From sequence record PZ386970.1: 64,000 bases of DNA. One strand, written 5' to 3'. The notes below the pieces were generated by a model, which ran no database searches, was not told where the DNA came from, and saw only the letters and a program-made list of their open reading frames with translations. Numbering within the stretch: the stretch's first letter is position 1; the number at the start of each line of letters is the position of its first letter. Positions 1 through 64,000 of this stretch are shown here, one piece after another. Source of the DNA: a phage. A program made the position numbers and the translations under genes.

Positions 1-1027
1 CATTAGCACAATCAAAATCCGGATGTCTGAACCACCTTTTTTCTAAAAAGCCATCTAACAAAGAGGTTTCAATATTTACTGTATGTGAAAACTCAGTCTC
101 ATTTTCAAGAGTGAAAATAGTCTCTAAAGGCTTCCACAGTTCTAACAAATTACCTTCAAACTTTTCAGAAGCGTATGCTTCAAGAACTTTCAAAATGTAG
201 TCTGTGCTACCTGTACGTCCTGAAACTTTGAATTGAGTGATACCAATATCATTATAAAGTTTCAAATCTTGTGGACGAACAAAACGAGTTCTCAACCAGT
301 TAAACGGGTCTGTATCACGAGCTTTAATACAGTGCTGCATAGGATATCCATTTAAGGATTTAGCATCATCAGCTGTAACATCAGTACTATGGAAAATATA
401 GCAAGAGTCACGATAGCTACAATGTGTTGTATACCCTTTACCAGCATTAGAACAGAACTCATTTACAAGAACTTCAAATATTATATTGTTTTTATTGCAA
501 AACTCTGCTGCACGCTTCAGGAAAGAAACTGAACGGTTCTTATGAATTCCACAGCAGACCTTTTTGATATTATACTGGTCATGTAAGTATTTGATTTGAG
601 TTACAGCATCGACATGTAGAATTGTTGAAACTTCAATCTCAATGTCTTTATTGACTTCACGAACAATTTCCATAACAACAGGGTTAGCGATAGTAATACG
701 CCATACGCCTATTGACCAAAGATACTGAACATAATCCTGAATAGCTTTCTTCTTCCACTCAACTAGTTCTCTTTTTGAACCAGGATTTATCGTGTTGAGT
801 GTATAGTTAAAGCAAATACCTAATTCGTTACAACGTTTAACATAATCTTCTAACATCTTTTTGTCAACGTCAGGAAGCCTAAAATCAGGTCTGGCTGCTA
901 CAAAAGCCATTTCTCTTGTAGAGCCGTATACTTCGTTTATCAAGCTATTAGGATAAGTTTTATTGAGCTCTACGATTTTATCAAGAAGAGCTAAATCAAA
1001 ATTCGTTCCGATTTTAAAAGTATTCAT
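1..1027 (-). CDS. Partial CDS (N-terminal ~342 codons; C-terminus lies beyond the window start). Cys-rich protein with possible U32-family (YhbU/RlhA/TrhP-like Fe-S enzyme) features
   Basis: Manual reverse-complement translation from ATG at 1027 is open to position 1 (MNTFKIGTNFDLALLDKIVEL...); no complete ORF >=60 aa on any frame in 1-1083; Cys-rich segments (KVCCGIH, EFCSNAGKGYTTHCSYRDSCY) loosely resemble U32 family; family assignment is inference. Confidence 0.5.
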   Translation of the reverse strand, partial: MNTFKIGTNFDLALLDKIVELNKTYPNSLINEVYGSTREMAFVAARPDFRLPDVDKKMLEDYVKRCNELGICFNYTLNTINPGSKRELVEWKKKAIQDYVQYLWSIGVWRITIANPVVMEIVREVNKDIEIEVSTILHVDAVTQIKYLHDQYNIKKVCCGIHKNRSVSFLKRAAEFCNKNNIIFEVLVNEFCSNAGKGYTTHCSYRDSCYIFHSTDVTADDAKSLNGYPMQHCIKARDTDPFNWLRTRFVRPQDLKLYNDIGITQFKVSGRTGSTDYILKVLEAYASEKFEGNLLELWKPLETIFTLENETEFSHTVNIETSLLDGFLEKRWFRHPDFDCAN

Positions 1028-1083
1028 TTTTTTGCATCTCGCGTTAATTGATGCGATGGTTTTTGCAGGTCTTACTTAAATTA

Positions 1084-1485
1084 TTATAGATTCGGTTTAT
1101 ATGATTTAAATGTTTCGAATTCGCCTTTATTCATAAGAGCTTTGAATTCGTCAGGACGCATAGCTTTGTCGTCGATAATCCAATCATATACTGGTTTATG
1201 TGTTAGCAAATTATGGTACTTCAAACCAATGTTTTCCAAGTTCTGAATCAGACTTGGGAGAATGTCAATTGCTATACGACCAGGACCTACTGACTTCATA
1301 CCACGAGCAGTGTAAAGCGTTATGGTATGCCCTGCATCATACAGGGCATTAATGGCAGACACCATTTCGACGTCTGGTTTGAAGTTCACGTAATCACGAT
1401 TGTTATTCCACTCTGTTATACAATCATCGACATCAAAACAAAGATTAAGCATGTTTTCTACACGGTGCATTAGATTCGTTCCCAT
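1084..1485 (-). CDS. HAD-superfamily small phosphatase (KdsC-like sugar-phosphate phosphatase candidate)
   Basis: 133 aa; N-terminal DVDDCIT matches HAD motif I (DxD nucleophile); overlaps the upstream gene stop, suggesting co-translation. Confidence 0.6.
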   Translation of the reverse strand: MGTNLMHRVENMLNLCFDVDDCITEWNNNRDYVNFKPDVEMVSAINALYDAGHTITLYTARGMKSVGPGRIAIDILPSLIQNLENIGLKYHNLLTHKPVYDWIIDDKAMRPDEFKALMNKGEFETFKSYKPNL

Positions 1486-3155
1486 TGATGAGTGATATCG
1501 CCACCGATTGGACGATAGGAAACACCAGTTTCTTTATCAGTTAGTACCCATTTACCAGGATTTTTTGTAATCAGAGTAGCCGTTACAGGTTCTGCTACGT
1601 CATAACTAATAGAGCCGTCCTGAAGTACACGGCCCATGTTACGTAATTGCTTAGTCAGAAGTTCCATGCCTTTATAATATGCGGCTACCGCTTTAAGTGG
1701 ATTATTCTTGAAATAACCACCCAATGCAATCCAGATAATTGCCACCGCCAAATGATGATACTCGTTAAACGAACTCATCTTTCCATATTTGTAAACTAAT
1801 GGATTGATGTTAATAGTCACATTACAAGTTGTTTCATCAATAGTAAACTGACCCCAGGTCGGATTAGCATTGAATTCATCATAACCTGAAACAGCATAAA
1901 GCACTTTAGCTTCATCATATAATTTTGGCCCGTAAATCTTGGTTTCACCAAAATATCCACGAGGGTCGATAAACTTGACTTCGCCGTTATCAGTAATCAT
2001 AGTATTACTGAAGTTCGGGTCACCGTGAATAACAGAGTACTGTCCCTGAGAACGGTTATGATAACGAATAAGATGTTCTAAAGCTTGTTTCAACATTGGC
2101 TTCAGACGTCCAATCTTAGTGTAGTTCACGTGTGTGATTTTACCAAATGAATCAATCAATGGCTGAATGCTTTCACAACGATCAATAACTTTCGTATAGA
2201 ACTCTTTAGTGAAATCACGGCGAACAGTTTCAGGACTTACAAAATAAGTGTCTGTGCTGAATTTCAGTGCATCTAAAATTGCATCAACAATTTGTGGACG
2301 AGCAAGACTTGATTTGGATTTAATATATTCAAATGCCGGCTTACCTTTAATGCGTTCCATTTCAAAGTTATTTTCATTAACAGAAACTAACTGAGGAACT
2401 GAATCTGATTTCACTTTCAAATACCACGAAATCTCATCTTTCTGAAGAGCTCGACCCTGTTCGGTTAATGCGAATTTAGTTACAGTTTCTTCACCAATTT
2501 CAACTGCATTAAAACTACGATTAAGTTCACGAACTTCATGAGCTTTTTCAAGTTTAGGCATATCACCTAAATCAATTATATTCATAAGCTCTGATTTATT
2601 GAATGCGCCGCTGTAAAGGAATTCTACGAAATCACGTCCTTTGCAGTATTCATGAATTTCCTCATCGGTAGAACCCATATAGAATTCCCAGTCTTTGAAT
2701 TGATAAATTCCTACAACATTACCGCCTGTTGCACCTACATTAGTGATATTTTCACCGTCGAAATTATATCGACATTCATCACCCTTAACATAGATTGCGT
2801 TAACATTCCAAGACCATGAACCAAAATCAGGAATAATATCGCACCAGTTAACAATTACGTTATGGCCGTCTAAATCTTTGTGTAATTTAGCAAGAGCATA
2901 AGCAGAACCATACGCTTCATCAACTGTACGAATAGTCACATTGAACCCTTCTTGCTCACAATAAGCTCGAACAGTTTCAGCAAATTTTGAATGAACTACT
3001 ACAATAATTTCATCTGCGCCAAGGTCAGAATAAATTGTATATAAATTGCTCAGAATAGTGTCTTGTTTATAGTTAACAAGCACCTTAGGAATATGATGCG
3101 TTATTGGATACAAACGAGTTGCCAGTCCGGCACCAAGAATAACAGCTTTTTTCAT
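1470..3155 (-). CDS. Bifunctional sugar-1-phosphate nucleotidyltransferase (N-term) / sugar kinase of the APH-choline kinase fold (C-term)
   Basis: 561 aa; N-terminus AVILGAGLATRLYP matches the GxGTRL nucleotidyltransferase signature; C-terminal HGDPNFSNTMITDNGEVKFIDPRG matches the kinase catalytic loop of APH/choline-kinase-like phosphotransferases. Confidence 0.7.
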   Translation of the reverse strand: MKKAVILGAGLATRLYPITHHIPKVLVNYKQDTILSNLYTIYSDLGADEIIVVVHSKFAETVRAYCEQEGFNVTIRTVDEAYGSAYALAKLHKDLDGHNVIVNWCDIIPDFGSWSWNVNAIYVKGDECRYNFDGENITNVGATGGNVVGIYQFKDWEFYMGSTDEEIHEYCKGRDFVEFLYSGAFNKSELMNIIDLGDMPKLEKAHEVRELNRSFNAVEIGEETVTKFALTEQGRALQKDEISWYLKVKSDSVPQLVSVNENNFEMERIKGKPAFEYIKSKSSLARPQIVDAILDALKFSTDTYFVSPETVRRDFTKEFYTKVIDRCESIQPLIDSFGKITHVNYTKIGRLKPMLKQALEHLIRYHNRSQGQYSVIHGDPNFSNTMITDNGEVKFIDPRGYFGETKIYGPKLYDEAKVLYAVSGYDEFNANPTWGQFTIDETTCNVTININPLVYKYGKMSSFNEYHHLAVAIIWIALGGYFKNNPLKAVAAYYKGMELLTKQLRNMGRVLQDGSISYDVAEPVTATLITKNPGKWVLTDKETGVSYRPIGGDITHQWERI

Positions 3156-3196
3156 GTTGTGGTCCTCATTGGTAAGTAGGTGTATTGTACACTATT

Positions 3197-3340
3197 CTAG
3201 TTAAAGCATTCATACTTTGCCTGTAGACCAATCATAATCCATCCAATTACAAGTGTTGGAATCATTACTGGAGCCGTTAAGCTCCAGTAGATAGTCATGA
3301 CAAGCATCAATAGTAAAAGTCCTATTGTTATTGCTTTCAT
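3197..3340 (-). CDS. Small hydrophobic membrane peptide (47 aa), at the T4 imm-like position next to gene 43
   Basis: Manual translation MKAITIGLLLLMLVMTIYWSLTAPVMIPTLVIGWIMIGLQAKYECFN; ATG overlaps the SIS gene stop (TAATG); below the ORF-track cutoff. Confidence 0.35.
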   Translation of the reverse strand: MKAITIGLLLLMLVMTIYWSLTAPVMIPTLVIGWIMIGLQAKYECFN

Positions 3341-3972
3341 TATTCGCCTCGTAACATGGCACCTAGTGCACCGCCAGGGTGGAACTTAAGGAAGTCATTA
3401 GAGGTAAATCCACGTTCAGAAGAAAGGTTGATAGCAAACGTATCGATAAGCGCTAACAACAATGTAGTGGACATTGTCGGAGCTAAAGAGTTCTCATCGA
3501 CCTCTACCGCGATGCCTGTACAGAAAGAGTAATCAAAAAGGGCTTCATTTTCTTGCGGAATGTCAGGGTTACAATGTAACAGAATCTGTTTAACCTGAGG
3601 ACGAATCATACGAAGATGTTTAGCAACACCTATCATTTCTTCGGTCTTACCAGAACGACTAATATGAATCAACACATCATTAGGCGCAATGAATCCTGCA
3701 TCACCGTGAGAATAATGCCCGGTGTTCAAGTACATACTAGGAATACCTAGTGAAGCAAATGTCTCAGAAGCTTTAGTTGCAATATTAGCATTCTTACCAA
3801 CACCTGTAATAATTACTCGGCTTTCATAATTACTAAGTCCTGGGCGTCGAAGAGTTTCTAGAATAGCATTATAACGAGCAGGGTTTTGACTAATTACTTT
3901 GGCCATAGTAGCCAAAGAAGAAGCTTGTTTTATGATTGCGTCAATAGCGATAGTGATTGGTGTAGTTTTCAT
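3340..3972 (-). CDS. SIS-domain sugar-phosphate isomerase (KdsD/GutQ/GmhA-like; arabinose-5-phosphate isomerase candidate)
   Basis: 210 aa; VIITGVGKNANIA and HISRSGKTEE resemble the SIS phosphosugar-binding motifs (SxSGxTxE). Confidence 0.7.
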   Translation of the reverse strand: MKTTPITIAIDAIIKQASSLATMAKVISQNPARYNAILETLRRPGLSNYESRVIITGVGKNANIATKASETFASLGIPSMYLNTGHYSHGDAGFIAPNDVLIHISRSGKTEEMIGVAKHLRMIRPQVKQILLHCNPDIPQENEALFDYSFCTGIAVEVDENSLAPTMSTTLLLALIDTFAINLSSERGFTSNDFLKFHPGGALGAMLRGE

Positions 3973-4012
3973 ATTTCTCTCATTTAATTAGTTTACCGTC
4001 CATGGTATTATA

Positions 4013-6724
4013 TCAAAAATCGAACATATCGAACAGAGATGCTTTCTTCTCGTAATCGAGTTTCGCTGCTGATGTGAATCCTTCAAGTGGTTTAATAAAT
4101 GTCTTCTCAAGGAGAACAGTGTAGTCCATCCAATGAAGTACGTCGTCTTTAATTAAATCTGTGATTTCAGTACCAGAAGGCCATGCGATACATTTATCAC
4201 CGAATGGGTTTCCATCACGTAAAGGCAGAACGTATACCTTTTCGCCTTCTACAACTTGTGGAGCATCAATATTACCTTTGATAGCCCGGTTATATGTCAG
4301 AATTCCACGAATATGGAACGGGCATTTAGGACCAGGGAATCCACCAACGTCATATTTAGCAATGTTATTCGCAGAAGATACCGACGCGATGCTAATATAA
4401 TTCAATTGACGGAATTCTTTTTCAAACTCTTTAAAATATTCTTGTAATGATTCTTCACCTTCTTGAAGCATACGACGAATACATTCTTTAAGAGCTTTCT
4501 GTACTGCTTTAGGGGTCGAAGATTTCTGAGTCTCTAGACCCATGATTTTGAGTTTAGGCTCAGCGTAACGAGTACCTTCCATATCCCACACGTTTAATGC
4601 ATAACGTTTCTTACCAGTCCAGAATCCACCAATACCTTTAGAACCAAGCGGAGGCCCAGCGATAGCTTCTCGGTCCATGAACATCAAATGTTGCTTATTA
4701 TTCATGTATTCGCACATTTCACGGAAACCTCTATCAATAGCAGGTTCCATACGTTCACGAGCGAACTTATCTAAGAAGTCTACCCAATGGTTGGTATCAC
4801 GGAATTTAGATTCACCAACCTTATCGATAATTTTATCAGCAGATACGTAAATAGAGTCTGTATCACCATAAAGAACGAAAGCTTCGCCTTCTGTACCACA
4901 AACTTCATTCAGATATTCATTAACTTTACGTTCAATCCACTGTAAAGCCATTTGCCCGAATGTTGTGATTGCAGTAGCATTACGCAAATCATAATAACGG
5001 AACCAAACGTTACCAAGTGCACCATAAAGTGAGTTGATAAGCAATTTACGGTTAATTTGTGCAGTCATACCTGCAACTTCAGTACGTTGAGCTCTAAACA
5101 GCATTTCATTAAGAGATTTAGCAGACAACTTTTTAATCTTTTCTTTAATCTCATCACTGAAGTCGAAACGATAATCAACATCTAATGGTTCGTCAACAGA
5201 AAGATTAGGATTATGCAATGCCTCTTTAATTATTTCACCATTACGTTGAGCTGCAAGCATGTAACCTTTATGTTCTTTACGTTGATTAAAGACCTTAGTG
5301 ATTTCAGTTGGAACTACACCATCACGGTCTTTATAATACATCATGCCGTTAGGAGAGCAACTGTACACATCTGAAGGACGTTCAGCAACAGCGTTAATAT
5401 AATCATGCAATGGAGCTACTTTAAACGTTCCTGCTATTGTTTCTGGGCTAATATTCACTTGGCGAATAATACTTGGATACAGAGATGTAAGGTCGAAACT
5501 CATTACATATTTGTATCGATTTGGAATAGGTTCCTTAACAAAAGCGCCTGGGTAAGGTTGAACTGGATGCGAACGACCTTGTGGAATCACCTTGTTCTGC
5601 TCTTTAAGGCTATTAAAAATAATAGCATCCCATGTTTTAATTGGGCTAAACACAGATTGAATCTGTATCTTAGCATAATAACCCATGTCCAAGCTCAAGT
5701 TAATGAACTGGCGTTTAGCATCAATTTGCAATACACGATACACGTCGATAATGTTATAAGAAATATATCGTTGGTGATTGCTTTCACGAAGCTTAGAAAT
5801 AGGGCCGTCGTATTTCAGTTTACCAACGTTCAATTCAAATTCTGAAATGTAATCCAGAGAATATGACGGTTGATTGGTAAAAGAGAATTTTTTGTAAAGG
5901 TCAATGTAATCAAGAACAGAGATACCGAACAATGTAATGATTTCACGAGAACCATACATGTTTTCGATAACTTTAACACGAGTTTTACGATGTGGCGATA
6001 AACGTTTCGCAGTAGATTCGCCAAAAATATTCTTGATTCGGTTATACACATATGGAATATCAAATGACTCAACGTTCCATCCAGTCAAAATGACAGGAGT
6101 TTTCTGTTGCCAGAAGTTGAGATATTCCATCAACAATTCTTTTTCGTTATCGAACGGCATATAAATGATTTTATCGATAATTTCAGATGGAACTTCATCA
6201 CCGCCTTGTTCTTGAAGCTTAGCCGCAATTTCGATAGACCATTCTTCTACATTACCATATGGAGAATTCAATAGATCAAATACGTAGAACCTGTCGTCAA
6301 TTGAGTCATAATGGGTGATAGCATCAATCGGATGTTTTGCTTGTGACGGCTCAGGGAACCCATCCGGAGATGTTACTTCGATGTCGAAGTTAGCCACACG
6401 AATTTTTGTATGGTCGTATTTGATTTCATAGTTATAAGTGTCAGACAAATACGCCAATTTGAAATCGTCCATGCCAAGTGCTTCAAGTCCGATATCTTCC
6501 ATGCGTTTAATCCATTGGGAGGCATCACGCATATTAGCGAACAACTTACGAGTACACGGCTTACCGTAGATATCGAAATATTTCGTAGCCTGACTTTCTG
6601 GACAATGAGCAAACAGTGATGGTTTATATTCTACTTCGCGAGTACGTTCACGGCCATTAGAATCGATGTAACGTTCAAAAATTGAATCACCAATCTGTTC
6701 AACCGTTAAGTAAAATTCTTTCAT
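4013..6724 (-). CDS. 43: DNA polymerase gp43 (family B, T4/RB69 type)
   Basis: 903 aa; exonuclease motifs (FDIEV), polymerase motifs DxxSLYPS and YGDTDS; sequence recalled as matching RB69 gp43 (903 aa). Confidence 0.98.
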   Translation of the reverse strand: MKEFYLTVEQIGDSIFERYIDSNGRERTREVEYKPSLFAHCPESQATKYFDIYGKPCTRKLFANMRDASQWIKRMEDIGLEALGMDDFKLAYLSDTYNYEIKYDHTKIRVANFDIEVTSPDGFPEPSQAKHPIDAITHYDSIDDRFYVFDLLNSPYGNVEEWSIEIAAKLQEQGGDEVPSEIIDKIIYMPFDNEKELLMEYLNFWQQKTPVILTGWNVESFDIPYVYNRIKNIFGESTAKRLSPHRKTRVKVIENMYGSREIITLFGISVLDYIDLYKKFSFTNQPSYSLDYISEFELNVGKLKYDGPISKLRESNHQRYISYNIIDVYRVLQIDAKRQFINLSLDMGYYAKIQIQSVFSPIKTWDAIIFNSLKEQNKVIPQGRSHPVQPYPGAFVKEPIPNRYKYVMSFDLTSLYPSIIRQVNISPETIAGTFKVAPLHDYINAVAERPSDVYSCSPNGMMYYKDRDGVVPTEITKVFNQRKEHKGYMLAAQRNGEIIKEALHNPNLSVDEPLDVDYRFDFSDEIKEKIKKLSAKSLNEMLFRAQRTEVAGMTAQINRKLLINSLYGALGNVWFRYYDLRNATAITTFGQMALQWIERKVNEYLNEVCGTEGEAFVLYGDTDSIYVSADKIIDKVGESKFRDTNHWVDFLDKFARERMEPAIDRGFREMCEYMNNKQHLMFMDREAIAGPPLGSKGIGGFWTGKKRYALNVWDMEGTRYAEPKLKIMGLETQKSSTPKAVQKALKECIRRMLQEGEESLQEYFKEFEKEFRQLNYISIASVSSANNIAKYDVGGFPGPKCPFHIRGILTYNRAIKGNIDAPQVVEGEKVYVLPLRDGNPFGDKCIAWPSGTEITDLIKDDVLHWMDYTVLLEKTFIKPLEGFTSAAKLDYEKKASLFDMFDF

Positions 6725-6783
6725 TTAATTTCCTTTAGACGAGTTATTGTCTTTTGTTTGTTGATGAACTTATTATACTCCAA

Positions 6784-6801
6784 ATGGGACCGAAGTCCCA
6801 T
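6784..6801 (-). terminator. Stable UUCG-tetraloop hairpin between regA and gene 43 (terminator or gene 43 mRNA regulatory structure)
   Basis: Minus RNA AUGGGAC-UUCG-GUCCCAU; no clean U-tract; followed by TATAAT-like sequence ~50 nt upstream of the gene 43 ATG. Confidence 0.45.
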
Positions 6802-6805
6802 TGCT

Positions 6806-7174
6806 TTAATTACCAATTGTATATTTTGCTTTCAAAGTCCAGTCGTCTTTCTGTTTAAAAGAGATAACACGGAAGTTATTAGTCAGGCTAAATAGATCTT
6901 CACGAGCAGAGTCTTCAATAACAATCAATCCCCAGTCTTCAAGCAACTGAGCAATCGAATCACGTCGCTGATAGTCTTCACCGTCAATATCAACCTGGCG
7001 TCCATCCATACGCAGCATTTCTTTAAAGTGGACAATATAGTACTTACCTTGCTTTTGGAGGATATGACAAGACTGGTAAAGGACTTTATCTTTGTTATTA
7101 GCGATGCCCATACGGGTCAAAGTCTCTTTGACTTTCAGAAAATCTTCAGGGTTCTTCAATTTAATTTCAATCAT
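6806..7174 (-). CDS. regA: RegA translational repressor
   Basis: Translation from MIEIKLKNPEDFLKVKETLTRMGIANNKDKVLYQSCHIL is near-identical to recalled T4 RegA (122 aa); start overlaps gp62 stop as in T4. Confidence 0.93.
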   Translation of the reverse strand: MIEIKLKNPEDFLKVKETLTRMGIANNKDKVLYQSCHILQKQGKYYIVHFKEMLRMDGRQVDIDGEDYQRRDSIAQLLEDWGLIVIEDSAREDLFSLTNNFRVISFKQKDDWTLKAKYTIGN

Positions 7175-7176
7175 TT

Positions 7177-7740
7177 TTACCATTCCAATGCTAATTTTTT
7201 AAATTGTTTTTGTTCTTTCACGTTTTTGGTAACTTCTTTAAGAAATTCATCAGTGACCATGGCCTTCAGTTCTTTAAGGACTATTGGCAACTTGTTATTT
7301 TTTTCAAGGAGCCGCTTATACTCGGTAGCATCATTCATGTTGATTGTGTAATGTTTCATCAACAGTTTGATAACTAGTAACTCTGAAGTGTCTTCAACTA
7401 GTTTAGCCCATTTAGAGAATCGACGACCACGCGGAATTGCCGCCATCATATAGTTGAAGTGCGCTTCATCACTTAATTCAGAACCGACTAAGTTCATCAT
7501 GTAAACGGCTGGCATACATTCTGGGAACTGTGATAATGAGTTCTCAACCATAAATTTTGAGTAGTCGACCTGAGCAATTGACATAGATTTCTTTTCATTA
7601 ATAGCATTAATGATTTTAAAGAATTCATTCTCAGGTTTTTCTTTAAACATATCAGCACATTTTTGAATCGCATCAGCGTCATTAGACTTCCATGCAATTT
7701 GGTGCTCGTTAAGCTGGACGTCATCATCGAATAAGTTCAT
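7177..7740 (-). CDS. 62: Clamp-loader subunit gp62
   Basis: 187 aa (same length as T4 gp62), between gp44 and regA in conserved order. Confidence 0.88.
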
Positions 7741-7741
7741 A

Positions 7742-8704
7742 TTATTTCCAAGTCAGTTCACAGGTCAGTTGAAGAAGCATATACATAACATGTAATTCAA
7801 TATTACTTGCTAGTCCATGAAACTTATTATTTTCGCCTGCAATTTCGTAAAGCGAAATAATACTTTTACCAGGTGCAACTTGGTCATAACATTCTGAAAC
7901 TAATTTATCGATGAACCATGAATAATCTGCAGCATATTTTGGAGCTAATGCACGAAGTTGTTTGATATCTTTGTTCTTCATTGCTTCGATAACATCAGAG
8001 ACTGTGCCACGGTCATTAGTTACGATAGACAGAATACCTGCATCAAGAACACCTTTAGACGAGTACTGGTCTAATTGGCCAATTGTACGACGAAAGTCTG
8101 GGAAGTTCTTTTTAACCAGAGCTGCAACAACTTTCATATCAGCGATTTCGATATTTTCGTTCTTACAGATTTCAACCATACGATGAATCATTTTCTTCAT
8201 CATCGAGATTTTATCTTCTTCAGTCGGACGACCGAATTCGATAACTCGACAACGGCTACGTAATGGTTCAATAATTCCGTCAATGTTGTTAGCAGTGATA
8301 ATAATAGAGCAGTTACTAGAGAATTCTTCCATAAACGTACGAAGGTGACGTTGTGATTCGGCGAGGCCACTACGGTCAAATTCATCAATAACAATAACTT
8401 TAGGCTTGCCTTCCATTGAGACTGAACGAGCGAATGCAGTTAACGGACCACGCACAAAATCAATCTTACAATCAGAACCGTTGACGAACATCATTTCGGC
8501 ATTGATATCATTACATAATGCTTTTGCTACGGTTGTTTTACCTGTACCAGGAGAAGGAGAGTGCAAAATAATATGAGGAAGTTTTCCTTTAGATACTAAA
8601 GACTTGAATGTTTCGTGGTCATACGCAGGCAGAATACATTCGTCAATGGAAGAAGGACGATATTTCTGTTCTAGAATGTGTTCTTTGGAATTGATAGTAA
8701 TCAT
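7742..8704 (-). CDS. 44: Clamp-loader ATPase subunit gp44 (AAA+)
   Basis: 320 aa; Walker [11 protein letters not shown], Walker [12 protein letters not shown] motif (LRSRC). Confidence 0.95.
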
Positions 8705-8779
8705 GTAATTTTCCTCATTATCATTAAACTGGAGGATTTCTCCTCCATAATCGTACTACATTAAACGTAAAGCTTTGAC

Positions 8780-9466
8780 TTAGAAGTCGTGAGTAGAATC
8801 AGCTTCCATTGCAATAACATAACTTACTTGAGAGCTTTCAAACTTAGCTGCAACTTTATCACCAGCTCCCCACAACATTACTTTATAGTTACCTGGCTGG
8901 ATTTTCATATTAGCCATATTGATTACGAAGTTAAAGTTGTTAGAACCATCATAATCGGTAAGAGTCAAAGAATACTTAGGACGAGTCAAGCCAGAATCTT
9001 CAACTTTATTGTAACCGTTGATAACAATTTTACCATCTTTATTTGTAATAGCAATTGTATCAATCTGCAGTCCACGTGAAACTCGGAGCAATTGTTGGAG
9101 GTCTTCAGCTTTAATTTCAGTAATAACGGAAGCTACTGGGAACTGAATTGGCTTATTCGGGAACACGATAGTGCTCTTGTCAGCGGCAGGCCAATAAACT
9201 GTGGAACGTGTATCTGCAATTTTAATATTACCGTCAGTGTGCATTGAAATTTCAGCATCATCAGACACTAGACTCAAAATGCTTAAGAAGCTATTCAAAT
9301 CATAAAGTGCTACGTCAAAATCAATTTCATCAGAGATATTTGCTTCTGCATAAGTGGTGCCATTAACTGCACGAGTCATAATAAATTTACCTTGACTCAG
9401 AAGAATACCGGAGTTAATAGAGGCAAAGTTTTTCAGAATAGCGATAGTATCTTTAGACAGTTTCAT
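8780..9466 (-). CDS. 45: Sliding clamp gp45
   Basis: Start taken at MKLSKDTIAILKNF giving 228 aa, the T4 gp45 length; position after gp44. Confidence 0.93.
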   Translation of the reverse strand: MKLSKDTIAILKNFASINSGILLSQGKFIMTRAVNGTTYAEANISDEIDFDVALYDLNSFLSILSLVSDDAEISMHTDGNIKIADTRSTVYWPAADKSTIVFPNKPIQFPVASVITEIKAEDLQQLLRVSRGLQIDTIAITNKDGKIVINGYNKVEDSGLTRPKYSLTLTDYDGSNNFNFVINMANMKIQPGNYKVMLWGAGDKVAAKFESSQVSYVIAMEADSTHDF

Positions 9467-9506
9467 TTTATTTCCTTTCAAGACAATTCAAAGTTTAACA
9501 AATTTA

Positions 9507-9923
9507 TTATGCAGCAACCATCTGCTTTTTAATAGCTTCAGGCAGTGATTCAATATATTCTGGAATTTTAGAAGCAACAATTTCGCCAGCTGCAATTAGT
9601 TGTTCGTCGGCATCAACACAGTAAAAATCTTCAAGGCGTTCAGAACCGTCTTTATCAAGAACGATTTTAGCACCTGCTTCGATAGAATCTTTATAGTGCT
9701 TACGCATCAGATGAATCCACATATCAGATACATCATTATCAATAAAACCATAAATCATAAAACGAGTTTCTTGTGGCAAAGATTGAAGCTTTTTAGCACT
9801 TGCGTCATCACAATGCAGGACCCATGCTTTACGAACACGATTATGGTTATGCGGGTTAGCGTCAGTACGGATAGAAGTAACTTTCAGATCAGCAGCGGTA
9901 AAACCTTTAGCAGTAGTAAACAT
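9507..9923 (-). CDS. rpbA: RNA polymerase-binding protein RpbA
   Basis: 138 aa ORF at the T4 rpbA position between gene 45 and 46; assignment by synteny and size. Confidence 0.7.
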   Translation of the reverse strand: MFTTAKGFTAADLKVTSIRTDANPHNHNRVRKAWVLHCDDASAKKLQSLPQETRFMIYGFIDNDVSDMWIHLMRKHYKDSIEAGAKIVLDKDGSERLEDFYCVDADEQLIAAGEIVASKIPEYIESLPEAIKKQMVAA

Positions 9924-9935
9924 ATTATTTCTCTC

Positions 9936-10136
9936 TTATTCGTAGAAGTCGGTAACTGTCCATGCGGAATTGCGATTAGACATTATTTTATTATACTCAT
10001 CTTTAAAAGCAGATTTGAGCATTTGTTCAGTAACAATATGTTCTTCACCTGAAAAAGTATTGGTCAAAACATATTTTTTAATTTCAGGGACAACGAGAAG
10101 ATGTTGTCCGGTTGAATACTCCATGTTGTTCTCCAT
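9936..10136 (-). CDS. Hypothetical protein (45.2 position)
   Basis: 66 aa ORF, tightly packed between rpbA and gene 46. Confidence 0.5.
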   Translation of the reverse strand: MENNMEYSTGQHLLVVPEIKKYVLTNTFSGEEHIVTEQMLKSAFKDEYNKIMSNRNSAWTVTDFYE

Positions 10137-10178
10137 TTAATTTGATGTGGTCATTATAACCACATCGTGTTAAAGCGT

Positions 10179-11867
10179 TTATGAAACAGTCATCACAGTA
10201 AATCGTCCAACTTTGCTCATTTGAAGATGTTGTCCATAAGCTTGTGGGTCATGGTCTCTGTGACTAATTATAAACACGTTTGCATCGGTTAGAGAGTTAA
10301 GAATTGTTGAAATAGCTTTAATACCTTCAGAATCAGTCGCTGAATCCATGACTTCGTCCATAATTAATGTATTGATTCTAACACCAGAGACCTTTTCAGC
10401 AATATCTCGCCATGTAAACAACAATGCGATATCGATACGTGCCTTTTCACCTTGACTAAATGAAGCATAACTAAAATCTTCACGGCCACGTGATTTTATA
10501 GATTCATTGAATTCTTCGTCAATAGAAAACACGTAATCAGCTTCCATGATTTTAAGATAATGGTTAATCTGCTTGTTGAACAGAGGCACATATTTTTTAA
10601 TGATAGCACCTTTAATACCAGAATCTTTTAACATATCTGTGATAATACCACGATGGTATTTTTCAAGAACGATATCTGATTTTGTTTTAATGATTTTATC
10701 AAGTTCTTTTTGAAGCAAAGCTATCTCATCGGCATGGTCGATAAATTCTGCTGAGGCTTGTTCTATTGCAGCTTTAACTTTCTTAGCTTTATCAATAGTG
10801 GCAATCATTGCTTGTTTCTTGGTACGAATATCAGATGCAAGGTCCTGTTTAGTCTTAACATTAGCTCTATATTCGTCCACTAGGACACTCAGATTATCTC
10901 TGTGACAGGTAAGTTGCTCGAATGAGTGATTACATTCATGAAGCTTATCGGTAATCTTAGAGACAATAGGATCACCCTGGTGCAACTGTGATGCGCAAGT
11001 AGGACATGTACCGCCATCATGATACATCTTAATAACTTTGTTATATGAGTCAATTTTAGATTTAATCAAGAATGCTTCTTGTCCTATCTTGTTGAATGCC
11101 TCAGTAGGATCTTCATCAAGAACGATATTAAGTAGTCGCTCATTAGCTTCTTCGATTTCTGCTTTTAATGAACGAGCTTCTTTGGCTAGGTCGTCATACA
11201 TATTCTGTAGACGCGCTACATTATCACCAGATAATTTCTTTTGACGTTCGATATTATCGTTATAAATCTTAATTTGTTGGATAATACCATCTTTCTTGGC
11301 ATCAAGAACTTGTCCCTGGGAATTAAGTTCTCGAACTTGAGACTTATTGATTTTATCCATTTCAGCGAGTGTGCCAACTTCTAAAAGGTCTTCGACAAGT
11401 TTTCTACGAGCAGGGGTGCTAAGAGCCATGAAAGGGGTATACCCTGCCGTCCCAAGCACAACGATTTGTTTAAAAGACGCGTATGACATTCCGATGCTAC
11501 GTTCAAATTCTTCTTGGAAGTCACGACTGCTGGCAGATTCATCGAGACGAACACCGTCAACGGAGATTTCGAAAATATTGGGCTTTTGGCCGCGTTTAAT
11601 GAAGTATTTTTTATCATCGAATTCCATCCAAAGCTCAACTAAGAGCTCTTTCTTGTTCGTGCTATTAATGATTTGTCCTTTCTTAACATCACGAAATGGT
11701 TTACCGAAAAGTCCGAAAGTAATGGCTTCTAACATCGTAGATTTACCACCGCCGTTTTTACCGGTGATTAATGTCTTTTGGACTTTATCTAATTGGATAT
11801 CAATAGGATTCCCACCTACCGACATGATGTTTTGATAACGAACACGATTTAATTTAAATGATTTCAT
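10179..11867 (-). CDS. 46: Recombination/repair exonuclease subunit gp46 (Rad50/SbcC-like ATPase)
   Basis: 562 aa; Walker A GKNGGGKST, central coiled coil, CxxC zinc hook (GGTCPTCASQ), C-terminal signature/Walker B region. Confidence 0.95.
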   Translation of the reverse strand: MKSFKLNRVRYQNIMSVGGNPIDIQLDKVQKTLITGKNGGGKSTMLEAITFGLFGKPFRDVKKGQIINSTNKKELLVELWMEFDDKKYFIKRGQKPNIFEISVDGVRLDESASSRDFQEEFERSIGMSYASFKQIVVLGTAGYTPFMALSTPARRKLVEDLLEVGTLAEMDKINKSQVRELNSQGQVLDAKKDGIIQQIKIYNDNIERQKKLSGDNVARLQNMYDDLAKEARSLKAEIEEANERLLNIVLDEDPTEAFNKIGQEAFLIKSKIDSYNKVIKMYHDGGTCPTCASQLHQGDPIVSKITDKLHECNHSFEQLTCHRDNLSVLVDEYRANVKTKQDLASDIRTKKQAMIATIDKAKKVKAAIEQASAEFIDHADEIALLQKELDKIIKTKSDIVLEKYHRGIITDMLKDSGIKGAIIKKYVPLFNKQINHYLKIMEADYVFSIDEEFNESIKSRGREDFSYASFSQGEKARIDIALLFTWRDIAEKVSGVRINTLIMDEVMDSATDSEGIKAISTILNSLTDANVFIISHRDHDPQAYGQHLQMSKVGRFTVMTVS

Positions 11868-12112
11868 ATGTATTCTCTTCGAATGAAGTCCTCTACATAT
11901 TTTAACATGTCATCCCTATCAGCAAAATATTCATCTAGTTCTGCATACATAACAACACCTGGTGCGTACTCACAGGTAACATACATTGTTCCAAAGAAAC
12001 GAGGAGTTGATTCCTCGTAATTCTCAGTCCATTCTACGATACCAAAATAACCGTCGCCAATACTAAATTCATGGCGCTGGTATTCATTAGTCTTCGTAGT
12101 CATTATAAGCAT
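11864..12112 (-). CDS. Hypothetical protein (46.1 position)
   Basis: 82 aa ORF, start overlaps upstream stop. Confidence 0.5.
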   Translation of the reverse strand: MLIMTTKTNEYQRHEFSIGDGYFGIVEWTENYEESTPRFFGTMYVTCEYAPGVVMYAELDEYFADRDDMLKYVEDFIRREYI

Positions 12113-12347
12113 CCTCGATGCAGGCTTCAGCCATTTTCAGAAGAGAACCAGGAGTATCACCGTCCATTACATTGAAACTGAATTCCACAGCCCAGTCTGT
12201 ACAGACACGAACTGCTTTAACTTCACCGTCTTCAACTCGTAATGGTTCAATCCAGTATTTCACTGTGTTCTCGAATCCATCATCATCTTTAACGTCTATT
12301 TCAACTTCAAGCCCGAGCCCAGCATTGTTAAATTCATCTAAAGTCAT
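12087..12347 (-). CDS. Hypothetical acidic protein (46.2 position)
   Basis: 86 aa ORF between gp47 and gp46. Confidence 0.5.
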   Translation of the reverse strand: MTLDEFNNAGLGLEVEIDVKDDDGFENTVKYWIEPLRVEDGEVKAVRVCTDWAVEFSFNVMDGDTPGSLLKMAEACIEDAYNDYED

Positions 12348-13363
12348 TGTGTTGCCTCAATATAAAGTTCGTTGGAATATTTGACCAGCGCTTCTCTGTC
12401 TTCGTCTGAGATATCTGGAATCGCATCAATATATTCTTTAATGATATCTTGAAGTGATTTAATCTCGATTTCCTGGTCGTCATCGGATTCAACACTGTTA
12501 TCAACTTTAGAAACCATACGAAGAGAGTGAACTACTTTTTCAAGTTCAGATTCAAACTTAGTCAATTCTGAATCAATTTCTGATACTATAACACGTACGG
12601 CTAGATTAGTATAATCAGAATAATTGATTTTGCCTTTAAACGGATAAGTGATTCGTCGATGCCATGTTGTTTCATTAGGAATAAATTCCATACGTTCAAC
12701 ATCAGTGTCAAATACCCAGAATCCGCGCGGGTCATTCTCATCGCCTGCAGTAAGGGTCCATGGTGTCCCAATATATTTGACGTTAGCAGCTTCAGAGATT
12801 GTGTGGAAGTGGCCAGACCAGACTTGTTTATAGGTCTTTAAGAAATCAGGTTCAAGCCCATGAGACTTCATTCCTTTATAGAAATAAAAGCCATTCAGTT
12901 CCCAGTGTCCAACACAATACGCAGCAGAAGAAGTCTTGATGTGCTCTAAGATTTCACCTGTATTTTCTTCACACATCCATGGAATTAAATCAATCAGACA
13001 CCCATCGAAATCAACAGTCGTAGGTTTATCATAAATAACAACATTTTTACGATGAGACAAAAGCTCTTGGGTTGTATTAGGGTATAAAGTTGTCTTATAA
13101 AAAAGGTCGTGGTTACCCAAAATAGTGTGAACGGTTATTCCAGCGTTTTCAGCCATATCAAATAATTCACGAGTAAACTCCATACAACGTTGTGTTGTGT
13201 GAGCTCGTACATCAAATACGTCCCCGTACTGTATCCATGTTGTTATTCCATTTTTAACAGAATAATCCACCATTTGTTTGAATCCGTGTCGTTGGATGTT
13301 TTGAATCCAAACATCATCCTTTTTTACACCTAAGTGCAAATCGCCCACGTTAAGAATTTTCAT
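12344..13363 (-). CDS. 47: Recombination/repair nuclease subunit gp47 (Mre11/SbcD-like metallophosphatase)
   Basis: Start at MKILNVGDLHLG gives 339 aa (T4 gp47 length); phosphoesterase motifs GDLHLG, GDVFD, GNHD. Confidence 0.95.
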   Translation of the reverse strand: MKILNVGDLHLGVKKDDVWIQNIQRHGFKQMVDYSVKNGITTWIQYGDVFDVRAHTTQRCMEFTRELFDMAENAGITVHTILGNHDLFYKTTLYPNTTQELLSHRKNVVIYDKPTTVDFDGCLIDLIPWMCEENTGEILEHIKTSSAAYCVGHWELNGFYFYKGMKSHGLEPDFLKTYKQVWSGHFHTISEAANVKYIGTPWTLTAGDENDPRGFWVFDTDVERMEFIPNETTWHRRITYPFKGKINYSDYTNLAVRVIVSEIDSELTKFESELEKVVHSLRMVSKVDNSVESDDDQEIEIKSLQDIIKEYIDAIPDISDEDREALVKYSNELYIEATQ

Positions 13364-14177
13364 ATTGCACCTTAAATTTACCATAAATTATACTGTGATA
13401 ACTTAAATCAGGAAAACCTTCTGCGACGGCTAAAGGTCTAAACTTCTTAGGACTTATTCTACCACATTTTACCCAAAGAGTATATAGTGCTTCATAATAT
13501 TCAAATAATGGTCCTTTACGAGCTTCAGAAACAGTTTTACGCACTTTGTCCTTTATTGACGGGTCTAAATTTCTAAGGGTTTCACTAATTTTGTTTCGAT
13601 GGGTTTCATTAATAAGATTTCCTTTAACCCAGCCTTCAGGTTCAGTCCCTGGGACAAACATTTTCTTTTCTTTGCCATTATTATACCATTTGCGACCTTT
13701 ATTGTGACTAGAGGCTTTATATTCAGGAGAACGACCTTTTACATTACCTTCTGGTATATAAGGTAGAAAACTTTGTTCTAACGTTTCAGGGTTGTATGAG
13801 TGTATATGGCCTTTACCATTATGTGAGCCGTACAATGGGTGCTCTTCTTTTGGAAGTGATAATCCGAAAAATCCTTTAGGAGCAGCAATTGCTTTATTCA
13901 TATACATCGGGTTATTGGCAGCATCCACCTTTAGTTGGAGTAAACGTTCAGCTTTTGTCGCTTCTTCTCTTGTGGCGTGTTCACTTACAATACATGAATC
14001 AAAAAGATGTGGATTCATTTTTAGTTCAGAATTGTAAATTTCCTTATACGCTTTTGATAAAACCGTTCCGTGATATCCAGCTTTATGTTTTGCAATATTT
14101 GTGGAACCTATATAAAACGGTGGAAGTTTGTCACCATCATAAATCGTAAAATATACTATGTACATGTTATTCTCCAT
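13350..14177 (-). CDS. Free-standing GIY-YIG homing endonuclease (seg-like) with NUMOD3-type DNA-binding repeats
   Basis: 275 aa; N-terminal YIVYFTIYDG...FYIGST (GIY-YIG), downstream Glu-rich catalytic region, repeated basic HxxK/NKGRKWYNNGKEKK segments; occupies the T4 alpha-gt position. Confidence 0.8.
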   Translation of the reverse strand: MENNMYIVYFTIYDGDKLPPFYIGSTNIAKHKAGYHGTVLSKAYKEIYNSELKMNPHLFDSCIVSEHATREEATKAERLLQLKVDAANNPMYMNKAIAAPKGFFGLSLPKEEHPLYGSHNGKGHIHSYNPETLEQSFLPYIPEGNVKGRSPEYKASSHNKGRKWYNNGKEKKMFVPGTEPEGWVKGNLINETHRNKISETLRNLDPSIKDKVRKTVSEARKGPLFEYYEALYTLWVKCGRISPKKFRPLAVAEGFPDLSYHSIIYGKFKVQYENS

Positions 14178-14467
14178 TTTGTATAGAAATTACTATATCA
14201 TAGTTTATACTGTTTGTAAACCCTAGAAACGAGAAAAGGAACTCCGAAGAGTTCCTATCCACATAGTACACCGTACAGAGGCTCATTTGAACTTTTAAAT
14301 CGAATGGGCTTGTATGTAATAGTTCCTTCGGCAGAAGCTTTATCATAAGACTCTTTAAAACGTCTCATTCTTTCTGCTTTGCCTTTACGGATTTTATCGA
14401 AATTTTCAGAAGTCGGGATGTTCGTCATGCATAAGCACCTCTCAGAAAATGCCTAAATCGATTTCTC

Positions 14468-14689
14468 TCATCGTTTCCACCATTTCTTAACTTGAAATGA
14501 ATCAACCCACACGAGTTGTTTTGGGTCTGCCTTTACAATAGGCAGACAAATTTCTGTAATAGAACCGTCGTGATATTCCTTTTCAGAAATTTTAACACAA
14601 AGAGGACCTCCCAATTTAAGGGTGAACCCTGCGTTCAGCTTCAGACGTTTAAACTTTGTTTGAACTAGCGCCATTAATGATGTCCTCAA
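14468..14689 (-). CDS. Hypothetical protein
   Basis: 73 aa ORF. Confidence 0.45.
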   Translation of the reverse strand: MRTSLMALVQTKFKRLKLNAGFTLKLGGPLCVKISEKEYHDGSITEICLPIVKADPKQLVWVDSFQVKKWWKR

Positions 14690-14972
14690 TAGCCTGACGA
14701 GTAGTAACCCACTGGATTTTAATTAACTTGTCATTATATGGTTGTCGTAGAATATCCCGAGATTTCTTAATAGCATATTCGTAAGCTTCGAAGTTGTTTT
14801 GAATTGCTGCTTCTTGAGCATGAGCATAAAGACGGTTTAGCTCAAAACGATTCTTTTTAAGAATCTTTTCGGATTTTTTACGTGCTTCAGCTTCATTTTT
14901 CTTTTGTATTTCTTGTAGCATTTTGGCTACTGCATCTTCTGCTTCTTTATTTTCAATAATCTCGGTAGTCAT
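14649..14972 (-). CDS. Hypothetical protein (coiled-coil, K/E-rich)
   Basis: 107 aa ORF. Confidence 0.5.
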   Translation of the reverse strand: MTTEIIENKEAEDAVAKMLQEIQKKNEAEARKKSEKILKKNRFELNRLYAHAQEAAIQNNFEAYEYAIKKSRDILRQPYNDKLIKIQWVTTRQAIEDIINGASSNKV

Positions 14973-14973
14973 A

Positions 14974-15189
14974 TTATCTCATTAAATTAAAATAAAAACG
15001 TCCGTCCTCTTCAATACAGAACTCGTACTCAACTGGAGTCCCATTTATCGAAAATGACACGTCATGTGGGTTCAAAGGGTCGATGTCAAAATTAATTTTA
15101 AATTCTCTACCCAACAGTTTTACCAAATAAGGGATTGCTTCGTCAAAAGGTTCTTCTAAGTAGTTAGAGATGTCAATTGTTATCCTCAT
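14974..15189 (-). CDS. Hypothetical protein (start placed at internal Met to avoid overlap with gene 55)
   Basis: ORF-track frame 14974..15267; internal start [10 protein letters not shown] chosen by non-overlap; uncertain. Confidence 0.4.
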
Positions 15190-15730
15190 ATAAAAAATCC
15201 AAACTAGGCGAATCGCTAACAACTTCCTTCTTTTCAGCCCCAGGAGCTTTATAAGCTGATTCTTCATAATGCGTCATTTTATCGTAGATGTCTTGAATAA
15301 ACGTTTCATCTACCAACGCTACCATATCATCGTCATGACTGTCGTAGACATTATGAACGAAGTAACTATATTTCTTTGCAACTTCCTTACGTTCTTTTTT
15401 GATACGTTGGACAAAAGCATTAAAACAAGCTCGAGTTATGTATGCATGTGGGTTATTGTACTTAGTTTCGTCGAAATTATGAAGTCCCTTAATAGAGGCT
15501 TCAATCCCATCTGCAATCATCTCCTGCTTCCAAGACTGGGTATATCCTGAAAAGTTGAAACGTTTGGACAGGCCTTCGGCGATAAGCATAATTGCTAAAC
15601 CGATGGTATCATTCTGACGAATAATTTTGTTTGGGTCTTTATTATTTAAGAGCTCCTTTTTCCACTCGATTATAGCGGCGAGAAGCTCTTTATTATTCAC
15701 ATAGTTATTTTTAGGTTTTTGTTCAGTCAT
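15173..15730 (-). CDS. 55: Late-transcription sigma factor gp55
   Basis: 185 aa; near-identical to recalled T4 gp55 (…[15 protein letters not shown]…[38 protein letters not shown]…). Confidence 0.95.
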
Positions 15731-15802
15731 AAGTACCTCTTAGCTCAATTCATAGGTCTATTATATCATAATATTTAGAGACCTATCTTAAAGCACGAGA
15801 TA

Positions 15803-16072
15803 CTATCGGAGCAAACAATAAGCCTGAAACACTTTTTCCATTAAACGTTTGAACTCATGGATATCGATATAAAGCTCAGTAAGACCGGCATTATAAAGAA
15901 AATCTAAAAAGTTCTCATGTGTTTCGTTATAGTCGCCTTCGTTTAATTGAGATACATGAGTTTCCCAAAAACCAACACCTTTAACGAATGGAAAATACGT
16001 GACTTTCATGTATTCGTCAACATAAAATTCGCCAAGCTTTTCTTCTGTTATAGAAATTCGAGATAGTTTCAT
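15803..16072 (-). CDS. Hypothetical protein
   Basis: 89 aa ORF. Confidence 0.5.
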   Translation of the reverse strand: MKLSRISITEEKLGEFYVDEYMKVTYFPFVKGVGFWETHVSQLNEGDYNETHENFLDFLYNAGLTELYIDIHEFKRLMEKVFQAYCLLR

Positions 16073-16296
16073 TCTATTTCCTTTGCTGCTTCAAGAGCAG
16101 CATCCAGCGAATCAAATTGGTCAACGAAATCAATATTCAACGCATCGTCAACCGTAGCATATAACCACCATTGTTTGAATTCATATTCTAGGATAAATCC
16201 AGGCCCTTCAATCTGAGGAAGACCTAGACTATTTGTACCAACTTCGTAACCAGCTAGACGCAGGTCATTAATCAAAGTTTCTGTTAATACGCTCAT
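16069..16296 (-). CDS. Hypothetical acidic protein
   Basis: 75 aa ORF, start overlaps upstream stop. Confidence 0.5.
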   Translation of the reverse strand: MSVLTETLINDLRLAGYEVGTNSLGLPQIEGPGFILEYEFKQWWLYATVDDALNIDFVDQFDSLDAALEAAKEIE

Positions 16297-16625
16297 TTTA
16301 CCGCCTTAACAATTTTCAGGTCAGCGAATTTTTTCTTACGTTGATTTTTCATACGACGGATAGTCTTTTCAGAGATTTCATGTTTCTGATAAGCTTTAGA
16401 TTCAACACCAAATGCAGCAACGTCAAATTCAGAAAGAATATATTGTACTAGAATTTCACGAATAGAATTACGTCCAATTTTCTGGTCGTGTTTTTGCATG
16501 ATTTCATAAAGACGGAATTCCCACGCGTCAAGAACTTGAGGAGTAACAATATTGCCGGATTCCAGAAGAGCAACAACTTTATCGAAAGCGAAAGAATTAA
16601 CTACGTTTTTGATTTTAGTAGACAT
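16293..16625 (-). CDS. Hypothetical protein
   Basis: Start moved to second ATG (MSTKIKNVV) which has a GAGGAA ribosome-binding site 6 nt upstream; 110 aa. Confidence 0.55.
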   Translation of the reverse strand: MSTKIKNVVNSFAFDKVVALLESGNIVTPQVLDAWEFRLYEIMQKHDQKIGRNSIREILVQYILSEFDVAAFGVESKAYQKHEISEKTIRRMKNQRKKKFADLKIVKAVK

Positions 16626-16691
16626 ATTATTTTCCTCGGTTATTTTATTATCCAACGAGAGAATTATACTCATCTCCCAAGAGTTTGTATA

Positions 16692-16931
16692 TTATTTTTT
16701 AAGCATGAAAAGTAAGTAATTTGTATCACGTGGAGTAATATCAACACCCATATCAAAGATGCCTTTATAGATTGGGTATTTGTTTTCGGTTGTATCGAAG
16801 CTGAAACTATTTCCATCACAACTAACAGTAATAGCATCTGTTAAAATGTCATACTCAACCCTAACAATTGAATCCCCAATTTTAACGTCGAGGTGTTTTT
16901 TGAATTTGATAAAATCTAATTCTTGGGCCAT
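16692..16931 (-). CDS. Hypothetical protein
   Basis: 79 aa ORF. Confidence 0.5.
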   Translation of the reverse strand: MAQELDFIKFKKHLDVKIGDSIVRVEYDILTDAITVSCDGNSFSFDTTENKYPIYKGIFDMGVDITPRDTNYLLFMLKK

Positions 16932-16994
16932 GATATTTTCCTCATTTTAAGACGATAGGAAGACATGTTATTATCTTCCTATCGTTGTACATTA

Positions 16995-17207
16995 TTAACC
17001 GAACTTTTTAGCGCCTTTCCAGCCTTCGTACATAACTGCACAAGTCAGTAGTACAGCGTGCTGGCATTCTTTGTATTTGTAAATCCAGAACCAGCGTAAG
17101 AAGTCTTCATCCTCAACGCCGTTGAGTTTCATATTGGCAAAGAATTCGGCACGTTCTTCACGAAGTTGCCATGACACAATATTTTCAGGATTCATTTTGT
17201 GTTCCAC
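16995..17207 (-). CDS. Hypothetical protein
   Basis: 70 aa ORF. Confidence 0.45.
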   Translation of the reverse strand: MEHKMNPENIVSWQLREERAEFFANMKLNGVEDEDFLRWFWIYKYKECQHAVLLTCAVMYEGWKGAKKFG

Positions 17208-17326
17208 GCCCCATTTTCATCGATGAACTTAATCCAGTCATTTACAGACCATTTAGTTGTATCACCCTTTGGATTAACATTTAAAGTATATAATCCCTGC
17301 TTAAAAAGCATTCGTTTGATATTCAT
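17192..17326 (-). CDS. Hypothetical small protein (internal start MNIKRMLF with GAGGAA RBS)
   Basis: ORF-track frame 17192..17419 trimmed to the RBS-supported ATG; 44 aa; uncertain. Confidence 0.3.
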   Translation of the reverse strand: MNIKRMLFKQGLYTLNVNPKGDTTKWSVNDWIKFIDENGAWNTK

Positions 17327-17333
17327 AATTTCC

Positions 17334-17654
17334 TCAACTGTAACGATAACATTCGTTAGCTTTACGTTTGGCTTCAGTATGAGAAGTATTATAATCATAC
17401 TCTTCTTTACTGTAAACATCTTTTTTCAACTTACGAACTTCTTTGCGGAGTTGTCGATTCATTTCATTCTTGACTTCAGAATCAACACCTTTCATACGTT
17501 TCCATTTATCTGAGCGGAAGATGTTTTCAACCATGTTTTTGTGGCTAACACCATCAGGAGCTTTACGCTTACCAAAATAGTCGTAATCGCGAACTTTCAA
17601 ATCTTTACGACGATATGTTTTACCCATAAGTACCTCAGAGGTTGATTGATACAA
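17334..17654 (-). CDS. Hypothetical basic protein
   Basis: 106 aa, Lys/Arg-rich. Confidence 0.5.
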   Translation of the reverse strand: MYQSTSEVLMGKTYRRKDLKVRDYDYFGKRKAPDGVSHKNMVENIFRSDKWKRMKGVDSEVKNEMNRQLRKEVRKLKKDVYSKEEYDYNTSHTEAKRKANECYRYS

Positions 17655-17883
17655 TGCGTTTGATAAAATTCACTTCACTTACTGAAAGGTCTTTAAGACC
17701 GATTGATTCTAAACGCTGAGTAAGCGTCAACATCGGGATATAGTCCCATTGAGTTTTAGACGCTTGATAAGTACGAACGCCATTAGCAATTTCAACATGC
17801 AAATTTGAAATGGTAACGAATACCAGACGCTCATCATTAACTTTAAGGGTTAGAACAACTTTCTTTGAATCTAAACTAATCAT
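17635..17883 (-). CDS. Hypothetical protein
   Basis: 82 aa ORF. Confidence 0.5.
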   Translation of the reverse strand: MISLDSKKVVLTLKVNDERLVFVTISNLHVEIANGVRTYQASKTQWDYIPMLTLTQRLESIGLKDLSVSEVNFIKRIVSINL

Positions 17884-18047
17884 TTTATTTTCCTCTATAG
17901 TAGTTGGTTTAATCTTAACATATCTATCGAGGATGTAAACTGTTTTATGAAAATATTTTTATTTGAGAGGGGCACAAGGAGATAGTGAAGTGAAGATTCC
18001 AATGGATTATATTAGAAATAGGATAAAGAAGACCAGGCGGCACCTGG

Positions 18048-18371
18048 TCAATCTTCTATGATATCAGAGTCGTATCCTAATGAAATCAAAGACTTTTTAA
18101 ACTCTGCAATATTCTTTTGTTTCTTATCATTTAAAAATATGACAGGATAACGAATATTAAGTGAAGTGAATCCTGCACGTTTAGCAAGAGATACGATTAA
18201 AGGACGGTCATATTCAATCTTACCATTATTAGTGAGGACTTTATAAAATGTATAAGGAGCATTGAGCTCCTTTAAAAGTTTTGTAACAGTATAACATCCT
18301 GGACAACGTCCTACTTCTTCAGGGATGCCGTAGATTTCAATCTTATTCTTTAAGTTCGAGTTTTGTTCCAC
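18048..18371 (-). CDS. nrdH: Glutaredoxin-like protein NrdH (CPGC redox motif); start uncertain (GTG proposed)
   Basis: Conserved KIEIYGIPEEVGRCPGCYTV; no in-frame ATG after the upstream stop, GTG with AAGGAA RBS ~12 nt upstream proposed. Confidence 0.65.
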   Translation of the reverse strand: MEQNSNLKNKIEIYGIPEEVGRCPGCYTVTKLLKELNAPYTFYKVLTNNGKIEYDRPLIVSLAKRAGFTSLNIRYPVIFLNDKKQKNIAEFKKSLISLGYDSDIIED

Positions 18372-18654
18372 GAGAAATAATTCCTTGATAAGCCCAATAA
18401 GGAGGATTAACAGAATCCTCACCCGAGTTTTCTTCAGGAAAATAAACCTGGATAACAAATCCAGATGCATCAAAGGTAAAATAAACCGTAGGCAGTTCAC
18501 CTAACAATTCGGCACGAGCGTTGATTTCTTCGAGGTCTTGTTCACGTCCAGCCCAAAAACTAGGATTTAGACTACATTCGTAAAAATAATAGTCATTACC
18601 GAACATATCAAACCCCTTCCAACTCTCTACCACGTACCGCTCAAAACTAATCAT
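18343..18654 (-). CDS. Hypothetical protein
   Basis: 103 aa ORF. Confidence 0.5.
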   Translation of the reverse strand: MISFERYVVESWKGFDMFGNDYYFYECSLNPSFWAGREQDLEEINARAELLGELPTVYFTFDASGFVIQVYFPEENSGEDSVNPPYWAYQGIISRGTKLELKE

Positions 18655-18656
18655 AA

Positions 18657-18872
18657 TTAAGCCTTTTTATCAAGAACAGAATTCAGTTTGTTAGTAATTT
18701 TGTCCAGACGCTCATTGAACTCACTAGAAGATAAGCCCTTTTCCGGAGAAATTAAACTAATCACGAAAAATACACCAGTAAAAGGAATAAGAAAAATAGC
18801 TCCAACTGCCATAAACAGAAAGAATGTTACAGTTGTAAGAAAATCAGCTAAACCTTTACGAAATTTATACAT
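18657..18872 (-). CDS. Hypothetical membrane protein
   Basis: 71 aa with one hydrophobic helix. Confidence 0.5.
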   Translation of the reverse strand: MYKFRKGLADFLTTVTFFLFMAVGAIFLIPFTGVFFVISLISPEKGLSSSEFNERLDKITNKLNSVLDKKA

Positions 18873-18983
18873 ATTTACCCTTAATTAATTAACCAAGCGT
18901 TGATAAGCAAACCATATTGCGAATAAAATTCTGGACCAAAATGAAAAATCATATCATTTATAGTATCCATAATGTAGTTCAAT

Positions 18984-19454
18984 TTAATCATGTTTCCACA
19001 CCCCATCGGTATTTGACCAAAGTCGCTGATTATCTGATCCTCGCCACAGCTTTTTGGTCGGAAGATTTTTCTCATACTTCCCATCAATAATAACATCAAC
19101 ATATTTAAGCATTTCTAGCTGTTTAATATCTTCAAACTTATATCCTGTCCACAACCAAATGCTTTTATTAGGATAAAGATTTTTTACTGTTTGAACAATG
19201 CAATGAATAACATCTCGGTTATCAGGATAGAGAGGGTCACCTCCGGTTATAGTCAATCCTTCTATATAATCATTATTCAAACATTCAATTAATTGTTCTA
19301 GTGTTTCACCAGTGAATGGAATACCATTTCTAGCATTCCATGTTGATTTATTATAACACCCTTCGCATTTATGCAAACACCCTGTAACGAAAAGAACGAC
19401 CCTACAACCAGGGCCATTCACAAAATCGCAAGGATAAAACCTATCATAATTCAT
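18984..19454 (-). CDS. nrdG: Anaerobic ribonucleotide reductase activating protein NrdG (radical SAM)
   Basis: 156 aa; radical-SAM cluster motif GCLHKCEGCYN; position next to nrdD. Confidence 0.93.
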   Translation of the reverse strand: MNYDRFYPCDFVNGPGCRVVLFVTGCLHKCEGCYNKSTWNARNGIPFTGETLEQLIECLNNDYIEGLTITGGDPLYPDNRDVIHCIVQTVKNLYPNKSIWLWTGYKFEDIKQLEMLKYVDVIIDGKYEKNLPTKKLWRGSDNQRLWSNTDGVWKHD

Positions 19455-20724
19455 TGGTGTTTAACCCTATGCATGATTTCTTTATTTTTACCGAGATTAA
19501 ATCCGCGTTCGTTCGGATTTCCCAAATAGCCGCATGTTCTTCTTATGGTGTTCATCTTTTTAGGATCAGTTTCTCCACAAACTGAACAAACAAATCCGTT
19601 TTCAGTAGGAGTCATTTCATGAGTACTTCCGCATGTAAAACATTTATCCACTGGCATATTAACACCAAAATAATCTAAATGTTGTGCAGCATAATCCCAG
19701 ACAGCCTCAAGACCCTTTAAATTGTTTTTCATATCTGGAAGTTCAACATAAGAAATGTGACCACCTGTCGCAATGAAATGATATGGCGCTTCACGAGAAA
19801 TCTTTTCAAATGGAGTAATATTTTCTTCTACTGAAACATGGAAACTGTTAGTGTACCAGCCTTTATCGGTAACATCTTTTACACTTCCATATTTTTCTGT
19901 GTCTAGTTTACAGAAACGATAACAAAGGTTTTCAGCAGGAGTAGAATACAAACTAAAAGCAAATCCAGTTCTTTCAGTCCACTGTTTAAGATGAGCATTC
20001 ATTTTAGTTAAAATTTCTTGCCCAATATCACGACCAACAAGAATATTCAATTCATGAATACCAATGTATCCTAAAGACACTGAACTTCTACCATTTTTAA
20101 ATAACTCAATTATGTCATCATCAGGTTTAAGACGAACCCCGAATGCACCTTCTTGGTAAAGAATAGGAGCAACAGTCGCTTTAACTCCTTTTAAGGAACT
20201 AATTCTACACATCAAAGCTTCAAAACATAAATCCATTCGTTCATTGAATAATTCAACAAATTTCTGTTCATTGAACTGTGTTCCAATATAAGAATCTAAT
20301 GCGATACGAGGAAGATTCAGTGTTACAACACCGAGATTATTACGTCCATCAAGAATTTCATTACCAGTCGAATCTTTCCATACACTCAAGAAACTACGGC
20401 AGCCCATTGGAGAAACAGGAACAGATGAACCGGTAATAGCTTTATTATTCTTAACAGAAATAATGTCAGGATACATTCTTTTGCTTGCACATTCTAACGC
20501 AAGTTGTTTAATATCATAGTTCGGATCATCTTTATAAAGATTAACACCCTCTTCAACAAACATAACAAGTTTAGGAAAAATAGGAGTTATCCCATCACGA
20601 CCAAGACCTTTAATACGATTTTTCAGAATTGCTTTCTGAATCATTCGTTCAGTCCAGTCAGTTCCCGTACCAAATGTAATTGTTACAAAAGGCGTTTGTC
20701 CATTAGAGCTGAAAAGTGTATTTA
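19451..20724 (-). CDS. nrdD: Anaerobic ribonucleoside-triphosphate reductase NrdD, exon 2 (5' boundary approximate, 20705-20725)
   Basis: C-terminal glycyl-radical motif RTCGYLGNP and Zn-ribbon cysteines (CFTCGS…CSVCG); open frame continues upstream into the intron region. Confidence 0.85.
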
Positions 20725-20756
20725 CTTCATCATTATATTCAGCATGAGTCGCAAAT

Positions 20757-21527
20757 TCATGCCCGTTTATATGAAACAACAAAATTTGGATAGTCCATAG
20801 ATATGCAACGTTCTTTTATAGTGCTAGGATGAAAATTTAGCGCTTTAGCTGCTTCTATATAAGACGTATACTTAATACCGTCAACAACCACATATTCAGG
20901 AACTTTATGAATAGTAGTCTTAATACTCAAAACAAGAGGATGAGTTTCGACTTCACTTTCAGTGCAATTTAAATATTCCGCTGCTTTTTTAAAACTTCTA
21001 AAAGTTTTATTTTTAAGCTTTATCGATACTTGTTTTTTACTTTTTCGACTATTGATATTATTTTGCACATGTTCCTTAGATCTTCCATTTTTAGCATAAT
21101 ATTCAGCTACAGAAGATTTTATATTGTTTTTATGAGATTTGGATAACACTTTACCCTTATGAGCATCTCTTAATTTTTGAATATGTTCTTCAGTATCCGG
21201 ATGTTTATAAAACTTTTTACCGCCTATGGATTTATTTAAACATTTTTTGCTATAAAAATATTTACGTATGACCTCTTCTTCATGTTTTAATGCATCTTTA
21301 TAACTATCAAATGTTTTTAAAATTATCCATTTAGTAGGTGTATCAGTTTTTAAGCGTTCATTTATATACTTAGATGACGTTGTGTAAGTTTTCCAGTTTG
21401 TGGGCTTGTTTTTAATTGTTCTAAATTTTTTATAACCGATATAAATGTCGCCATTAGAAAACTTAACTAAGTATGTAAATGCGTCTTTATCTTTTATTTT
21501 AGTACAACGTCTTTTTATCCATTTCAT
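20757..21527 (-). CDS. Intron-encoded GIY-YIG homing endonuclease with NUMOD3-like repeats and C-terminal helix-turn-helix
   Basis: 256 aa; N-terminal YLVKFSNGDIYIGYKK…KWIILKTF…EEEVIRKY (GIY-YIG-like), basic SKSHKNNIKSS repeats, C-terminal DGIKYTSYIEAAKALNFHPSTIKERC (I-TevI-type HTH). Confidence 0.8.
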   Translation of the reverse strand: MKWIKRRCTKIKDKDAFTYLVKFSNGDIYIGYKKFRTIKNKPTNWKTYTTSSKYINERLKTDTPTKWIILKTFDSYKDALKHEEEVIRKYFYSKKCLNKSIGGKKFYKHPDTEEHIQKLRDAHKGKVLSKSHKNNIKSSVAEYYAKNGRSKEHVQNNINSRKSKKQVSIKLKNKTFRSFKKAAEYLNCTESEVETHPLVLSIKTTIHKVPEYVVVDGIKYTSYIEAAKALNFHPSTIKERCISMDYPNFVVSYKRA

Positions 21528-21556
21528 TGTTTCACCTCGTATTCATAAGATAATCT

Positions 21557-21564
21557 TATTTATA
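21557..21564 (-). promoter_or_regulatory. T4-type late promoter inside the nrdD intron, upstream of the homing-endonuclease ORF
   Basis: Minus-strand TATAAATA ~30 nt upstream of the endonuclease ATG. Confidence 0.7.
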
Positions 21565-21776
21565 CAAGATGACTGCTGCATGTCGCCATGCAGATTAGAC
21601 TATATCTTCATCTTTCGATGCCGGCCGTTTCGAATAGCATTAGCTTCTATTCTACACCGTTACATTCATCACGGTTAGTCGTTAGGCATTTAGTTCAAAA
21701 GAACATTTAGCACGGGATTGTCTTACTAGAGAGGTTCCCCGTTTAGACCGGTTTTACATGAGCCTGAATTAAATTA

Positions 21777-22314
21777 ACTCATACGCCTGAAATGCATCGT
21801 ATACATCTTTTTCTGTTTTAGATTGAGCATAATTCAACGCATCAGCGATTTGCCATTTTTCTGCATCCTCAATATGTTTTGCATAGGTGCGTTTAACATA
21901 AGGAGAAAGTACTTTATCTACATTTGCAAAAGTCGTTCCGCCGTATTGATGGGAAGCAACCTGTGCAGTAATTTGTGCCATAATTGCAGTAGCAACGCCA
22001 ATTGATTTAGGAGTTTCAATCTGTGCATTACCTAGCTTAAATCCATTTTCAAGCATTCCTTTTAAATCTACTAAACAGCAATTAGTAAAAGGAAGAGCAG
22101 GGGAATAATCAATATCGTGCACGTGAATAATTCCGCTTTCATGCGCTTTCATAATAAAAGACGGGACCATATTTTTGGCAATGTGTTTAGACACAATACC
22201 AGCCATAAGGTCCCGTTGAGTTGGAAAAACACGAGAATCTTTATTAGCATTCTCGTTCAAAAGATCTTTATTAGTTTTATGAATTAATCCTTCAATTTCT
22301 TTTTCAATTTTCAT
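21777..22314 (-). CDS. nrdD: Anaerobic ribonucleoside-triphosphate reductase NrdD, exon 1 (3' boundary approximate)
   Basis: 181 aa N-terminal frame ends within 3 codons of the intron start; a GAGT/GCTCA P1 pairing suggests a splice site near 21777. Confidence 0.8.
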
Positions 22315-22784
22315 TTTAAACTCTTTCTAAGCTGCTTTTTGAATGAAGCTATTAATTGTGGTTTAGTATCAGATTCATTATATTCAAATCCTCTTTGAAG
22401 CATCTCAGCCATCATTTCCTCTTTACCTAAACGAGAAAATTCCTTTGATTTATCTCCAACAAAATTAGGATGGATATTATTATCAGAATAATCTTGTTTC
22501 AAATAAGCAAGAAGAGCTTCAAGCCATTCTAGGTAGTCGACATCACGGCCTTTAAGACCAGAACGGTTGAACTTATGCTTCATTTGACCTTCTGCTGCGT
22601 TGCACAGATTACAGAGTAATCCACGAACTCTACCGGCTTTTGGCCCGTTTAATTCGTGGTCGTGGTCAAGATGGTTACCTTGAACATCAGGGTCTAATTC
22701 ACGGTGGCAAATAGGACACTTACCGTTCTGTGCATCATAAAATTTTTGTTTTTCTTCTTTATATTTTGCGCCTGATAATAACAT
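22311..22784 (-). CDS. 49: Endonuclease VII (Holliday-junction resolvase) gp49
   Basis: 157 aa; near-identical to recalled T4 gp49 (…KFYDAQNGKCPICHRELDPDVQGNHLDHDHELNGPKAGRVRGLLCNLCNAAEGQMKHKFNRSGLKG…). Confidence 0.95.
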   Translation of the reverse strand: MLLSGAKYKEEKQKFYDAQNGKCPICHRELDPDVQGNHLDHDHELNGPKAGRVRGLLCNLCNAAEGQMKHKFNRSGLKGRDVDYLEWLEALLAYLKQDYSDNNIHPNFVGDKSKEFSRLGKEEMMAEMLQRGFEYNESDTKPQLIASFKKQLRKSLK

Positions 22785-22819
22785 GATAAACCCTTACCTT
22801 AAATAGATAAGGGTATTTA

Positions 22820-23383
22820 TTAACTTAAACGTCTTTCTAAATATTCAATGTATTCTGCGGCTGCTTGCATCAGGTTACCTTCATATCCGTCATTATTTTC
22901 TTGTCCGGCTAATTTAGCTAATGCATAAGAAATTCGTTCACCTTCGAATTCACCAAGTTTACTACCTAGCACATCCGCAATATCAGCCGAATCAATTTCT
23001 TCGAGTTCATCTATTGAATGGGATTCCCAGAAGCACCAAAGAGAAGTATCACGGTCATAGATGCAAAGTTTCTCACCTGTGTTCAACATCACTTCGTTAA
23101 TGCCATGGTCGCCATAACCATCCTCGGTAGTAGTACCAATTACCTTGATGATTGTTCCTTTCTTTAATTCAGGAAACTTGGCTTGTAGTTCTTCATCTTC
23201 TTTAACAATCTTGAACCATTTACCGCGAGTTTCAGAAATATTCATATCAATATTCTCTATAAAAGTTACGATGAGAACGTTTAGCTTTGCGAAGCTGACG
23301 TTTAGTAGGACGAACTGTAAATGGTTGTCCAGAGAAAAAATTCGGATCGGTTTTAATAAGCAAATACCAATCATGCTTGCCAT
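22820..23383 (-). CDS. Hypothetical acidic protein (T4 pin-like position; true start may be internal)
   Basis: 187 aa ORF; N-terminal hydrophobic stretch may be an over-extension. Confidence 0.5.
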   Translation of the reverse strand: MASMIGICLLKPIRIFSLDNHLQFVLLNVSFAKLNVLIVTFIENIDMNISETRGKWFKIVKEDEELQAKFPELKKGTIIKVIGTTTEDGYGDHGINEVMLNTGEKLCIYDRDTSLWCFWESHSIDELEEIDSADIADVLGSKLGEFEGERISYALAKLAGQENNDGYEGNLMQAAAEYIEYLERRLS

Positions 23384-23545
23384 TTTTTAATAAACGGTAC
23401 AATAATTTAACTTGCATAATAATCTCTTCCCATTTCCATATCAATTAATTCATTTATTGAAGGTTCATCATAACACGTTTCTTCGTCGTTGTAAACTGTT
23501 TCGACGTCTGGCTCGACTGTCTCCCATCGAGCGGTATACCATGGT

Positions 23546-23881
23546 TTAACCCCGGAGTTTATTGAGCTCTTCATAATCAACCCAGGATTCTAGCCCAGAT
23601 GGCAAAGCTGATTCAACGTTCCACAGAAGCTCTTCGATGGCTTGTAGGCGATTATATTCTTCAACAGTAATAGTAACCATTGTTTCAGGCTTTTTAACCA
23701 TCATGTCATTCATCAGAATGTACAGGTCTTCACAAACAGCCGGGTCGTCCCATGTCCATATTTCAGCATCTCGAACCAATGAAGTCGGAATCGAATTTAA
23801 AACTTCAAGCTTAGTAGGAGCGTCAGGGCCGAGAAGAGTTGCTACAAATTTATATGCTTTGGCGAAATCAATATCGTTCAT
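23546..23881 (-). CDS. Hypothetical protein
   Basis: 111 aa ORF. Confidence 0.5.
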   Translation of the reverse strand: MNDIDFAKAYKFVATLLGPDAPTKLEVLNSIPTSLVRDAEIWTWDDPAVCEDLYILMNDMMVKKPETMVTITVEEYNRLQAIEELLWNVESALPSGLESWVDYEELNKLRG

Positions 23882-24141
23882 TTAAAATATTCTCGCAGTT
23901 GGTCAAATCCACCAATGTGACTTCCGTCAGGAGCAAACACTTGAGGCATAGTCAATCCAACTTGTGATTCACGTCCAAGCTTAACCAGAAGCTCAGCAAT
24001 TTTCTCATCGTCGAACACACCTTTTTCTGGCATAACATTAATGAATTCGAATGGCTGTTTCTTAACAGTCAGCAATCGTTTCGCATTATCACAATAAATG
24101 CATTTATGAATAGTAGAGTCATACCCGTACACTTTAAACAT
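23878..24141 (-). CDS. nrdC: Glutaredoxin/thioredoxin NrdC
   Basis: From MFKVYGYDSTIHKCIYCDNAKRLL, 87 aa; near-identical to recalled T4 NrdC; CxxC redox motif. Confidence 0.9.
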   Translation of the reverse strand: MFKVYGYDSTIHKCIYCDNAKRLLTVKKQPFEFINVMPEKGVFDDEKIAELLVKLGRESQVGLTMPQVFAPDGSHIGGFDQLREYFK

Positions 24142-24547
24142 TATTTTTCCTTTCATCGATTAAATATGCAATGCCAAATACAATACATGTAATAAAACCT
24201 GTGATACAGATAGAAACCAACAACACTGTACCAAAGAACCAAATCAAGTTATCTTTAGTAGTTTGTTTGATATCCATCTCACGAATTTCTATAGCTATCG
24301 TATCACCTTTATTCAGAAGCGTATAAAACGATGGTGATACATGCCTGTCAAAAACTCGACCTTGTTCATCTTTATAAACTGCAATAAATTCCAATTTAGA
24401 ATATTTTCCTGTAGATTGGCCTGAGATTAATTCCACTACCTCCACAGGAATTACTTTAGTTTCCATGTAAGTATTCTGGCTGTTCCAAATGAATGGAATG
24501 ATGGCAAAAACTAAAGCTGCGATAAAACAACGAAGGCTATATCTCAT
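24134..24547 (-). CDS. Hypothetical membrane protein (2 TM helices)
   Basis: 137 aa; N- and C-terminal hydrophobic helices. Confidence 0.55.
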   Translation of the reverse strand: MRYSLRCFIAALVFAIIPFIWNSQNTYMETKVIPVEVVELISGQSTGKYSKLEFIAVYKDEQGRVFDRHVSPSFYTLLNKGDTIAIEIREMDIKQTTKDNLIWFFGTVLLVSICITGFITCIVFGIAYLIDERKNNV

Positions 24548-24852
24548 TATAATGTTCTCTCAAATTTGTGGAAGCATTTACGGCATTTCAATTTCAAGTT
24601 ATCAGTGGTCCAGTTAACCAGTTGGACTTGGATAGTTCCACATTCCGGGCATGGGTGTTTTGCTGCCGATTTGGCAGCATTTTCACGTCGTTCAACCATT
24701 TTCATTATTTCGTTCCATGCCGGAGGAACGAACTCTTCTTCACCGTGGATTTTATCTCGCTGAACAAATTCAATCTTTGAACTATCGTCAATAAACTTAA
24801 CCAAGCCATGATTAGTGCTCATATCAATATCCTCTAAAAGACGTAGTTTCAT
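24547..24852 (-). CDS. Hypothetical zinc-ribbon protein
   Basis: 101 aa; CPECG…CRKC cysteine pairs. Confidence 0.55.
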   Translation of the reverse strand: MKLRLLEDIDMSTNHGLVKFIDDSSKIEFVQRDKIHGEEEFVPPAWNEIMKMVERRENAAKSAAKHPCPECGTIQVQLVNWTTDNLKLKCRKCFHKFERTL

Positions 24853-25799
24853 TATAACACCTCAATGGCATTTCGTAAACCGTCCGCTTTCGCATTCAGA
24901 GCTTTTAACGATTTAGTCTGTTCTTTAATCTGGGCTTCGACTTCTTTCAGACGAGATTTGAGGTACTCACGTTCTTCGCTCAAGTTGTCAACTTTTTCTA
25001 CTTTAGGTTCTTTAATAGTCTTAAGTTTATACTCGTTAGGGTTCTTCAGCTTAATTCGGGTGCGAGAACTGAATAACATTGAACCGTTATCTTCGGATTC
25101 GTCGAACGTTTCAACAACATCCATAGTCTCTAACAATGTAATAAGTTTATAAGACAACGAACGAATAGTTTTGTTGTGCTTATTAATTTCTTCGGCTTTC
25201 ATGGTACCGAGATTACGTGAGTAATAATAAGGAACCTGGATATTAATTGATAATGATGCGTTACCATTACCGGTTGGTTTGAATACTGCAGTAACCCAAT
25301 CTTTAACATGAACTTTATTTGTACGACCATCACCACCTGTGAATAATTTACGAGAATGTTTAAAAAGCATATTCACTTGGTTATTGAATTCACAAGCAAA
25401 TTTATCAGCAAATTTAGTTTCAGGAATGGTAGAGAACCAATCGGCTAAATGGGTCTTTTTAACATCGTTAATAATAGTAAATTCAACTAAATCTGATTTA
25501 GATTCCACTGATTTGAAGCATGGCTTCATAAAGTTTTTAATATTATCGCGAGCTACAGTAGAAGATAATAAACGAGAACGTTTGAACCATTGAAGCAGTG
25601 TCCCTAATGAATGAGAATACGCATTCTGAGTATCTTTACAGATATGATTTTCTTGGTCTGTGTATGTACCAAAATCTCGAAGAATACCACTTACTACATC
25701 TCGGTGTGGAACATCAAATCCTAGTGTACCAGTGGCGCGCTGAGCATGAACGTTAGCGATAAGACCGGCAAAGTATTCAATGTAATGTGAACGTGTCAT
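24852..25799 (-). CDS. Hypothetical protein
   Basis: 315 aa ORF with C-terminal coiled coil. Confidence 0.6.
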   Translation of the reverse strand: MTRSHYIEYFAGLIANVHAQRATGTLGFDVPHRDVVSGILRDFGTYTDQENHICKDTQNAYSHSLGTLLQWFKRSRLLSSTVARDNIKNFMKPCFKSVESKSDLVEFTIINDVKKTHLADWFSTIPETKFADKFACEFNNQVNMLFKHSRKLFTGGDGRTNKVHVKDWVTAVFKPTGNGNASLSINIQVPYYYSRNLGTMKAEEINKHNKTIRSLSYKLITLLETMDVVETFDESEDNGSMLFSSRTRIKLKNPNEYKLKTIKEPKVEKVDNLSEEREYLKSRLKEVEAQIKEQTKSLKALNAKADGLRNAIEVL

Positions 25800-25827
25800 A
25801 ATATTTTCCTCTCGTTAAGATAGATTT

Positions 25828-25857
25828 ATTATACTCCAACCATCCTTGGTTGTACAT
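25828..25857 (-). promoter_or_regulatory. Promoter-like element (-35 TGTACA, -10 TATAAT)
   Basis: Minus strand TGTACA-N18-TATAAT; precedes ORF 24852..25799. Confidence 0.5.
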
Positions 25858-26852
25858 CATTCCTTAAGAAGTTTTACTACTTGAATAAGATTAGCTCGTT
25901 CTGTTTTATTTTTACCGTTCAATCCGGCCAGTCGCGAGATTTCATCGTCAATCTGTTGAATAGTTACATTAAGTTCGTTAATCAAAGCTTCAAAGTATTT
26001 GATTTGCTCAGCATGTTTTGATTCAAATTTCTGAACCGGAATAACGTCTTGGTTCAGTTCATCAATAAGGTCTTTAAGAGCATCTTCTTGGTTGATATCG
26101 TATTCAACTTCTTTTATTTCTTCAACGAGCTCGTCTTTATATCTAACGTCTTTTAGTCCTGAAGCTGGTCCTGAAATCTCTTCTTTAAGAGTACAAACAT
26201 ATCCAATACGGTATCCAATGCCGTCTCGCTTGATATCAACTTCGTCGATAAATCCACAATGTTTAAGCCCGGAGCCAATTAGGTCAAAATATCCTTGACG
26301 TCGTCCTTCAAACGTTACACGAACTACTAAGACAGTTTTACCTGCAACCTTTTGAAGCTCACATTTATAAAAGTCAGTTGAACCTGAATAACGTGGATGA
26401 GTTTTAAAGTTCATCTGACGATCTAGACCCATTTGTAAACGTGCTGATACGGCCAGAAAACGTGTTTGGTTCTCGTTAAGATGAGCAACAATCCATTTCA
26501 AAGGCATTTTACCCTGTTCACGGCCGAACAAATCAGTACGTCCTAAATTACGCAGGATATTGTTAGAGTTAATCATCGACAGAACGTTAAGTTTATTCAG
26601 CGCGCTGAAGATTCCATCAGCCATTGATTTTCCATAACCTTTACACGCTTTAATAAGTGCTCGCGGCAGATTAGTATAGATTTCAGACGGCATATGAAAA
26701 TCAAATTTACTAGTCAGTAATTGATGAACTTGGATAGCAATTTGTTCATAATTAAGTGCTCTGCGATCATTATGGTCTTTAAACCACACTTTAATCTGTG
26801 AAGCACATAAACCGTTAATTTCATGTTTTACCGCATCAGATGTAATGCTCAT
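25857..26852 (-). CDS. Hypothetical protein
   Basis: 331 aa ORF with C-terminal coiled coil. Confidence 0.6.
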   Translation of the reverse strand: MSITSDAVKHEINGLCASQIKVWFKDHNDRRALNYEQIAIQVHQLLTSKFDFHMPSEIYTNLPRALIKACKGYGKSMADGIFSALNKLNVLSMINSNNILRNLGRTDLFGREQGKMPLKWIVAHLNENQTRFLAVSARLQMGLDRQMNFKTHPRYSGSTDFYKCELQKVAGKTVLVVRVTFEGRRQGYFDLIGSGLKHCGFIDEVDIKRDGIGYRIGYVCTLKEEISGPASGLKDVRYKDELVEEIKEVEYDINQEDALKDLIDELNQDVIPVQKFESKHAEQIKYFEALINELNVTIQQIDDEISRLAGLNGKNKTERANLIQVVKLLKE

Positions 26853-26914
26853 AACTATTTCCTCAGATTGAATTGGAACTCAAAACCATTATAACCCGTC
26901 CTTGGGTAAAGCGT

Positions 26915-27442
26915 TTATGCGTGAACCGACTTTAAACGTTCTTCAAATTTCCGAAGAGTACTAATACGTTCTGCTTTCTGTTTTGTGTAGTTTGCAATAC
27001 GTTCTGAAGTGAGAGCGTATCGTTCGTTTACTGATTCTTTCATGAAGTCAGGGATTTCACGAGAAGCTTTAATTTCATCAAACTTATCGAGTACTGCCTG
27101 GTCTTCAGCAATTAAATTTTCGTACATCTCGATATCTTTCTTGATGAAGTCGATATCTTCCTGGGTTACTTTGGATAAACGAGATGCTTTATCCTTTTTG
27201 TACTGCTCGTTAGTTTCACGAGACCAGAATAATGTACGTTTTTTATTAGTGTTTTTGTAGACTTCCACAATTCCAACTGAATCGATGATAACAATCCAAT
27301 TCCAGCGAGATTTGAAAATCTGACCTCCATCCACGGTAATCTCGTTACCATAAGCAACGTCATTAAAGAACTTGCTCTGTGCTTCAGATTTAAATTTACC
27401 GTCGTTATAATTTACCAGGTTGAAAATATCTTTAGCGTTCAT
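26915..27442 (-). CDS. Hypothetical protein
   Basis: 175 aa ORF; GGAGG RBS and upstream early promoter. Confidence 0.6.
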   Translation of the reverse strand: MNAKDIFNLVNYNDGKFKSEAQSKFFNDVAYGNEITVDGGQIFKSRWNWIVIIDSVGIVEVYKNTNKKRTLFWSRETNEQYKKDKASRLSKVTQEDIDFIKKDIEMYENLIAEDQAVLDKFDEIKASREIPDFMKESVNERYALTSERIANYTKQKAERISTLRKFEERLKSVHA

Positions 27443-27459
27443 GTTTTACCTCCAGTAGT

Positions 27460-27488
27460 TGATAGGTCTATAATAACATAACCATAGA
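27460..27488 (-). promoter_or_regulatory. Early promoter with overlapping stem-loop (PeSL-like cassette): -35 GTTTAC, 17-nt spacer, -10 TATTAT
   Basis: Minus strand GTTTAC-N17-TGTTATTAT, inverted repeat GGTCTAT/ATAGACC around the -10; ~20 nt upstream of RBS and ATG of ORF 26915..27442. Confidence 0.7.
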
Positions 27489-27500
27489 CCTTGTAAACAA

Positions 27501-27788
27501 CTAAAAGAAACTTTTTTCGGTATTTTTTCCACTGAACCAAACCGACTTCGGGTTTTTTTGTAATTTTTCAGATTTAAGTTTCTCTTCCTGTTCTTTCTTA
27601 TATACACCCTTGTCGTACTGGAGCATCTCTATGGCACTCTTTTGCAAACGATCTAAGGTAATTAAGGCTTTAGTTTTTCCTTTCAAGGAAGAGTCCTGGC
27701 GAACCTCCTCGCTATATTGCATTGTAGAACTAACCATACGATGAGCATAGAGTTCGACTGCGGCTTTAATTTTTTGCATAAAATCCAT
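27501..27788 (-). CDS. Hypothetical protein
   Basis: 95 aa; AGAGGA RBS 6 nt upstream of ATG. Confidence 0.55.
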   Translation of the reverse strand: MDFMQKIKAAVELYAHRMVSSTMQYSEEVRQDSSLKGKTKALITLDRLQKSAIEMLQYDKGVYKKEQEEKLKSEKLQKNPKSVWFSGKNTEKSFF

Positions 27789-27926
27789 AACATATCCTCT
27801 TTGATTTGTACATCATTATTTTTAAATATTTCTATGCCCTCAGTAGGTTCCTGGTGTCCTTCTTTGAGGTAAGCTATATGATTATTCATCTTTATGGCTT
27901 TTGTTACCTCAGAACTTCCTATAAGC

Positions 27927-28928
27927 TTATTTCAGTAAAGTTACTTCAGAGATTTCCTCCCAACCATCTTTATCAGTTGAAATAAAATCTGCTACATAAA
28001 GAGCCGTACGTAATGATACATTGCGAAGACGAGATACGTTAGCCTTCATCCAGGACAATGCTTTATACGTTTCTGCATCCGTCAGACCACGTTTCTGCAT
28101 CATGTCAGTAGATAATATTACATCTTCAACTCGAACCATAATCTCTTCATTAGAGTGTACTCCAAGGTCGAGATACACTGAACGAGATACTAAAGCTTGA
28201 AGGTGCGGAGCAAGTTTCGAACCACGTTCTAACTCTTTATCGATATCAACGTTTGTAATGAAAACGATAGTACCTTCAAACTCAAATTCTTTATCAATAC
28301 CCTTATCATCGAGATAAGATGACGCAGTACTCCAACAAACTTTGCGTTTATCGCCAGTATCCAATGCTGCTTTAAGAAGGTTCAGGATGTCCATATCCGA
28401 GAATACGTCAACGTCGTCGATTAAGAGAACGCTGTCTGCATCACGGTTGAGCCAAAGTTGTTCGTAAAGGCCAATACCAGAGATTTTGCCATTAATGCTT
28501 TTGTATTTGATGAAACCGTTATCATTAGCATTATTAAGTGCTTTATCCAGAGAATACGTCTTACCAATACCAGCTGCACCTGAAATAATGAGTGAACGAA
28601 TTTTGCCATCGATAATGCCATTCGTCATCATGTTCATTACTTTAAAGCGTTTGTTGATACGAGTTTTCATATCTTCAGTGCTTTCAACAACTGCAACTGG
28701 TGATGTCTCAACTCCTTCCATTACGATGTCTGATTTGAAGACCCATACTCCACGTTCAGAACCATCAATCATAACGAAAATTTTACCATCACCTAAGTGG
28801 GAACATTCAGGATTAAGCTTTGCCGGGAACCATGTCTTTGTGGCAACATAAGAACCAGAGATTTCGTTATTACGATAGATACCTTTTTTGATTTGAACGT
28901 TGAACATTTTATTCTCCAATTTACTCAT
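27927..28928 (-). CDS. P-loop NTPase (AAA-like ATPase), function unknown
   Basis: 333 aa; Walker A GAAGIGKTY, Walker B LLIDDVD. Confidence 0.65.
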   Translation of the reverse strand: MSKLENKMFNVQIKKGIYRNNEISGSYVATKTWFPAKLNPECSHLGDGKIFVMIDGSERGVWVFKSDIVMEGVETSPVAVVESTEDMKTRINKRFKVMNMMTNGIIDGKIRSLIISGAAGIGKTYSLDKALNNANDNGFIKYKSINGKISGIGLYEQLWLNRDADSVLLIDDVDVFSDMDILNLLKAALDTGDKRKVCWSTASSYLDDKGIDKEFEFEGTIVFITNVDIDKELERGSKLAPHLQALVSRSVYLDLGVHSNEEIMVRVEDVILSTDMMQKRGLTDAETYKALSWMKANVSRLRNVSLRTALYVADFISTDKDGWEEISEVTLLK

Positions 28929-28945
28929 TTCGTTTCGATAGGTCT

Positions 28946-28974
28946 ATAATAACATGTTTAAAGCAAAAGTAAAC
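28946..28974 (-). promoter_or_regulatory. Early promoter (GTTTAC-N17-TATTAT), PeSL-like, upstream of the P-loop ATPase gene
   Basis: Same cassette (plus strand ataggtcTATAATAACAT…GTAAAC). Confidence 0.7.
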
Positions 28975-28976
28975 AA

Positions 28977-29195
28977 TTATTTGCGACGAGATTTTTTGGT
29001 AAGAGGTTGAAAGAACACTGCTTTACCTGCCGGGGTTAAGGTGACTCGTAATGCGTTACCGATTCCTAAGGATGCTTTAACTAGTCCTTTAGCTTTCAGT
29101 TCACCGAATGCTTGACGTTGGTCTGCATCACGAGTGTTAACCATAAGACCTTTATCACCAGCTTCACGAATCATTTCTAACATTTTGGTTTTCAT
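28977..29195 (-). CDS. Hypothetical small basic protein (start at internal Met MKTKMLEMIR with GAGGAG RBS)
   Basis: ORF-track frame 28977..29252 trimmed because its 5' end overlaps the promoter element. Confidence 0.45.
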   Translation of the reverse strand: MKTKMLEMIREAGDKGLMVNTRDADQRQAFGELKAKGLVKASLGIGNALRVTLTPAGKAVFFQPLTKKSRRK

Positions 29196-29223
29196 TTTGT
29201 TCTCCTCTTGTTTTGATAGGTCT

Positions 29224-29252
29224 ATAATAACATATCCTAAAAGCATGTACAC
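29224..29252 (-). promoter_or_regulatory. Early promoter, PeSL-like (weaker -35 GTGTAC)
   Basis: Plus-strand gataggtcTATAATAACAT…gtacac; precedes ORF 28977..29195. Confidence 0.55.
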
Positions 29253-29282
29253 TACTTTTTAAAAATATTTTGACCCCCTAAA

Positions 29283-29298
29283 GGGACCCGAAGGTCCC
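29283..29298 (-). terminator. UUCG-tetraloop hairpin downstream of the late secreted-protein gene
   Basis: Minus RNA GGGACC-UUCG-GGUCCC followed by UUUA; flanking 35 bp closely repeated at 46940-46965. Confidence 0.5.
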
Positions 29299-29303
29299 CA
29301 CAT

Positions 29304-29570
29304 TTACTTATCGCACTTAGCAACATAATTAGGCATATCACAGAATACGGAGCGAGTAACTACTCGGCCCTTTGACCATGCTTCAGTTGCTTGTCCTGCC
29401 GTGCTATTAATATAGCTTGATTTAATGTTCTCAATACCCTGAGAATGTGATGCATTTACCGAACCGTTGGAAGGTGCAGAAGACTGGTTACCACCAGCTC
29501 CTGTACCTGTGGTAGCACCAACAGAGAATGCCATCATTACTGCGAATAAACCAATTACTAATTTTTTCAT
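29304..29570 (-). CDS. Small secreted protein or lipoprotein (signal peptide), late-expressed
   Basis: 88 aa; N-terminal MKKLVIGLFAVMMAFSVGA signal peptide; TATAAATA late promoter ~33 nt upstream. Confidence 0.6.
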   Translation of the reverse strand: MKKLVIGLFAVMMAFSVGATTGTGAGGNQSSAPSNGSVNASHSQGIENIKSSYINSTAGQATEAWSKGRVVTRSVFCDMPNYVAKCDK

Positions 29571-29601
29571 ATTTACCTCAAGTTAAGAGTTATTTATCTA
29601 C

Positions 29602-30591
29602 TTATTTATAGTAAGAATTATGATTTTCGAGATAGACTTGCTCAAGGAAATCATCCCAGAAACTCATATCTACTTTTTGTTGCATACCGTTCTTAGCGGC
29701 CTGTTCTGATGCTTGTTCTACCTGGTCAACGATATCTTCTAGGAATTCTTGTACAGTTTTAAACGTATGTTTACCAAGCTTAACATCGAGAATAAATGGA
29801 GCATCTTGAAGTGGGTAAACCAGGTCGCCGGTTTTATAAATTTCCAATAGTTGAAGTCCACCACGACATGCATGACTCAATGCTTTCCAGTCAATACCTT
29901 CGTTAGCTTCTGCCTTACGAGCACGTTCACCGTAGTTCTCTTCCAGTTTAACCAGGATGGCATTGAACTCTTTATTGGTTAACGTGTCTTGGAATTTACG
30001 GTCTAACAGACTATAGAACGTTTGCTTACCTGTTTTCTCGTTTTCGGTTTCAACCCATGAAGCAAATTCACCTACAGGCAGAACATTCTTCATATGTGAT
30101 AAACGAATTACTGCACCATTATCAAAGTATTGTCCCCATTCATTAGAACGTTTAAGGGCTTGACGAAGAACAGCCAGTCGAGAACCCTTGACACCGTATT
30201 TAGAAGCTTGCTTACGGACATACCCTAAATAAGATTTCATGTTAGTGGTATAGAAACGAGACCTGTTATCTTGAATATACTTCCATACATCAGGCAAATC
30301 AGATTTAACTACTAGACTTTGTGGAGTGTGAAGCATATCTAATGCGACGGTTTCACCATCCGCAGCTAGTTTAAAGAAATATTTGAGACTATATAACTCA
30401 TGGTCCACGTCGTCTTTTGTGTTCTTAGAAGATGTGTTATTCGTGTTCTTGCTCATATGTTCTTTAACGTTACCGGTCAAGATATCACGAGCATGAGGGA
30501 CATAAATTTCTTTAAAATCGACGTCAGATTCAGGAGTAGACGTTCCATAAAGGTGGCTACCAAAGTAGCCTTTCATAATTGTTTTCATCAT
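29602..30591 (-). CDS. Pol-beta-superfamily (minimal) nucleotidyltransferase-domain protein
   Basis: 329 aa; N-terminal GSHLYGTSTPESDVDF matches the GS-x(9-13)-DxD nucleotidyltransferase signature. Confidence 0.6.
   Translation of the reverse strand: MMKTIMKGYFGSHLYGTSTPESDVDFKEIYVPHARDILTGNVKEHMSKNTNNTSSKNTKDDVDHELYSLKYFFKLAADGETVALDMLHTPQSLVVKSDLPDVWKYIQDNRSRFYTTNMKSYLGYVRKQASKYGVKGSRLAVLRQALKRSNEWGQYFDNGAVIRLSHMKNVLPVGEFASWVETENEKTGKQTFYSLLDRKFQDTLTNKEFNAILVKLEENYGERARKAEANEGIDWKALSHACRGGLQLLEIYKTGDLVYPLQDAPFILDVKLGKHTFKTVQEFLEDIVDQVEQASEQAAKNGMQQKVDMSFWDDFLEQVYLENHNSYYK
29603..29610 (-). promoter_or_regulatory. T4-type late promoter for the secreted-protein gene 29304..29570
   Basis: Minus-strand TATAAATA ~33 nt upstream of the ATG. 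Confidence 0.75.
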
Positions 30592-31061
30592 TTAGCCTTA
30601 TATTCAAGAGTAGGACAGACTTTTTCTTTACGAGCTTTAAGGTATTCACCTATTAATGATTTCTTACGTTCAATAGGCTCAAGTCCATTTTTAATTCGTT
30701 CTTGGTTTTGCGCAATGAGCTCAATTTCTTTATAATATTTTCTGTCGTTATATTTGTCTAACAACCAAGACGGACCAATTACCAACCCGGTAGCAATAAA
30801 AGCCATGACTGCTACAATTAAAATGCCTACACCAATTGAGGCTGGAACTAATGTCCATAGACTGCTAAAAACAAAGAATTTAGTTAAAATTTCCTGGCCA
30901 ATGATTGTGACTGCTGCTAAAATCGCAAATCCAATAATTGAAACAGCCAATACCGGGATTAACGTTTTCCAAAAATAAGCACACAACGTTTTCGGACGAT
31001 TCCATGTACTATTGAACGCGGCATAAATTTTAAAGTGCCAAGAGTTTTCATTGATAATCAT
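30588..31061 (-). CDS. Hypothetical integral membrane protein
   Basis: 157 aa; 3 predicted TM helices; overlaps the upstream stop. Confidence 0.55.
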   Translation of the reverse strand: MIINENSWHFKIYAAFNSTWNRPKTLCAYFWKTLIPVLAVSIIGFAILAAVTIIGQEILTKFFVFSSLWTLVPASIGVGILIVAVMAFIATGLVIGPSWLLDKYNDRKYYKEIELIAQNQERIKNGLEPIERKKSLIGEYLKARKEKVCPTLEYKAK

Positions 31062-31070
31062 AATAATTCC

Positions 31071-31613
31071 TTATTTCAAAGTCGGGATAATAGAATCGAG
31101 ATAAGCTTTAAGAGCAACCGCTTCATCTTTGTCTAATGTAACGATATGCTGACGAAGGTCATCAATTTGGCGAATAACTACGACATCACCGTCTTCATAA
31201 GAAGGATTAACGCCTAGGACTGTTGTATAGTCAGGGCGGTCCTGATTTGTAATAAAAGCATTACGGCATTTAGCCCATTGAAGTTTGGCCTTTTTGGCTG
31301 TTTCAGATTCCACGAATTCTTTCACCTTAGTGACGAATGTTTTCCAATTATTAATAGAAAGGCATTCATCTTCTGTTTCGATATTAACCCCACTATAAAG
31401 GCCGTGATAAAAACGAACTTGAAGGTCTTCATCGATGTTAATTACAGATGCATGGCCGGGCGGATTGAGTTTCAAAATCTTGTCCAGTTCCATAGGAAGA
31501 ATAGTAATAGAATCATCTTCTTGTGTCAGAACATACACATAACCGCGTTTTTCGATACATAAATCGCCAAACAACTCGGTTGTTTCAATTACGGTTTTCA
31601 TATTATTCACCAA
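31071..31613 (-). CDS. Hypothetical protein
   Basis: 180 aa ORF. Confidence 0.55.
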   Translation of the reverse strand: MVNNMKTVIETTELFGDLCIEKRGYVYVLTQEDDSITILPMELDKILKLNPPGHASVINIDEDLQVRFYHGLYSGVNIETEDECLSINNWKTFVTKVKEFVESETAKKAKLQWAKCRNAFITNQDRPDYTTVLGVNPSYEDGDVVVIRQIDDLRQHIVTLDKDEAVALKAYLDSIIPTLK

Positions 31614-31917
31614 TTAAAGTTTCAACAAAATTCACCAAAGCATTCTGGCAAGCGTCAACCTGATTTTCATAAAAGTCTCCGTTATCATTTACCGCATGAT
31701 AAGCTACATCACTCAAATCTGAATCGGCTTCACGTAAGTCACGGATAAGGTCCATCAATTTATTAGCTTGTTCACGGGTCATTTTACCATACTCGTTTCA
31801 ATAAGATTCACTATGCCGTTTACCATGTTATAAGTAAACATCGGATAATTGTATTGTACTACAACATAAGCGATAAGCAAAAGTTTCATTTTGTTCTCCA
31901 ATTGTTTTGATAGGACT

Positions 31918-31947
31918 ACTATAACATAGTCCTACCAAGATGTAAAC
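31918..31947 (-). promoter_or_regulatory. Early promoter with stem-loop (PeSL-like)
   Basis: Plus-strand ATAGGACTACTATAACATAGTCCTA (8-bp inverted repeat) then GTAAAC; precedes small ORFs in 31614..31886. Confidence 0.65.
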
Positions 31948-32207
31948 TACCGATTATGTTTTAAATGTTGATAAAGTTCTTCAACTTGTTTAGGGTCCAA
32001 AACAATTAGGTCATTTTCTTGACGAAGATAAATCCATCCCTTATCCCCAGGTCCATTTTTACAAAACATCACCGTCGTCATATCATCATCTTCAGCGCTT
32101 TCAGGTAAAAGTTCAAGTACACCGTCTTCAGATTTTCCAGTATAATCGTAAAGCATAATATCCTCACATAATCTCGTTAACATACATTTGCAATTCGGTG
32201 TGGGCAT
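31947..32207 (-). CDS. Hypothetical protein
   Basis: 86 aa ORF. Confidence 0.45.
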   Translation of the reverse strand: MPTPNCKCMLTRLCEDIMLYDYTGKSEDGVLELLPESAEDDDMTTVMFCKNGPGDKGWIYLRQENDLIVLDPKQVEELYQHLKHNR

Positions 32208-32343
32208 CTGCCATCTTTTTCATAGCTCTGTTAATGTCGATGTCTCCATCTTCGCAACCGTGAGCATTTTCCCAATCAGATACAGCATTAGCGTACTCTT
32301 CAATCAAAAACATTAACTTAGAAATTTTTTCTTTACGTGTCAT
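32164..32343 (-). CDS. Hypothetical small protein (start at internal Met MTRKEKISKL)
   Basis: ORF-track frame 32164..32412 trimmed to the RBS-supported ATG downstream of the promoter element. Confidence 0.4.
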   Translation of the reverse strand: MTRKEKISKLMFLIEEYANAVSDWENAHGCEDGDIDINRAMKKMADAHTELQMYVNEIM

Positions 32344-32370
32344 AATGTTCTCCTCTAGTAAGTAAGGTCT

Positions 32371-32399
32371 ACTATAACACAACCTGAGGAGAAGTAAAC
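32371..32399 (-). promoter_or_regulatory. Early promoter, PeSL-like
   Basis: Plus-strand ggtctACTATAACAC…GTAAAC; precedes ORF 32164..32343. Confidence 0.6.
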
Positions 32400-32410
32400 T
32401 GATAGATGCC

Positions 32411-32438
32411 AAAAAGCCCCAACCGTAAGGAAGGGGCT
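32411..32438 (-). terminator. Rho-independent terminator (minus strand)
   Basis: Minus RNA AGCCCCUUCC-UUACGG-UUGGGGCUUUUU downstream of ORF 32445..32747. Confidence 0.65.
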
Positions 32439-32444
32439 AGTAAA

Positions 32445-32747
32445 TTAGATAGATGTAGGCTCTAATTTTATTTTCATGAACTCGGCAAATTGTCTGGCAG
32501 TTTTTATGCCTTGTTCGTGACATTCAAATGCATCATCACAGGGGCTATTTTTGTAATGCTTTGCCATATACTTATAGAATTTTTCAGAATTCTCGACATT
32601 TTGAATTTCAAACAAAGTATATACGTTTTTAATCCCTGATTCCATAAAGTTATCAAAATATGGGTCGGTGTACGCAGTACCAACGATAGGAGTTGTTGCT
32701 GCAAAAAACCCCAGCATCGCCATGACAGCTATCGCTCTTAAGGCCAT
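32445..32747 (-). CDS. Small secreted protein (signal peptide)
   Basis: 100 aa; N-terminal MALRAIAVMAMLGFFAATTPIVGTA signal-peptide-like. Confidence 0.5.
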   Translation of the reverse strand: MALRAIAVMAMLGFFAATTPIVGTAYTDPYFDNFMESGIKNVYTLFEIQNVENSEKFYKYMAKHYKNSPCDDAFECHEQGIKTARQFAEFMKIKLEPTSI

Positions 32748-32759
32748 ATAGGCCTCCTG

Positions 32760-32972
32760 TTAATTTTGGCCAGTATTTATTTTTCGCCTTTGGACGGCCT
32801 TAACATCTGTGAGGTATTTTTCCAGCTTGCGCTTGCGTGTATAATCAGCTTTAGAACCAGTTTGACGGATATCCTCGTTTAAATGAGAAATAGAATGTCC
32901 TAATTCTCTTCGGATTTCATCCAATTGGGTTACAGTAAGATTACGAAGTTGTCTTTCGTTTAATTGCTGCAT
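32760..32972 (-). CDS. Hypothetical basic protein
   Basis: 70 aa; TATAAATA late promoter ~25 nt upstream. Confidence 0.5.
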
Positions 32973-32996
32973 ATATACCTCTTGGTTAGATATTAG

Positions 32997-33004
32997 TATT
33001 TATA
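32997..33004 (-). promoter_or_regulatory. T4-type late promoter upstream of ORF 32760..32972 (overlaps tk stop)
   Basis: Minus-strand TATAAATA ~25 nt upstream of the ATG. Confidence 0.6.
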
Positions 33005-33581
33005 ACAACCCTGTCAAATCATTCCAATGCTTCCGGCATAATGACACATATCTATCAGTATCACCAATTTCAATTTGACTGCCATCTGTAATTGGAAGTC
33101 CGTCTTCCGTGACTCTAGCTACCATTGTGGCCTTTTTACCACAATGACAGACACCTTTAAGTTCAACAAGCTTATCGGCAATAGCCATTAATGCTTGAGA
33201 ACCTTCAAATAGATTACCTTTAAAATCTGTTCGTAGTCCATATGCCATTACTGGCACATTGTATACGTCAACAATACGACTAAGTTGATACACCTTTTCA
33301 GTAGTTAAGAACTGAGCTTCGTCAACAAATACACAGTGAATATCCTTTTGTGCTGCAGCCCATTTATAGAATTCAAAGATATCCATGTCTTTTGTAATTA
33401 TATTGGCATCCTGACGAATACCAATACGAGAGACTATTTCACCTTTTGAATCACGAGTATCAATAGCCGGTTTAAGAACTAATACACCCATGCCACGTTC
33501 TTTATAGTTATGTGCAGCCGTAAGTAATGAAGCAGACTTACCAGCGTTCATAGCGGCATATGTAAAAATTAAACTAGCCAT
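33000..33581 (-). CDS. tk: Thymidine kinase
   Basis: 193 aa; P-loop YAAMNAGKSASLL, C-terminal zinc cysteines (CHCGKKA…CRKH). Confidence 0.95.
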   Translation of the reverse strand: MASLIFTYAAMNAGKSASLLTAAHNYKERGMGVLVLKPAIDTRDSKGEIVSRIGIRQDANIITKDMDIFEFYKWAAAQKDIHCVFVDEAQFLTTEKVYQLSRIVDVYNVPVMAYGLRTDFKGNLFEGSQALMAIADKLVELKGVCHCGKKATMVARVTEDGLPITDGSQIEIGDTDRYVSLCRKHWNDLTGLL

Positions 33582-33590
33582 AAGAGTCCC

Positions 33591-33773
33591 TTATAGTGAA
33601 TTCACATAGTCAATGAGTTCTTGTTCTTTCCTGTCAAATGATTCCAACAATGCTTGATATTCTTCATCTGTTAAAGGAGCATATTCATCGTACGCATTGG
33701 TGGCTGCTTGCTCATCCAATAGGTCATGGATAAGTTCGAACAGTTTAGCTTTCTCTTCTTTAGTCAATTTCAT
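33591..33773 (-). CDS. Hypothetical acidic protein
   Basis: 60 aa ORF. Confidence 0.45.
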   Translation of the reverse strand: MKLTKEEKAKLFELIHDLLDEQAATNAYDEYAPLTDEEYQALLESFDRKEQELIDYVNSL

Positions 33774-34264
33774 TTAGGTTCCCAATCAACAATCACAATT
33801 TCTAGTTTAGTGGAATACGTATCTAAAATCTCTTCGATGACATCCCAGTTTCCACCACCAATACCTGCACCAATTCTTGGCATATAAATTACAGGCTTTG
33901 TTATCTTATTCTTTCCGAATTTATTTAATTCTATTATACAATTCATTAAAGCAGAGTACTCAAAATTAGGTCCCGGCTCAAACTGTGTATAAAGATTAAA
34001 GCAATAAGCTTTATGGGTCTTAAAATATTTTTCATAAACTGAATAAGTCCCGAGTTTAGACTCGTCTCCGAATTCGGTTTGAAGTTTATCGGCTTCTAAA
34101 ATTTTTGGATAAGCCTTTGCTAATTGACCTGCTACACCGGCGCCCATTGTATGAAAACAATTACACCCATGAGCAATATTATTACCTTTAGAAAACAGGG
34201 CGACAATATCGCCCTTGATATAGTTTTTAATCACTTGCTGCAAGTCCTCTAGTATAAGAGTCAA
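33770..34264 (-). CDS. Macro-domain protein (ADP-ribose binding/processing candidate)
   Basis: 164 aa; GCNCFHTMGAGVAGQLAKAYP resembles the macro-domain glycine-rich ADP-ribose-binding loop. Confidence 0.55.
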   Translation of the reverse strand: MTLILEDLQQVIKNYIKGDIVALFSKGNNIAHGCNCFHTMGAGVAGQLAKAYPKILEADKLQTEFGDESKLGTYSVYEKYFKTHKAYCFNLYTQFEPGPNFEYSALMNCIIELNKFGKNKITKPVIYMPRIGAGIGGGNWDVIEEILDTYSTKLEIVIVDWEPK

Positions 34265-34574
34265 CTAGACGGTCCACCATAGAATTGCATGCTGCCTTAT
34301 CTTTAGGTTCCGCCACCGAGCATTCTAATATTTGCCATTTTTTATAGTATCTTTTAATTAAGGTAGACGCCTTGAACCTACTAGACGCCCCATCTTTTTC
34401 TCCGTCTTTATACGCATATAACAATTTTTGTGAAAAATCTACTTTACACTCTTGACTTTTACCACAATAATCAGACGCCGTTCTGTTTGTATACTCCGTC
34501 ACATCAGTATATGTAGTATTAGCAAGAGCGTTAAATGAAACCAAGCCAACTATTAAAGCCAACATTTTGGTCAT
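34227..34574 (-). CDS. Small secreted protein (signal peptide)
   Basis: 115 aa; N-terminal MTKMLALIVGLVSFNALA. Confidence 0.5.
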   Translation of the reverse strand: MTKMLALIVGLVSFNALANTTYTDVTEYTNRTASDYCGKSQECKVDFSQKLLYAYKDGEKDGASSRFKASTLIKRYYKKWQILECSVAEPKDKAACNSMVDRLVDSYTRGLAASD

Positions 34575-35113
34575 TCTTTTATTTCCAGTAGTTTATTTGA
34601 TTTAAGGTAATTAGCCTTTTCTAGGACTTCAGAAGCATATTTACTTCCAGCACTTGTCTTCCATCCCGCATTATATGAGGATATGGCTTTTCTTATATCC
34701 CCGTTATGTATATTTAACCAATAAGAAAATTCGATATAAGCCCATCTTGCTGAATTAGACCGCTTAGATAGCATTTTCTTAATTTGGGCATCAGTCATAT
34801 TATAACCAAGCTGGTTAATTCTTGCCCTCATTGTTGGTAGATAGTTTTGGAACATTCCATACGCATGGTGACCTTTCTTATCTTTAAGATTAATACCGGC
34901 AGATGATTCTTGCCATAATATTGCGGCCATTATGTATCCAAGTCCTTTCTTATGCATATTTTCATGCGTTTTAAATTTTCCGTCCTTAGAAAACTGTTCC
35001 CCAAACTGATAAGCATAATTCAAGTTATCGAGTTGGACATTACTAAAAGTATGCTCGGAGCTATGTGCTGATAATGAAAGAGCAAATAGACCAGCGAGTA
35101 GTGCTTTTCTCAT
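34571..35113 (-). CDS. Secreted lytic-transglycosylase-like (SLT-domain) protein
   Basis: 180 aa; signal peptide MRKALLAGLFALSLSAHS; WQESSAG…HAYGMFQ resembles the SLT catalytic motif (ES…G…GLMQ). Confidence 0.55.
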   Translation of the reverse strand: MRKALLAGLFALSLSAHSSEHTFSNVQLDNLNYAYQFGEQFSKDGKFKTHENMHKKGLGYIMAAILWQESSAGINLKDKKGHHAYGMFQNYLPTMRARINQLGYNMTDAQIKKMLSKRSNSARWAYIEFSYWLNIHNGDIRKAISSYNAGWKTSAGSKYASEVLEKANYLKSNKLLEIKE

Positions 35114-35121
35114 GTTTACCT

Positions 35122-35580
35122 CTAGATTTTAATCACTGCTTTAGAAGCTTTTCCTGGTAGTCGTTTACTGTTAATAATAGCCATTCTGCATTGAAGAGTC
35201 TTCATTTTGAATGCTGGATTTTCGCGACAAACTGTAAGGCCTAACCAAAGATTTCCATCAGTTATTTCTAAACGGCCTGGGCGATATTCGACACCTTCAA
35301 CAAAATCTTCATCAACATCCGGACGTGCCGGCATTGATAAAAATTCTGCAACTTCTTTAACATGATTTTTTACTTTATGAAATAATTCAAAAACGTAGTT
35401 CTCATCTATTTCTCTCTGGATGGCACGATCTAAGAGATGTTGAGAATACTTGATATGAAAGCCTGGTAGTCCAAGAGACTTTGCAGCATCTTTTATACCG
35501 GCATTTATTTTGCGGAACTCCGTTTCAAAGATTCGACGGAGTTTATTACGGCGGATAAAAACTTCCGAATTGATAGTCAT
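35122..35580 (-). CDS. regB: Endoribonuclease RegB
   Basis: 152 aa; near-identical to recalled T4 RegB (MTINSEVFIRRNKLRR…YSQHLLDRAIQREIDE…). Confidence 0.92.
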   Translation of the reverse strand: MTINSEVFIRRNKLRRIFETEFRKINAGIKDAAKSLGLPGFHIKYSQHLLDRAIQREIDENYVFELFHKVKNHVKEVAEFLSMPARPDVDEDFVEGVEYRPGRLEITDGNLWLGLTVCRENPAFKMKTLQCRMAIINSKRLPGKASKAVIKI

Positions 35581-35608
35581 TTTGATTTCTCCTCTAGTTG
35601 ACAGGTCT

Positions 35609-35637
35609 ATAGTAACACAACTAGAGGAGAAGTAAAC
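35609..35637 (-). promoter_or_regulatory. Early promoter, PeSL-like, upstream of regB
   Basis: Plus-strand gacaggtcTATAGTAACAC…GTAAAC immediately upstream of regB RBS/ATG. Confidence 0.7.
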
Positions 35638-35641
35638 TACT

Positions 35642-35851
35642 TTATTCTTGGAATGGTGTGAGTTTTCCAGCTATCGAACAAATTTCTACCATCGCAGGAT
35701 AAAACTCTTTCACTTGTTCAAGGCGCTGGACAGCGTACCGCATTTCGCCTTCTTCAAGACAAGCCGCTTGGTCATCGAGCAAATATTTGTGGTAACCTGT
35801 ACAGGCTTCACTAATGATACGTTGGAATTCTTGCAAACTTTCAATTTTCAC
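35642..35851 (-). CDS. Hypothetical protein
   Basis: 69 aa ORF. Confidence 0.45.
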   Translation of the reverse strand: MKIESLQEFQRIISEACTGYHKYLLDDQAACLEEGEMRYAVQRLEQVKEFYPAMVEICSIAGKLTPFQE

Positions 35852-36117
35852 TAGTATTTTTCCTCAGGTCGAAATACTGCACGACATGCCCACATGCTGG
35901 CTTCTTTTAGATGTTGCTTAGCATACTTAAGAGCCTGCACTGCATCCATATCTTCTTTGGTTTGTTGCTCTGTTTCATTTTCTTTCAAGATATATGCTTC
36001 TTCAATCAGAGCATCAAACAACAATCCAAGACGGACTTCGGCATCTTTAATAGCGTTCACTTTACCGATTTTATCATCGGTATGCGGCTTGTAGCCTTTG
36101 ATGTCTTCAATCGACAT
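35851..36117 (-). CDS. Hypothetical protein (internal start MSIEDIKGYK chosen; upstream frame overlaps neighbouring ORF)
   Basis: ORF-track frame 35851..36285; GAGGAA RBS before the internal ATG. Confidence 0.4.
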   Translation of the reverse strand: MSIEDIKGYKPHTDDKIGKVNAIKDAEVRLGLLFDALIEEAYILKENETEQQTKEDMDAVQALKYAKQHLKEASMWACRAVFRPEEKY

Positions 36118-36331
36118 AAGGAATTTCCTCATCGGTGGCAAGGTCATATTCGACCAATTGGATAGGCTCGTTAATACCATATCCACGTACAGTGATATCA
36201 GTTGTCGGATAGTTTCCAGTAATATCACCCGTTCTAAATGATTCAATGAATGATTGCTCGCCTGAGCAACTAAACCAGGCGGCAAAACATTTTAAAACAT
36301 CTTCAGACCCTTCTATAATCAATTTAGCCAT
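36107..36331 (-). CDS. Hypothetical acidic protein
   Basis: 74 aa ORF. Confidence 0.45.
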   Translation of the reverse strand: MAKLIIEGSEDVLKCFAAWFSCSGEQSFIESFRTGDITGNYPTTDITVRGYGINEPIQLVEYDLATDEEIPYVD

Positions 36332-36693
36332 TATAGACTCTCAGTAAAGGTACGAGCGATAACGTCGCGCTGCTGTTCCGGAGTCAGAGAGTTAAAGCGA
36401 ACTGCATAACCGGATACACGGATGGTCAGCTGCGGATATTTTTCTGGATGCTTAACTGCATCTTCCAGAGTTTCACGACGCAGAACGTTAACGTTCAGGT
36501 GTTGTCCACCTTCAATTTTAACTTTAGGTTGATGTTCAATTTCAATTTCACGGGCATTCAAACCGTAGAAAATTTCTGGGTCTACAATAGCGTCTTCTTT
36601 AAAAGTCTTAGAGACAATAATCCGGGCTTGAGTACCGTCTTCAAAATAAATAGTGCCTTTATGTGCACCTTCAAGAATTTGATATGCTTTCAT
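36331..36693 (-). CDS. Autonomous glycyl-radical cofactor (YfiD/GrcA-like)
   Basis: 120 aa; C-terminal [27 protein letters not shown] matches the pyruvate-formate-lyase glycyl-radical motif (RVSGY). Confidence 0.8.
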
Positions 36694-36699
36694 ATAACC

Positions 36700-37008
36700 T
36701 CAATTAGAAAATAAATTTATCCAAGTTTTTTCTTTAATCAAAAATGGGTCGGAATTAAACGCCATTAAACTTTGAGTGATTAATCCCTTAAATGGTCCAT
36801 CAATAAATTCCATTTTGAAATGCGGAATACTAGTCATCAACCGTGCATTAGGAGCAGTACAAAGAACCTGCTGCCCTGCGAACGGACCTTTAGTCAAACG
36901 ATATCGTTTAGGTTTAAAATGGTAAATCTCGTAATTTTCTACAAGAGCCCTTTTATTGCATACTGGGCTGTTATAACAATATTCAAAAACTTCAATAGTG
37001 GTCATCAT
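36700..37008 (-). CDS. Hypothetical protein
   Basis: 102 aa ORF. Confidence 0.5.
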   Translation of the reverse strand: MMTTIEVFEYCYNSPVCNKRALVENYEIYHFKPKRYRLTKGPFAGQQVLCTAPNARLMTSIPHFKMEFIDGPFKGLITQSLMAFNSDPFLIKEKTWINLFSN

Positions 37009-37544
37009 TGCATTCCAATCACAAAAAATTGAGGACGAGCATTACCGCCGATGCAATATTTGCTTTTGCAACAGTGTTGGACTGTTTTAATATGTACATT
37101 GTAAATCTTATCCATATCAGGAGCTTTAATAGGCTCGTCAATTATATACAGAATACGAGAAAGCGTTAATCCACGGAATTTAGAACCTTCATTGCCAATA
37201 AAACTACGAACAGAATCAGTAAATAAACGGAATCGAATATCGTCGCTAGAATAACGAGAAAATTCTTTTTTAATGTTGCCAGCAGAAATTTTAGAATAAG
37301 CTGAAGTATTAGAAAGAACAATAACTGTTCCACCGTCGTACAGCCAATTAACAGCAAAATTAGTTACTGCGGTCGATTTACCTGATTGTCTGCCGCCGTC
37401 TAAACGAAGTGTACAGTACTGCTTGAGTACGTCTTCAAATGGTGGGGCATAACCATTCTTACAAATTTCTTCTACTCTAGCATCAGAATGGTGTGTAAAA
37501 GCATTCATCAGGGATAGATAAGGACCAGTTAAAAATGTTCTCAT
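37005..37544 (-). CDS. P-loop NTPase-like hypothetical protein
   Basis: 179 aa; Walker A-like GGRQSGKST. Confidence 0.5.
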   Translation of the reverse strand: MRTFLTGPYLSLMNAFTHHSDARVEEICKNGYAPPFEDVLKQYCTLRLDGGRQSGKSTAVTNFAVNWLYDGGTVIVLSNTSAYSKISAGNIKKEFSRYSSDDIRFRLFTDSVRSFIGNEGSKFRGLTLSRILYIIDEPIKAPDMDKIYNVHIKTVQHCCKSKYCIGGNARPQFFVIGMQ

Positions 37545-37702
37545 TTAGTTTCTCTTAAGGTTGGGGCCATTCCATGGCGCATGAATTGTCCATTTCTGTA
37601 TTTACCCATTACCGCACTTGGGCTCGACCTTATTACAGGTTGGTGGGAATCCCTCATAGAATCATGAGGTCCAGGTTGTTCCCATTTTATTTAAATGTAA
37701 AT

Positions 37703-37720
37703 AGGCCTAAGTATCGGCCT
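37703..37720 (-). terminator. Hairpin downstream of the IP gene 37723..38301
   Basis: Minus RNA AGGCC-GAUACUUA-GGCCU followed by AUUUACAUUU. Confidence 0.4.
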
Positions 37721-37722
37721 TA

Positions 37723-38301
37723 TTAATTACCACGGGCTGCATTAGCAACGGCGTAAGCGTACTGAACATTAGCGTCTTTAAATGTACCTTTAGAGGTATC
37801 TATTTCCGCCTTAAAGCCGCCTTTAGCCATTACATCGGCAAATTCTTTACGGAAAGCCATTGCGTCAAGACCTTTCCATGATGATTTATGCTTGGCAAAT
37901 TCAAGACCAGCGTAGTTGACAGCCTTAGCTAATTTATTATCAATAACCCATTTACCTGCTTTAGGCACAAACTTCGGACCTTTTTGTTTAGAGAACAGTT
38001 TTAAATTCCAACGACGAAGGTCACTGTCGGCTTTAACAAAAGCTGCATCTAAGTTACTAGCAACAACATCTTCAATATGAGCAAATTTAAGTCCGTCAAC
38101 TTCAATATTTAGATCGTTACGCCAGCGTAGTCCTTCCCAAGCGAAGGCTTTAAAATCAGAAGCTTTTGTGGCTAGATATCGTTCAAGTGGAGCAGTTTTA
38201 GGGTCAAAGCCGTTTCCGCCACGATAATTCCACTCGTCCTTATTAATGCCTTGGACTTTTCCTGCAAAGGCCTCGGCGATAAATTCTTTATACGTTTTCA
38301 T
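37723..38301 (-). CDS. Head internal protein (IP) with N-terminal capsid-targeting sequence
   Basis: 192 aa; N-terminus MKTYKEFIAEA matches the T4 IP capsid-targeting sequence (MKTYQEFIAE); Ala/Lys-rich. Confidence 0.8.
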   Translation of the reverse strand: MKTYKEFIAEAFAGKVQGINKDEWNYRGGNGFDPKTAPLERYLATKASDFKAFAWEGLRWRNDLNIEVDGLKFAHIEDVVASNLDAAFVKADSDLRRWNLKLFSKQKGPKFVPKAGKWVIDNKLAKAVNYAGLEFAKHKSSWKGLDAMAFRKEFADVMAKGGFKAEIDTSKGTFKDANVQYAYAVANAARGN

Positions 38302-38327
38302 TTTTGTTCCTATTGATTTAATTTATG

Positions 38328-38642
38328 TTATTCTTTAGGGAAGTTTTTAGAGTATGCATCATAAAGTTTATTACCAATACGGCGGAAGACTTTAGCTGCA
38401 AAACGGTTTTCAGGGTTTTTAATCATGATTTGCATCATGTAAGTTCCTGCATCCGAAAGAGCTTCTTCATAGTACCCATTAATTTCTTTAAGAGTCCTAC
38501 GTTTACCGCCAGGACCGTCAACAGTAATTTTCCATTTACCTGTAGAAGTGCGGCTCGGTGGCTCAACTTGTTCAATCCAAATATAACCACCTTCAACGCG
38601 TTGGTTGGCGGATTCTGCAATAAATTCTTTATACGTTTTCAT
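38328..38642 (-). CDS. Head internal protein (IP) with capsid-targeting sequence
   Basis: 104 aa; N-terminus MKTYKEFIAES. Confidence 0.8.
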   Translation of the reverse strand: MKTYKEFIAESANQRVEGGYIWIEQVEPPSRTSTGKWKITVDGPGGKRRTLKEINGYYEEALSDAGTYMMQIMIKNPENRFAAKVFRRIGNKLYDAYSKNFPKE

Positions 38643-38672
38643 TTTTGTTTCCTTGTTTGTTTTGATAGAGTA

Positions 38673-38702
38673 ATTATACCATATTAATACTTAAGCGTAA
38701 AC
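38673..38702 (-). promoter_or_regulatory. Early promoter (-35 GTTTAC, -10 TATAAT) upstream of IP gene 38328..38642
   Basis: Minus strand GTTTAC-N18-TATAAT. Confidence 0.65.
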
Positions 38703-38705
38703 AAT

Positions 38706-38966
38706 TTAAGCTTTACCGCCAGAAATAATTCCGAAGTTGTTAAAATCGTATCCAATATCGTCAACATCTACTTTAGGACTTACTACAACATAAGCAATTT
38801 CACTACGTTTTGCATAGGTGTTGATTTCTTTACCATCGCCACCCAAGAAAGAATACCCATTACGTTTTAATGAGCCAAAGTCTTCCGCATCACCAATGAA
38901 AGCTTTAACTTTAAATTTATGACCTTTGGCATCTGCTTCAGTGATAAATTCTTGATACATTTTCAT
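38706..38966 (-). CDS. Head internal protein (IP) with capsid-targeting sequence
   Basis: 86 aa; N-terminus MKMYQEFITEA. Confidence 0.75.
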   Translation of the reverse strand: MKMYQEFITEADAKGHKFKVKAFIGDAEDFGSLKRNGYSFLGGDGKEINTYAKRSEIAYVVVSPKVDVDDIGYDFNNFGIISGGKA

Positions 38967-38972
38967 TTTTCC

Positions 38973-39386
38973 TTAGTAAATTGATTTACCATAGTATTTG
39001 TACCAAGTCGGACGTTGAGCAATTTTTTCATCTAAGCGTGCTTGACTTATCGCAATGGACGCTTCGGACGGGACATAATTATTACGAAATTCGGCAGGGA
39101 TGTCGGAAATATCCTGGACAGTCGTGTCCTTGATTTTGAAACCACGTTTCAAGCATTCGGCGATTAGCTCGATTTGTCGTAAACGTAAAAATTCGAGTTT
39201 GTCGTAAAAGAATGTTACGTGACCTGTGCCTAAGATAAATGTTGGAGAGATTTTAAAATCCTTTACACGTTTACCGTTTTGAACATGTTTACGGACTGCA
39301 CCAAATACGCGTGGTAATTCACGATACTCGGCCATAAGATGTTGGTCGGTCAGTTCAGAAACAAGTGTTAAATTGATACGAGTCAT
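38973..39386 (-). CDS. denV: Endonuclease V (pyrimidine-dimer DNA glycosylase) DenV
   Basis: From [34 protein letters not shown], 138 aa; near-identical to recalled T4 DenV; GGAGGAA RBS. Confidence 0.95.
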
Positions 39387-39413
39387 AATTTCCTCCAAGT
39401 AGTTGATGAATGT

Positions 39414-39443
39414 ATAGTATCAAAACCCTTGGAGGAAGTAAAC
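39414..39443 (-). promoter_or_regulatory. Early promoter, PeSL-like, upstream of denV
   Basis: Plus-strand gaatgTATAGTATCAA…GTAAAC; precedes denV RBS. Confidence 0.65.
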
Positions 39444-39444
39444 A

Positions 39445-39726
39445 CTATTTTTCTGAAGCGCCTGAAATATATTTTTCAAGACGTTGTTTCATCAGCGAGC
39501 CGTTCTTAGCGATTTCTTCCGGTTTATCGCACATACGCAACAGTGCTTCAAGCTTAACGATATCACTGGTGCGCTCAAATTTGCGAGTATCTATCTTACT
39601 AGCAAGTTCAGAAATACGTGCTAATAGACTTTCGGCTTCGACCAAAGCTGCACCTAGCTTAGTTGCAAATGTGTCAGTAGCTTCGTTAAGAATAGATTCT
39701 GATAAAAATTCACTATATGTTTTCAT
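39445..39726 (-). CDS. Head internal protein (IP) with capsid-targeting sequence
   Basis: Start at [11 protein letters not shown] (93 aa); overlaps gene e stop. Confidence 0.75.
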
Positions 39727-40211
39727 ATATACGCTTTCCAAGTTCCTGTTTTAAATGTTGAGATTACGCGTTTCGCGCGATTGGGTGTCTGACGATACCA
39801 TTTAGATTGGGCTAGATTTACTGCCGCCTCGTCCCAACGTTTCTGTTGAAGCATACGAAGAGAATTAGTAAAACCGGCGACGCCTGCTACACCCATTTGG
39901 AAGACCATATTGACCAGTGCACATCGACGAACCGCATCTAAAGAATCATACACCGGTTTAAGTTTAGCATTACCCAAGATTCCGCGAACGGCTTTATCAA
40001 CGTCTTCATTAAATAGCTTTTCAGCCTCATCAAGGGTAATTGTACCATTGCATTTACGACCGATCATTCTGTCAAGTTCAGCTTTAGCTACGGCTAAAGA
40101 CGGGTTCTTTGTTACTAAATGGCCTATGCCAATCGTCCAAAAGCCTTCAGTGTCTTTGTATAAAGTCAGTCTAAGACCTTCGTCATTACGAAGCATTTCA
40201 AATATATTCAT
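39723..40211 (-). CDS. e: Lysozyme (endolysin) e
   Basis: From [32 protein letters not shown]; near-identical to recalled T4 lysozyme (catalytic E11, D20, T26 context). Confidence 0.97.
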
Positions 40212-40245
40212 AATACCTCCCACGTTTATAGGAGGTATTTATTAC

Positions 40246-40704
40246 TTATAGGAGGGTAGTGAGCACCTTATATAATGATTTGCCCATTACATATTCCCAT
40301 TGAGAAGGTTTAATTAAAGCGAATGCATCAAATTCAGGAATCTGTCGTCCGTCTGGGAATGTATGATAGGAATTACAAACACTGTTTCTGAATTGCTCGT
40401 GCTCTACAGGGATGGTATATAGGAACAGATGAATATTCTTATTGTCTGAGTAATGATGTTCACCTAGGTCTTTCAGGAAGGCAGGGTCATATTGTGTAAA
40501 CCCAGTTTCTTCTTCGCATTCGCGAATGGCGGCTTCAATAGGAGATTCGCCAGGTTCGACACGGCCTTTAGGAATATCCCACCGATGAGCTAAAGAACCT
40601 TTAGGACGAGAACCAGTTACACGCCCCATGAATAATTCTTTATCTTCGGTAAGGAAAATAATACCGGCTGATAGTTCTTTTACTTTATTTTTCTTACTCA
40701 TCAT
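40246..40704 (-). CDS. nudE: Nudix hydrolase NudE
   Basis: 152 aa; Nudix box GRVEPGESPIEAAIRECEEETGF. Confidence 0.85.
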   Translation of the reverse strand: MMSKKNKVKELSAGIIFLTEDKELFMGRVTGSRPKGSLAHRWDIPKGRVEPGESPIEAAIRECEEETGFTQYDPAFLKDLGEHHYSDNKNIHLFLYTIPVEHEQFRNSVCNSYHTFPDGRQIPEFDAFALIKPSQWEYVMGKSLYKVLTTLL

Positions 40705-40945
40705 CTCGGTCCCATGATTTGGCCATTAATTCAGACATAAATTCTTCAATGCGCGTTTCTTTAGATGGACTTTCACTATTAGAGACCGCAAGTTTGTAAT
40801 CTGCAATAGGACAGAACATATCAAGGTCCATATTAAGGTCGTCTTTGATTTTTTCTTCTGACACATCTTTATCGTATGTGTACAGATAACTATCACATGA
40901 TTCTGATTTAATGTAAATTGCTATACTCATCTCAAATTCCTGCAT
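40694..40945 (-). CDS. Hypothetical acidic protein
   Basis: 83 aa ORF. Confidence 0.45.
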   Translation of the reverse strand: MQEFEMSIAIYIKSESCDSYLYTYDKDVSEEKIKDDLNMDLDMFCPIADYKLAVSNSESPSKETRIEEFMSELMAKSWDRDDE

Positions 40946-41274
40946 TCAGTAATAAAACGTTCAACTTCGTTATTCTTGGCTTTTATCTTGTCTTTATGTT
41001 CTTGTAAACTACTTTTAATAAGATTAATAATGATGGCGGCGGTACCGCCGCCAATGATGCCACCAACAACACTTATGATACTAGATGCTAATAAGATAGC
41101 AATAATATCAACAAAACCGAAAGAACTCACCTTAGTACTAAAAAACCATACCGACGGTACAAATATAATCCATCCTGTTATCCATTGGCACTTATTGAAA
41201 AACTTTTCAAGCTCAGCTTGAGTTGTTCGTATTACTTCATCGATAGGTTGATATCCATTAATGTATCTATTCAT
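40927..41274 (-). CDS. Hypothetical membrane protein
   Basis: 115 aa; 2 TM helices. Confidence 0.5.
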   Translation of the reverse strand: MNRYINGYQPIDEVIRTTQAELEKFFNKCQWITGWIIFVPSVWFFSTKVSSFGFVDIIAILLASSIISVVGGIIGGGTAAIIINLIKSSLQEHKDKIKAKNNEVERFITECRNLR

Positions 41275-41275
41275 A

Positions 41276-41581
41276 TTATTTTCCTCGACATTCTTTAATG
41301 AAATTTTCTAGATTGGTAGATTCAATAGCTTTTTTACGAGCTTCTGCATGTTCTTCTTCAGACAATTTACATTTATAATTAACCCAGACATTATGGTCAA
41401 AACTAGTCGTGGCATATAATAACAATGCTCCAACGAATAACAAAAACGGCGATAAGAATACAAAACCAGGAACACCATCCATATCGTAAGCCTTTTGTAA
41501 TACTGCAACAGAAAGGGCTGCGTAAAAAGGTGATGCAAATATTGTTAAAAGACCAATTCGGTTGGTTTCGCCTAATTTCAT
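41276..41581 (-). CDS. Hypothetical membrane protein
   Basis: 101 aa; 2 TM helices; early promoter/stem-loop upstream. Confidence 0.5.
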   Translation of the reverse strand: MKLGETNRIGLLTIFASPFYAALSVAVLQKAYDMDGVPGFVFLSPFLLFVGALLLYATTSFDHNVWVNYKCKLSEEEHAEARKKAIESTNLENFIKECRGK

Positions 41582-41608
41582 AATATTCTCCTCATGTTTA
41601 ATAGGACT

Positions 41609-41638
41609 ACTATAACATAGTCCTATAATTGTGTAAAC
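41609..41638 (-). promoter_or_regulatory. Early promoter with stem-loop (PeSL-like)
   Basis: Plus-strand ATAGGACTACTATAACATAGTCCTAT then GTAAAC; precedes ORF 41276..41581. Confidence 0.7.
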
Positions 41639-41650
41639 AGTTTTGTGAAG

Positions 41651-42607
41651 TTATTTGAAAGGTTTTACCATATGGAAATTTTGTTTGAAACGTTTGACGT
41701 AATCATTTTTGCCGAGCTTATGATACATAGCCACTACTTCATAATAGTTCTCGTATGCGTACTCACGGAACCAACCGGAGGTGATGCTTGTACAGACTTT
41801 TTCTAATGCCATCATGAAACTGGCTTCAGGGTTAATTTTAAAGTCATTAGGAATCTGAGAACGTTCAAGAGCTAGTACACATGCTTCTTCGTATACACCG
41901 GCCAATTTGACCATTTCTGGTAATGATTCGAACTTCTCGCGTGAGGTCATGACTTCAGAACCATCTTTCATGTAAAATGTATAAGCCGGACGGTCTGTTA
42001 GTGCAATGGCTTCATGAATAGTATCATGGTCATATGTGTAGATGTCATCTTTAAAGAATGCGCTTTTAGAAGTGTCAAGAACTGGGTGAGCATAGTTCAA
42101 GGTTTCTTTCTGGCGTTTCAGCATAATTTCAGTAAGTTCATCATTCAGTGTAACACCTTTACCGCGAAGATACTGAATATGGTTCATAGTCTTTAAAAAG
42201 AATGGATTATTTTTCTTGAAACGATGAGACATCTTAATTGCAAGACATATCTCAGGAGTTGCCCAGTAAAACCCGTTCAAACGGTCTTTAGTCAAATTTT
42301 TCTTGGCGTATTTTAAAAGGTCATAAGAAGACGTGAAATCTTCAGGAGTGAGTTCACCGACTAATTCACGGACATTAGTGATTGCCGGAACGATGTATGC
42401 TTCAAAATGAGTTTCGCGTCCATTATGGAAGCATTTGAAAACTTGGACATCAGGGTTATCTTGGTGAACATATACGCCCATCATTTGATTTTTGAATGCA
42501 TTCCAAGAACCTTGGTCCGCAATAAAGTCCCAGTCACTATTTTTGATAGCGCTAGAATCAATAAGACCGTGATAGTGAAGTGCACGAGAACCAATAACTA
42601 ACATCAT
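41651..42607 (-). CDS. Hypothetical protein
   Basis: 318 aa ORF; no motif recognised. Confidence 0.6.
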   Translation of the reverse strand: MMLVIGSRALHYHGLIDSSAIKNSDWDFIADQGSWNAFKNQMMGVYVHQDNPDVQVFKCFHNGRETHFEAYIVPAITNVRELVGELTPEDFTSSYDLLKYAKKNLTKDRLNGFYWATPEICLAIKMSHRFKKNNPFFLKTMNHIQYLRGKGVTLNDELTEIMLKRQKETLNYAHPVLDTSKSAFFKDDIYTYDHDTIHEAIALTDRPAYTFYMKDGSEVMTSREKFESLPEMVKLAGVYEEACVLALERSQIPNDFKINPEASFMMALEKVCTSITSGWFREYAYENYYEVVAMYHKLGKNDYVKRFKQNFHMVKPFK

Positions 42608-42632
42608 AATAATTTCCTCGAATTTAGATTAC

Positions 42633-42872
42633 TTAAATTTCACGACATGCGATATTATATTCATCCCAGAGGTCATCGTGTGAAGCCTCTACCAATGGAA
42701 CGATTGTACCGTTTATGTCTTCATTATAAGGGCAAATTGTACAGTGCGCATCTTCGAATCGGATGCCTTTGTGTTCAGATTTTTTATAACGCATATCGAA
42801 TATCTTTGCAAACTTTTCACGAGTAATGGTTTTACCAACCACTTTGGTTCCGATACTTTCGTAATAAATCAT
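42633..42872 (-). CDS. Hypothetical protein (start at MIYYESIG with GGAG RBS)
   Basis: ORF-track frame 42633..42884, trimmed 4 codons. Confidence 0.5.
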   Translation of the reverse strand: MIYYESIGTKVVGKTITREKFAKIFDMRYKKSEHKGIRFEDAHCTICPYNEDINGTIVPLVEASHDDLWDEYNIACREI

Positions 42873-42900
42873 TGTGGACTCCATTTAATTTGATAGGACT

Positions 42901-42930
42901 ACTATAACATAGCCCTATCTTGTTGTAAAC
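42901..42930 (-). promoter_or_regulatory. Early promoter with stem-loop (PeSL-like)
   Basis: Plus-strand gATAGGACTACTATAACATAGCCCTATc then GTAAAC; precedes ORF 42633..42872. Confidence 0.7.
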
Positions 42931-42934
42931 TGTT

Positions 42935-43132
42935 TTAGCAAGAATAACTAGATGATACCCAGCCTTGAACAGTAATACTATTGTGGGATAATGAGATCGC
43001 GTCCTGGAGATTCAGACCTGCGTTATCTTCAATCCATAATGTAACTTCTTCGCGTTCTTCTGTTGCAATTTGGAACAGGTTTTCCAGAGCAGCTACTGCC
43101 GTACGTACAGCACAATCTAATTCACGAGACAT
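42935..43132 (-). CDS. Small acidic protein, member of a tandem paralog family with conserved C-terminus (QGWVSSSYSC)
   Basis: 65 aa; C-terminal G-W-V-S-S-S-x-x-C shared with the two upstream ORFs. Confidence 0.5.
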   Translation of the reverse strand: MSRELDCAVRTAVAALENLFQIATEEREEVTLWIEDNAGLNLQDAISLSHNSITVQGWVSSSYSC

Positions 43133-43141
43133 AATATTTCC

Positions 43142-43414
43142 TTAGCAAGTGTGAGAAGATGCAACCCAACCGCCATCTTCAAGGCTCAAGTTGTAGTCGT
43201 ATTGGTGAACGTCGGCCCATTCAGGATTACCATGTTTAGTATGATGTTCAAGGTCGGCTTTAAGATAACCTGGTGAATGATAGGTTCCGCCCATACCATA
43301 TGCCGGATACAAATTAAACGTGGTGTTTTGTTTATCAGCAATTTCTTTGGCTGCCTCAATAGCTGCATAGATTTTTGCTACAGCTTCAGCCAGTTCAGTT
43401 TGTTCTTTAGACAT
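43142..43414 (-). CDS. Small acidic protein, tandem paralog family member (…GGWVASSHTC)
   Basis: 90 aa; N-terminal MSKEQ…; conserved C-terminal motif. Confidence 0.55.
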   Translation of the reverse strand: MSKEQTELAEAVAKIYAAIEAAKEIADKQNTTFNLYPAYGMGGTYHSPGYLKADLEHHTKHGNPEWADVHQYDYNLSLEDGGWVASSHTC

Positions 43415-43423
43415 AATGATTCC

Positions 43424-43729
43424 TTAGCACAATGCAGAAGACGAAACCCAAGCACCTTCAGTAATAACGTAACCATTACCTTCACGCTTAACATCGCCAC
43501 CATTATTTTCAATTTCATCTTTCATCCACTGGGATACGATTTCACCCTTAGGATAATAAGTACGACCGCTACCATAATCACCTACAGAAAATGATACGGC
43601 ATATTGGTCTGCGATCTTTGTTGCTTCTTCTTCGATACGTTCAGCTTGATTCAGAAGTTTATAAATTGCATCTGAAGCAGATTTGGCATCATTAAACTCT
43701 GGTACTTTAATTTCAATAATCTTACTCAT
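43424..43729 (-). CDS. Small acidic protein, tandem paralog family member (…GAWVSSSALC)
   Basis: 101 aa; N-terminal MSKII…; conserved C-terminal motif. Confidence 0.55.
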   Translation of the reverse strand: MSKIIEIKVPEFNDAKSASDAIYKLLNQAERIEEEATKIADQYAVSFSVGDYGSGRTYYPKGEIVSQWMKDEIENNGGDVKREGNGYVITEGAWVSSSALC

Positions 43730-44085
43730 TTTCTACATTCCTTAATAAAGTTTTCGATTGTTTCATTTTCACGTTTAGCTAGGAGTTCATTATAACTAAT
43801 CATTTGAGAAGCGTAAACCTTTTTATTTTTCTTGTTATGGTTTATAAAATCGTAGTAAAAATAGACTACAGTACAAAATGATGCGATGGATGCAAAGGCT
43901 TGGGTATACCGTAAGTCCTGCCATTGGTCTGTGAATCCACTGGTATTCCCTATAAATCCTAACACAACTCCGTCAATAAGAAATCCAACTAATCCAAAGG
44001 CAAATCCCATGCCAATACTCATAATAAAAATTAGAATGTTCTCACCAAGAGAAGGCCATACGGTTAAGAGTTGAGGCTTTTGCAT
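43726..44085 (-). CDS. Hypothetical membrane protein
   Basis: 119 aa; 3 hydrophobic helices. Confidence 0.5.
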   Translation of the reverse strand: MQKPQLLTVWPSLGENILIFIMSIGMGFAFGLVGFLIDGVVLGFIGNTSGFTDQWQDLRYTQAFASIASFCTVVYFYYDFINHNKKNKKVYASQMISYNELLAKRENETIENFIKECRK

Positions 44086-44489
44086 CTTATTTCCTTAACG
44101 AATTCCATAGCTTCTTCATATTCATATTTTTTAACAGCCTCGTCATATTGAGCTCTTGCTTTTGCACATTGAATTTTCCATTCGCGTACTCGAGCTCTGT
44201 GATGACGGCCTTGGTACCAATATCCTGCCCAATTAATAGGCATTAATAAAAACGGTACAATAAGTGGTGCGACGAACATTAATGAAAACGCTGCATCAGA
44301 CGATATAACTTTATTGGAATCTAAAACAGCTCCTATAATCATAAAGATTAAAAATGCTAAAGCTAAAATAGGACCAAACAACACTTCATTAGGAATTAAT
44401 TTACGTTTGTATTCGTACGCCCAAGGCTTAATTGGCATGTATAGGGTTGGCTTTGACATATTCTCTACATTCCATAATAAATTGCTCAA
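44064..44489 (-). CDS. Hypothetical membrane protein
   Basis: 141 aa; 2-3 TM helices. Confidence 0.5.
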   Translation of the reverse strand: MSNLLWNVENMSKPTLYMPIKPWAYEYKRKLIPNEVLFGPILALAFLIFMIIGAVLDSNKVISSDAAFSLMFVAPLIVPFLLMPINWAGYWYQGRHHRARVREWKIQCAKARAQYDEAVKKYEYEEAMEFVKEIRCKSLNS

Positions 44490-45030
44490 GGATTAAATTG
44501 TTAGTGAAATTAGGACTAACAACCATGGTTTCATAAAGCGCATCAATAGCACTTAAAGCATCAACTCTTTTAAGCAAAGGCTTGCCTTCATACATAGTTT
44601 CAGAATCAACGATTAAAGTGAAGTAGTATTTTTTATTATCGACTAGAACTTCTGTATCGATATAAAACATATTAGACCTCAGAAGTTTATCTCTAAAGCC
44701 TACATAATCATCTGAACGTTCACTGATATATTCCCATTCGGTGTTTAAACAACAAACAGACCATGTAGGAGCAACGAAATCAGTGAATCTAATATCATGG
44801 TCTGCAACTAGTTTAGCAATAGCTCCGATATCATGAATCATAATACCTGGGGCTAATAAAGATTTTCTACTATGGCTAGCCGTTTTCTCAGTAGTCTCAT
44901 AAGAAGACGACCAGTACCATTTACGTCCAGTTGCAACATATCGTAATGAATCAACTAAAGACGTAGGTGGATTTACCTTATCTCGGAACTCTTCGAACAT
45001 TGAGTCAATATCATTATTTTGGTTTCGCAT
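44428..45030 (-). CDS. Hypothetical protein (start at MRNQNNDID with AAGGAG RBS)
   Basis: ORF-track frame 44428..45051 trimmed to the RBS-supported ATG immediately after a terminator hairpin. Confidence 0.55.
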   Translation of the reverse strand: MRNQNNDIDSMFEEFRDKVNPPTSLVDSLRYVATGRKWYWSSSYETTEKTASHSRKSLLAPGIMIHDIGAIAKLVADHDIRFTDFVAPTWSVCCLNTEWEYISERSDDYVGFRDKLLRSNMFYIDTEVLVDNKKYYFTLIVDSETMYEGKPLLKRVDALSAIDALYETMVVSPNFTNNLILEQFIMECREYVKANPIHAN

Positions 45031-45053
45031 GTTAACTCCTTTATTATCCAAAA

Positions 45054-45075
45054 GGAGGACCGGAGTCCTCCGTAT
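45054..45075 (-). terminator. Terminator-like hairpin between ORFs
   Basis: GGAGGAC-(UCCG)-GUCCUCC followed by UUUUGG on the minus strand; T-rich on plus strand as well. Confidence 0.55.
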
Positions 45076-45079
45076 TATT

Positions 45080-45673
45080 TTATTTCAAAGAGTTAATATA
45101 TTCTTGTACATCAGCAGAAGTGGTTTCGACACCGGCTGGAGTGCCATTGAACGTTTCAACACGAGTCAGAGTGTCTTCGATATCAACCTTAGTCAGTGCA
45201 GCGATTTCAATTACATCATCAGCCGTAGAGATACCAAGGGCATTGGCTGCTCGAGTTTCACGAATGTATTCGAGTTTGATTGCCAGGTTCTGACGAGCAT
45301 CGTCAAGTTCAACCACCTTACGAGCAATTTCAATTCGCATAGCGGCATACCCGTCAGCTTTTGTATTAAGTTGTTCGGCAGTTCGACGATACAGAAGACC
45401 AAGCTTAGCATGCATGGTAACATCTTGTCCTTCAGCCAGGAGCTTACGAATTTCACGTTCCTTAGAAGCGGCTTGCTTGTTCTTTTCATTAACAAGTTCG
45501 CGAATACGTTTTTCTTCATTAATAGATTTAACAGAAGCCGTTTTTAGTTCTTTGATTTGGGTAATCAACTTATCTGCAGCTGCGTTATACTGTTCTTCGA
45601 CAGTCAGATTTTTAGCCATAGCAGTACCCAGTTTAGTGCGGATAAATTCAACAAGTTTCTTCAGTGTGTTCAT
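45080..45673 (-). CDS. Coiled-coil protein (possible PspA/IM30-like), start at [10 protein letters not shown]
   Basis: ORF-track frame 45080..45715 trimmed; long amphipathic coiled coil (…[44 protein letters not shown]…); PspA resemblance is a weak impression. Confidence 0.5.
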
Positions 45674-45743
45674 ATTATTACCTTTCAATTGGTGGTTTAT
45701 TATCCATGAGAGCATTATACTCTGCTCTCAGGAGTTTGTACAC

Positions 45744-45992
45744 TTATTTGTACGAATTAATAATCTCTTCCATTTTATCCAGAACATGGATATCGATTAT
45801 ACGAGGAAGTGCCGAAAGATTAGAACCGTCGAAAGATTTAAGGTCTTCCAAAATAATATTTTCAATGGCTTTTAAAGCTTCCGCAGATTCTGATGCAGAA
45901 TTAAATTCAGGAATTTCTCCAAAAAGACGTAAGAATGAACCAAAGTATTCTGCGGCGATTTCTTTAGCTTGTTCGATATCAGACTTAAACAT
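45744..45992 (-). CDS. Hypothetical acidic protein (start at MFKSDIEQAK)
   Basis: ORF-track frame 45744..46025 trimmed to the RBS-supported ATG. Confidence 0.45.
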   Translation of the reverse strand: MFKSDIEQAKEIAAEYFGSFLRLFGEIPEFNSASESAEALKAIENIILEDLKSFDGSNLSALPRIIDIHVLDKMEEIINSYK

Positions 45993-46049
45993 TTTGTTTT
46001 CCTCATTTGTTGGTGGAGTAATCATATCACCATCCTTGGCGTTTGTACA

Positions 46050-46277
46050 TTATTTTTTAATCAAATTGACATAAAACTTGGCGTCTTCCGGGTGCATGCC
46101 TTCGCAGTATTCTTCAACCATGAACTTCTTAACAGCTTCATAAGGACCACTCAGATTAAGCTCAGTTGTCCAGAACTTGGAATCTTGGACTGAATCGATA
46201 CGAACTTCAGGGTGACGATTGCGAATAACTTCTTCGGTGTATTCATAATCAACGACATCAATACTAACTGTAGCCAT
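46050..46277 (-). CDS. Hypothetical protein
   Basis: 75 aa ORF with upstream promoter element. Confidence 0.5.
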   Translation of the reverse strand: MATVSIDVVDYEYTEEVIRNRHPEVRIDSVQDSKFWTTELNLSGPYEAVKKFMVEEYCEGMHPEDAKFYVNLIKK

Positions 46278-46305
46278 TTTGTTTTCCTCTTGATTTGATG
46301 TGATT

Positions 46306-46335
46306 ACTATAACATAAACTTACTTAGATGTAAAT
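46306..46335 (-). promoter_or_regulatory. Early promoter-like element (-35 ATTTAC)
   Basis: Plus-strand tgattACTATAACAT…GTAAAT; precedes ORF 46050..46277. Confidence 0.5.
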
Positions 46336-46488
46336 TATTTCAACGTCACCTTTAGCTGCTTTATAACCTTCGGCCCAAGATACAACAGAGTTTTTATCTG
46401 AGGATTCAAATTCAGGCATTGGGCTCTCGCCAATATTCACACAGTATGTTTCTTCGTTTTCATCGAACCAAATAATTAAAGTAGTCAT
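46324..46488 (-). CDS. Hypothetical small protein (54 aa, below ORF-track cutoff)
   Basis: Manual translation MTTLIIWFDENEETYCVNIGESPMPEFESSDKNSVVSWAEGYKAAKGDVEIIYI; AGGAG RBS; upstream promoter element. Confidence 0.35.
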   Translation of the reverse strand: MTTLIIWFDENEETYCVNIGESPMPEFESSDKNSVVSWAEGYKAAKGDVEIIYI

Positions 46489-46517
46489 TTTGTTTACTCC
46501 TCTGTAGTTGATAAGTC

Positions 46518-46546
46518 TATAGTATCATCATCCTTTTGGCTTGTAC
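46518..46546 (-). promoter_or_regulatory. Promoter-like element (-35 TGTACA, N17, -10 TACTAT)
   Basis: Plus-strand gataagtcTATAGTATCAT…TGTACA; precedes small ORF 46324..46488. Confidence 0.5.
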
Positions 46547-46555
46547 ATCATTATT

Positions 46556-46861
46556 TTAATTTTTCCAACTTAACAACTTGTAGTATCCTTCATTCGTACG
46601 AGGTTTATCCCAAGAAATACTAATATATGATTCGCTATCAATAGAAGTCGCCGGGTTTTTCTCTACCGTAAGACCTTCACTTTCCAGCCATTCAATAGTA
46701 TTTGCGCATAAATCAGAAGAACACCTCATCGGAAACCGGCAAGATTTTTCACCTTTAGCTGCAGTGTTATACATCTTTTCTAAAATACGCTTTTGCACGT
46801 TTTTAAAAATAGTTTCAGCAGATTCTTCAGATTTTTTATTCAGTTCAGTATAAAGACTCAT
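46556..46861 (-). CDS. Hypothetical protein
   Basis: 101 aa ORF with upstream promoter element. Confidence 0.5.
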   Translation of the reverse strand: MSLYTELNKKSEESAETIFKNVQKRILEKMYNTAAKGEKSCRFPMRCSSDLCANTIEWLESEGLTVEKNPATSIDSESYISISWDKPRTNEGYYKLLSWKN

Positions 46862-46889
46862 AACATTTTCCTCTGTAGTCGATAAGTCT

Positions 46890-46918
46890 ATAGTATCACA
46901 TCTAGGGAAGAAGTAAAC
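46890..46918 (-). promoter_or_regulatory. Early promoter, PeSL-like
   Basis: Plus-strand gataagtcTATAGTATCAC…GTAAAC; precedes ORF 46556..46861. Confidence 0.65.
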
Positions 46919-46949
46919 AACTTTTTTAGTAAGTTATAGACCCCCTAAT

Positions 46950-46965
46950 GGGGACCGAAGTCCCC
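46950..46965 (-). terminator. UUCG-tetraloop hairpin downstream of the IP-like late gene
   Basis: Minus RNA GGGGAC-UUCG-GUCCCC; context gaccccctaaNggggaccgaag repeated at 29271-29300. Confidence 0.5.
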
Positions 46966-46970
46966 ATTCT

Positions 46971-47597
46971 TTACTTACGAGTTTTTGCATACTGAGCAGC
47001 GTCAGCAGCCAAACGACCTGCTTGTCGAAGTTTTTCTTTAATCTCATCATGAAGTGGTTGAGTATACTTCAAACCTTCGATAGTCAAATAAAGACGATAA
47101 AGGTCTGGGGTATCAAGGTTGTTGATATGTTGACCATTACGAAGAATATTGAATTCACGAACGAGTGAAGATGTATCAGATTCAATATCACGAACAAGCG
47201 AAGATAGTTGTTTATATTTTTTTTCCAGGCTAGAAGTATCAAACTTAAGAGCAGGAGCTTTAGGAGTTGCTTTTACTTCCGGCTTAGGCTCAGGTTTTGC
47301 TACTGCTTTAGGGGTCGCAGGTTTAGGAATGGTAGGAGCAGGTTTTACTTTAGGCGAACCAGACTTAGCAGAAACACCACCACTAACAATATCTTTGAAT
47401 GCTTTAGAAGCTCTATAATATTCTTTTTGGCTTGAAGTGTCGATACCGTACATGGCTTGAACGTTTTTGAAAAACTCTGTACTAGTTTTTGTACCAGAAA
47501 TAGCATCGTAAGCAGCTTGCCATTTCTCTTTTGTCATACGTACACCGGCTTCGGTGATTACTTCCGTTTCGGCTAAAAATTCATTAAAAGTATACAT
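46971..47597 (-). CDS. Internal-protein-like late protein with divergent capsid-targeting N-terminus and Pro/Lys/Ala-rich linker
   Basis: 208 aa; N-terminus MYTFNEFLAETE (variant of the MKTYQEFIAE targeting sequence); PKVKPAPTIPKPATPKAVAKPEPKPEVKATPK low-complexity linker; TATAAATA late promoter upstream. Confidence 0.7.
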   Translation of the reverse strand: MYTFNEFLAETEVITEAGVRMTKEKWQAAYDAISGTKTSTEFFKNVQAMYGIDTSSQKEYYRASKAFKDIVSGGVSAKSGSPKVKPAPTIPKPATPKAVAKPEPKPEVKATPKAPALKFDTSSLEKKYKQLSSLVRDIESDTSSLVREFNILRNGQHINNLDTPDLYRLYLTIEGLKYTQPLHDEIKEKLRQAGRLAADAAQYAKTRK

Positions 47598-47632
47598 TGA
47601 TGGTCCTTAGAAGGTAGGTTTATTGTTTACTA

Positions 47633-47640
47633 TATTTATA
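47633..47640 (-). promoter_or_regulatory. T4-type late promoter for the IP-like gene 46971..47597
   Basis: Minus-strand TATAAATA ~36 nt upstream of the ATG. Confidence 0.75.
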
Positions 47641-47641
47641 C

Positions 47642-47670
47642 AAAAAAGCCCCAACCTTTCGGAAGGGGCT
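47642..47670 (-). terminator. Rho-independent terminator (minus strand) at the end of the tRNA/small-RNA region
   Basis: Minus RNA AGCCCCUUCC-GAAA-GGUUGGGGCUUUUUU. Confidence 0.7.
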
Positions 47671-47689
47671 ATGCCTTGCGGCAACCTTG

Positions 47690-47980
47690 TCGGGGTTCCA
47701 CCTGCTAAGGCAAGTGTTTGTACGAAACGCCGGGATTTGAACCCGGTTATTAAGTAGTTGACGCTACTCAATATTTTTAAAAGGCCATATCTCGACCATA
47801 TCCGAACGTTCCGTCAAAAACGCTACTCGGCTTACGGCAAAGATATTTCCTCGAATCGATAATTCTGTGCGCCGTTTCTGCTGTGATGTAAGGGGATATT
47901 AACAAATCATAAAGATTTATTAAGACCAGTCCTTACTCAGGGAACATCAGTCCGACGACTTGCCGGTAGCGACCCGGCTT
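47690..47980 (-). ncRNA. ORF-free region adjacent to the tRNA genes; candidate small stable RNA(s) or degenerate tRNA
   Basis: ~290 bp with no ORF >=60 aa; minus strand contains a canonical T-arm-like CCGGG-TTCAAAT-CCCGG and a possible 7-bp acceptor pairing (CGGAACG/CGTTTCG) ~95 nt apart, but no clean cloverleaf. Confidence 0.3.
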
Positions 47981-47981
47981 C

Positions 47982-48326
47982 TTATTTTGGCATATCATCA
48001 ATTTGTTCTCGACGCCTACGCCATAGATTAATCGCTTCATTGACACATTCTGCGTTTGGTATATGACGGCAATAATATAATGATTCGCGTTTCTGGAACC
48101 GATGTTGCAACGGGATTTCGTTTAAAAGGTCTTTACGGTCAAAGTATTCAAAACTAGTTAACCCGGAACGGTTTTTAAGAAACTTCCAATGTCCGAATTC
48201 ATTTTGAAAATAAACATAATCAGCATGCTGATACAGCGAATTAATTAACCTATCGGAAATAACTGTTTCACGTTCGTTAAAATAAAACGTTAAATCATGA
48301 ACTACCAGATAAACATTGCCTTTCAT
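47982..48326 (-). CDS. Hypothetical protein downstream of the tRNA genes (start at MKGNVYLVVHD)
   Basis: ORF-track frame 47982..48374 trimmed because its first 16 codons overlap the tRNA-Arg gene; GAGGAAAAT RBS before the internal ATG. Confidence 0.5.
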   Translation of the reverse strand: MKGNVYLVVHDLTFYFNERETVISDRLINSLYQHADYVYFQNEFGHWKFLKNRSGLTSFEYFDRKDLLNEIPLQHRFQKRESLYYCRHIPNAECVNEAINLWRRRREQIDDMPK

Positions 48327-48344
48327 ATTTTCCTCACTTGAAGT

Positions 48345-48421
<77 letters not shown>

Positions 48422-48425
48422 GATT

Positions 48426-48500
48426 GGTGACCCTGGCTGGTTTCGATCCAGCTACCTATCAGTTATGAGCTGACAGCTCTCCCATTGAGCTACAGGGCCT
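48426..48500 (-). tRNA. tRNA with CAU anticodon (Met, or Ile if lysidine-modified as in T4 tRNA-Ile)
   Basis: Manual cloverleaf: acceptor GGCCCTG/CAGGGTC, D-arm GCTC-AATGGGA-GAGC, anticodon stem GTCAG/CTGAT with loop CTCATAA, T-arm GCTGG-ATCGAAA-CCAGC, 3' ACCA. Confidence 0.8.
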
Positions 48501-48578
48501 TAATAACTTTCTATTATGAAAGGCACTTTAGAGCACCTTTGGTAATAGAGGGTATGAATTAATAATAACACATAATTC

Positions 48579-49103
48579 TTAAAGCAAATCAATCATTTTA
48601 ACAGTTGGCAAAACAATTTCTTCTTCAATATAAGCAAATTCAACACGTTCAACTACACGCAAGAAATCGTAATCATAGTATTCAGAAGCATAGCCAAGAA
48701 TATCAATAAGTCCTTGAGATATCTCATCGCCTTTAACAAAGAACAGGTCGAATACGCGGGCTTCGTCTTCTTCAGATTTATCACCAAGGTCTACTTCGAT
48801 GCCAAAGACCTTTTTAATAAATTCCGGTTGGAGTTGGTCTGAGAACAGTCCTTCAACCAAGTATTCATAGATTAAAAGCGAGCAATCACTGAATGGCGTA
48901 TTGCCACAGTAACGTTCAGCTTTAGTGCTGGAATGACGGCTCTTAAATTTCTTCAAGAGGTATTTGAACTGTTGGAGCTCATGCTCTTCCACTTCAAACA
49001 ATGTTTTGGTTTTATAGTTGTCGCCGTCATTTTCATAGGTAGTGACATCAATTACGTAACCCTTAGGAATTGTACTGCCTAAACAAATATTCATTTTACT
49101 CAC
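48579..49103 (-). CDS. Hypothetical protein
   Basis: 174 aa ORF. Confidence 0.55.
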   Translation of the reverse strand: MSKMNICLGSTIPKGYVIDVTTYENDGDNYKTKTLFEVEEHELQQFKYLLKKFKSRHSSTKAERYCGNTPFSDCSLLIYEYLVEGLFSDQLQPEFIKKVFGIEVDLGDKSEEDEARVFDLFFVKGDEISQGLIDILGYASEYYDYDFLRVVERVEFAYIEEEIVLPTVKMIDLL

Positions 49104-49390
49104 CGTACCATATTAATGTAATTATATTCAATGCAACGTAATTTCAAAGGGTTCTTGAAAATATCATATTCAAGAGGGCCTTTTTCTGTTTCGATAAAGA
49201 AATCAAAGTTCACACTATTAAATTTGCGGTCTTCCCAAAGTAATTTAACCTGTGAAGATGAACGGTCGATATAAACTTTTTCAACTTCAAAGTTGGTCAA
49301 AATACCATAGTCATCAACTAGTGCTTTAGCTGCACGTTGGTCGCTTTCATATCCATTCTCAACGGATTTTACCTTAGCATAAAGAATCAT
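49100..49390 (-). CDS. Hypothetical protein
   Basis: 96 aa ORF, overlaps the upstream stop. Confidence 0.5.
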   Translation of the reverse strand: MILYAKVKSVENGYESDQRAAKALVDDYGILTNFEVEKVYIDRSSSQVKLLWEDRKFNSVNFDFFIETEKGPLEYDIFKNPLKLRCIEYNYINMVR

Positions 49391-49767
49391 GAATGTTCCA
49401 CCACTTCAAAGGTATGAGCATCAACAATATGATACCAGTCAAAATTTTCTTCTGCGTTTTTATAAATTTCGCGAAGAGCCTCAACAGTTTTACCTTTAGC
49501 GTAAAGGTCGTCGATACCACCATAAGGATAACAGTCATAACCAGCAAACAGAAGGAAATTAATAGTTTCTGTAGGGGCTGGATGCAGAACGCCGTTATCA
49601 TCTACTACTTCAAAGAATGTGTAAGAAGGAGTACAAGTTTTAATCCAAGCCCATGCTTGAGCCGCTGAATCAAATGGTCTGCGTATCAAACGACAATCAG
49701 GGTCTTTAGAAGGATTTGCTTCAAAATCCGCATATACATGATATTTCATTTTACTCATCTTTTGCAA
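49387..49767 (-). CDS. Hypothetical protein
   Basis: 126 aa ORF. Confidence 0.55.
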   Translation of the reverse strand: MQKMSKMKYHVYADFEANPSKDPDCRLIRRPFDSAAQAWAWIKTCTPSYTFFEVVDDNGVLHPAPTETINFLLFAGYDCYPYGGIDDLYAKGKTVEALREIYKNAEENFDWYHIVDAHTFEVVEHS

Positions 49768-49936
49768 TTTTATCCATAACGATAGCGATTAAGCCGATTA
49801 GAAATGCTACTACCAATGAGATAGAATTTTCTGTTGTTGTCAGTAGTCCACAAATGAATCCTACAAACATCGAAAAACTAAAAGCCATTGAAGCAATTAC
49901 TACAGCAACATTACGAATCAGTTCAGCACGTTTCAT
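49751..49936 (-). CDS. Hypothetical small membrane protein
   Basis: 61 aa; two hydrophobic helices; upstream promoter element. Confidence 0.45.
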   Translation of the reverse strand: MKRAELIRNVAVVIASMAFSFSMFVGFICGLLTTTENSISLVVAFLIGLIAIVMDKIAKDE

Positions 49937-49964
49937 TTTATTCTCCTCAGTAGTTGATAGGGTA

Positions 49965-49994
49965 ATAGTATCACTACCCTATCTAAAAGTAAAC
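49965..49994 (-). promoter_or_regulatory. Early promoter with stem-loop (PeSL-like)
   Basis: Plus-strand GATAGGGTAATAGTATCACTACCCTATC (9-bp inverted repeat) then GTAAAC; precedes ORF 49751..49936. Confidence 0.7.
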
Positions 49995-50005
49995 GGTTTT
50001 ATAAA

Positions 50006-50314
50006 CTATTTTATTCCGCGTGATGCAATCGTATTCTGCCGTTTAACGCCAGTTTGTTTAAAGTTATGATTGTCGAGTTGATCGGTACGAGCAACTCCGA
50101 ATGATGATTTAATCTTAGCTTTAGATCCTTTAGTTATAGAAATAAACATCTCGGGAGCCCCTTTCTTAAAGTCCGAAGCAATTACTTCAACACCGTTCTT
50201 AGCAAGTGACCTCAGAATTGCTTCCGCATACTCATCATCAAGACCCGCTTGAGTATGAATAACGAATGTCTTTGGTGCAGCTGCTTCACAGATAAATTCT
50301 TTAAATGTTTTCAT
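50006..50314 (-). CDS. Head internal protein (IPI position) with capsid-targeting sequence
   Basis: 102 aa; N-terminus MKTFKEFICEAA; adjacent to 57B as ipI is in T4. Confidence 0.75.
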   Translation of the reverse strand: MKTFKEFICEAAAPKTFVIHTQAGLDDEYAEAILRSLAKNGVEVIASDFKKGAPEMFISITKGSKAKIKSSFGVARTDQLDNHNFKQTGVKRQNTIASRGIK

Positions 50315-50344
50315 TTTATTTTCCTAATTAATTTTGATAGGACT

Positions 50345-50374
50345 ACTATAACATAGTCCTATCAGCATGTAAAC
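50345..50374 (-). promoter_or_regulatory. Early promoter with stem-loop (PeSL-like) upstream of the IPI-like gene
   Basis: Plus-strand ATAGGACTACTATAACATAGTCCTAT then GTAAAC. Confidence 0.7.
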
Positions 50375-50386
50375 TGTTTTGTGAAA

Positions 50387-51072
<686 letters not shown>

Positions 51073-51076
51073 TTTA

Positions 51077-51811
51077 TTACCTTAAGATTGTTTCAATTTT
51101 AGAATAAAGCTCTTCTAAAGAGCCGTCGTTTGTAATAACTAAATCGCCTTCTTCAATAGGCAACCCAGCTTCTGTAATATGTTTATCAACGGATTCCGTA
51201 CCAGAGCGAACCACATGAATAACTGTAGCACCCATCGCTCTAGCGGTTTCCATTTCATGGACTTGACGTGTATCGGTTACAACATAGTAATCGAAATCAC
51301 TTCCAATATAATCCATATAGTTTAATGCAAAAAGTTTAACCCAATACATACGGTCAAATAAATTAACGACAACATCCGTACCGAGGGCTTGCATAAGACG
51401 GCGGATTGACCATGTGTCGTTGATATTATTTATAGCTTCACGCAGGGCTTCATATGGTTTAATATCTAGATACGAATATCCACCTTCTAACGATGATAAT
51501 ACTTTAACATTATTAATTAGTAAATATTGACTTTGTAAATAAATTAGTGCTTCTTCCATTAATTCAATAACATCCAACTTATTGATATTTAATGGCGTTT
51601 CACGGTCGTATCCAACACCTTCAAAGTATTCATATTTCAACTCGGTGAATACATCAGGGTTTTCAACATGTTTACGTCCCCAGGCTATTGCTAGAGCGTC
51701 TTTAATCGGATATGCTAATTGATATTTTACAGATTTAAAGTTTGAATTGATGTAATCAGCAGTAGTGTCTTTACCACTACGTTTGATGCCACTTAAAAAG
51801 ATTAGCTCCAT
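51077..51811 (-). CDS. 1: Deoxynucleoside monophosphate kinase gp1
   Basis: 244 aa; P-loop SGIKRSGKDT; T4 gene 1 position. Confidence 0.92.
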   Translation of the reverse strand: MELIFLSGIKRSGKDTTADYINSNFKSVKYQLAYPIKDALAIAWGRKHVENPDVFTELKYEYFEGVGYDRETPLNINKLDVIELMEEALIYLQSQYLLINNVKVLSSLEGGYSYLDIKPYEALREAINNINDTWSIRRLMQALGTDVVVNLFDRMYWVKLFALNYMDYIGSDFDYYVVTDTRQVHEMETARAMGATVIHVVRSGTESVDKHITEAGLPIEEGDLVITNDGSLEELYSKIETILR

Positions 51812-51864
51812 AGGTTTTCCTCATATAATTTATGAGTGATTATAACATACGGAGCTAGAAGCGA

Positions 51865-52449
51865 TTAACGCAAGGAAGGGTGTCTAGAAATGGATTTAGA
51901 TTCGACCGCTTGACGTGGTTGTTGAGATACAATGACTTCACCATCTTTTTCTATCGTCATATACGCGTAGTGAATAGTTGCTACGCACGTAACGGCAGGG
52001 TCAGAATCTTCAGTGTAACTAAATTCAATTTCGCTCAGATCGGAAATCCATGGTTTATAGAAATTTGCCGTCAAAACTACTTCGGTCTTATTGTTGTTTA
52101 AAATGTGCAAAGTAACAAACTCAGGACCATCGGCATGGGCTGTATTATGACCTGTTATATAGTTATTAGTGCTGAGCATCCATTTATACATGTTCATCCA
52201 GGACGTCATGTCTTCATCAACTATAAATCGTACAATAAAAGGATCATATTCAAATGTAGTGCCTGCGCGCATTGCACGCCCTAGCCCCATTGTGCCTGTC
52301 ACGGTTTCAACAACAGGAATTCTCACACCTGGCAGTGGAGCCGTTTGGGCATTGAGCACAAAACCTGAAGTTCTTGTACTATCTGGGATATCCACAACAA
52401 AGTTTGTTATATTTGTTTGGTTAAAAATCTGTCTCGTTGGACGAGTCAT
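51865..52449 (-). CDS. 3: Tail tube terminator/sheath stabiliser gp3
   Basis: ORF 51865..52455 in the T4 gene 3 position between genes 1 and 2; start among first three codons. Confidence 0.8.
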   Translation of the reverse strand: MTRPTRQIFNQTNITNFVVDIPDSTRTSGFVLNAQTAPLPGVRIPVVETVTGTMGLGRAMRAGTTFEYDPFIVRFIVDEDMTSWMNMYKWMLSTNNYITGHNTAHADGPEFVTLHILNNNKTEVVLTANFYKPWISDLSEIEFSYTEDSDPAVTCVATIHYAYMTIEKDGEVIVSQQPRQAVESKSISRHPSLR

Positions 52450-52551
52450 AAGCACCTCAAAAACGCTTTAATAAAAATGCAGTATAATGGTTTTAGGTCT
52501 CTTCCATTAATCCGGTTCAACAGAATATCAGAAGAACGGAAGAGAATAGAA

Positions 52552-53373
52552 TTAAGATTTCCAAACAGTATTCGCAGAGAAACGTTTTCCTTTTGACATA
52601 AACTGCTGAGTAGGTAACATGATTATGTTAGCCCAGTCTTTAGGAGCTATTTCTGTTATTGTTCCTTTAATGTGGCCTGGCAGGTATGCTTTAATCATTT
52701 TGTCAGCACCTTGAAATCCTTTCACCTTGCTCCAGTCTATCTTCAACTTTGTGTTATTAGTAATAGTAGTTGTGCTAGCATATTGCTTCAGCAATTCTTC
52801 AAGAAACTGTTGACGTGCTTTAGGCGGGATATAGTGCAAGTTTAACCCATACATCAAATTATGTTTACCTAATCCTAAATAAATAATCAAAGGATATCGG
52901 TCCCAATACGGCAGAGTATCTTTATGTTTAGCATCATACACGTAAGTATAAATTTTGCCCGGCGTAGGCTTGACTACTTTATGACCTTTTACACTTTTCT
53001 TAATTGTTTCAGCAAACCACTTAGATGATTTGTTGTTTACTGCTGCGCCTTCATTTCTAATCTTTTCTCGTATTGAACTGCGAAACGAGTTTATCATCAG
53101 AAGTTGACGTTCTTGCTTATTGAGTTTATTTTTAGGTTTAGATTCAAGCGTTTCAATTTTCTGTTCAGTTTTAATAGCCGATGCATATTTAGACATTGCA
53201 GATGTAAACGTCGAGTATTTTATTCCTTTTGATTCTGCAAATGCTTTTGCAGTGATTCCTTTCTCTTTAGCTTTCTTGTACTCTAATCCTACCTTAATCC
53301 ATTTTCTTTCGTTAATAGACCTTGCGATCTTAACGACTTGTACCCCTTCAGATATAACTTGGAATATGCTCAT
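52552..53373 (-). CDS. 2: DNA end-protector protein gp2
   Basis: 273 aa (T4 gp2 ~274 aa); position between genes 3 and 4. Confidence 0.88.
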
Positions 53374-53375
53374 AA

Positions 53376-53825
53376 TTACCCCTTGTATCCGAGTTTTCTA
53401 AGTCCGTCTTCGGTTAGAACTCGAAATTTTATATTTCTCTTTTCAGCAACAGCTGAGGCAGCTTTCCATTTGTCACAGTTCACAGACCAGGTATATATTT
53501 CATTCATATAACGTTTCTTTGCTGCGGTCGTAAGATTTGTGGGCTTAATAGGTGGCTGAGTTTCTTTCTTTGGTTTTATTTCTACAAAAAACTCTTGACC
53601 TGATGCATCTTTCATCCATATGTCCATATAGTATCGACGTTTCTTACCTTCAGCATTACAAAAATATGGAATTACTGCTGTTTCACTACCCCATGCAATA
53701 ATTTCTGGATTTTTATCCAACCATTCGAAAAAGAATTTTTCCCAGTTTGAACGATACGTTATTTTGGTATGGTCTCCACGGTATTTTTTTAAATTTTTTG
53801 GGACCCATTTACCAGAGTAGGCCAT
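53376..53825 (-). CDS. 4: Head completion protein gp4 (start at [11 protein letters not shown])
   Basis: ORF-track frame 53376..53969 trimmed to ~150 aa; a minus-strand TATAAATA late promoter lies just upstream (53853-53860). Confidence 0.8.
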
Positions 53826-53836
53826 GTTGTCCTCCT

Positions 53837-53844
53837 TATAAATA
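53837..53844 (+). promoter_or_regulatory. T4-type late promoter (TATAAATA) for gene 53
   Basis: Exact TATAAATA ~43 nt upstream of the gene 53 ATG. Confidence 0.8.
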
Positions 53845-53852
53845 GTATTATT

Positions 53853-53860
53853 ATTTATAC
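53853..53860 (-). promoter_or_regulatory. T4-type late promoter (TATAAATA on minus strand) for gene 4, divergent from the gene 53 promoter
   Basis: Plus-strand TATTTATA = minus-strand TATAAATA, ~28 nt upstream of the proposed gene 4 start. Confidence 0.75.
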
Positions 53861-53886
53861 CAATTTCATATTGGAAGGAGACTATT

Positions 53887-54462
53887 TTGTTATTTACATT
53901 CTTCGACCCAATAGGATATAGTGCTAAAACAGTTGATAAGAATGCACCTACTATTCCTATGACAGACATATTTCGTAACTATAAAGAGTACTTTAAGCGT
54001 GTTGCTGCCAATTATAGATTACGTTCTTATTATATTAAAGGCTCTCCACGTCCTGAAGAACTAGCGAATATCATTTATGGCAACCCACAATTATACTGGG
54101 TTCTTTTGATGTGCAACGATAACTACGACCCGTATTATGGTTGGATTACATCTCAGGAAGCAGCGTATCAAGCTTCTATTCAGAAATATGCAAATGCTGG
54201 CGGAGATCAAATTCTTTACCATATTAACGAGAACCGTGAGAAATTTTACAATTTGGTTTCATATCCAGACGAGCCTTTAGTGTGGTATGATAAAGGTGAT
54301 GAAGCTCGTAAGTATCCGCAATATAAAGGACCTTTAGCTGCAGTAGATACTTATGAAGCGGCAGTATTAGATAATGAAAAACTTCGTAAAATAAAAATTG
54401 TTGCAAAAGAAGATATAAACTCGTTTATCACAGATTTGATTCGTGAGATGGAGATTGCATAA
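53887..54462 (+). CDS. 53: Baseplate wedge protein gp53
   Basis: 191 aa; first plus-strand late gene, preceded by TATAAATA; precedes gene 5. Confidence 0.88.
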   Translation: MLFTFFDPIGYSAKTVDKNAPTIPMTDIFRNYKEYFKRVAANYRLRSYYIKGSPRPEELANIIYGNPQLYWVLLMCNDNYDPYYGWITSQEAAYQASIQKYANAGGDQILYHINENREKFYNLVSYPDEPLVWYDKGDEARKYPQYKGPLAAVDTYEAAVLDNEKLRKIKIVAKEDINSFITDLIREMEIA

Positions 54463-56195
54463 TGGAAATGATTAGCAGTAGCCTTAATTGGTTCGTGGGT
54501 GTTGTCGAGGACAGAATGGACCCATTAAAACAAGGGCGAGTTCGAGTTCGAGTCGTTGGTCTTCATCCGGCACAGAGAGCACAAGGTGATGTACAAGGTA
54601 TTCCTACAGAAAAACTTCCATGGATGACTGTTATTCAACCTATTACGTCTGCATCAATGTCAGGTATTGGTGGTTCTGTTACAGGTCCTGTTGAAGGAAC
54701 TCGAGTATATGGTCATTTCTTAGACAAATGGAAAACAAACGGGATTGTACTTGGTACATACGGCGGAATCGTACGTGAAAAGCCTAATAGACTTGAAGGT
54801 TTTTCAGACCCGACAGGCCAGTATCCACGACGTTTAGGTAATGATACGAACGTATTAAACCAAGGTGGTGAAGCTGGTTATTATTCGAACTCTAACGTAA
54901 TTCAAGATAACAACTTAGATTATGGTATAAACCCAGACGATACAGATTTAGCAAATATTCCAGAAGATGACGACCCTAATTTTACAATAACAGAAATGTT
55001 ACGTCGTGACGAAGGTCTTCGTGATAAAGTGTATTGGGACCATCTCGGGTATCCTACAGTAGGTATTGGACACCTTATCGTAATGGAAAAGACCCGAGAT
55101 ATGTCTCGAATTAATAAATTGTTATCTGATCAAGTAGGGCGTGAAGTAACAGGAAATCCGGGAACTATTACATTAGAAGAAGCAACAGCGTTATTCGAGA
55201 AAGACCTTGCTAAGATGCAGAAAGACATTCGTTCTAATTCTAAAGTAGGTCCTGTTTATGCTAAAATGAACAGATCTCGTCAAATGGCATTAGAAAACAT
55301 GTGTTTCCAAATGGGTGTTGGTGGTGTAGCAAAATTCAATACTATGCTTAAAGCAATGGCCGAAGGCGATTGGAAAACTGCATACAAATCTGGACGCGAT
55401 TCATTATGGTTCCAACAGACTAAAGGACGTGCTTCACGCGTAACAACAATTATTTTAACTGGTAACATGGAATCATACGGTGTTCCTGTTAAAACACCAC
55501 CTTCACCAGGAGTTGGTGCCGATTTAGTTACTAGAAATACTGATTCAGAAGACCCGGCCGGTCCTCCTGTTCCATTAGATTCACGTATCCTTTTTAAAGA
55601 ACCGGAATCAAGTTATCGCGGTGAGTATCCATACGTTCATGCTATGGAAACAGAAAGTGGTCATATCCAAGAATTTGATGACACTCCAGGTAATGAACGT
55701 TATCGCTTAGTTCATCCAACAGGGTCATATGAGGAAGTTTCTCCATCTGGGCGTCGTACTCGTAAAACTGTAGAAGACCTTTTTGACATCACTAATGGTG
55801 ATGGGAACTTCTTGATTTCTGGTGATAAACTTGTTAACGTTGGTGCTAATGAAATATATTATAACATGGCAGACCGCCTCCATCAAATAGACGGCAATGA
55901 CACAATCTTTATTCGTGGTAACCAAACTAAAACTGTTGAAGGCGATGGAACTCTTTACGTTAAGGGCAATATCAAAATAGTTGTTGACGGAAATGCAGAT
56001 ATTCTTGTTAAAGGTGATGCTAAAACTCAGGTCGAAGGGAATCATGATTACACCGTCAACGGAAACGTTAAATGGACTGTTAATGGTAATGTTGATATGA
56101 CTGTTGCCGGGGATTGGGCAGAAACGATGTCTACAATGAGCTCAGTAGCTTCAGGACAATACACTGTTGACGGATCTCGTATTGATATTGGGTAA
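54462..56195 (+). CDS. 5: Baseplate hub/tail-associated lysozyme gp5 (cell-puncturing spike)
   Basis: 577 aa; central lysozyme domain (…TEMLRRDEGLRDKVYWDHLGYPTVGIGHL…) and C-terminal V-x-G repeat beta-helix. Confidence 0.95.
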   Translation: MEMISSSLNWFVGVVEDRMDPLKQGRVRVRVVGLHPAQRAQGDVQGIPTEKLPWMTVIQPITSASMSGIGGSVTGPVEGTRVYGHFLDKWKTNGIVLGTYGGIVREKPNRLEGFSDPTGQYPRRLGNDTNVLNQGGEAGYYSNSNVIQDNNLDYGINPDDTDLANIPEDDDPNFTITEMLRRDEGLRDKVYWDHLGYPTVGIGHLIVMEKTRDMSRINKLLSDQVGREVTGNPGTITLEEATALFEKDLAKMQKDIRSNSKVGPVYAKMNRSRQMALENMCFQMGVGGVAKFNTMLKAMAEGDWKTAYKSGRDSLWFQQTKGRASRVTTIILTGNMESYGVPVKTPPSPGVGADLVTRNTDSEDPAGPPVPLDSRILFKEPESSYRGEYPYVHAMETESGHIQEFDDTPGNERYRLVHPTGSYEEVSPSGRRTRKTVEDLFDITNGDGNFLISGDKLVNVGANEIYYNMADRLHQIDGNDTIFIRGNQTKTVEGDGTLYVKGNIKIVVDGNADILVKGDAKTQVEGNHDYTVNGNVKWTVNGNVDMTVAGDWAETMSTMSSVASGQYTVDGSRIDIG

Positions 56196-56198
56196 TAT

Positions 56199-56714
56199 AT
56201 GGCACAAATACTTCCTTTAAATACCGACTTAGGAGAAGACATGGAAGGGGCGTCTATTGACGTCCTTTTTACTCCACAGTTAGAAACAACCGAAACTTTA
56301 GTGTCAATAAATATAACAGATTATGAACCGACACAAGGCATTACGGTAGATGGTAATCATTTATATGGAACATATGAAAGTGTGTTTAGCTTTTCTTCGG
56401 ATGCATTGAAATACCGATTAAATGATGATTTTGAAACCGCATCTTCATGGGATGATTTACCGAAAGATGAATCCACACAGTTATATTTGTGGAGAGCTCC
56501 TCAGAATCTTCGTAAAGTGTTTAGTTATACGGTTGAAATGATTTATAACTACCAAGAAGAAAGTTCATCAGGCGGCACAAGAAGTGACTCTGGTACAGAA
56601 CCTCCACCGGCTCCAGTACAAAAAACTCTTACTAAGGTTTATACAAAAACTATAGTAGGAAATTGGAGCAAATGGGCACAACAATTACGAAACTATGTTT
56701 ATATGAGGCCATAA
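56199..56714 (+). CDS. Hypothetical protein (5.1 position)
   Basis: 171 aa ORF between gp5 and gp5.4. Confidence 0.6.
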
Positions 56715-56716
56715 AA

Positions 56717-57010
56717 ATGTCTGGCTTAAGTTACGACCAGTGCGTTACAACAGGTCATGAAGCATGGCCTCCTACGGTAATTAACGCTTCTCAATCTAAA
56801 GTATTCACCGGTGGTATTCCTGTTCTTGTAGCAGGAGACCAAATAACACCTCATACAGAAATTAAAAAACCATACGAGACTCATGGAGGTGTTACTGAAC
56901 CTCGTACATCTAAAGTATACGTCACCGGTAAAAAGGCCGTTCAAATGGCTGACCCAATTTCATGCGGGGATACTGTTTCTCAGGCCTCGTCAAAAGTCTT
57001 TATAAAATAG
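56717..57010 (+). CDS. 5.4: Spike-tip PAAR-repeat-like protein gp5.4
   Basis: From [21 protein letters not shown]…, 97 aa (T4 gp5.4 length); immediately upstream of gene 6. Confidence 0.8.
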
Positions 57011-57018
57011 GAATTAAA

Positions 57019-58992
57019 ATGGCAAACACTCCTGTAAATTATCAATTAACCCGAACAGCGAATGCTATTCCCGAGATTTTTATCGGGGGCACATTTGCCG
57101 AAATCAAACAGAACATTATCGAATGGCTCCATGGACAGAATGAATTTCTTGACTATGATTTTGAAGGTTCACGCTTAAACGTATTGTGCGACCTTTTAGC
57201 ATATAACACTCTTTACATCCAACAGTTTAGTAATAGCGCAGTGTATGAAAGTTTTATGCGCACTGCAAACTTGCGTAGCTCTGTTGTACAAGCGGCTCAA
57301 GATAACGGATATCTGCCTTCATCTAAATCAGCAGCACAAACAGAAATTATGCTCACATGTACGGATGCGTTAAATAGAAACTATATCACCATTCCACGTG
57401 GCACTCGTTTCTTAGCATATGCTAAAGATACTTCTGTTAACCCATATAACTTTGTTTCTACTGAAGATGTCATTGTAGTTAAAGACAAAAATAACCAATA
57501 TTTTCCACGTCTTCGATTAGCTCAAGGACGTATTGTTCGCACTGAATTAACCTTTGATAAATTAAAACCTATCATTATTCGTGATAAGAATATTGACCGT
57601 AATTTAGTTAAGTTGTATGTTGACGGAGCAGAATGGATTAACTGGACTCGTAAGTCGATGGTTCACGCTGGTTCTACGTCAACAATCTATTATATGCGTG
57701 AAACAGTTGATGGGAACACCGAATTTTATTTTGGTGAAGGCGAAATCTCTATTAACACATCAGAAGGTGCGTTAACATCCAACTATATTGGTGGCCTTAA
57801 ACCTGTTCAGGGTTCTAAAATCGTAATTGAGTATATTTCTACTAATGGCGCAGATGCTAACGGTGCTGTAGGATTTTCTTATGCTGATACATTAGCTAAT
57901 ATCACGGTAATCGATATTAATGAGAACCCTAGCAATAACCCAGACTTTGTCGGGGCCGATGGCGGCGGCGACCCTGAAGATATTGAACGTATTCGAGAAT
58001 TAGGCACAATTAAACGCGAAACTCAACAACGTTGTGTAACCGCTTCCGACTATGACACATTCGTCTCTGAGCGGTTTGGTTCTATTATTCAAGCAGTTCA
58101 AACATTCACAGATTCGTCTAAACCTGGGTATGCATACATTGCTGCTAAGCCTAAATCTGGATTGTATTTGACTTCTGTCCAACGTGATGATATCAAAAAC
58201 TATTTGAATGATTATAACTTAGGGACTATTACACCTGTTGTTATTTCGCCTGATTATTTGTTTATCAAAATGAATATCAAAGTTACGTACGCGTTGAATA
58301 AACTCCAAGAATCAGAACAATATCTTGAAGGGCAAATTATTAATAAAATTGACCGATATTATATTGAAGATGTAGAAATTTTTAACTCATCGTTTGCAAA
58401 ATCTAAAATGCTAACTTATGTCGATGATGCAGATATTTCTATTATTGGTTCTTCAGCTACTATTCAAATGGTTCGCGAAGTACAGAACTTTTATAAAACG
58501 CCTGAGGCCGGTATTAAATACAATAATCAGATTAAAGATAGATCGATGGAATCTAATATATTCTCGTTTGATTCGCACAGACCTAATCCAGAAAATGCAA
58601 ACGAAACTATTAAATACGGCGTTCGCATAGTATCTTCCGACCGTAATGACCGTGGCATAGGTCAAGTTATTATTGGTCCATTTGCAGACGGTGATGTTGT
58701 TGAAAACGAAAATATACAACCTTATACAGGTAATGATTTTAATAAACTTACTGTTACTGACGGACGAAACAAATACTATTCAATTGGTGAAGTGAATTAT
58801 CCTGCCGATTCGATTTATTGGAACATTGCTAAAATTGACCTCACTTCAGACCGTTTTGAAGTTCAAACAATTGAACTTTATTCCGACCCTGCAGATGATA
58901 TTATTTTTACAAAGGATGGTTCTTTAATCGTATTCGAAAATGACTTACGTCCTCAGTACTTAACTATAGATTTGGAGCCTATTTCACAATGA
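57019..58992 (+). CDS. 6: Baseplate wedge protein gp6
   Basis: From MANTPVNYQLTRTANAIPEIF (matches recalled T4 gp6 N-terminus); ~657 aa. Confidence 0.95.
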   Translation: MANTPVNYQLTRTANAIPEIFIGGTFAEIKQNIIEWLHGQNEFLDYDFEGSRLNVLCDLLAYNTLYIQQFSNSAVYESFMRTANLRSSVVQAAQDNGYLPSSKSAAQTEIMLTCTDALNRNYITIPRGTRFLAYAKDTSVNPYNFVSTEDVIVVKDKNNQYFPRLRLAQGRIVRTELTFDKLKPIIIRDKNIDRNLVKLYVDGAEWINWTRKSMVHAGSTSTIYYMRETVDGNTEFYFGEGEISINTSEGALTSNYIGGLKPVQGSKIVIEYISTNGADANGAVGFSYADTLANITVIDINENPSNNPDFVGADGGGDPEDIERIRELGTIKRETQQRCVTASDYDTFVSERFGSIIQAVQTFTDSSKPGYAYIAAKPKSGLYLTSVQRDDIKNYLNDYNLGTITPVVISPDYLFIKMNIKVTYALNKLQESEQYLEGQIINKIDRYYIEDVEIFNSSFAKSKMLTYVDDADISIIGSSATIQMVREVQNFYKTPEAGIKYNNQIKDRSMESNIFSFDSHRPNPENANETIKYGVRIVSSDRNDRGIGQVIIGPFADGDVVENENIQPYTGNDFNKLTVTDGRNKYYSIGEVNYPADSIYWNIAKIDLTSDRFEVQTIELYSDPADDIIFTKDGSLIVFENDLRPQYLTIDLEPISQ

Positions 58993-61900
58993 CAGTAAAA
59001 GCGCCAGCAGTCACAAGTCTCAGAATATCCAAGTTGTCCGCTAACCAAGTTCAAATACGCTGGGATGACGTTGGTGCTAATTTCTACTATTTCGTAGAAA
59101 TCGCTGAGACTAAAACGGCAGACGGGGAAACAATTCCTCCTGCCAGCTACAGATGGATAAATTTAGGATATACTCCTAATAACAACTGGTTCGAAAGTAG
59201 CTTAGACCCATTAACTTCTTATATTATTCGTGTATCAACTGCCGCTGAAGGCTTCGAGAGATCCGATTGGGTATATACCGAAATATTTGAATCATTTCAG
59301 ACTAACGCGTATACATTTCAACATATGATTGAAATGCAATTGGCTAACACTTTTATTAGAGAAAAATTTACAAATAACAACATGGCTTATGTCGATTTTA
59401 ATAACGACACTATAATGGCAGCTCTAATGAATGAATCGTTCCAATTTAGCCCTGCTTATGCAGATATTTCATCTATTAAAAATTTCATTATTGGTGAAAA
59501 TGAGTATCATGAAATTCAAGGTTCGATTCAACAGGTGTGTCATGATATAAACCGTGTTTATTTGATGGAATCTGAAGGAATTCTTTATTTGTTTGAAAGG
59601 TACCAGCCTGTGGTTAAAGTCTCTAATGATAAGGGACAAACCTGGAAATCGGTTAAATTGTTTAATGACCGTGTAGGGTACCCTGTATCAAGAACAGTGT
59701 ATTACCAGACAGATTACACCACGTATGTTCTTGGGTATGATAAATTATTTTACGGTCGTAAATCAACAGACGTTCGTTGGTCTGCTGATGATGTAAGATT
59801 TAGTTCTCAAGATATAACATTTGCTAAAATTGGCGACCAATTAAATTTAGGATTTGATGTAGAAATATTTGGTAACTACGCATCATTACCTGCTAACGTA
59901 TCACGTATTGCAGAAGCTATAGTTTGCAATGACGATTATGTATATGTTGCTGCTCGAGATAAAGTTCGTTTTATTAAAACTAGTAATGCCCCTATTGATT
60001 CAGACCCGTTATCTCCGACATATTCCGAACGTTTGTTTGAACAAGAAACATTTAACATCACAGGTAACCCTAAGGCAGTTTGCTATAAAATGGATTCTGT
60101 CGGTGGTAAAATATTTGCACTGATTATTGGTGAAGTTGTTAATCTTAATGACGACCCGAGGACCACTCCTATTGTTGATTCTGCTGATAAGGGTGTTTAC
60201 GTTCTAGACCATGATGCTGGCACATTTAAACGTGTGTTTGGTAATACTGAAGAAGAACGCCGTCGTATTGAACCTGGGTACACCAGTATGTCTACTGACG
60301 GTGTTGAGTTATCTATTTCATCCAGTAATTTTAAATTTCTAGAATCAGATATTGTTGATGACCCAAAAACACAAGTCAAGTACGGTTTAATCGGTGCTGT
60401 CAAATACGAGTATCCTCGCGAATGGTTGGCTGATAAACATTATCATATGATGGCATTTATTTCAACTGAAGACTCTCAATGGGAATCGTTCACTCCCCAA
60501 CCAATGGAATACTATGCTGAGCCATTCTTTAGTTATTCTAGAAAGTCTGGTACTCGTTGTTGGATTAATAACTCGGACAAGGCCGTTGTAATTTATTCTG
60601 ATTTACTTTACACTAAGGTTATTGAGAATCATCCACTTAGTTCTTCAGATCGTGAAGTTCATGAATATTGGAAGGACGGTGACTGTACAATAGTGATGCC
60701 TAACGTAGATTTCACCGGATTTAAAAAATATGCATCTGGCATGATTTTCTATAAAGCATCAGGTGAGATTATTTCTTATTATGATTTTAGTTATCGTGTT
60801 AGAGATAATGTTTCTATAATTTGGAAGCCTACTAATATATTCTTAACAGCATCATTACAAAACCAAGAAAAAGATACCACATGGACTCCTGTAGAAGAGA
60901 ACGGTATTGCAGACCCAGATTTACGTCCATTGCTCACTACAATGATGCCAGAGTCTTATCTTTTAGATAATACAAACTTCGAAGCGTTCTGCGAGGCTTA
61001 TATTCAGTATCTTTCTGACGGTTATGGGACCCATTATAACAACCTTTTGAATCTTATTAAAAATCAATATCCGCGCGAAGAACATGCGTGGGAATACTTA
61101 TGGTCTGAGATTTATAAACGAAACATTTACTTAAACGCCGAAAAACGCGATTTAGTGTCTCGTTTCTTTGAATCAAGAAGTTATGACTTCTATTCAACTA
61201 AAGGAACTGAAGCGTCATATAAATTCTTGTTTAAAGTGCTTTATAACGAAGATGTTGAAATTGAAATTGAATCTAGTTCCGGGACCGAATATGATATCAT
61301 CATTGAATCTGATTCGTTGACAGAAGATTTGGTCGGACAAACCATATACACCGCGACAGGACGTTGTAATGTGACGTATATCGAGAGAAGTTACTCTAAA
61401 GGTAAATTACAATGGACCGTAACAATTCACAACCTCTTAGGTCGTTTAATCCAAGGACAGGAAGTTAAAGCTGAAAGACTCCCTGGTTTTGAAGGTGAAA
61501 TTGTTCGCGGTATTAAAGGTAAAGAGCTTTCTCAGAACAACATCGATTACATAAATCGTGGTAGAGCATACTACGTAATGAAGATTAAATCTAAACTTCC
61601 ATCATCTCGTTGGAAATCAGACGTATTACGTTTTGTTCATCCGGTTGGATTTGGATTTATCGCAATTACCCTTCTCACAATGTTTATTAACACCGGATTA
61701 ACACTTAAACATGTTGAAACCATTATTAATAAATACAAAAACTATAAGTGGGATTCTGGATTACCGACTAAATATGCAGACCGAGTGGCTAAATTAGACC
61801 CACAAGGAAATGTTGAGTTTGACCCTATTACAGGTAAAGCGATATATGAAATAGGCCCTATGGCTGGTCAAGATTATCCATTGCCTGAAGATTATAACGC

Positions 61901-62087
61901 TGAAAACAATAACTCCATATTTCAAGGTCAACTTCCATCGGAACGACGTAAACTGATGAGCCCATTATTTGATGCATCCGGAACAACATTCTCTAGGTTT
62001 AGAGATTTGGTTGAACAGCGGTTAATCGATAATGTAGGAAATCCAAGAGACCCCGTGAATCCACCACAGGTTAAATTAGATGAATGA
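58989..62087 (+). CDS. 7: Baseplate wedge initiator gp7
   Basis: 1032 aa (same as T4 gp7); conserved order 6-7-8. Confidence 0.95.
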   Translation: MTVKAPAVTSLRISKLSANQVQIRWDDVGANFYYFVEIAETKTADGETIPPASYRWINLGYTPNNNWFESSLDPLTSYIIRVSTAAEGFERSDWVYTEIFESFQTNAYTFQHMIEMQLANTFIREKFTNNNMAYVDFNNDTIMAALMNESFQFSPAYADISSIKNFIIGENEYHEIQGSIQQVCHDINRVYLMESEGILYLFERYQPVVKVSNDKGQTWKSVKLFNDRVGYPVSRTVYYQTDYTTYVLGYDKLFYGRKSTDVRWSADDVRFSSQDITFAKIGDQLNLGFDVEIFGNYASLPANVSRIAEAIVCNDDYVYVAARDKVRFIKTSNAPIDSDPLSPTYSERLFEQETFNITGNPKAVCYKMDSVGGKIFALIIGEVVNLNDDPRTTPIVDSADKGVYVLDHDAGTFKRVFGNTEEERRRIEPGYTSMSTDGVELSISSSNFKFLESDIVDDPKTQVKYGLIGAVKYEYPREWLADKHYHMMAFISTEDSQWESFTPQPMEYYAEPFFSYSRKSGTRCWINNSDKAVVIYSDLLYTKVIENHPLSSSDREVHEYWKDGDCTIVMPNVDFTGFKKYASGMIFYKASGEIISYYDFSYRVRDNVSIIWKPTNIFLTASLQNQEKDTTWTPVEENGIADPDLRPLLTTMMPESYLLDNTNFEAFCEAYIQYLSDGYGTHYNNLLNLIKNQYPREEHAWEYLWSEIYKRNIYLNAEKRDLVSRFFESRSYDFYSTKGTEASYKFLFKVLYNEDVEIEIESSSGTEYDIIIESDSLTEDLVGQTIYTATGRCNVTYIERSYSKGKLQWTVTIHNLLGRLIQGQEVKAERLPGFEGEIVRGIKGKELSQNNIDYINRGRAYYVMKIKSKLPSSRWKSDVLRFVHPVGFGFIAITLLTMFINTGLTLKHVETIINKYKNYKWDSGLPTKYADRVAKLDPQGNVEFDPITGKAIYEIGPMAGQDYPLPEDYNAENNNSIFQGQLPSERRKLMSPLFDASGTTFSRFRDLVEQRLIDNVGNPRDPVNPPQVKLDE

Positions 62088-63084
62088 TTCAAGTGTTATC
62101 TATCGTGCAATAGTTACATCAAAATTTAGAACAGAGAAAATGCTGAATTTTTATAATTCAGTTGGTGATGGAGATGATAAGAACTCCATTTATATTACGT
62201 TTGGACGTTCAGAGCCTTGGGCGTCAAATGAAAATGAGGTGGGCTTCGCCCCACCTTATCCTACAGATTCTGTTCTTGGTGTTACTGATATGTGGACCCA
62301 TATGATGGGCACCGTTAAAGTTTTACCTTCAATGTTAGATTCTGTTATTCCTAGGCGTGATTGGGGAGATGTGCGATATCCAGACCCTTACACGTTTAGA
62401 ATTAACGATATAGTCGCATGTAATACTGCTCCGTACAACGCGACAGAAGTTGGAGCCGGTTGGTTAATTTACCGTTGTTTAGACGTCCCTGACGTAGGGC
62501 TCTGTTCAATAGAATCTTTAGATAATAAAGATGAATGTCTTAAATTAGGTGGTAAATGGACCCCGTCTGTTCGTTCTATGTCTCCTCCTGAAGGCAGAGG
62601 CGATGCTAATGGGGTTATCGAAACCGGTGATGGATATATTTGGGAATACCTTTATGAGATTCCTGCCGATGTGTCAATTAACCGTTGCACTAATGAATAT
62701 CTTGTAGTTCCATGGCCGGAAGAAATTAAAGAAGATCCCACGCGTTGGGGATACGAAAATAACTTAACTTGGCAACAAGATGACTACGGCTTGATTTACC
62801 GTGTTAAAGCCAATACGATGCGGTTTAAAGCATATTTTGATTCTGTTTATTTCCCTGAGGCAGCTTTGCCTGGTAACAAGGGTTTTAGACAGATATCAAT
62901 TATCACAAACCCGTTAGAAGCTAAGAAAAATCCAAATGACCCTAATGTTAAAGCAGAAAAGGATTATTACGACCCTAGAGACCTGCAACGTCATTCAGGT
63001 GAAATGATTTATATGGAAAACCGACCACCTGTTATTATGGCAATGGACCAAACAGAAGAAATTAACATTTTGTTTATGTTTTAA
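62080..63084 (+). CDS. 8: Baseplate wedge protein gp8
   Basis: 334 aa (same as T4 gp8). Confidence 0.95.
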   Translation: MNDSSVIYRAIVTSKFRTEKMLNFYNSVGDGDDKNSIYITFGRSEPWASNENEVGFAPPYPTDSVLGVTDMWTHMMGTVKVLPSMLDSVIPRRDWGDVRYPDPYTFRINDIVACNTAPYNATEVGAGWLIYRCLDVPDVGLCSIESLDNKDECLKLGGKWTPSVRSMSPPEGRGDANGVIETGDGYIWEYLYEIPADVSINRCTNEYLVVPWPEEIKEDPTRWGYENNLTWQQDDYGLIYRVKANTMRFKAYFDSVYFPEAALPGNKGFRQISIITNPLEAKKNPNDPNVKAEKDYYDPRDLQRHSGEMIYMENRPPVIMAMDQTEEINILFMF

Positions 63085-63087
63085 TTA

Positions 63088-63111
63088 GGGAGCCTTCGGG
63101 CTCCCATTTTT
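63088..63111 (+). terminator. Rho-independent terminator after gene 8
   Basis: GGGAGCC-TTCG-GGCTCCC hairpin followed by ATTTTT. Confidence 0.85.
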
Positions 63112-63116
63112 GTATC

Positions 63117-63124
63117 TATAAATA
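63117..63124 (+). promoter_or_regulatory. T4-type late promoter (TATAAATA) for gene 9
   Basis: Exact TATAAATA 33 nt upstream of the gene 9 ATG. Confidence 0.85.
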
Positions 63125-63156
63125 GAATATAATATCGGACAACAAAAGGCAGAATT

Positions 63157-64000
63157 ATGGCATTTTTTAAGCAAACTCCTAAACAATTAATCGATACCGG
63201 CGAAATTGGTAATGCCTCAACAGGTGATATCTTATTCGACGGTGGTAATAAAATAAATGACGATATCAACGCTATTTACAATGCATTTGGCGATCAACGT
63301 AAAATGGCTGTAGCAGATGGAACCGGGCCTACAGGTCAAACTATTCATGCCACAGGTTATTATCAAAAAGGAAAGGCAGCCGATTATCAAACTCCTATTA
63401 AACCAGGCACCATGCATGATATTGATGCTTCTGATGGCGGTGTGATTGTTATTATTGACCGTCCTGAATTAGGTGACTCTGTAGAATTCATAAACTCTAA
63501 TGGGTCTATTTCTGTTAACAATCCTTTAAGTATCCAAGTAACCGATGGTTCGATTAAAGGTGTTCTTAATAATCTTGTTATTTCCACCCCTTATACCCAT
63601 GTTGTTCTTCGTTGTGTTGAAATTAATGGGCCAACTTCAGTATGGAATTATTCTACTGATAGCATGTTTGGACAAAAAGAATCTCCCGTCGATGGGACTT
63701 GGAGTCTTACAGGAAACACAGTTTCTATTCCTCTGTTTTATCGCACAGATTATAACATGGCTAAATTGCTTGTTACATGTCAATCCGCCGACGGTAGAAA
63801 AATAAAAACATGCGAAATAAATATTCTAATAGATACAATTAACTCAGAAGTTCTTTCTACCGAATTTGCAGTAATGCGAGTTGGTAATGTAGATGAAACC
63901 GACGAGATTGCTAATATTAGCTTTAGTATTATTAACAACTTTGCTACTATGACGATTACATCCGATATTATTGGATTACGTTCAGCAGTTAAAATTATCT
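63157..64000 (+). CDS. 9: Baseplate wedge/long-tail-fiber connector gp9 (partial; C-terminus beyond window end)
   Basis: ATG at 63157 (MAFFKQTPKQLIDTGEIGNASTGDILFDGGNK…) preceded by TATAAATA and a terminator; open to the window end. Confidence 0.9.
   Translation, partial: MAFFKQTPKQLIDTGEIGNASTGDILFDGGNKINDDINAIYNAFGDQRKMAVADGTGPTGQTIHATGYYQKGKAADYQTPIKPGTMHDIDASDGGVIVIIDRPELGDSVEFINSNGSISVNNPLSIQVTDGSIKGVLNNLVISTPYTHVVLRCVEINGPTSVWNYSTDSMFGQKESPVDGTWSLTGNTVSIPLFYRTDYNMAKLLVTCQSADGRKIKTCEINILIDTINSEVLSTEFAVMRVGNVDETDEIANISFSIINNFATMTITSDIIGLRSAVKII

Follow-up and report, generated by a model that had tools for sequence, protein, structure and literature searches.

Early promoter and leader cassettes of a T4-like coliphage, often folded as hairpins around the -10, coincide with breakpoints between related phages

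Repeated early promoters in a Mosigvirus

The 64,000-nucleotide stretch of record PZ386970.1 analysed here (the window) belongs to a Mosigvirus, an RB69/JS09-like T-even coliphage, and includes the region nrdC–tk–regB–ipIII–denV–e–tRNA–ipI, with all of its genes on the minus strand. A first-pass annotation had described a promoter of the form GTTTAC-N17/18-TATWRT that recurs at the gene junctions between 27455 and 50380. A motif search confirmed this architecture, yielding 12 exact matches in the window versus 0.19 expected, every one of them on the minus strand, and at most 2 in 100 shuffled controls. Nine fall within 27455-50380, the others lying at 14192, 17388 and 24851. A relaxed search, which allowed the -10 TACTAT and the -35 variants GTGTAC, ATGTAC and ATTTAC and required a downstream Shine-Dalgarno sequence (SD) and ATG, retrieved 24 minus-strand cassettes versus 2 spurious plus-strand matches in the window; a 25th, cassette 45743, was spotted by eye. 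With variants allowed, 18 of the 25 cassettes lie within 27455-50380 (Table 1). Across 72 T4-like loci together with the window, 403 matches lie on the sense strand versus 30 on the antisense strand.

Read 5' to 3', a cassette comprises an A-rich upstream element (42% A versus 33% for the strand), the -35 GTTTAC, a spacer of 17 or 18 nt, an extended -10 (TGnTAnnnT), a conserved start region (..CCTATCAA, whose A is the 7th base after the -10; 77% of the 243 distinct cassettes carry an A there), a CAA-rich linker and, at its 3' end, the SD GGAG(A)AUAAAAUG, which resembles the RegB-type GGAG site. The short distance to the ribosome-binding site noted earlier holds for most cassettes, the SD beginning 15-20 nt past the -10, with the exceptions of 28974 (29 nt) and 43818 (47 nt). 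What had been described as a conserved loop is likewise present and is simply the extended -10 (TGTTATAGT). The -35 GTTTAC, the 17-18 nt spacer, the TGn extended -10, the A-rich upstream element and the extra conserved positions around the start are all shared with the T4 early promoters (Pe; UP/-35/TGn/-10 class; Hinton 2010). The recurring element is a T4-like coliphage's standard early promoter with its leader, in many cases folded as a hairpin around the -10. Each site can be regarded as a putative early promoter of the T4 type (host sigma-70), joined to a leader that is close to standard.

Table 1. Cassettes and a neighbouring hairpin in the window; cassettes are named in the text by their higher coordinate
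Position	Strand	Feature	Folding energy, z or basis	Context and breakpoints
50312..50374	-	Cassette, local 12-bp hairpin, -10 in loop	-17.7 kcal/mol, z -4.96	Precedes internal head protein gene 50006-50314 (PHROG assignment); breakpoints at 50283-50375, junction overlap 56-84 nt
49934..49994	-	Cassette, local hairpin GATAGGGTAGTG/TATTACCCTATC	z -3.38	Precedes trna.4-like gene 49751-49936; breakpoint 49946-49948 in 4 relatives
46859..46918	-	Cassette without significant hairpin	z 0.15	Precedes ORF 46556-46861; breakpoint at 46873
46486..46548	-	Cassette, -35 variant ATGTAC, without hairpin	z 0.32	Precedes ORF 46324-46488; breakpoint at 46571
46275..46335	-	Cassette, -35 ATTTAC, without hairpin	z 0.88	Precedes frd.3-like ORF 46050-46277; breakpoint at 46299
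45990..46050	-	Cassette, -35 ATGTAC, without hairpin	folding	Upstream flank of ORF 45744-45992 (rare accessory ORF, present in only 8 phage records); breakpoint 46041 in 8/9 relatives
45671..45743	-	Cassette, -35 GTGTAC, local hairpin CTGAGAGC/GCTCTCATGG	-18.4 kcal/mol, z -3.98	Downstream flank of ORF 45744-45992; breakpoint at 45749
43727..43818	-	Early-promoter-like site, long leader, without hairpin	z 0.53	Inside 3' end of e.3-like ORF; breakpoint exactly 43818 in 3 relatives
42870..42930	-	Cassette, local hairpin with G.U pair (GATAGGGCT/AGTCCTATC)	z -3.88	
41579..41638	-	Cassette, local hairpin	z -3.15	Precedes ORF 41276-41581; in 4 relatives the -35 edge (41632/41638) is the exact insertion point of a 262-nt ORF
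39384..39443	-	denV cassette, spacer TTCCTCCAAG pairs with SD region CTTGGAGGAA	-19.1 kcal/mol, z -4.10	Upstream of denV; same layout in T4 denV and many denV orthologues
38640..38702	-	Cassette without hairpin	z -0.48	Precedes Ip10-like gene 38328-38642; breakpoints 38614-38620
35578..35637	-	regB cassette, spacer TTCTCCTCTAGTTG pairs with SD-containing CAACTAGAGGAGAA	-21.6 kcal/mol, z -4.93	Upstream of regB; breakpoint at 35641
32341..32399	-	Cassette, spacer TTCTCCTC pairs with SD GAGGAGAA; marginal fold	z -1.12	
31887..31947	-	Cassette, local hairpin GGTAGGACTAT/GTAGTCCTATC	z -4.07	-35 overlapped by stop codon from upstream
29272..29300 (approximate)		GC hairpin followed by TTT		Ahead of cassette 29252
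29193..29252	-	Cassette, -35 GTGTAC, without hairpin around -10	z -0.15	Upstream flank of ORF 28977-29195; breakpoint at 29179
28905..28974	-	Cassette without hairpin	z 0.86	Downstream flank of ORF 28977-29195; nrdC.10-like gene follows; breakpoint 28965 with 65-nt overlap to the 29252 cassette, 6/9 relatives
27440..27498	-	Cassette, local hairpin in shifted register AGGTCTATGGT/ATTATAGACCT	z -1.94	Precedes nrdC.8-like gene
17881..17940	-	Cassette outside 27455-50380, spacer CCTCGATAG pairs with SD-containing CTATAGAGG	z -1.89	
16929..16992	-	Cassette outside 27455-50380, 14-bp local hairpin	-22 kcal/mol, z -6.39	Atypical -10 (TAACAT) within hairpin; -35 ATGTAC
14165..14221	-	Early promoter cassette outside 27455-50380, without hairpin	motif	Similar cassettes start at 24880, 23496, 17417 and 25857

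Hairpins in about half of the cassettes

The folding energy of each cassette was compared with that of shuffled sequences, a z of -3 or lower denoting a fold far better than the shuffles. This level is reached by eight of the 18 cassettes within 27455-50380 (50374, 49994, 45743, 42930, 41638, 39443, 35637 and 31947), with z from -3.15 to -4.96. Cassettes 27498 (z -1.9) and 32399 (z -1.1) are borderline, and eight fold no better than shuffles (46918, 46548, 46335, 46050, 43818, 38702, 29252 and 28974). The earlier count of at least a dozen sites with the -10 in a hairpin loop was overstated, and the observation behind it is partly confirmed: a hairpin occurs in about half of the cassettes, not in all. 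The three stems quoted as examples were all found, ATAGGAC/GTCCTAT at 50374, 41638 and 31947 and, with a G.U pair, at 42930; GGTCTAT/ATAGACC at 27498; and GATAGGGTA/TACCCTATC at 49994. The local hairpins of 50374, 42930, 41638 and 31947 are near-identical paralogous copies.

The stems follow two layouts. In the local class the stem forms around the -10, and the spacer, located 5' of the start site, is paired to the discriminator and the start region. The other class, overlooked by the first-pass annotation, has the spacer paired with the SD, as at regB and denV; cassettes 39443, 35637 and 32399 carry such longer-range stems with the SD region, not a local one. T4 shows the same layouts at regB, denV, ipI, ipII and ipIII. 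Judging from the consensus and the usual sigma-70 spacing, transcription likely starts within the 3' arm or downstream of it. RNA from the promoter itself would then lack the hairpin, which could form only in read-through RNA. A U-tract was sought 3' of the eight local hairpins and none was found, with 2-3 T in the 8 nt past the 3' arm and an A-rich tail. A terminator scan picked up none of the local hairpins.

Spacer and leader covary across T4-like phages

Among 254 cassettes from T4-like contigs, the duplex between spacer and leader averages -10.3 kcal/mol and reaches -12 or better in 39%, compared with 7% of controls with swapped partners and 2% of those with shuffled spacers (p = 4e-17). 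Spacer–leader complementarity is cassette-specific. In the review of early promoters by Hinton 2010, which treats recognition elements only, it is absent. The proposed covariation of the stems persists when more instances are aligned and extends to the orthologous regB site. The 57 different local stems share one common geometry, a fixed register is found in 29 cassettes versus 4.4 after permutation, and 8 of 9 stem pairs show double-sided changes. The regB cassette displays compensatory evolution over 15 lineages, 13 of which keep a hairpin, and its spacer binds its own leader with a mean of -16.6 kcal/mol versus -10.1 with the leader of another lineage. A consensus structure of the regB cassettes did not emerge from MAFFT combined with RNAalifold, since the register of the arms differs from lineage to lineage. 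Of 243 spacers, 75 contain an anti-SD tetramer (14.7 expected), and a third of the cassettes use the SD itself as their 3' arm.

Strand asymmetry informs on the level at which the hairpins act. In an energy test of the cassettes the sense strand is favoured 81 to 37, the swapped control being even (646 versus 654), and within the local class the sense strand is favoured 40 to 11. In the fixed-register local set G.T exceeds A.C by 28 to 11. A symmetric count of internal transition mismatches showed no strand bias (G.T 27 versus A.C 23), and action of the local class at the RNA level is therefore favoured, not proven.

Breakpoints follow the cassette, not the hairpin

Synteny breakpoints were called against nine relatives. 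Cassette footprints, which make up 8.8% of the sequence, contain 14 of the 39 breakpoints (p = 3e-6), and a breakpoint is found at 12 of 18 cassette junctions versus 11 of 40 others (Fisher p = 0.006), in agreement with the earlier proposal that module boundaries coincide with the cassettes. The overlaps at the junctions, 15-84 nt long, are the cassette repeats. This link is independent of the hairpin: cassettes without one lie at breakpoints at least as often (7 of 8 junctions, the eighth, 43818, having one at its -35 edge) as those with strong hairpins (5 of 8). A hairpin is missing from roughly half of the cassettes and is therefore dispensable for promoter function and for recombination. 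The recombination substrate is likely the homology of the whole promoter and leader and not the stem.

Interpretation and alternatives

The best explanation, to which we assign a probability of about 0.6, is that the sites are early promoter–leader cassettes in which the hairpin separates read-through RNA units and the leader homology drives ORF shuffling. Acting on RNA, the hairpin would keep neighbouring early transcription units apart. Where the spacer pairs with the SD, the ribosome site and GGAG may be hidden in read-through RNA, so that the early transcript of the gene itself would be the main one both translated and open to RegB. GGAG is shielded from RegB by secondary structure, and T4 e, soc, 49 and I-TevI are known cases of control by a promoter within a hairpin (PMC3014915), a logic that would here be carried to early promoters. 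In those T4 genes (Uzan and Miller 2010) the SD is paired in transcripts from upstream promoters, and the hairpin-internal promoter gives a transcript without the 5' arm and with a free SD; the same is predicted here. The T4 examples use late promoters and silence early read-through RNA, whereas here the internal promoter is early and the arrangement, as predicted from sequence, recurs at many genes (regB, denV and others). In a folding model, SD masking was not cassette-specific, the probability of an unpaired SD in read-through RNA being 0.29 when the upstream half was the cassette's own and 0.32 when it came from another cassette, because many cassettes share the anti-SD. The local class would most likely act as a 3' stabiliser or attenuator of the upstream message and not as a canonical terminator.

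The stem-loops could alternatively terminate or attenuate upstream transcription, each cassette being a self-contained terminator-plus-promoter unit as proposed for the PeSLs of T4-type phages. In RB49 the PeSL211/210 stem-loop cut lacZ expression as much as rrnB T1 (Arbiol 2010, PMC2839356), a terminator-like activity that supports attenuation and fits poorly with a purely post-transcriptional role; the lacZ assay, however, cannot tell termination from effects on translation or RNA stability. Like intrinsic (Rho-independent) terminators, the hairpins are stable (-14 to -22 kcal/mol) stem-loops at the end of the upstream gene, at gene junctions, and a classical GC hairpin with TTT lies ahead of one cassette (29252). 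Unlike such terminators, they enclose the -10 in a large loop (6-12 nt or more), none of the eight local hairpins leads into a U-tract, their tails being A-rich, and the terminator scan missed them all. The use of the SD as 3' arm in a third of the cassettes points to control of translation, not of termination, and in T4 the 3' ends of prereplicative RNAs are considered to mark where stable RNA ends and not where transcription terminates (PMC6024815). We consider this reading unlikely.

An action of the inverted repeat in DNA is more doubtful still. An extruded cruciform or single-strand hairpin could present the -10 and tune or switch off the early promoter, whose shut-off mechanism in T4 is stated as unknown (PMC3014915, PMC2988021), or an endonuclease VII-type cut could start recombination. 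The -10 does sit in the loop in a fixed register, the symmetric mismatch count lacks a strand bias, and cassettes and breakpoints coincide; but breakpoints are no rarer at cassettes without a hairpin, the junction overlaps are consistent with homologous exchange, and the sense strand is favoured in both the energy-based and the fixed-register tests. Action in DNA gives no reason for the SD-pairing class, and stems of 9-14 bp with loops of 6-12 nt or more would make poor cruciforms. A palindrome centred on the -10, the classic operator position, might also be bound by a dimeric protein regulating early promoters. Such a sequence-specific protein would instead conserve the arm sequence, yet the arms vary freely with complementarity kept (57 distinct stems, double-sided changes in 8 of 9 pairs), G.T wobbles are tolerated, and register and arm length vary, which leaves an operator hardly credible. 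That the hairpins are functionless, accidental palindromes inherited with duplicated cassettes, would suit the four near-identical paralogues and the half of the cassettes without any stem. It is already disfavoured, and very improbable, given that complementarity in the 254 cassettes far exceeds the swapped and shuffled controls and that regB and denV orthologues keep the pairing by compensatory changes from T4 to Mosigvirus.

Relation to PeSLs and gene exchange

The cassettes are the published PeSLs (Arbiol 2010, Comeau 2014); the finding is real and already known. PeSLs were described in the T4-type phages RB49/phi1 as a conserved promoter and stem-loop bordering ORFs that have been inserted, deleted or replaced (Arbiol 2010, PMC2839356). 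Comeau 2014 (PMC4122927) added those of T4/PST, whose promoter is likewise TTTACW-N17-TAYWAT, and of KVP40/nt-1. The parallel drawn earlier with promoter–stem-loop cassettes at module edges is correct (PMC2839356, PMC4122927), and the interpretation built on it is supported. As in PeSLs, a repeated intergenic AT-rich region combines a sigma-70-type early promoter, a stem-loop, an SD and a start codon; the repeats concentrate in the hyperplastic early region and lie at boundaries of insertion, deletion or replacement between close relatives, and the promoter consensus equals that of T4/PST. PeSL-like repeats at T-even internal-protein loci were reportedly seen by Repoila et al. in 1994, and the window spans the IP loci treated by Repoila and by Arbiol. 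Several features differ. Unlike the GC-rich GGGG...CCCC stems of RB49, the stems here have a mixed, more AT-rich composition, which Arbiol also observed in T-evens, and their sequences lack U-tracts. According to a figure legend in Comeau 2014, the PST stems lie 'just upstream' of the promoter, whereas those described here enclose the -10 or reach the SD. In the PeSL papers examined we found no report of the SD-pairing class, of covariation statistics or of hairpin-independent breakpoints.

With 60-90 nt of conserved DNA, promoter and leader together would offer short homology patches to T4's recombination system and would therefore permit the exchange of ORFs flanked by two cassettes. Such ORFs may be gained, lost and replaced among related phages, as in the PeSL modular-shuffling model. 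The PeSL cassette marks where related phages swap accessory genes.

Early promoter cassettes and their genomic setting

Across 90-97% of its length, the interval 27455-50380 is ~96% identical to genomes of Mosigvirus phages such as p000v, JS09, ESh15 and moskry, whose annotation assigns it to the early region of T-even phages. Its genes follow the order nrdC.x – mobD.x – rI – tk – vs – regB – vs.3-8 – ipIII and other internal proteins – denV, continuing with e – nudE – e.2-e.8 – tRNAs – trna.2-4 – ipI-like – 57B/57A, and every gene from nrdC.x to 57B/57A lies on the minus strand. Both the ipIII/denV and the ipI regions fall within the window; PeSL-like repeats (PeSL, promoter-early stem-loop) at both T-even internal-protein loci are described by Repoila et al. 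1994, as cited by Arbiol et al. At breakpoints 48345/48428, p000v carries a homing endonuclease gene (22319-22987 of its locus L001) where the window holds 82 nt.

Exact matches to GTTTAC-N17/18-TATWRT number 12 in the window, all on the minus strand, nine inside the interval and three outside it, compared with a mean of 0.19 and a maximum of 2 in the shuffle control. A relaxed search, which also accepted TACTAT as -10 and GTGTAC, ATGTAC or ATTTAC as -35 and required a Shine-Dalgarno sequence (SD) and ATG downstream, returned 24 sites on the minus strand and two spurious ones on the plus strand. We refer to such a unit of early promoter and leader as a cassette, named by its 5' start on the minus strand; cassette 45743 was spotted by eye as the 25th. 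The promoter and leader architecture described in the first-pass annotation is thus confirmed and commoner than stated there, with 18 of the 25 cassettes in the interval. The proposed SD spacing also holds, since in nearly all cassettes the SD starts 15-20 nt past the -10, with the ATG following. The 25-nt stretch that precedes the -35 is 70% AT, with A at 42% vs 33% strand-wide. All 25 cassettes lie within 14-51 kb, the plus-strand block from ~54 kb having none, and the ORFs that follow them either fall into PHROGs without an assigned function or encode internal head proteins.

T4 early promoters (Pe) are active right after infection, using unmodified host RNA polymerase and requiring no phage protein synthesis, and the cassettes agree with the Pe consensus at the sequence level. 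Sigma-70 promoters usually start transcription around the seventh base after the -10. This base is A in 77% of 243 distinct cassettes from T4-like phages, inside a conserved CCTATCAA, and we infer that transcription starts at this A.

Hairpins at the promoters

The segment from -35 to ATG was folded for each cassette, with 200 dinucleotide shuffles as control. A stable stem-loop next to or over the promoter, as in PeSLs, is found in eight of the 18 cassettes in the interval (z <= -3), is marginal in two, and is lacking in the other eight, which fold like their shuffles (see table); 'degraded' PeSLs have also been reported by Comeau 2014 (PMC4122927). The hairpins adopt two layouts. In the local class, a stem of 9-14 bp joins the distal spacer to the bases right after the -10, with the extended -10 in the loop. 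This is the arrangement the first-pass annotation had described, and the three stem variants it quoted were all found as written. It overlooked the SD-pairing class, in which a pyrimidine-rich spacer (TTCTCCTC...) pairs with the SD region (...GAGGAGAA) 15-25 nt downstream. An Rfam search placed the cassettes in no RNA family and matched only two tRNAs.

Hairpin layout and fold of the cassettes (5' start), and position of the tRNA genes; strong, z -3.2 to -5.0
Feature	Position	Strand	Layout	Fold
Cassette	50374	-	local	strong
Cassette	49994	-	local	strong
tRNA-Arg(tct) and tRNA-Met(cat)	48345-48499	-		
Cassette	46918	-		shuffle-like
Cassette	46548	-		shuffle-like
Cassette	46335	-		shuffle-like
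Cassette	46050	-		shuffle-like
Cassette	45743	-	local	strong
Cassette	43818	-		shuffle-like
Cassette	42930	-	local	strong
Cassette	41638	-	local	strong
Cassette upstream of denV	39443	-	SD-pairing	strong
Cassette	38702	-		shuffle-like
Cassette upstream of regB	35637	-	SD-pairing	strong
Cassette	32399	-	SD-pairing	marginal, z -1.1
Cassette	31947	-	local	strong
Cassette	29252	-		shuffle-like
Cassette	28974	-		shuffle-like
Cassette	27498	-	local	marginal, z -1.9
Cassette outside the interval	17940	-	SD-pairing	
Cassette outside the interval	16992	-	local	

The strongest hairpin of the window (16929-16992, minus strand; 14 bp, -22 kcal/mol, z -6.4) encloses an atypical -10 (TAACAT) behind a -35 of ATGTAC. 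It may be a degraded promoter that has retained its stem. A third layout was seen upstream of denV in six other T4-like contigs (L134, L151, L163, L176, L178 and L145), where GTCCTCC right after the -10 pairs with the denV SD GGAGGAC, again placing the 5' arm at the presumed start site or ahead of it.

Selection on the stems

We combined the window with 72 loci surrounding homologues of tk and e in T4-like viral contigs, which gave 254 distinct GTTTAC cassettes. In this set the coding strand carries 403 copies of the motif and the other strand 30. Spacers pair with their own leaders at a mean duplex energy of -10.3 kcal/mol, reaching -12 or better in 39%; the values are -7.0 kcal/mol and 7% with another cassette's leader (Mann-Whitney p = 4e-17, own vs swapped) and -5.9 kcal/mol and 2% for shuffled spacers with their own leader. 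Duplex energies replaced a count of minimum-free-energy base pairs spanning the -10, which was dropped as it did not discriminate, because AU-rich controls also fold. A viral-contig scan for GTTTAC...TGTTATAGT illustrated the variety of stems by eye and was kept out of the statistics, its hits being mostly chance matches in unrelated phages.

The set includes 57 distinct local stems, alike in geometry but widely divergent in their arms, for example GGTAGGAAG/CTTCCTACC, GATGAGGTA/TACCTCATC and GGTGTAAGAT/GATCTTACACC. In the dominant register, at least 8/9 positions are paired in 29 cassettes vs 4.4 with permuted partners. Double-sided changes occur in eight of the nine stem pairs across 23 of these 29 cassettes, and slid registers drop to ~40% pairing; because the 23 sequences were pre-selected for pairing, it is the variety of pair types that is informative, not the percentage paired. 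An operator for a binding protein was rejected as an explanation, given that the arm sequences vary freely.

The cleanest test of selected complementarity is the orthologous cassette upstream of regB, whose hairpin is kept in 13/15 lineages and whose spacers pair with their own leader at a mean of -16.6 kcal/mol vs -10.1 with the leader of another lineage. This comparison was used in place of MAFFT and RNAalifold, which found no consensus structure for 23 regB cassettes because the arms change register between lineages. The same hairpin layouts are present at T4 regB, denV, ipI, ipII and ipIII. In addition, anti-SD tetramers occur in 75/243 distinct spacers, compared with 14.7 expected from composition. 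The compensatory variation noted from a few stems is thus borne out by the energies of the 254 cassettes, the double-sided pairs and the regB orthologues, and this covariation, orthologous sites included, indicates that the stems are under selection.

Terminators and other hairpins

An intrinsic terminator consists of a GC-rich hairpin with a U-rich tract within 0-2 nt. No U-tract follows any of the eight local hairpins (the next 8 nt hold 2-3 T and the tails are A-rich) and a terminator scan reported none of them; they are therefore not canonical intrinsic terminators.

Cassette 29252 differs from the others in having a GC hairpin (GGGGACCTTCGGGTCCC, 29272-29300, minus strand) followed by TTT directly upstream, the classical arrangement of terminator and then promoter. 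The ipIII-like and vs.8-like genes are separated by an unusually long non-coding gap of ~180 nt (37545-37722, minus strand), which starts with the terminator-like hairpin AGGCCGATACTTAGGCCT (37703-37720) and contains a second hairpin, CCTCATGATTCTATGAGG. Although free of cassettes, this gap is where breakpoints of the internal-protein locus are commonest (37643/37690/37703, 7/9 relatives). A perfect GC palindrome, GGAGGACTCCGGTCCTCC (45054-45071), between the e.5-like and e.6-like genes is terminator-like on both strands in the scan, and a GC-rich palindrome, TGGCGGCGGTACCGCCGCCA (41034-41053, minus strand), lies inside ORF 40927-41274.

A possible role at the RNA level

With the start site placed as described, the 5' arm and most of the 3' arm of a local hairpin would be absent from the cassette's own transcript, and the hairpins would therefore be possible only in RNA initiated further upstream. 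Energies of the two strands were compared in this context: the sense RNA duplex is the stabler in 81 cassettes vs 37 for antisense (local class, 40 vs 11), the swapped controls giving 646 vs 654. Fixed-register local hairpins chosen on Watson-Crick pairs only contain 28 G.T vs 11 A.C. When the internal transition mismatches of ungapped helices were counted symmetrically, the figures were 27 G.T vs 23 A.C, which is not significant. An initial count of G.U vs A.C (91 vs 6) was discarded for its energy-model bias; the symmetric versions are mixed. For the local class, action as sense RNA is thus favoured but not established, while for the SD-pairing class it is argued for by the involvement of the SD itself.

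Across 253 cassettes, the predicted unpaired probability of the SD is 0.58 in the cassette's own transcript vs 0.29 in read-through RNA. Grafting another cassette's upstream half yields 0.32, close to the read-through value because the anti-SD is common to many cassettes; by this control the gap comes from the shared anti-SD and not from pairing specific to each cassette. For 35637, 39443, 32399 and 17940, the SD and/or AUG is predicted to be paired in read-through RNA and, given the presumed start, free in RNA from the internal promoter.

Comparable control is known from T4 e, soc, 49 and I-TevI, in which an SD-sequestering hairpin with an internal promoter silences long transcripts (PMC3014915). 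The logic is the same and the timing class differs, the internal promoter there being late (gp55) and here early, of sigma-70 type. Two further points fit a role in RNA: RegB spares GGAG sites in structured RNA (PMC3014915), and 3' ends of T4 prereplicative RNA are held to be ends of stable RNA, not termination sites (PMC6024815). Our literature search found no genome-wide dataset of T4 transcript 5' or 3' ends.

In one possible mechanism, an untranscribed part of the promoter (spacer or discriminator) would be kept complementary to the SD/leader of the gene by compensatory evolution. Read-through RNA would be untranslatable and RegB-resistant, and RNA from the gene's own promoter would be translated and then cut. 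We assign a probability of roughly 0.4 to the reading that a large share of the early genes of T4-like phages, regB and denV among them, is gated in this way by the promoter from which the transcript originates.

Cassettes at module boundaries

Alignment of 26-52 kb of the window with nine Mosigvirus relatives (L001, L223-L230) revealed 39 distinct breakpoints, 14 of which fall inside cassette junction footprints covering 8.8% of the sequence (binomial p = 3e-6). Breakpoints are found at 12/18 cassette-bearing gene junctions vs 11/40 others (Fisher p = 0.006, odds ratio 5.3), in line with the earlier suggestion that the cassettes mark boundaries of shuffled modules.

In several events it is the cassettes that form the overlap at the junction. 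Six relatives lack ORF 28977-29195, which is flanked by cassettes 29252 and 28974, and show a junction overlap of 65 nt; eight lack ORF 45744-45992 (minus strand), flanked by cassettes 46050 and 45743. The latter ORF (82 aa, phrog_13919, unknown function) is a rare accessory gene, as it occurs in only 8/50,697 phage records, all at >=98.8% identity; a search for it at a second locus, checked in JN02, placed it in the same region. ESh15 carries an extra internal-protein gene flanked by 84 nt comprising the 50374 cassette and conserved N-terminal codons, and in four relatives the insertion point of a 262-nt ORF coincides exactly with the -35 edge of the 41638 cassette.

Cassettes with no hairpin are no less frequent at breakpoints than those that have one: of the eight hairpin-less cassettes, seven have a breakpoint in the junction and the eighth (43818) has one at its -35 edge, compared with 5/8 of the strong-hairpin cassettes. 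Exchange therefore appears to use the homology of promoter and leader, not the stem.

Relation to published PeSLs and significance

The cassettes are of a kind already known from a well-studied phage group and published as the PeSL model (Arbiol 2010, PMC2839356; Comeau 2014, PMC4122927), and the interpretation in the first-pass annotation was correct. Like published PeSLs, the cassettes combine a promoter with AT-rich DNA upstream, an SD, a start codon and, in some of them, a stem-loop; they also cluster in hyperplastic regions and are associated with indels, and the promoter consensus is that given for T4/PST PeSLs. There are also differences. RB49 PeSL stems are GC-rich and those of the window are not; the legend of the PST figure places stems upstream of the promoter, whereas here they surround the -10 or extend to the SD. 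PeSLs are described as having a promoter that is strong in vivo, a stem-loop that terminates or attenuates upstream transcription, and mini-circle activity; the sequence of the cassettes in the window lacks the U-tract of an intrinsic terminator.

As published, such cassettes show how small accessory genes are set up for immediate expression and explain their easy exchange between relatives. Our quantitative additions are the selection on stems, anti-SD sequences in a third of spacers, the lack of terminator tails and breakpoints independent of hairpins. Four points may go beyond the PeSL papers: the class of stems that pair with the SD, compensatory changes at orthologous promoters, hairpins that lack terminator tails, and breakpoints that do not depend on hairpins. 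If gating by promoter of origin is true, it would extend to early genes in general a principle known from a few late ones (e, soc, 49 and I-TevI), and would set the RNA role of the stem apart from the role of the cassette as DNA homology in module shuffling. If confirmed, it would refine the view of early, delayed-early and RegB control and aid the annotation of early transcription units in T4-like genomes that lack transcript data.

Follow-up and report, generated by a model that had tools for sequence, protein, structure and literature searches.

We analyzed a 64,000-nucleotide stretch of phage DNA (sequence record PZ386970.1; the whole stretch is referred to as the window here) and focused on a 164-codon open reading frame (ORF) at 33770..34264 on the minus strand, which begins with TTG and ends with TGA in the ORF listing of the window. 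The ORF sits within a long run of minus-strand genes. Downstream of it, a gene for a 60-amino-acid DUF7438 protein (PHROG 653; 33591..33773, minus strand) lies between it and the neighboring thymidine kinase gene, tk (Pfam TK, E = 7e-57). Upstream lie vs, which codes for the valyl-tRNA synthetase modifier (minus strand; PHROG 1256), and a homolog of T4 vs.1 at 34571..35113 (minus strand). The same minus-strand block also encodes RegB (Pfam REGB_T4, E = 4e-69), and the neighborhood of the ORF is the T4 tk-vs-regB block. According to megablast, the window is 98.5 to 98.8% identical to Mosigvirus (RB69-like) phages, e.g., Shigella phage ESh15 and Escherichia phage 348Ecol098PP. The preliminary description of this DNA had placed the ORF in the early region and had drawn on T4-like phages, and both points hold, given that the window belongs to a T4-like Mosigvirus and that the long minus-strand block is pre-replicative. 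Among the other genes on this strand, the vs.1 homolog has an N terminus that resembles a signal peptide and a match to the SLT lytic transglycosylase model of 18.8 bits, below the gathering score of 21.3; for T4 vs.1, this weak match had been noted as early as 2006. A homolog of T4 vs.6, a GrcA-like autonomous glycyl-radical cofactor, is encoded at 36331..36693 (minus strand).

The length of 164 amino acids given in the preliminary description is about 10 codons too long. Similarity to T4 Tk.4 starts at codon 11 of the ORF, which is a GTG at position 34234, and the closest protein cluster (P0001, 97% identical, 184 member sequences) has the N terminus MIKNYIKGD. T4, Lv5cm, JS10, KPV15, and Cronus all have an ATG at exactly this position. 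The upstream ten-codon extension that starts with the TTG at 34264 (34235..34264, minus strand) falls within the 3' end of vs; no homolog reaches into it, and T4 carries an in-frame TAA and an in-frame TAG within the equivalent stretch. Given the lack of homologs over the extension, the T4 stop codons, and the conservation of ATG or GTG at 34234, we rejected the TTG start. The GTG at 34234 is almost certainly the real start codon, yielding a coding sequence at 33770..34234 (minus strand, TGA stop) with a product of 154 amino acids, and the extension is probably untranslated.

This start codon overlaps the TAA stop of vs, as read directly from the sequence GTGATTAA (34227..34234, minus strand), where T4 has ATGA. 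A putative Shine-Dalgarno element, GAGGA, is located 10 nucleotides upstream of the GTG (34245..34249, minus strand); at the same site T4 has GAGGA and JS10 has GAGGG, and T4, Lv5cm, and JS10 share one or the other 10 to 11 nucleotides upstream of their start codons. At its other end, the gene shares an ATGA (33770..33773, minus strand) with the downstream DUF7438 gene, whose ATG overlaps the TGA stop. These overlaps on both sides suggest that translation of the gene is coupled to that of both vs and the DUF7438 gene. In two near-identical Mosigvirus genomes (OR062947.1, L001:2271-2648; ON528725.1, L003:6466-6843), the gene is annotated as a 125-amino-acid coding sequence from the internal Met30, corresponding to 33770..34147 of the window. 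This start would cut off strands β1 and β2 together with the near-invariant residues G8, H22, G23, N25, and C26, leaving a product that lacks the His/Asn strand of the active site. The annotation is almost certainly a gene-caller artifact, which arose because the true start is a GTG.

We found no evidence for a promoter of its own: the window contains 10 σ70-like sites, compared to 12 expected from shuffled sequences, and none of them is located just upstream of the gene, so we assume cotranscription with vs. The pattern of the MotA box was found 13 times in the window (3.5 expected), with 9 of the 13 matches on the minus strand. The only one near the gene is a middle-promoter-like match, TGCTTTA-N13-TAGAAT, at 33928..33953 (minus strand), which lies within the coding sequence and points toward the DUF7438 gene and tk. 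A hairpin that resembles a terminator (AGGGCGAT-ATT-GTCGCCCT, followed by GTTTTCT; 34197..34215, minus strand; -13 kcal/mol) is located 19 to 37 nucleotides into the coding sequence. T4, Lv5cm, and JS10 (57% amino acid identity) have exactly the same stem, with synonymous differences confined to the loop and the bases that directly follow the stem, while the hairpin is absent from KPV15 and Cronus, whose peptide differs; in other words, the hairpin is kept wherever the peptide KGDIVAL is kept. Since the stem shows no compensatory changes among the compared relatives, we make no claim about its significance.

The product of 33770..34234 is a small single-domain macrodomain protein of the ALC1-like class. 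The preliminary description had proposed a macrodomain from the size of the protein and a glycine-rich loop, and both sequence and structure comparisons bear this out. Residues 32 to 146 of the 164-amino-acid ORF match the Pfam Macro model (PF01661) over profile positions 2 to 117 of 118, with 28.4 bits at a gathering score of 22. When searched with phmmer against the sequences in the PDB, the protein matched BT1257 (4.5e-11), yeast Poa1p (1e-8), SCO6735, TARG1, and the macrodomains of DarG, and a profile built from 90 family sequences lifted the matches to these PDB sequences to E values of 5e-18 through 2e-11. An AlphaFold2 model, predicted from the same 90-sequence alignment, reached a pLDDT of 95.9 and a pTM of 0.91. 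Foldseek, which had been suggested as a check, placed macrodomains at the top of the PDB, with TARG1 (E = 2e-10), Poa1p, DarG, BT1257, and SCO6735 ranking first. [quoted passage not shown] Both structure and sequence are nearer to the ALC1-like class (TARG1, DarG, SCO6735, and Poa1p) than to macrodomains of the MacroD, macroH2A, or PARG type.

Within the T4-like phages, the gene is the syntenic ortholog of T4 tk.4. Pairwise alignment of the window protein with T4 Tk.4 yielded 83% identity and 94% positives without gaps over 153 amino acids (E = 2e-102). In T4 (NC_000866), tk.4 lies between tk.3 and vs and codes for 155 amino acids (NP_049723; annotated as “phosphatase; contains A1pp phosphatase motif”). 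The order regB - vs.1 - vs - tk.4 - small ORFs - tk is conserved in the window, T4, and their relatives: across the five Tevenvirinae genera that we examined (Mosigvirus, Dhakavirus, Tequatrovirus, Jiaodavirus, and Roskildevirus), the gene always lies in the interval from regB to tk, and where vs is annotated, the gene follows it immediately. The two orthologs thus have about the same length, occupy the same slot with the same overlap of start codon and vs stop, and share all of the invariant residues; they differ in the start codon (ATG in T4, GTG in the window) and at the C terminus (EPLL in T4, EPK in the window). Downstream, a single DUF7438 gene stands in the window where T4 has the three small genes tk.1 to tk.3.

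To our reading, the gene and its role against DarTG2 are already known through this ortholog, and the novelty implied by the preliminary description does not stand. The match of tk.4 orthologs to A1pp, i.e., the macro domain, was published in 2006 (PMC1524935), the T4 annotation itself mentions the motif, and several near-identical genomes already name the gene “macro domain protein.” More recently, tk.4 was the single hit of a transposon-sequencing screen (HIDEN-SEQ) of T4 on a DarTG2-expressing host, and a clean tk.4 knockout made T4 sensitive to DarTG2, upon which the gene was renamed adfM, for anti-DarT factor Macrodomain (bioRxiv 10.1101/2025.11.20.689424). In effect, the rescue from a DarT-type toxin that the preliminary description had suggested as a test has therefore been carried out for the T4 ortholog. 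This phenotype was established in T4 with one DarTG2 allele, in a preprint of November 2025 that is not peer-reviewed and that words enzymatic removal of ADP-ribose as “likely” only (bioRxiv 10.1101/2025.11.20.689424). The result fills a gap left by the study of AdfN, in which T4 without adfA and adfN still resisted DarTG2 (PMC11825919).

To assess the conservation of the active site, we aligned the family with the DarG proteins of Mycobacterium tuberculosis and Thermus aquaticus and SCO6735 of Streptomyces coelicolor (sequences from the PDB), TARG1, and BT1257 of Bacteroides thetaiotaomicron, using profile and MAFFT alignments. Conservation was counted in the 90 aligned relatives and in another 141 sequences, each representing a 50%-identity cluster from an exhaustive profile search of 1.84 billion proteins, adding up to 231 sequences. 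The active-site strand H22-G-C-N25-C (34157..34171, minus strand) carries His22 and Asn25, the counterparts of His24 and Asn27 in SCO6735; Asn25 is kept in 230 of the 231 sequences (89/90 and 141/141) and His22 in 223 (88/90 and 135/141). The glycine-rich peptide quoted in the preliminary description is present and corresponds to macro loop 1, M30-G-A-G-V-A35 (34130..34147, minus strand), which contains the GxG motif and forms part of the predicted ADP-ribose cleft. G33 and A35 are invariant in this loop, which aligns to MGAGIA in TARG1 and MGKGIA in DarG. Further downstream, the motif N80-L-Y-T-Q84 (33983..33997, minus strand) places Gln84 where TARG1 (K84, in LITK) and DarG (K80) have their catalytic lysine; in the alignments it is the equivalent of the essential Gln85 of SCO6735. 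Gln84 is invariant across the whole set (90/90 and 141/141). The diphosphate-binding loop 2, P119-R-I-G-A-G-I-G-G-G-N-W130 (33845..33880, minus strand), has invariant P119, I121, G122, and G124 and a nearly invariant W130. Tyr82, Gly33, Gly122, and Gly124 are about as conserved as Gln84 and Asn25.

Judging by these alignments, the active site of the window protein is SCO6735-like and not DarG-like. The protein shares these active-site residues with the Gln-type ALC1-like subclass represented by SCO6735 (PDB 5E3B) and Bt_1257 (2FG1/2AFC), in which H24, N27, and Q85 of SCO6735 correspond to H22, N25, and Q84. In SCO6735, Asn27 locks Gln85 in place; activity is lost in Q85A and Q85E and nearly lost in N27S. 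The enzyme removes thymidine-linked ADP-ribose from DNA more rapidly than either DarG or TARG1, and it rescues cells from DarT (PMC9411070). Neither the Gln/Lys difference nor SCO6735 is mentioned in the T4 adfM preprint (bioRxiv 10.1101/2025.11.20.689424). The likeness has limits, however. The identity to BT1257 is only about 29%, and the “mobile loop” that follows the glutamine in BT1257 is 6 residues longer than in the window protein and the family profile. In the window protein, Q84 and Y92 are separated by 7 residues, and the extra length of about 5 residues over TARG1 or DarG that marks the loop of the subclass is absent. The length of this loop follows a bimodal distribution among the 141 representatives, 66 of which have 7 residues and 46 of which have 10. 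The two lysines by which SCO6735 positions DNA, K34 and K89, have no equivalents: the position of K34 is Ala32 in the window protein (A, S, or G in 138/141 representatives), and K89 falls in the loop that is shortened. Finally, SCO6735 is encoded by a chromosomal, DNA-damage-inducible gene, while the window gene is phage-encoded.

We rejected an assignment to DarG (PDB 5M31, 5M3E, and 5M3I), whose Lys80 lies in the motif NFPTK where the window protein has NLYTQ. DarG, with about 340 amino acids in total, also has a C-terminal DarT-binding domain that is lacking from the 154-amino-acid window protein. The DarG model NF048014 of NCBIfam scored 32.1 bits at a cutoff of 250 and matched over positions 4 to 148 of 338 only, and the DarG model of PADLOC was matched only at positions 4 to 145 of 329. 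No darT partner lies beside the gene, whose neighbors are vs and the DUF7438 gene. Given that there is no lysine equivalent to DarG K80, the appropriate catalytically dead control is Q84A. Human TARG1 (OARD1; PDB 4J5Q-S), the top Foldseek match (profile E = 1e-16), is likewise a single domain of similar size and also reverses the thymidine ADP-ribosylation by DarT (PMC9411070), but the Lys84/Asp125 dyad of TARG1 is replaced by Gln84 and Gly126 in the window protein; DarG, too, has a Gly at the Asp125 position.

A second phage protein named AdfM, gp104 of the chimallivirus PhiKZ, removes T-ADPr from DarT2-modified DNA in vitro (Cell Rep 2026, PMC13309987). Like the window protein, it is a phage-encoded orphan macrodomain, in this case shown to counter DarTG2; in contrast, it is imported into the phage nucleus. 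Its translated sequence contains FPTKDNW and is thus Lys-type like DarG, and BLASTP against the window protein returned only a 23-residue local match (E = 6e-4). We therefore did not accept PhiKZ gp104 as a member of the same family, and the sequences indicate that the T4-type and PhiKZ-type proteins are separate sub-lineages of one macrodomain class. As a consequence, two nonorthologous proteins, the Gln-type T4 Tk.4 and the Lys-type PhiKZ gp104, now share the name AdfM.

In our view, the observations are probably best explained by a counterdefense function, in which the window protein removes ADP-ribose installed by DarT2 from thymidine in phage DNA. What we observed here is the fold, the class, the orthology, the synteny, and the conservation of the active site; the relatives contribute the genetics of T4 tk.4 and the hydrolysis of dT-ADPr by SCO6735 and the PhiKZ macrodomain, and by analogy to these we infer catalysis on dT-ADPr DNA for both the window protein and T4 Tk.4. 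The protein would be made before DNA replication from a regB-vs.1-vs-tk transcription unit, with its translation coupled to that of vs. DarT2, the bacterial toxin of DarTG2, attaches ADP-ribose to N3 of thymidine within single-stranded TNTC motifs of the replicating phage DNA and thereby blocks replication. The ADP-ribose would then be held in the cleft of the macrodomain by loop 1 (MGAGVA) and loop 2 (IGAGIGGG), and hydrolysis of the bond between ribose and thymine would release it and restore normal DNA. The chemistry is probably of the SCO6735 type, without a catalytic lysine, where Gln84, held by Asn25, would position the distal ribose for a cleavage initiated by water, along the route that has been proposed for SCO6735. 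As the protein would act without the DarT-binding C-terminal domain of DarG, it could be regarded as an “orphan antitoxin.” A counterpoint to such a DNA eraser is that the DNA-positioning lysines of SCO6735 are missing and that the protein, with a pI of 6.8, is near-neutral rather than basic. However, pI and net charge proved uninformative as a proxy for DNA binding, because the active PhiKZ gp104 has a pI of 5.05; this protein also has an Ala at the K34 position, as in the window protein, showing that the lysine at this position is not universally needed. Since related enzymes also accept Glu-linked ADP-ribose on proteins (PMC9411070) and uracil-linked ADP-ribose in RNA (PMC13036486), DNA may not be the sole target of the window protein.

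Several other functions have to be weighed against this eraser role. Database names such as “phosphatase” and “O-acetyl-ADP-ribose deacetylase” imply a housekeeping hydrolase of small molecules, i.e., a Poa1p-like ADP-ribose-1''-phosphate phosphatase acting after RNA repair or tRNA splicing, or a deacetylase of O-acetyl-ADP-ribose. These labels stem from the old name of the A1pp domain and not from assays, and such a hydrolase, which we consider unlikely, would leave unexplained why tk.4 is required specifically on DarTG2 hosts. The phmmer alignment pairs the invariant LYTQF of the family with LFTSSF in Poa1p, which thus apparently has a Ser instead of the Gln, and the conserved Gln/Asn pair is the one that SCO6735 needs for cleavage of dT-ADPr DNA (PMC9411070). 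Protection could also be mainly noncatalytic, by direct inhibition of DarT2 or by acting as a decoy or sponge for ADP-ribosylated DNA or ADP-ribose. Inhibition of DarT in vitro persists in catalytically dead forms of SCO6735 (Q85A), DarG (K80A), and TARG1 (K84A) and is strongest with SCO6735 (PMC9411070), and the anti-DarT factors AdfA and AdfB are nonenzymatic (PMC11825919). The whole active-site set is nevertheless invariant among the more than 230 diverse relatives, pointing to selection for catalysis, and the single domain of 154 amino acids has no counterpart to the dedicated DarT-binding domain of DarG. Moreover, the phages that carry homologs infect many hosts, whose DarT variants differ, and reversal of the product fits this better than toxin-specific binding does. 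We regard a noncatalytic mode as quite improbable as the main one.

We are similarly reluctant to assume that the main target is ADP-ribose on RNA (e.g., uracil-linked) or on proteins, attached either by ADP-ribosyltransferases (ARTs) of the host defense or by the phage enzymes Alt, ModA, and ModB. T4-like phages do carry ARTs, but the Alt and Mod enzymes modify arginine, and we know of no macrodomain that cleaves the ADP-ribosyl-arginine linkage. A host defense that ADP-ribosylates RNA, CmdTAC, does exist, and SCO6735 and TARG1 efficiently reverse uracil-ADPr on single-stranded RNA (PMC13036486), while SCO6735 also removes the modification from PARP1 (PMC9411070). On the other hand, the phenotype of the T4 ortholog is specific to DarTG2, an ART for thymidine in DNA. 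CmdTAC is reported to act robustly against T-even phages that carry tk.4, so that tk.4 evidently does not neutralize it; in the CmdTAC paper, phage macrodomains come up in the references only. Given the robust activity of SCO6735 on uracil-ADPr RNA (PMC13036486), RNA may be a secondary substrate. The preliminary description had also considered the hydrolysis of signals derived from ADP-ribose, e.g., the immune messengers gcADPR or His-ADPR of Thoeris. This idea found no support in our analysis, nor any genetic or biochemical support in the literature we surveyed, and the macro domains of the ThsA type are structurally much farther from the window protein than the TARG1/DarG/SCO6735 group; we regard it as very improbable.

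Removal of DarT2-installed ADP-ribose from DNA, the reading that we favor, matters in that DarT toxins do defend bacteria against phages by ADP-ribosylating the phage DNA, and phage-encoded erasers of this mark are part of the arms race. As this has already been described for T4 adfM/tk.4 and PhiKZ gp104, the window adds only one more ortholog. In many records, the gene is misnamed “phosphatase.” Tentatively, the AdfM proteins of Tevenvirinae might represent more than simply an “orphan DarG,” namely, a distinct and very widespread phage branch of the lysine-less, Gln-type macrodomains with a short loop after the Gln and without the DNA-positioning lysines; we see this as a possibility, but a rather improbable one. 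If it were true, the substrate range may be broader than or different from that of DarG, e.g., including uracil-linked ADP-ribose on RNA, and the targets may include products of DarT-like toxins not yet described. Catalysis may then combine with direct inhibition of the toxin, and the DarTG2 phenotype of T4 would be one facet of a general nucleic acid de-ADP-ribosylase.

The family is also found beyond the T4-like phages. We retrieved homologs from 2,800 of 50,697 phage records with tblastn, including phages of Escherichia, Klebsiella, Salmonella, Pseudomonas, Vibrio, Acinetobacter, Aeromonas, and other hosts. The exhaustive profile search yielded 1,246 clusters at E ≤ 1e-30 and 9,147 at E ≤ 1e-10, and the structural matches in BFVD are phage macrodomain proteins as well, including “tk.4” of Acinetobacter phage 133. 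Distant members in Ounavirinae, Pakpunavirus, PBS1, and Kuttervirus all retain the motif N-x-x-[TGS]-Q. In Pseudomonas phage PAK_P4 (L009:610-2983), a distant Gln-type homolog is encoded just downstream of the genes for nicotinamide phosphoribosyltransferase and PRPP synthetase, a context of NAD salvage that is unlike that in the T4-like phages.

What the first reader, a model, noticed from the sequence alone, without database searches (positions are those of the whole stretch)
37723..39726. Expanded, diverse family of capsid-targeted internal proteins (candidate injected anti-restriction/anti-defence effectors)
Six ORFs begin with the T4 internal-protein capsid-targeting sequence or a variant: MKTYKEFIAEA (37723-38301), MKTYKEFIAES (38328-38642), MKMYQEFITEA (38706-38966), [11 protein letters not shown] (39445-39726), MKTFKEFICEAA (50006-50314) and MYTFNEFLAETE (46971-47597). 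After the targeting peptide the sequences are unrelated. T4 has three such proteins, and T4 IPI* is known to inhibit a type IV modification-dependent restriction enzyme. A six-member set alongside a hypermodification cassette suggests a cargo of injected counter-defence proteins of unknown targets.
Basis: partly seen in the sequence, partly recalled or inferred. Interest (0 to 1): 0.6.

Follow-up and report, generated by a model that had tools for sequence, protein, structure and literature searches.

The report
Capsid-packaged injected proteins of RB69-like phage
Six small genes of this RB69-like T-even phage start with the peptide that loads proteins into the phage head for injection with the DNA; this is a well-known kind of anti-restriction cargo, and only one of the six belongs to a family that no record annotates as such.

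Summary
Six minus-strand ORFs start with M-[KY]-[TM]-[YF]-x-E-F-[IL]-x-E. The motif occurs nowhere else in the 64 kb, against 1e-5 matches expected by chance. The window comes from a Mosigvirus (RB69-like T-even phage).

Five of the six belong to families already annotated as internal head proteins:
- 192 aa: T4 IPIII ortholog, 93% identical
- 104 aa: Ip10
- 93 aa: Ip5-like
- 102 aa: Ip7, at the ipI locus
- 86 aa: RB69p125 family

The sixth (208 aa, MYTFNEFLAETE) is "hypothetical protein" in the listed records among 144 phage records with a match. I still judge it a real member. Its homologs start MKTYNEFLNES, a second I/L-x-E|A site is invariant, and a terminator plus an exact late promoter lie just upstream. 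It marks a third, tRNA-adjacent ip locus holding one modular family.

Rao and Black stated it in 2010. In 2025, T4 Ip1, Ip2 and Ip3 were each shown to block a different GmrSD type IV enzyme. Six is normal for the genus: RB69 and Bas46 each have seven. Targets of five of the six proteins remain unknown, and packaging is inferred, not shown.

The parts
37723..38301 (-). IPIII (Ip3) ortholog, 192 aa, leader MKTYKEFIAE|A, mature pI 9.6
   Evidence: 92.7% identical to T4 IPIII over 178 aligned residues, E 7.5e-128. Hits phrog_5341 'internal virion protein' at E 2.8e-117. Annotated ipi3 / internal head protein in p000v and Bas46. A terminator-like hairpin follows the stop codon at 37703-37720.
38328..38642 (-). 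Ip10-family internal protein, 104 aa, leader MKTYKEFIAE|S, mature pI 9.6
   Evidence: 72% identical to the proteins annotated Ip10 in Shigella phage SP18 and phage VR25. Found in 190 phage records, mostly labelled 'hypothetical protein'. Hits phrog_3966, function unknown.
38673..38701 (-). T4-early-type promoter-like site (GTTTAC -35, TG-extended TATAAT -10) upstream of the 104-aa gene
   Evidence: Matches 10 of 12 consensus positions, with TG before the -10. Sequence read. This is a consensus match only.
38706..38966 (-). Internal head protein of the RB69p125 family, 86 aa, leader MKMYQEFITE|A, mature pI 6.8
   Evidence: 95% identical to RB69 gp125, annotated 'internal head protein'. Found in 218 phage records. 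Hits phrog_2667 at E 1.8e-21.
39445..39726 (-). Ip5-like internal head protein, 93 aa, leader [10 protein letters not shown]|SILNE|A, mature pI 6.3; its start codon overlaps the stop codon of lysozyme gene e (ATGA)
   Evidence: Hits phrog_3499 'internal head protein' at E 1.2e-46. 48% identical to Ip5 of RB15 (Z35082) and ipV of Yersinia phage PST. RB69 gp127 has lost the first site but keeps LNE|A. The overlap with e is visible.
46971..47597 (-). Unannotated leader-bearing protein of the third (tRNA-adjacent) ip locus, 208 aa, leader MYTFNEFLAE|TEVITE|A; N-terminal helical domain, Pro/Lys/Ala-rich linker, conserved C-terminal helical domain
   Evidence: Homologs start with MKTYNEFLNES. F7, E16 and (near-invariantly) E10 and A17 are conserved. 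144 phage records match, and every listed record calls it 'hypothetical protein'. Hits phrog_2280, function unknown. AlphaFold2 model; no significant fold match. Related to Bas46_0240 / RB69 ORF149c and, through P0039, to Bas46_0241.
47633..47640 (-). Exact T4 late-promoter box TATAAATA, 43 nt upstream of the start codon of the 208-aa gene
   Evidence: It is one of only six exact copies on the minus strand of the window.
47642..47670 (-). Intrinsic-terminator-like hairpin (AGCCCC...GGGGCT followed by T6) directly upstream of the late promoter
   Evidence: Read from the sequence. It isolates the 208-aa gene as a late transcription unit of its own.
50006..50314 (-). Ip7-family internal head protein occupying the ipI locus (next to 57B/57A), 102 aa, leader MKTFKEFICE|A, mature pI 9.9
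   Evidence: Hits phrog_2667 at E 6e-40. 95% identical to the 'Ip7 protein' of phage WG01 and 86-87% to the 'Ip7 protein' of Enterobacter phages. AlphaFold2 gives a beta-alpha-beta-beta-alpha core plus a disordered basic tail. The fold search returns only generic ferredoxin/ACT-like matches and no IPI*.
50345..50374 (-). T4-early-type promoter-like site (GTTTAC, 18 nt spacer, TATAGT) overlapping an inverted repeat ATAGGACTA/TAGTCCTAT, upstream of the 102-aa gene
   Evidence: Read from the sequence. This is a consensus match only.

Best explanation
The six genes encode T4-type internal proteins.

Proposed mechanism, step by step:
1. The first ten residues form a capsid targeting sequence that binds the protein to the scaffolding core while the prohead is built.
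2. The gp21-type prohead protease removes the leader after the Glu of an I/L-x-E motif. That is residue 10 in most of them, and probably residue 15 in the 93-aa protein and residue 16 in the 208-aa protein.
3. The mature proteins (76-198 aa) stay inside the head with the DNA and are ejected into the cell ahead of any phage gene expression.
4. There they most probably each bind and block one variant of the very diverse GmrSD-family type IV restriction enzymes, which attack sugar-modified cytosine DNA.

What is shown here: the motif and its key residues, the homology of each protein, and the presence of the protease and scaffold in a close relative.

What rests on experiments with T4: leader-dependent packaging and cleavage, and inhibition of the ECOR17 GmrSD by IPIII. 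I transfer the latter to the 93%-identical 192-aa protein.

What is inferred: packaging of each protein in this phage, and anti-defence activity of the other five.

The 208-aa protein belongs to a separate, internally homologous, modular family at a third locus near the tRNA genes. I predict it is packaged, but its function is the least certain.
For: - The motif occurs only at six N-termini, against 1.2e-5 expected by chance.
- All six keep an aromatic residue at position 4, F7, I/L8 and E10. These are the positions that matter for targeting (4, 7) and processing (8, 10) in T4 IPIII (PMC9026906).
- The 192-aa protein is 93% identical to T4 IPIII. T4 Ip3 is sufficient to block the ECOR17 GmrSD, and Ip1, Ip2 and Ip3 each block a different GmrSD with no cross-protection (PMC12373910). 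IPIII lacking its leader still works from a plasmid, so it acts in the cytoplasm (PMC9391042).
- Four others fall in families annotated Ip5, Ip7, Ip10 or internal head protein.
- In the 208-aa family the leader is conserved across genera and a second I/L-x-E|A site is invariant, as in T4 IPI, which is cut at ITE|A after residue 19. A terminator plus an exact late promoter lie directly upstream.
- Mosigvirus p000v encodes the head maturation protease, the gp22 scaffold, gp67, gp68 and Alt. Its leader-bearing ORFs lie only in the segment between vs.8 and 57B.
- A GmrSD-family enzyme (BrxU) restricts a Mosigvirus and cleaves its arabinosylated DNA in vitro, so the threat is real for this genus (PMC13390438).
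- The locus is mosaic: 894 phage records match the 2.8-kb region, but only 65 cover at least 80% of it.
Against: - I found no virion proteomics for any Mosigvirus in the paper library. Packaging and cleavage are therefore unverified for these proteins.
[quoted passage not shown] 'Every Ip is a GmrSD inhibitor' is thus still an extrapolation from three cases.
- T4 IPIII also affects the rate of head assembly, so a structural role coexists with the anti-defence role.
- Two of the six mature proteins are not basic (pI 6.3 and 6.8).
- Only the 208-aa gene has an exact late promoter. The 102-aa and 104-aa genes have early-type promoter-like sites instead.
- The C-terminal domain of the 208-aa family is strongly conserved. 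That is not what an arms-race inhibitor would be expected to show.
Confidence: 0.7

Rival explanations
1. The proteins are packaged and injected as proposed, but most of the five uncharacterised ones act on something other than GmrSD-type restriction. Candidates are other first-line defences (type I/III restriction-modification, BREX, other modification-dependent nucleases) or host take-over functions, as with the packaged ADP-ribosyltransferase Alt.
For: [quoted passage not shown]
- Alt shows that T4 head cargo is not limited to restriction inhibitors (PMC9026906).
- In a sample of 86 viral contigs plus the reference loci, about 40 unrelated protein families carry this leader, some as long as 250-388 aa. 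That diversity is hard to assign to a single target class.
- The mature parts have no relatives in Pfam, NCBIfam or the PDB.
Against: All three T4 internal proteins whose targets are known hit GmrSD enzymes. GmrSD enzymes are extremely diverse and only a minority have been tested.
Confidence: 0.3
2. The proteins are mainly structural head components. They would be basic, Lys-rich proteins that help build the scaffolding core and neutralise or organise the packaged DNA, and any anti-defence activity would be secondary.
For: - T4 IPIII mutants assemble heads at about half the normal rate, with a burst about 40% of normal and more polyheads (PMC9026906).
- Lysines of the internal proteins contact DNA phosphates in the T4 head (PMC3012670).
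- Four of the six mature proteins have pI 9.6-9.9.
- The 208-aa protein has a Pro/Lys/Ala-rich linker, and the 102-aa protein has a disordered basic tail.
Against: - T4 lacking all three internal proteins is still viable on laboratory strains.
- The gene content of these loci turns over between close relatives: window, p000v, Bas46 and RB69 all differ. That is the pattern of accessory genes, not structural ones.
- Two of the mature proteins are near-neutral.
Confidence: 0.15
3. The 208-aa protein is not head cargo. Its N-terminus (MYTFNEFLAE, with Tyr-Thr instead of Lys-Thr at positions 2-3) would be a relic or a chance resemblance, and the protein would act inside the infected cell late in infection.
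For: - Among 144 matching phage records, every listed one calls it 'hypothetical protein', and its PHROG has no assigned function.
- It lies outside the two recognised ip loci.
- Positions 2-3 differ from the canonical leader.
Against: - Its relatives in AnYang- and CLB_P2-type (Dhakavirus) phages start with the canonical MKTYNEFLNES.
- Across the ten aligned family members position 4 is always Tyr or Phe, F7 is invariant, position 8 is Leu or Ile and E10 is nearly invariant. The more distant representatives mostly keep these residues but relax them in places (for example MLKFKDILTES, MISFNEFVDG).
- Positions 2 and 3 are the variable ones. The amber-suppressor substitutions made at position 2 of the T4 IPIII leader did not single it out as critical.
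- An exact late promoter lies just upstream.
- The other genes at this locus in Bas46 and RB69 also start with MKTYAEFLTE or MKSYAEFLTE.
Confidence: 0.2

Closest known systems
T4 internal protein III (IPIII / Ip3), inhibitor of the two-gene GmrSD system of E. coli ECOR17
   Same: The 192-aa protein is 93% identical over the mature part, has the same length and a near-identical leader (MKTYKEFIAE against MKTYQEFIAE), and sits in the same denV-e region.
   Different: The gene order is rearranged. Here it is e, Ip5-like, denV, 86-aa gene, Ip10, ipIII, vs.8; in T4 it is e, ipIII, ipII, denV, vs.8. The host phage has arabinosylated rather than glucosyl-hydroxymethyl cytosine DNA. Activity against GmrSD was not tested for this allele.
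T4 IPI* (Ip1), inhibitor of GmrSD from E. coli CT596
   Same: The 102-aa protein occupies the same genomic slot, directly beside 57B/57A. It has a similar size and a leader of the same type. The 208-aa and 93-aa proteins resemble IPI in having a second, more distal I/L-x-E|A site (T4 IPI is cut after residue 19).
   Different: None of the six is similar to IPI in sequence. The predicted fold of the 102-aa protein matches only generic ferredoxin/ACT-like domains, not the IPI* structure. RB69 and Bas46 do carry a true IPI homolog at this locus, but this window does not.
Named T-even internal protein families Ip5 (RB15), Ip7 and Ip10 (SP18, VR5, VR25, WG01)
   Same: The 93-aa protein is 48% identical to Ip5, the 102-aa protein 86-95% identical to proteins named Ip7, and the 104-aa protein 72% identical to Ip10.
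   Different: These names come from genome annotation and from the 1994 polymorphism study of Repoila et al. None of the three families has a known target.
Other phage head cargo delivered with the DNA: P1 DarA/DarB anti-restriction proteins and the ejection proteins of phiKZ/SPN3US-type giant phages
   Same: The logic is the same. Proteins are loaded into the procapsid, often through an N-terminal propeptide removed by the prohead protease, and then act before any phage gene is expressed (from my own knowledge; PMC9024508 and PMC5694885 appeared in the literature searches).
   Different: The targeting signals are unrelated. Dar proteins are large and act against type I restriction-modification systems. 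There is no sequence relationship to the proteins here.

Membership tests
T4-type internal proteins (capsid-targeted head cargo) | N-terminal ~10-residue capsid targeting sequence MKT[YF]xEF[IL]xE, with the residues needed for targeting (positions 4 and 7) | tested here: met
   All six have Tyr or Phe at position 4 and Phe at position 7. The importance of these positions is from PMC9026906. The 208-aa protein deviates only at positions 2-3.
T4-type internal proteins (capsid-targeted head cargo) | gp21-type cleavage motif I/L-x-E at the end of the leader | tested here: met
   IAE, IAE, ITE, LSE, LAE and ICE at residues 8-10. Extra sites: LNE|A at residue 15 (93-aa protein) and ITE|A at residue 16 (208-aa protein). 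This tests the motif only; cleavage itself was not observed.
T4-type internal proteins (capsid-targeted head cargo) | Physical presence in the mature head and ejection into the host | not testable with these tools
   No Mosigvirus virion proteome was found in the paper library.
T4-type internal proteins (capsid-targeted head cargo) | The phage encodes the prohead protease gp21 and the scaffolding core (gp22, gp67, gp68) | tested here: inconclusive
   These genes are not in the window. They are present in the closely related Mosigvirus p000v, 96.9% identical over the 2.8-kb ip-denV-e region queried, and belong to the core gene set of T4-like phages (PMC9026906).
T4-type internal proteins (capsid-targeted head cargo) | Location in one of the two recognised ip loci (denV-e region; ipI next to 57B) | tested here: met
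   Met for five genes. Not met for the 208-aa gene, which lies at a third site about 0.75 kb from the tRNA-Arg/Met pair.
IPIII (Ip3) | Full-length sequence homology to T4 IPIII | tested here: met
   192-aa protein: 92.7% identity, E 7.5e-128. Hits phrog_5341 over its full length.
IPIII (Ip3) | Inhibition of the ECOR17-type two-gene GmrSD | not testable with these tools
   Shown for T4 Ip3 only (PMC12373910).
IPI* (Ip1) | Sequence or fold similarity to T4 IPI* | tested here: not met
   No BLAST similarity for any of the six (best E about 1). The fold search with the 102-aa model does not return IPI*. The model has only moderate confidence (mean pLDDT 64, core about 80).
IPII (Ip2) | Sequence similarity to T4 IPII | tested here: not met
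   Best E 1.4.

The most novel reading that the evidence does not exclude
The 208-aa protein and its relatives (Bas46_0240, Bas46_0241, RB69 ORF149c and about 13 clusters among 1.8 billion representative proteins) form an unrecognised third class of T-even head cargo.

The family is homologous within itself and modular: leader, then one of at least two N-terminal helical domains, then a Pro/Lys/Ala-rich linker, then one of several C-terminal helical domains. It is fixed at a site next to the tRNA genes. In this window the gene has its own late promoter.

Its conserved C-terminal domain suggests that it acts on a conserved partner, such as a host core factor or the incoming DNA, rather than on a fast-evolving restriction enzyme.
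Probability: 0.25. Interest if true: 0.55.

Novelty: new member of a known kind. Interest (0 to 1): 0.3.

Why it matters
Injected internal proteins act before any phage gene is expressed. In T4 they decide whether the phage can grow on wild E. coli strains that carry particular GmrSD type IV restriction enzymes. Knowing a phage's internal-protein repertoire therefore helps predict host range, which matters for therapeutic T4-like phages.

For this phage the analysis gives three testable predictions:
- It has an Ip3 ortholog, so it should resist the ECOR17-type GmrSD.
- It has no Ip1 or Ip2 homolog, so it may be sensitive to the CT596- and ECOR21/BrxU-type enzymes unless another of its internal proteins compensates.
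- It carries five packaged-protein candidates with no known target.

The one addition to existing knowledge is modest. A family annotated everywhere as hypothetical, at a third locus, has every sequence hallmark of head cargo and should be included in future screens of ip genes.

Tried and rejected
- Pfam, NCBIfam and PDB sequence searches of the six proteins gave nothing meaningful. The only hits were a sub-threshold AbiJ_NTD3 match for the 102-aa protein and a TonB-like match caused by the Pro/Lys linker of the 208-aa protein.
- Foldseek searches against the PDB found only generic helical hairpins (WXG100/EsxA-like, E>1) for the 208-aa model and generic ferredoxin/ACT-like domains (E>0.04) for the 102-aa model. 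I draw no functional inference from either.
- I tested whether the 86-aa and 102-aa proteins are paralogs, because both hit PHROG 2667. Pairwise BLAST gives E 0.08 and hhalign gives 77% probability, mostly over the leader. This stays unresolved.
- I looked for late promoters in front of all six genes. Only the 208-aa gene has an exact TATAAATA. One-mismatch boxes occur at 1.7 per kb on the minus strand and so are uninformative.
- I tried to find out which ten ip genes Silas et al. tested. The supplementary files held as text do not list them.
- Repoila et al. 1994 (PMC395341) and Rifat et al. 2008 (PMC2255585) are not in the paper library. What I say about them comes from papers that cite them.
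- I searched for virion proteomics of Mosigvirus or of phage fHe-Yen9-01, which has a homolog of the 208-aa protein. Nothing usable turned up.
Full report
WHAT THE WINDOW IS

The 2.8 kb around the finding is 97.5% identical to Escherichia phage ChristianSchoenbein (Bas46) and 96.9% identical to phage p000v. Both are Mosigvirus, the RB69-like genus of T-even phages. The window runs from the sugar-nucleotide genes beside DNA polymerase gp43, through nrdD, tk, regB, denV, e, the tRNA genes and 57B/57A, to the baseplate genes.

THE OBSERVATION

All six ORFs exist at the stated coordinates, on the minus strand. I scanned all 835 ATG-started ORFs of at least 30 aa with a strict and a loose version of the motif. 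Both return exactly these six, and the motif never occurs internally in any frame. The window's amino-acid composition predicts 1.2e-5 matches. At the DNA level the ten leader codons are 63-90% identical between genes, while the following ten codons are 23-50% identical. The mature parts show no BLAST similarity to each other; the best E-value is 0.6.

WHAT EACH GENE IS

- The 192-aa protein is the ortholog of T4 IPIII, at 92.7% identity.
- The 104-aa protein is 72% identical to proteins annotated Ip10 in SP18 and VR25.
- The 93-aa protein is 48% identical to Ip5 of RB15 and ipV of phage PST, and matches PHROG 3499, 'internal head protein'.
- The 86-aa protein is 95% identical to RB69 gp125, annotated 'internal head protein'.
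- The 102-aa protein sits where T4 has ipI, directly beside 57B. It is 86-95% identical to proteins named Ip7.
- None of the six resembles T4 IPI or IPII.

The gene order differs from T4. Here it is e, Ip5-like, denV, 86-aa gene, Ip10, ipIII, vs.8. In T4 it is e, ipIII, ipII, denV, vs.8.

THE SIXTH GENE

The 208-aa ORF starts MYTFNEFLAETE. It matches 144 phage records, every listed one of which calls it 'hypothetical protein', and its PHROG (2280) has no assigned function. I conclude that it is nevertheless a true leader-bearing protein, for four reasons.

1. Homologs in AnYang- and CLB_P2-type (Dhakavirus) phages start with the canonical MKTYNEFLNES. Across the ten aligned family members position 4 is always Tyr or Phe, F7 is invariant, position 8 is Leu or Ile and E10 is nearly invariant, while positions 2-3 vary. 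The more distant representatives mostly keep these residues but relax them in places.
2. A second I/L-x-E|A site at residues 14-17 is invariant. This resembles T4 IPI, whose propeptide is cut at ITE|A after residue 19.
3. A terminator-like hairpin followed by an exact late-promoter box TATAAATA lies 43 nt upstream of its start codon.
4. At the same map position, 0.4-1.5 kb from the tRNA genes, Bas46 carries two other ORFs starting MKTYAEFLTE and MKSYAEFLTE, and RB69 carries a frameshifted copy of the first.

These third-locus proteins are related to one another. A profile comparison links the 208-aa family to Bas46_0240 (probability 92%, E 8e-7). A metagenomic representative, P0039, bridges Bas46_0241 (E 6e-24) and the 208-aa protein (E 5e-14). 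An exhaustive profile search of 1.8 billion representative proteins found only 13 clusters. They show a modular build: leader, one of at least two N-terminal helical domains, a Pro/Lys/Ala-rich linker, and alternative C-terminal domains.

AlphaFold2 predicts a small N-terminal helical domain (pLDDT about 85), a disordered linker, and a C-terminal helical domain of three helices (pLDDT about 90). No significant match was found in the PDB.

IS SIX AN EXPANSION?

Only relative to T4. The same scan finds seven leader-bearing genes in RB69 and seven in Bas46. In the complete genome of p000v the pattern scan finds five, and a sixth (gp242, the 86-aa homolog) has Thr instead of Ile/Leu at position 8 and is annotated from an internal Met; all six lie in the segment between vs.8 and 57B, and none in the remaining 141 kb.

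An exact-pattern DNA scan of IMG/VR returned 86 loci. Together with the reference loci these hold 147 leader-bearing ORFs, which fall into about 40 BLAST families. The leader is thus a widely reused address label. The repertoires differ between close relatives. For example, the ipI slot holds Ip7 here, a 63%-identical Ip7 variant in p000v, a true IPI homolog in Bas46, and both in RB69.

MECHANISM

The steps are known from T4. The ten-residue leader of IPIII is sufficient to carry foreign proteins into the prohead core. Residues 4 and 7 matter for targeting and residues 8 and 10 for cleavage by gp21. About 360 copies of each internal protein stay in the head and leave with the DNA (PMC9026906). 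All six proteins here keep those four residues.

T4 IPI* blocks the GmrSD of strain CT596. In 2025 Ip2 and Ip3 were shown to block the GmrSD enzymes of ECOR21 and ECOR17, each strictly specific for its own target (PMC12373910). IPIII lacking its leader still works when expressed in the host (PMC9391042). GmrSD-family enzymes are relevant to this genus too: BrxU restricts the Mosigvirus NP and cleaves its mono- and di-arabinosylated DNA (PMC13390438).

The best-supported reading is therefore as follows. All six proteins are head cargo. The 192-aa protein is an inhibitor of the ECOR17-type GmrSD. The others are probably inhibitors of other variants of modification-dependent nucleases. The last step is inference. 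Ten further ip genes tested by Silas et al. found no target among five additional GmrSD systems, IPIII also influences head assembly, and the conserved C-terminal domain of the third-locus family does not look like an arms-race interface.

EXPRESSION SIGNALS (LOW WEIGHT)

- The 93-aa gene overlaps the stop codon of lysozyme gene e (ATGA).
- The 104-aa and 102-aa genes are preceded by T4-early-type promoter-like sites (GTTTAC, 17-18 nt spacer, TATAAT or TATAGT).
- A hairpin follows ipIII.
- Only the 208-aa gene has an exact late box.

STRUCTURE OF THE IP7-LIKE PROTEIN

The model has a beta-alpha-beta-beta-alpha core (residues 14-72, pLDDT about 80) and a disordered basic tail. It matches only generic ferredoxin/ACT-like domains and not IPI*. 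Sharing the ipI slot does not imply sharing the IPI fold.

COMPARISON WITH WHAT IS KNOWN, AND VERDICT

The idea that T-even internal proteins are a diverse set of injected defence proteins sharing only the targeting sequence has been in the literature since the 1990s. Rao and Black state it explicitly (PMC3012670). Silas et al. note at least ten reported Ips and speak of two Ip loci.

The finding is real and correctly interpreted, but five of the six genes are ordinary members of annotated families and the concept is established. The new part is small: an unannotated, internally homologous, modular family at a third, tRNA-adjacent locus carries every sequence hallmark of head cargo.

Interest is 0.3, and the novelty rating is 'new member of a known kind'.

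Noticed in passing
window 19451-22314 (minus strand): The anaerobic ribonucleotide reductase gene nrdD is in two pieces. A 181-aa ORF covers Pfam NRDD positions 1-141, and a 443-aa ORF with a TTG start covers positions 145-562 plus the glycyl-radical domain. Between them lies a 256-aa GIY-YIG homing endonuclease ORF (20757-21527). Mosigvirus p000v has an intact 605-aa nrdD. The insert and its flanks are 99% identical to copies in many Tequatrovirus genomes (JK45, SHSML-52-1 and others), which suggests recent transfer between genera. Rfam finds no group I intron at gathering threshold. It may still be the T4 nrdD (sunY) intron with an I-TevII-like ORF, which the model would miss because of the ORF insert.
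   Followed up: partly
window 1470-3972 (minus strand): A 561-aa protein with an N-terminal NTP-transferase domain and a 210-aa SIS-domain protein lie next to the DNA polymerase gene gp43. The SIS protein is annotated arabinose-5-phosphate isomerase in p000v. These are part of the Mosigvirus sugar-precursor cluster for cytosine arabinosylation.
   Followed up: partly
window 42935-43729 (minus strand): Three adjacent small ORFs (65, 90 and 101 aa) look like paralogs. All end in a similar C-terminal motif: GWVSSSYSC, GGWVASSHTC and GAWVSSSALC. Their function is unknown.
   Followed up: no
window 40927-45051 (minus strand): Five consecutive ORFs share a C-terminal motif F-[IV]-x-E-[CI]-R within their last 5-22 residues: FITECRNLR, FIKECRGK, FIKECRK, FVKEIRCK and FIMECREY. 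Most of them have hydrophobic, membrane-like segments. This looks like a locally amplified family in the e.2-e.5 region.
   Followed up: no
window 50345-50374 and 38673-38701 (minus strand): The promoter-like regions upstream of the Ip7-like and Ip10 genes resemble each other: GTTTAC, a TATAGT or TATAAT box, then CTATCAAAA, with 67% identity over the 30 nt before the start codon. The one before the Ip7-like gene overlaps an inverted repeat, ATAGGACTA/TAGTCCTAT. This recalls the promoter-stem-loop cassettes proposed to mediate modular shuffling in T4-type genomes (PMC2839356), but I did not test the resemblance.
   Followed up: no
L004 (RB69) 3454-4016 and 13325-13597: In RB69 the third-locus gene is split by a frameshift into ORF149c and ORF148c, compared with the intact 187-aa Bas46_0240. 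The RB69 Ip10 homolog (ORF124c, 90 aa) has a divergent, shortened C-terminus. RB69 gp127 (Ip5-like) has lost the first cleavage motif (MKTYMNFYQN) but keeps LNE|A. Individual ip genes therefore appear to decay or change in single isolates.
   Followed up: partly
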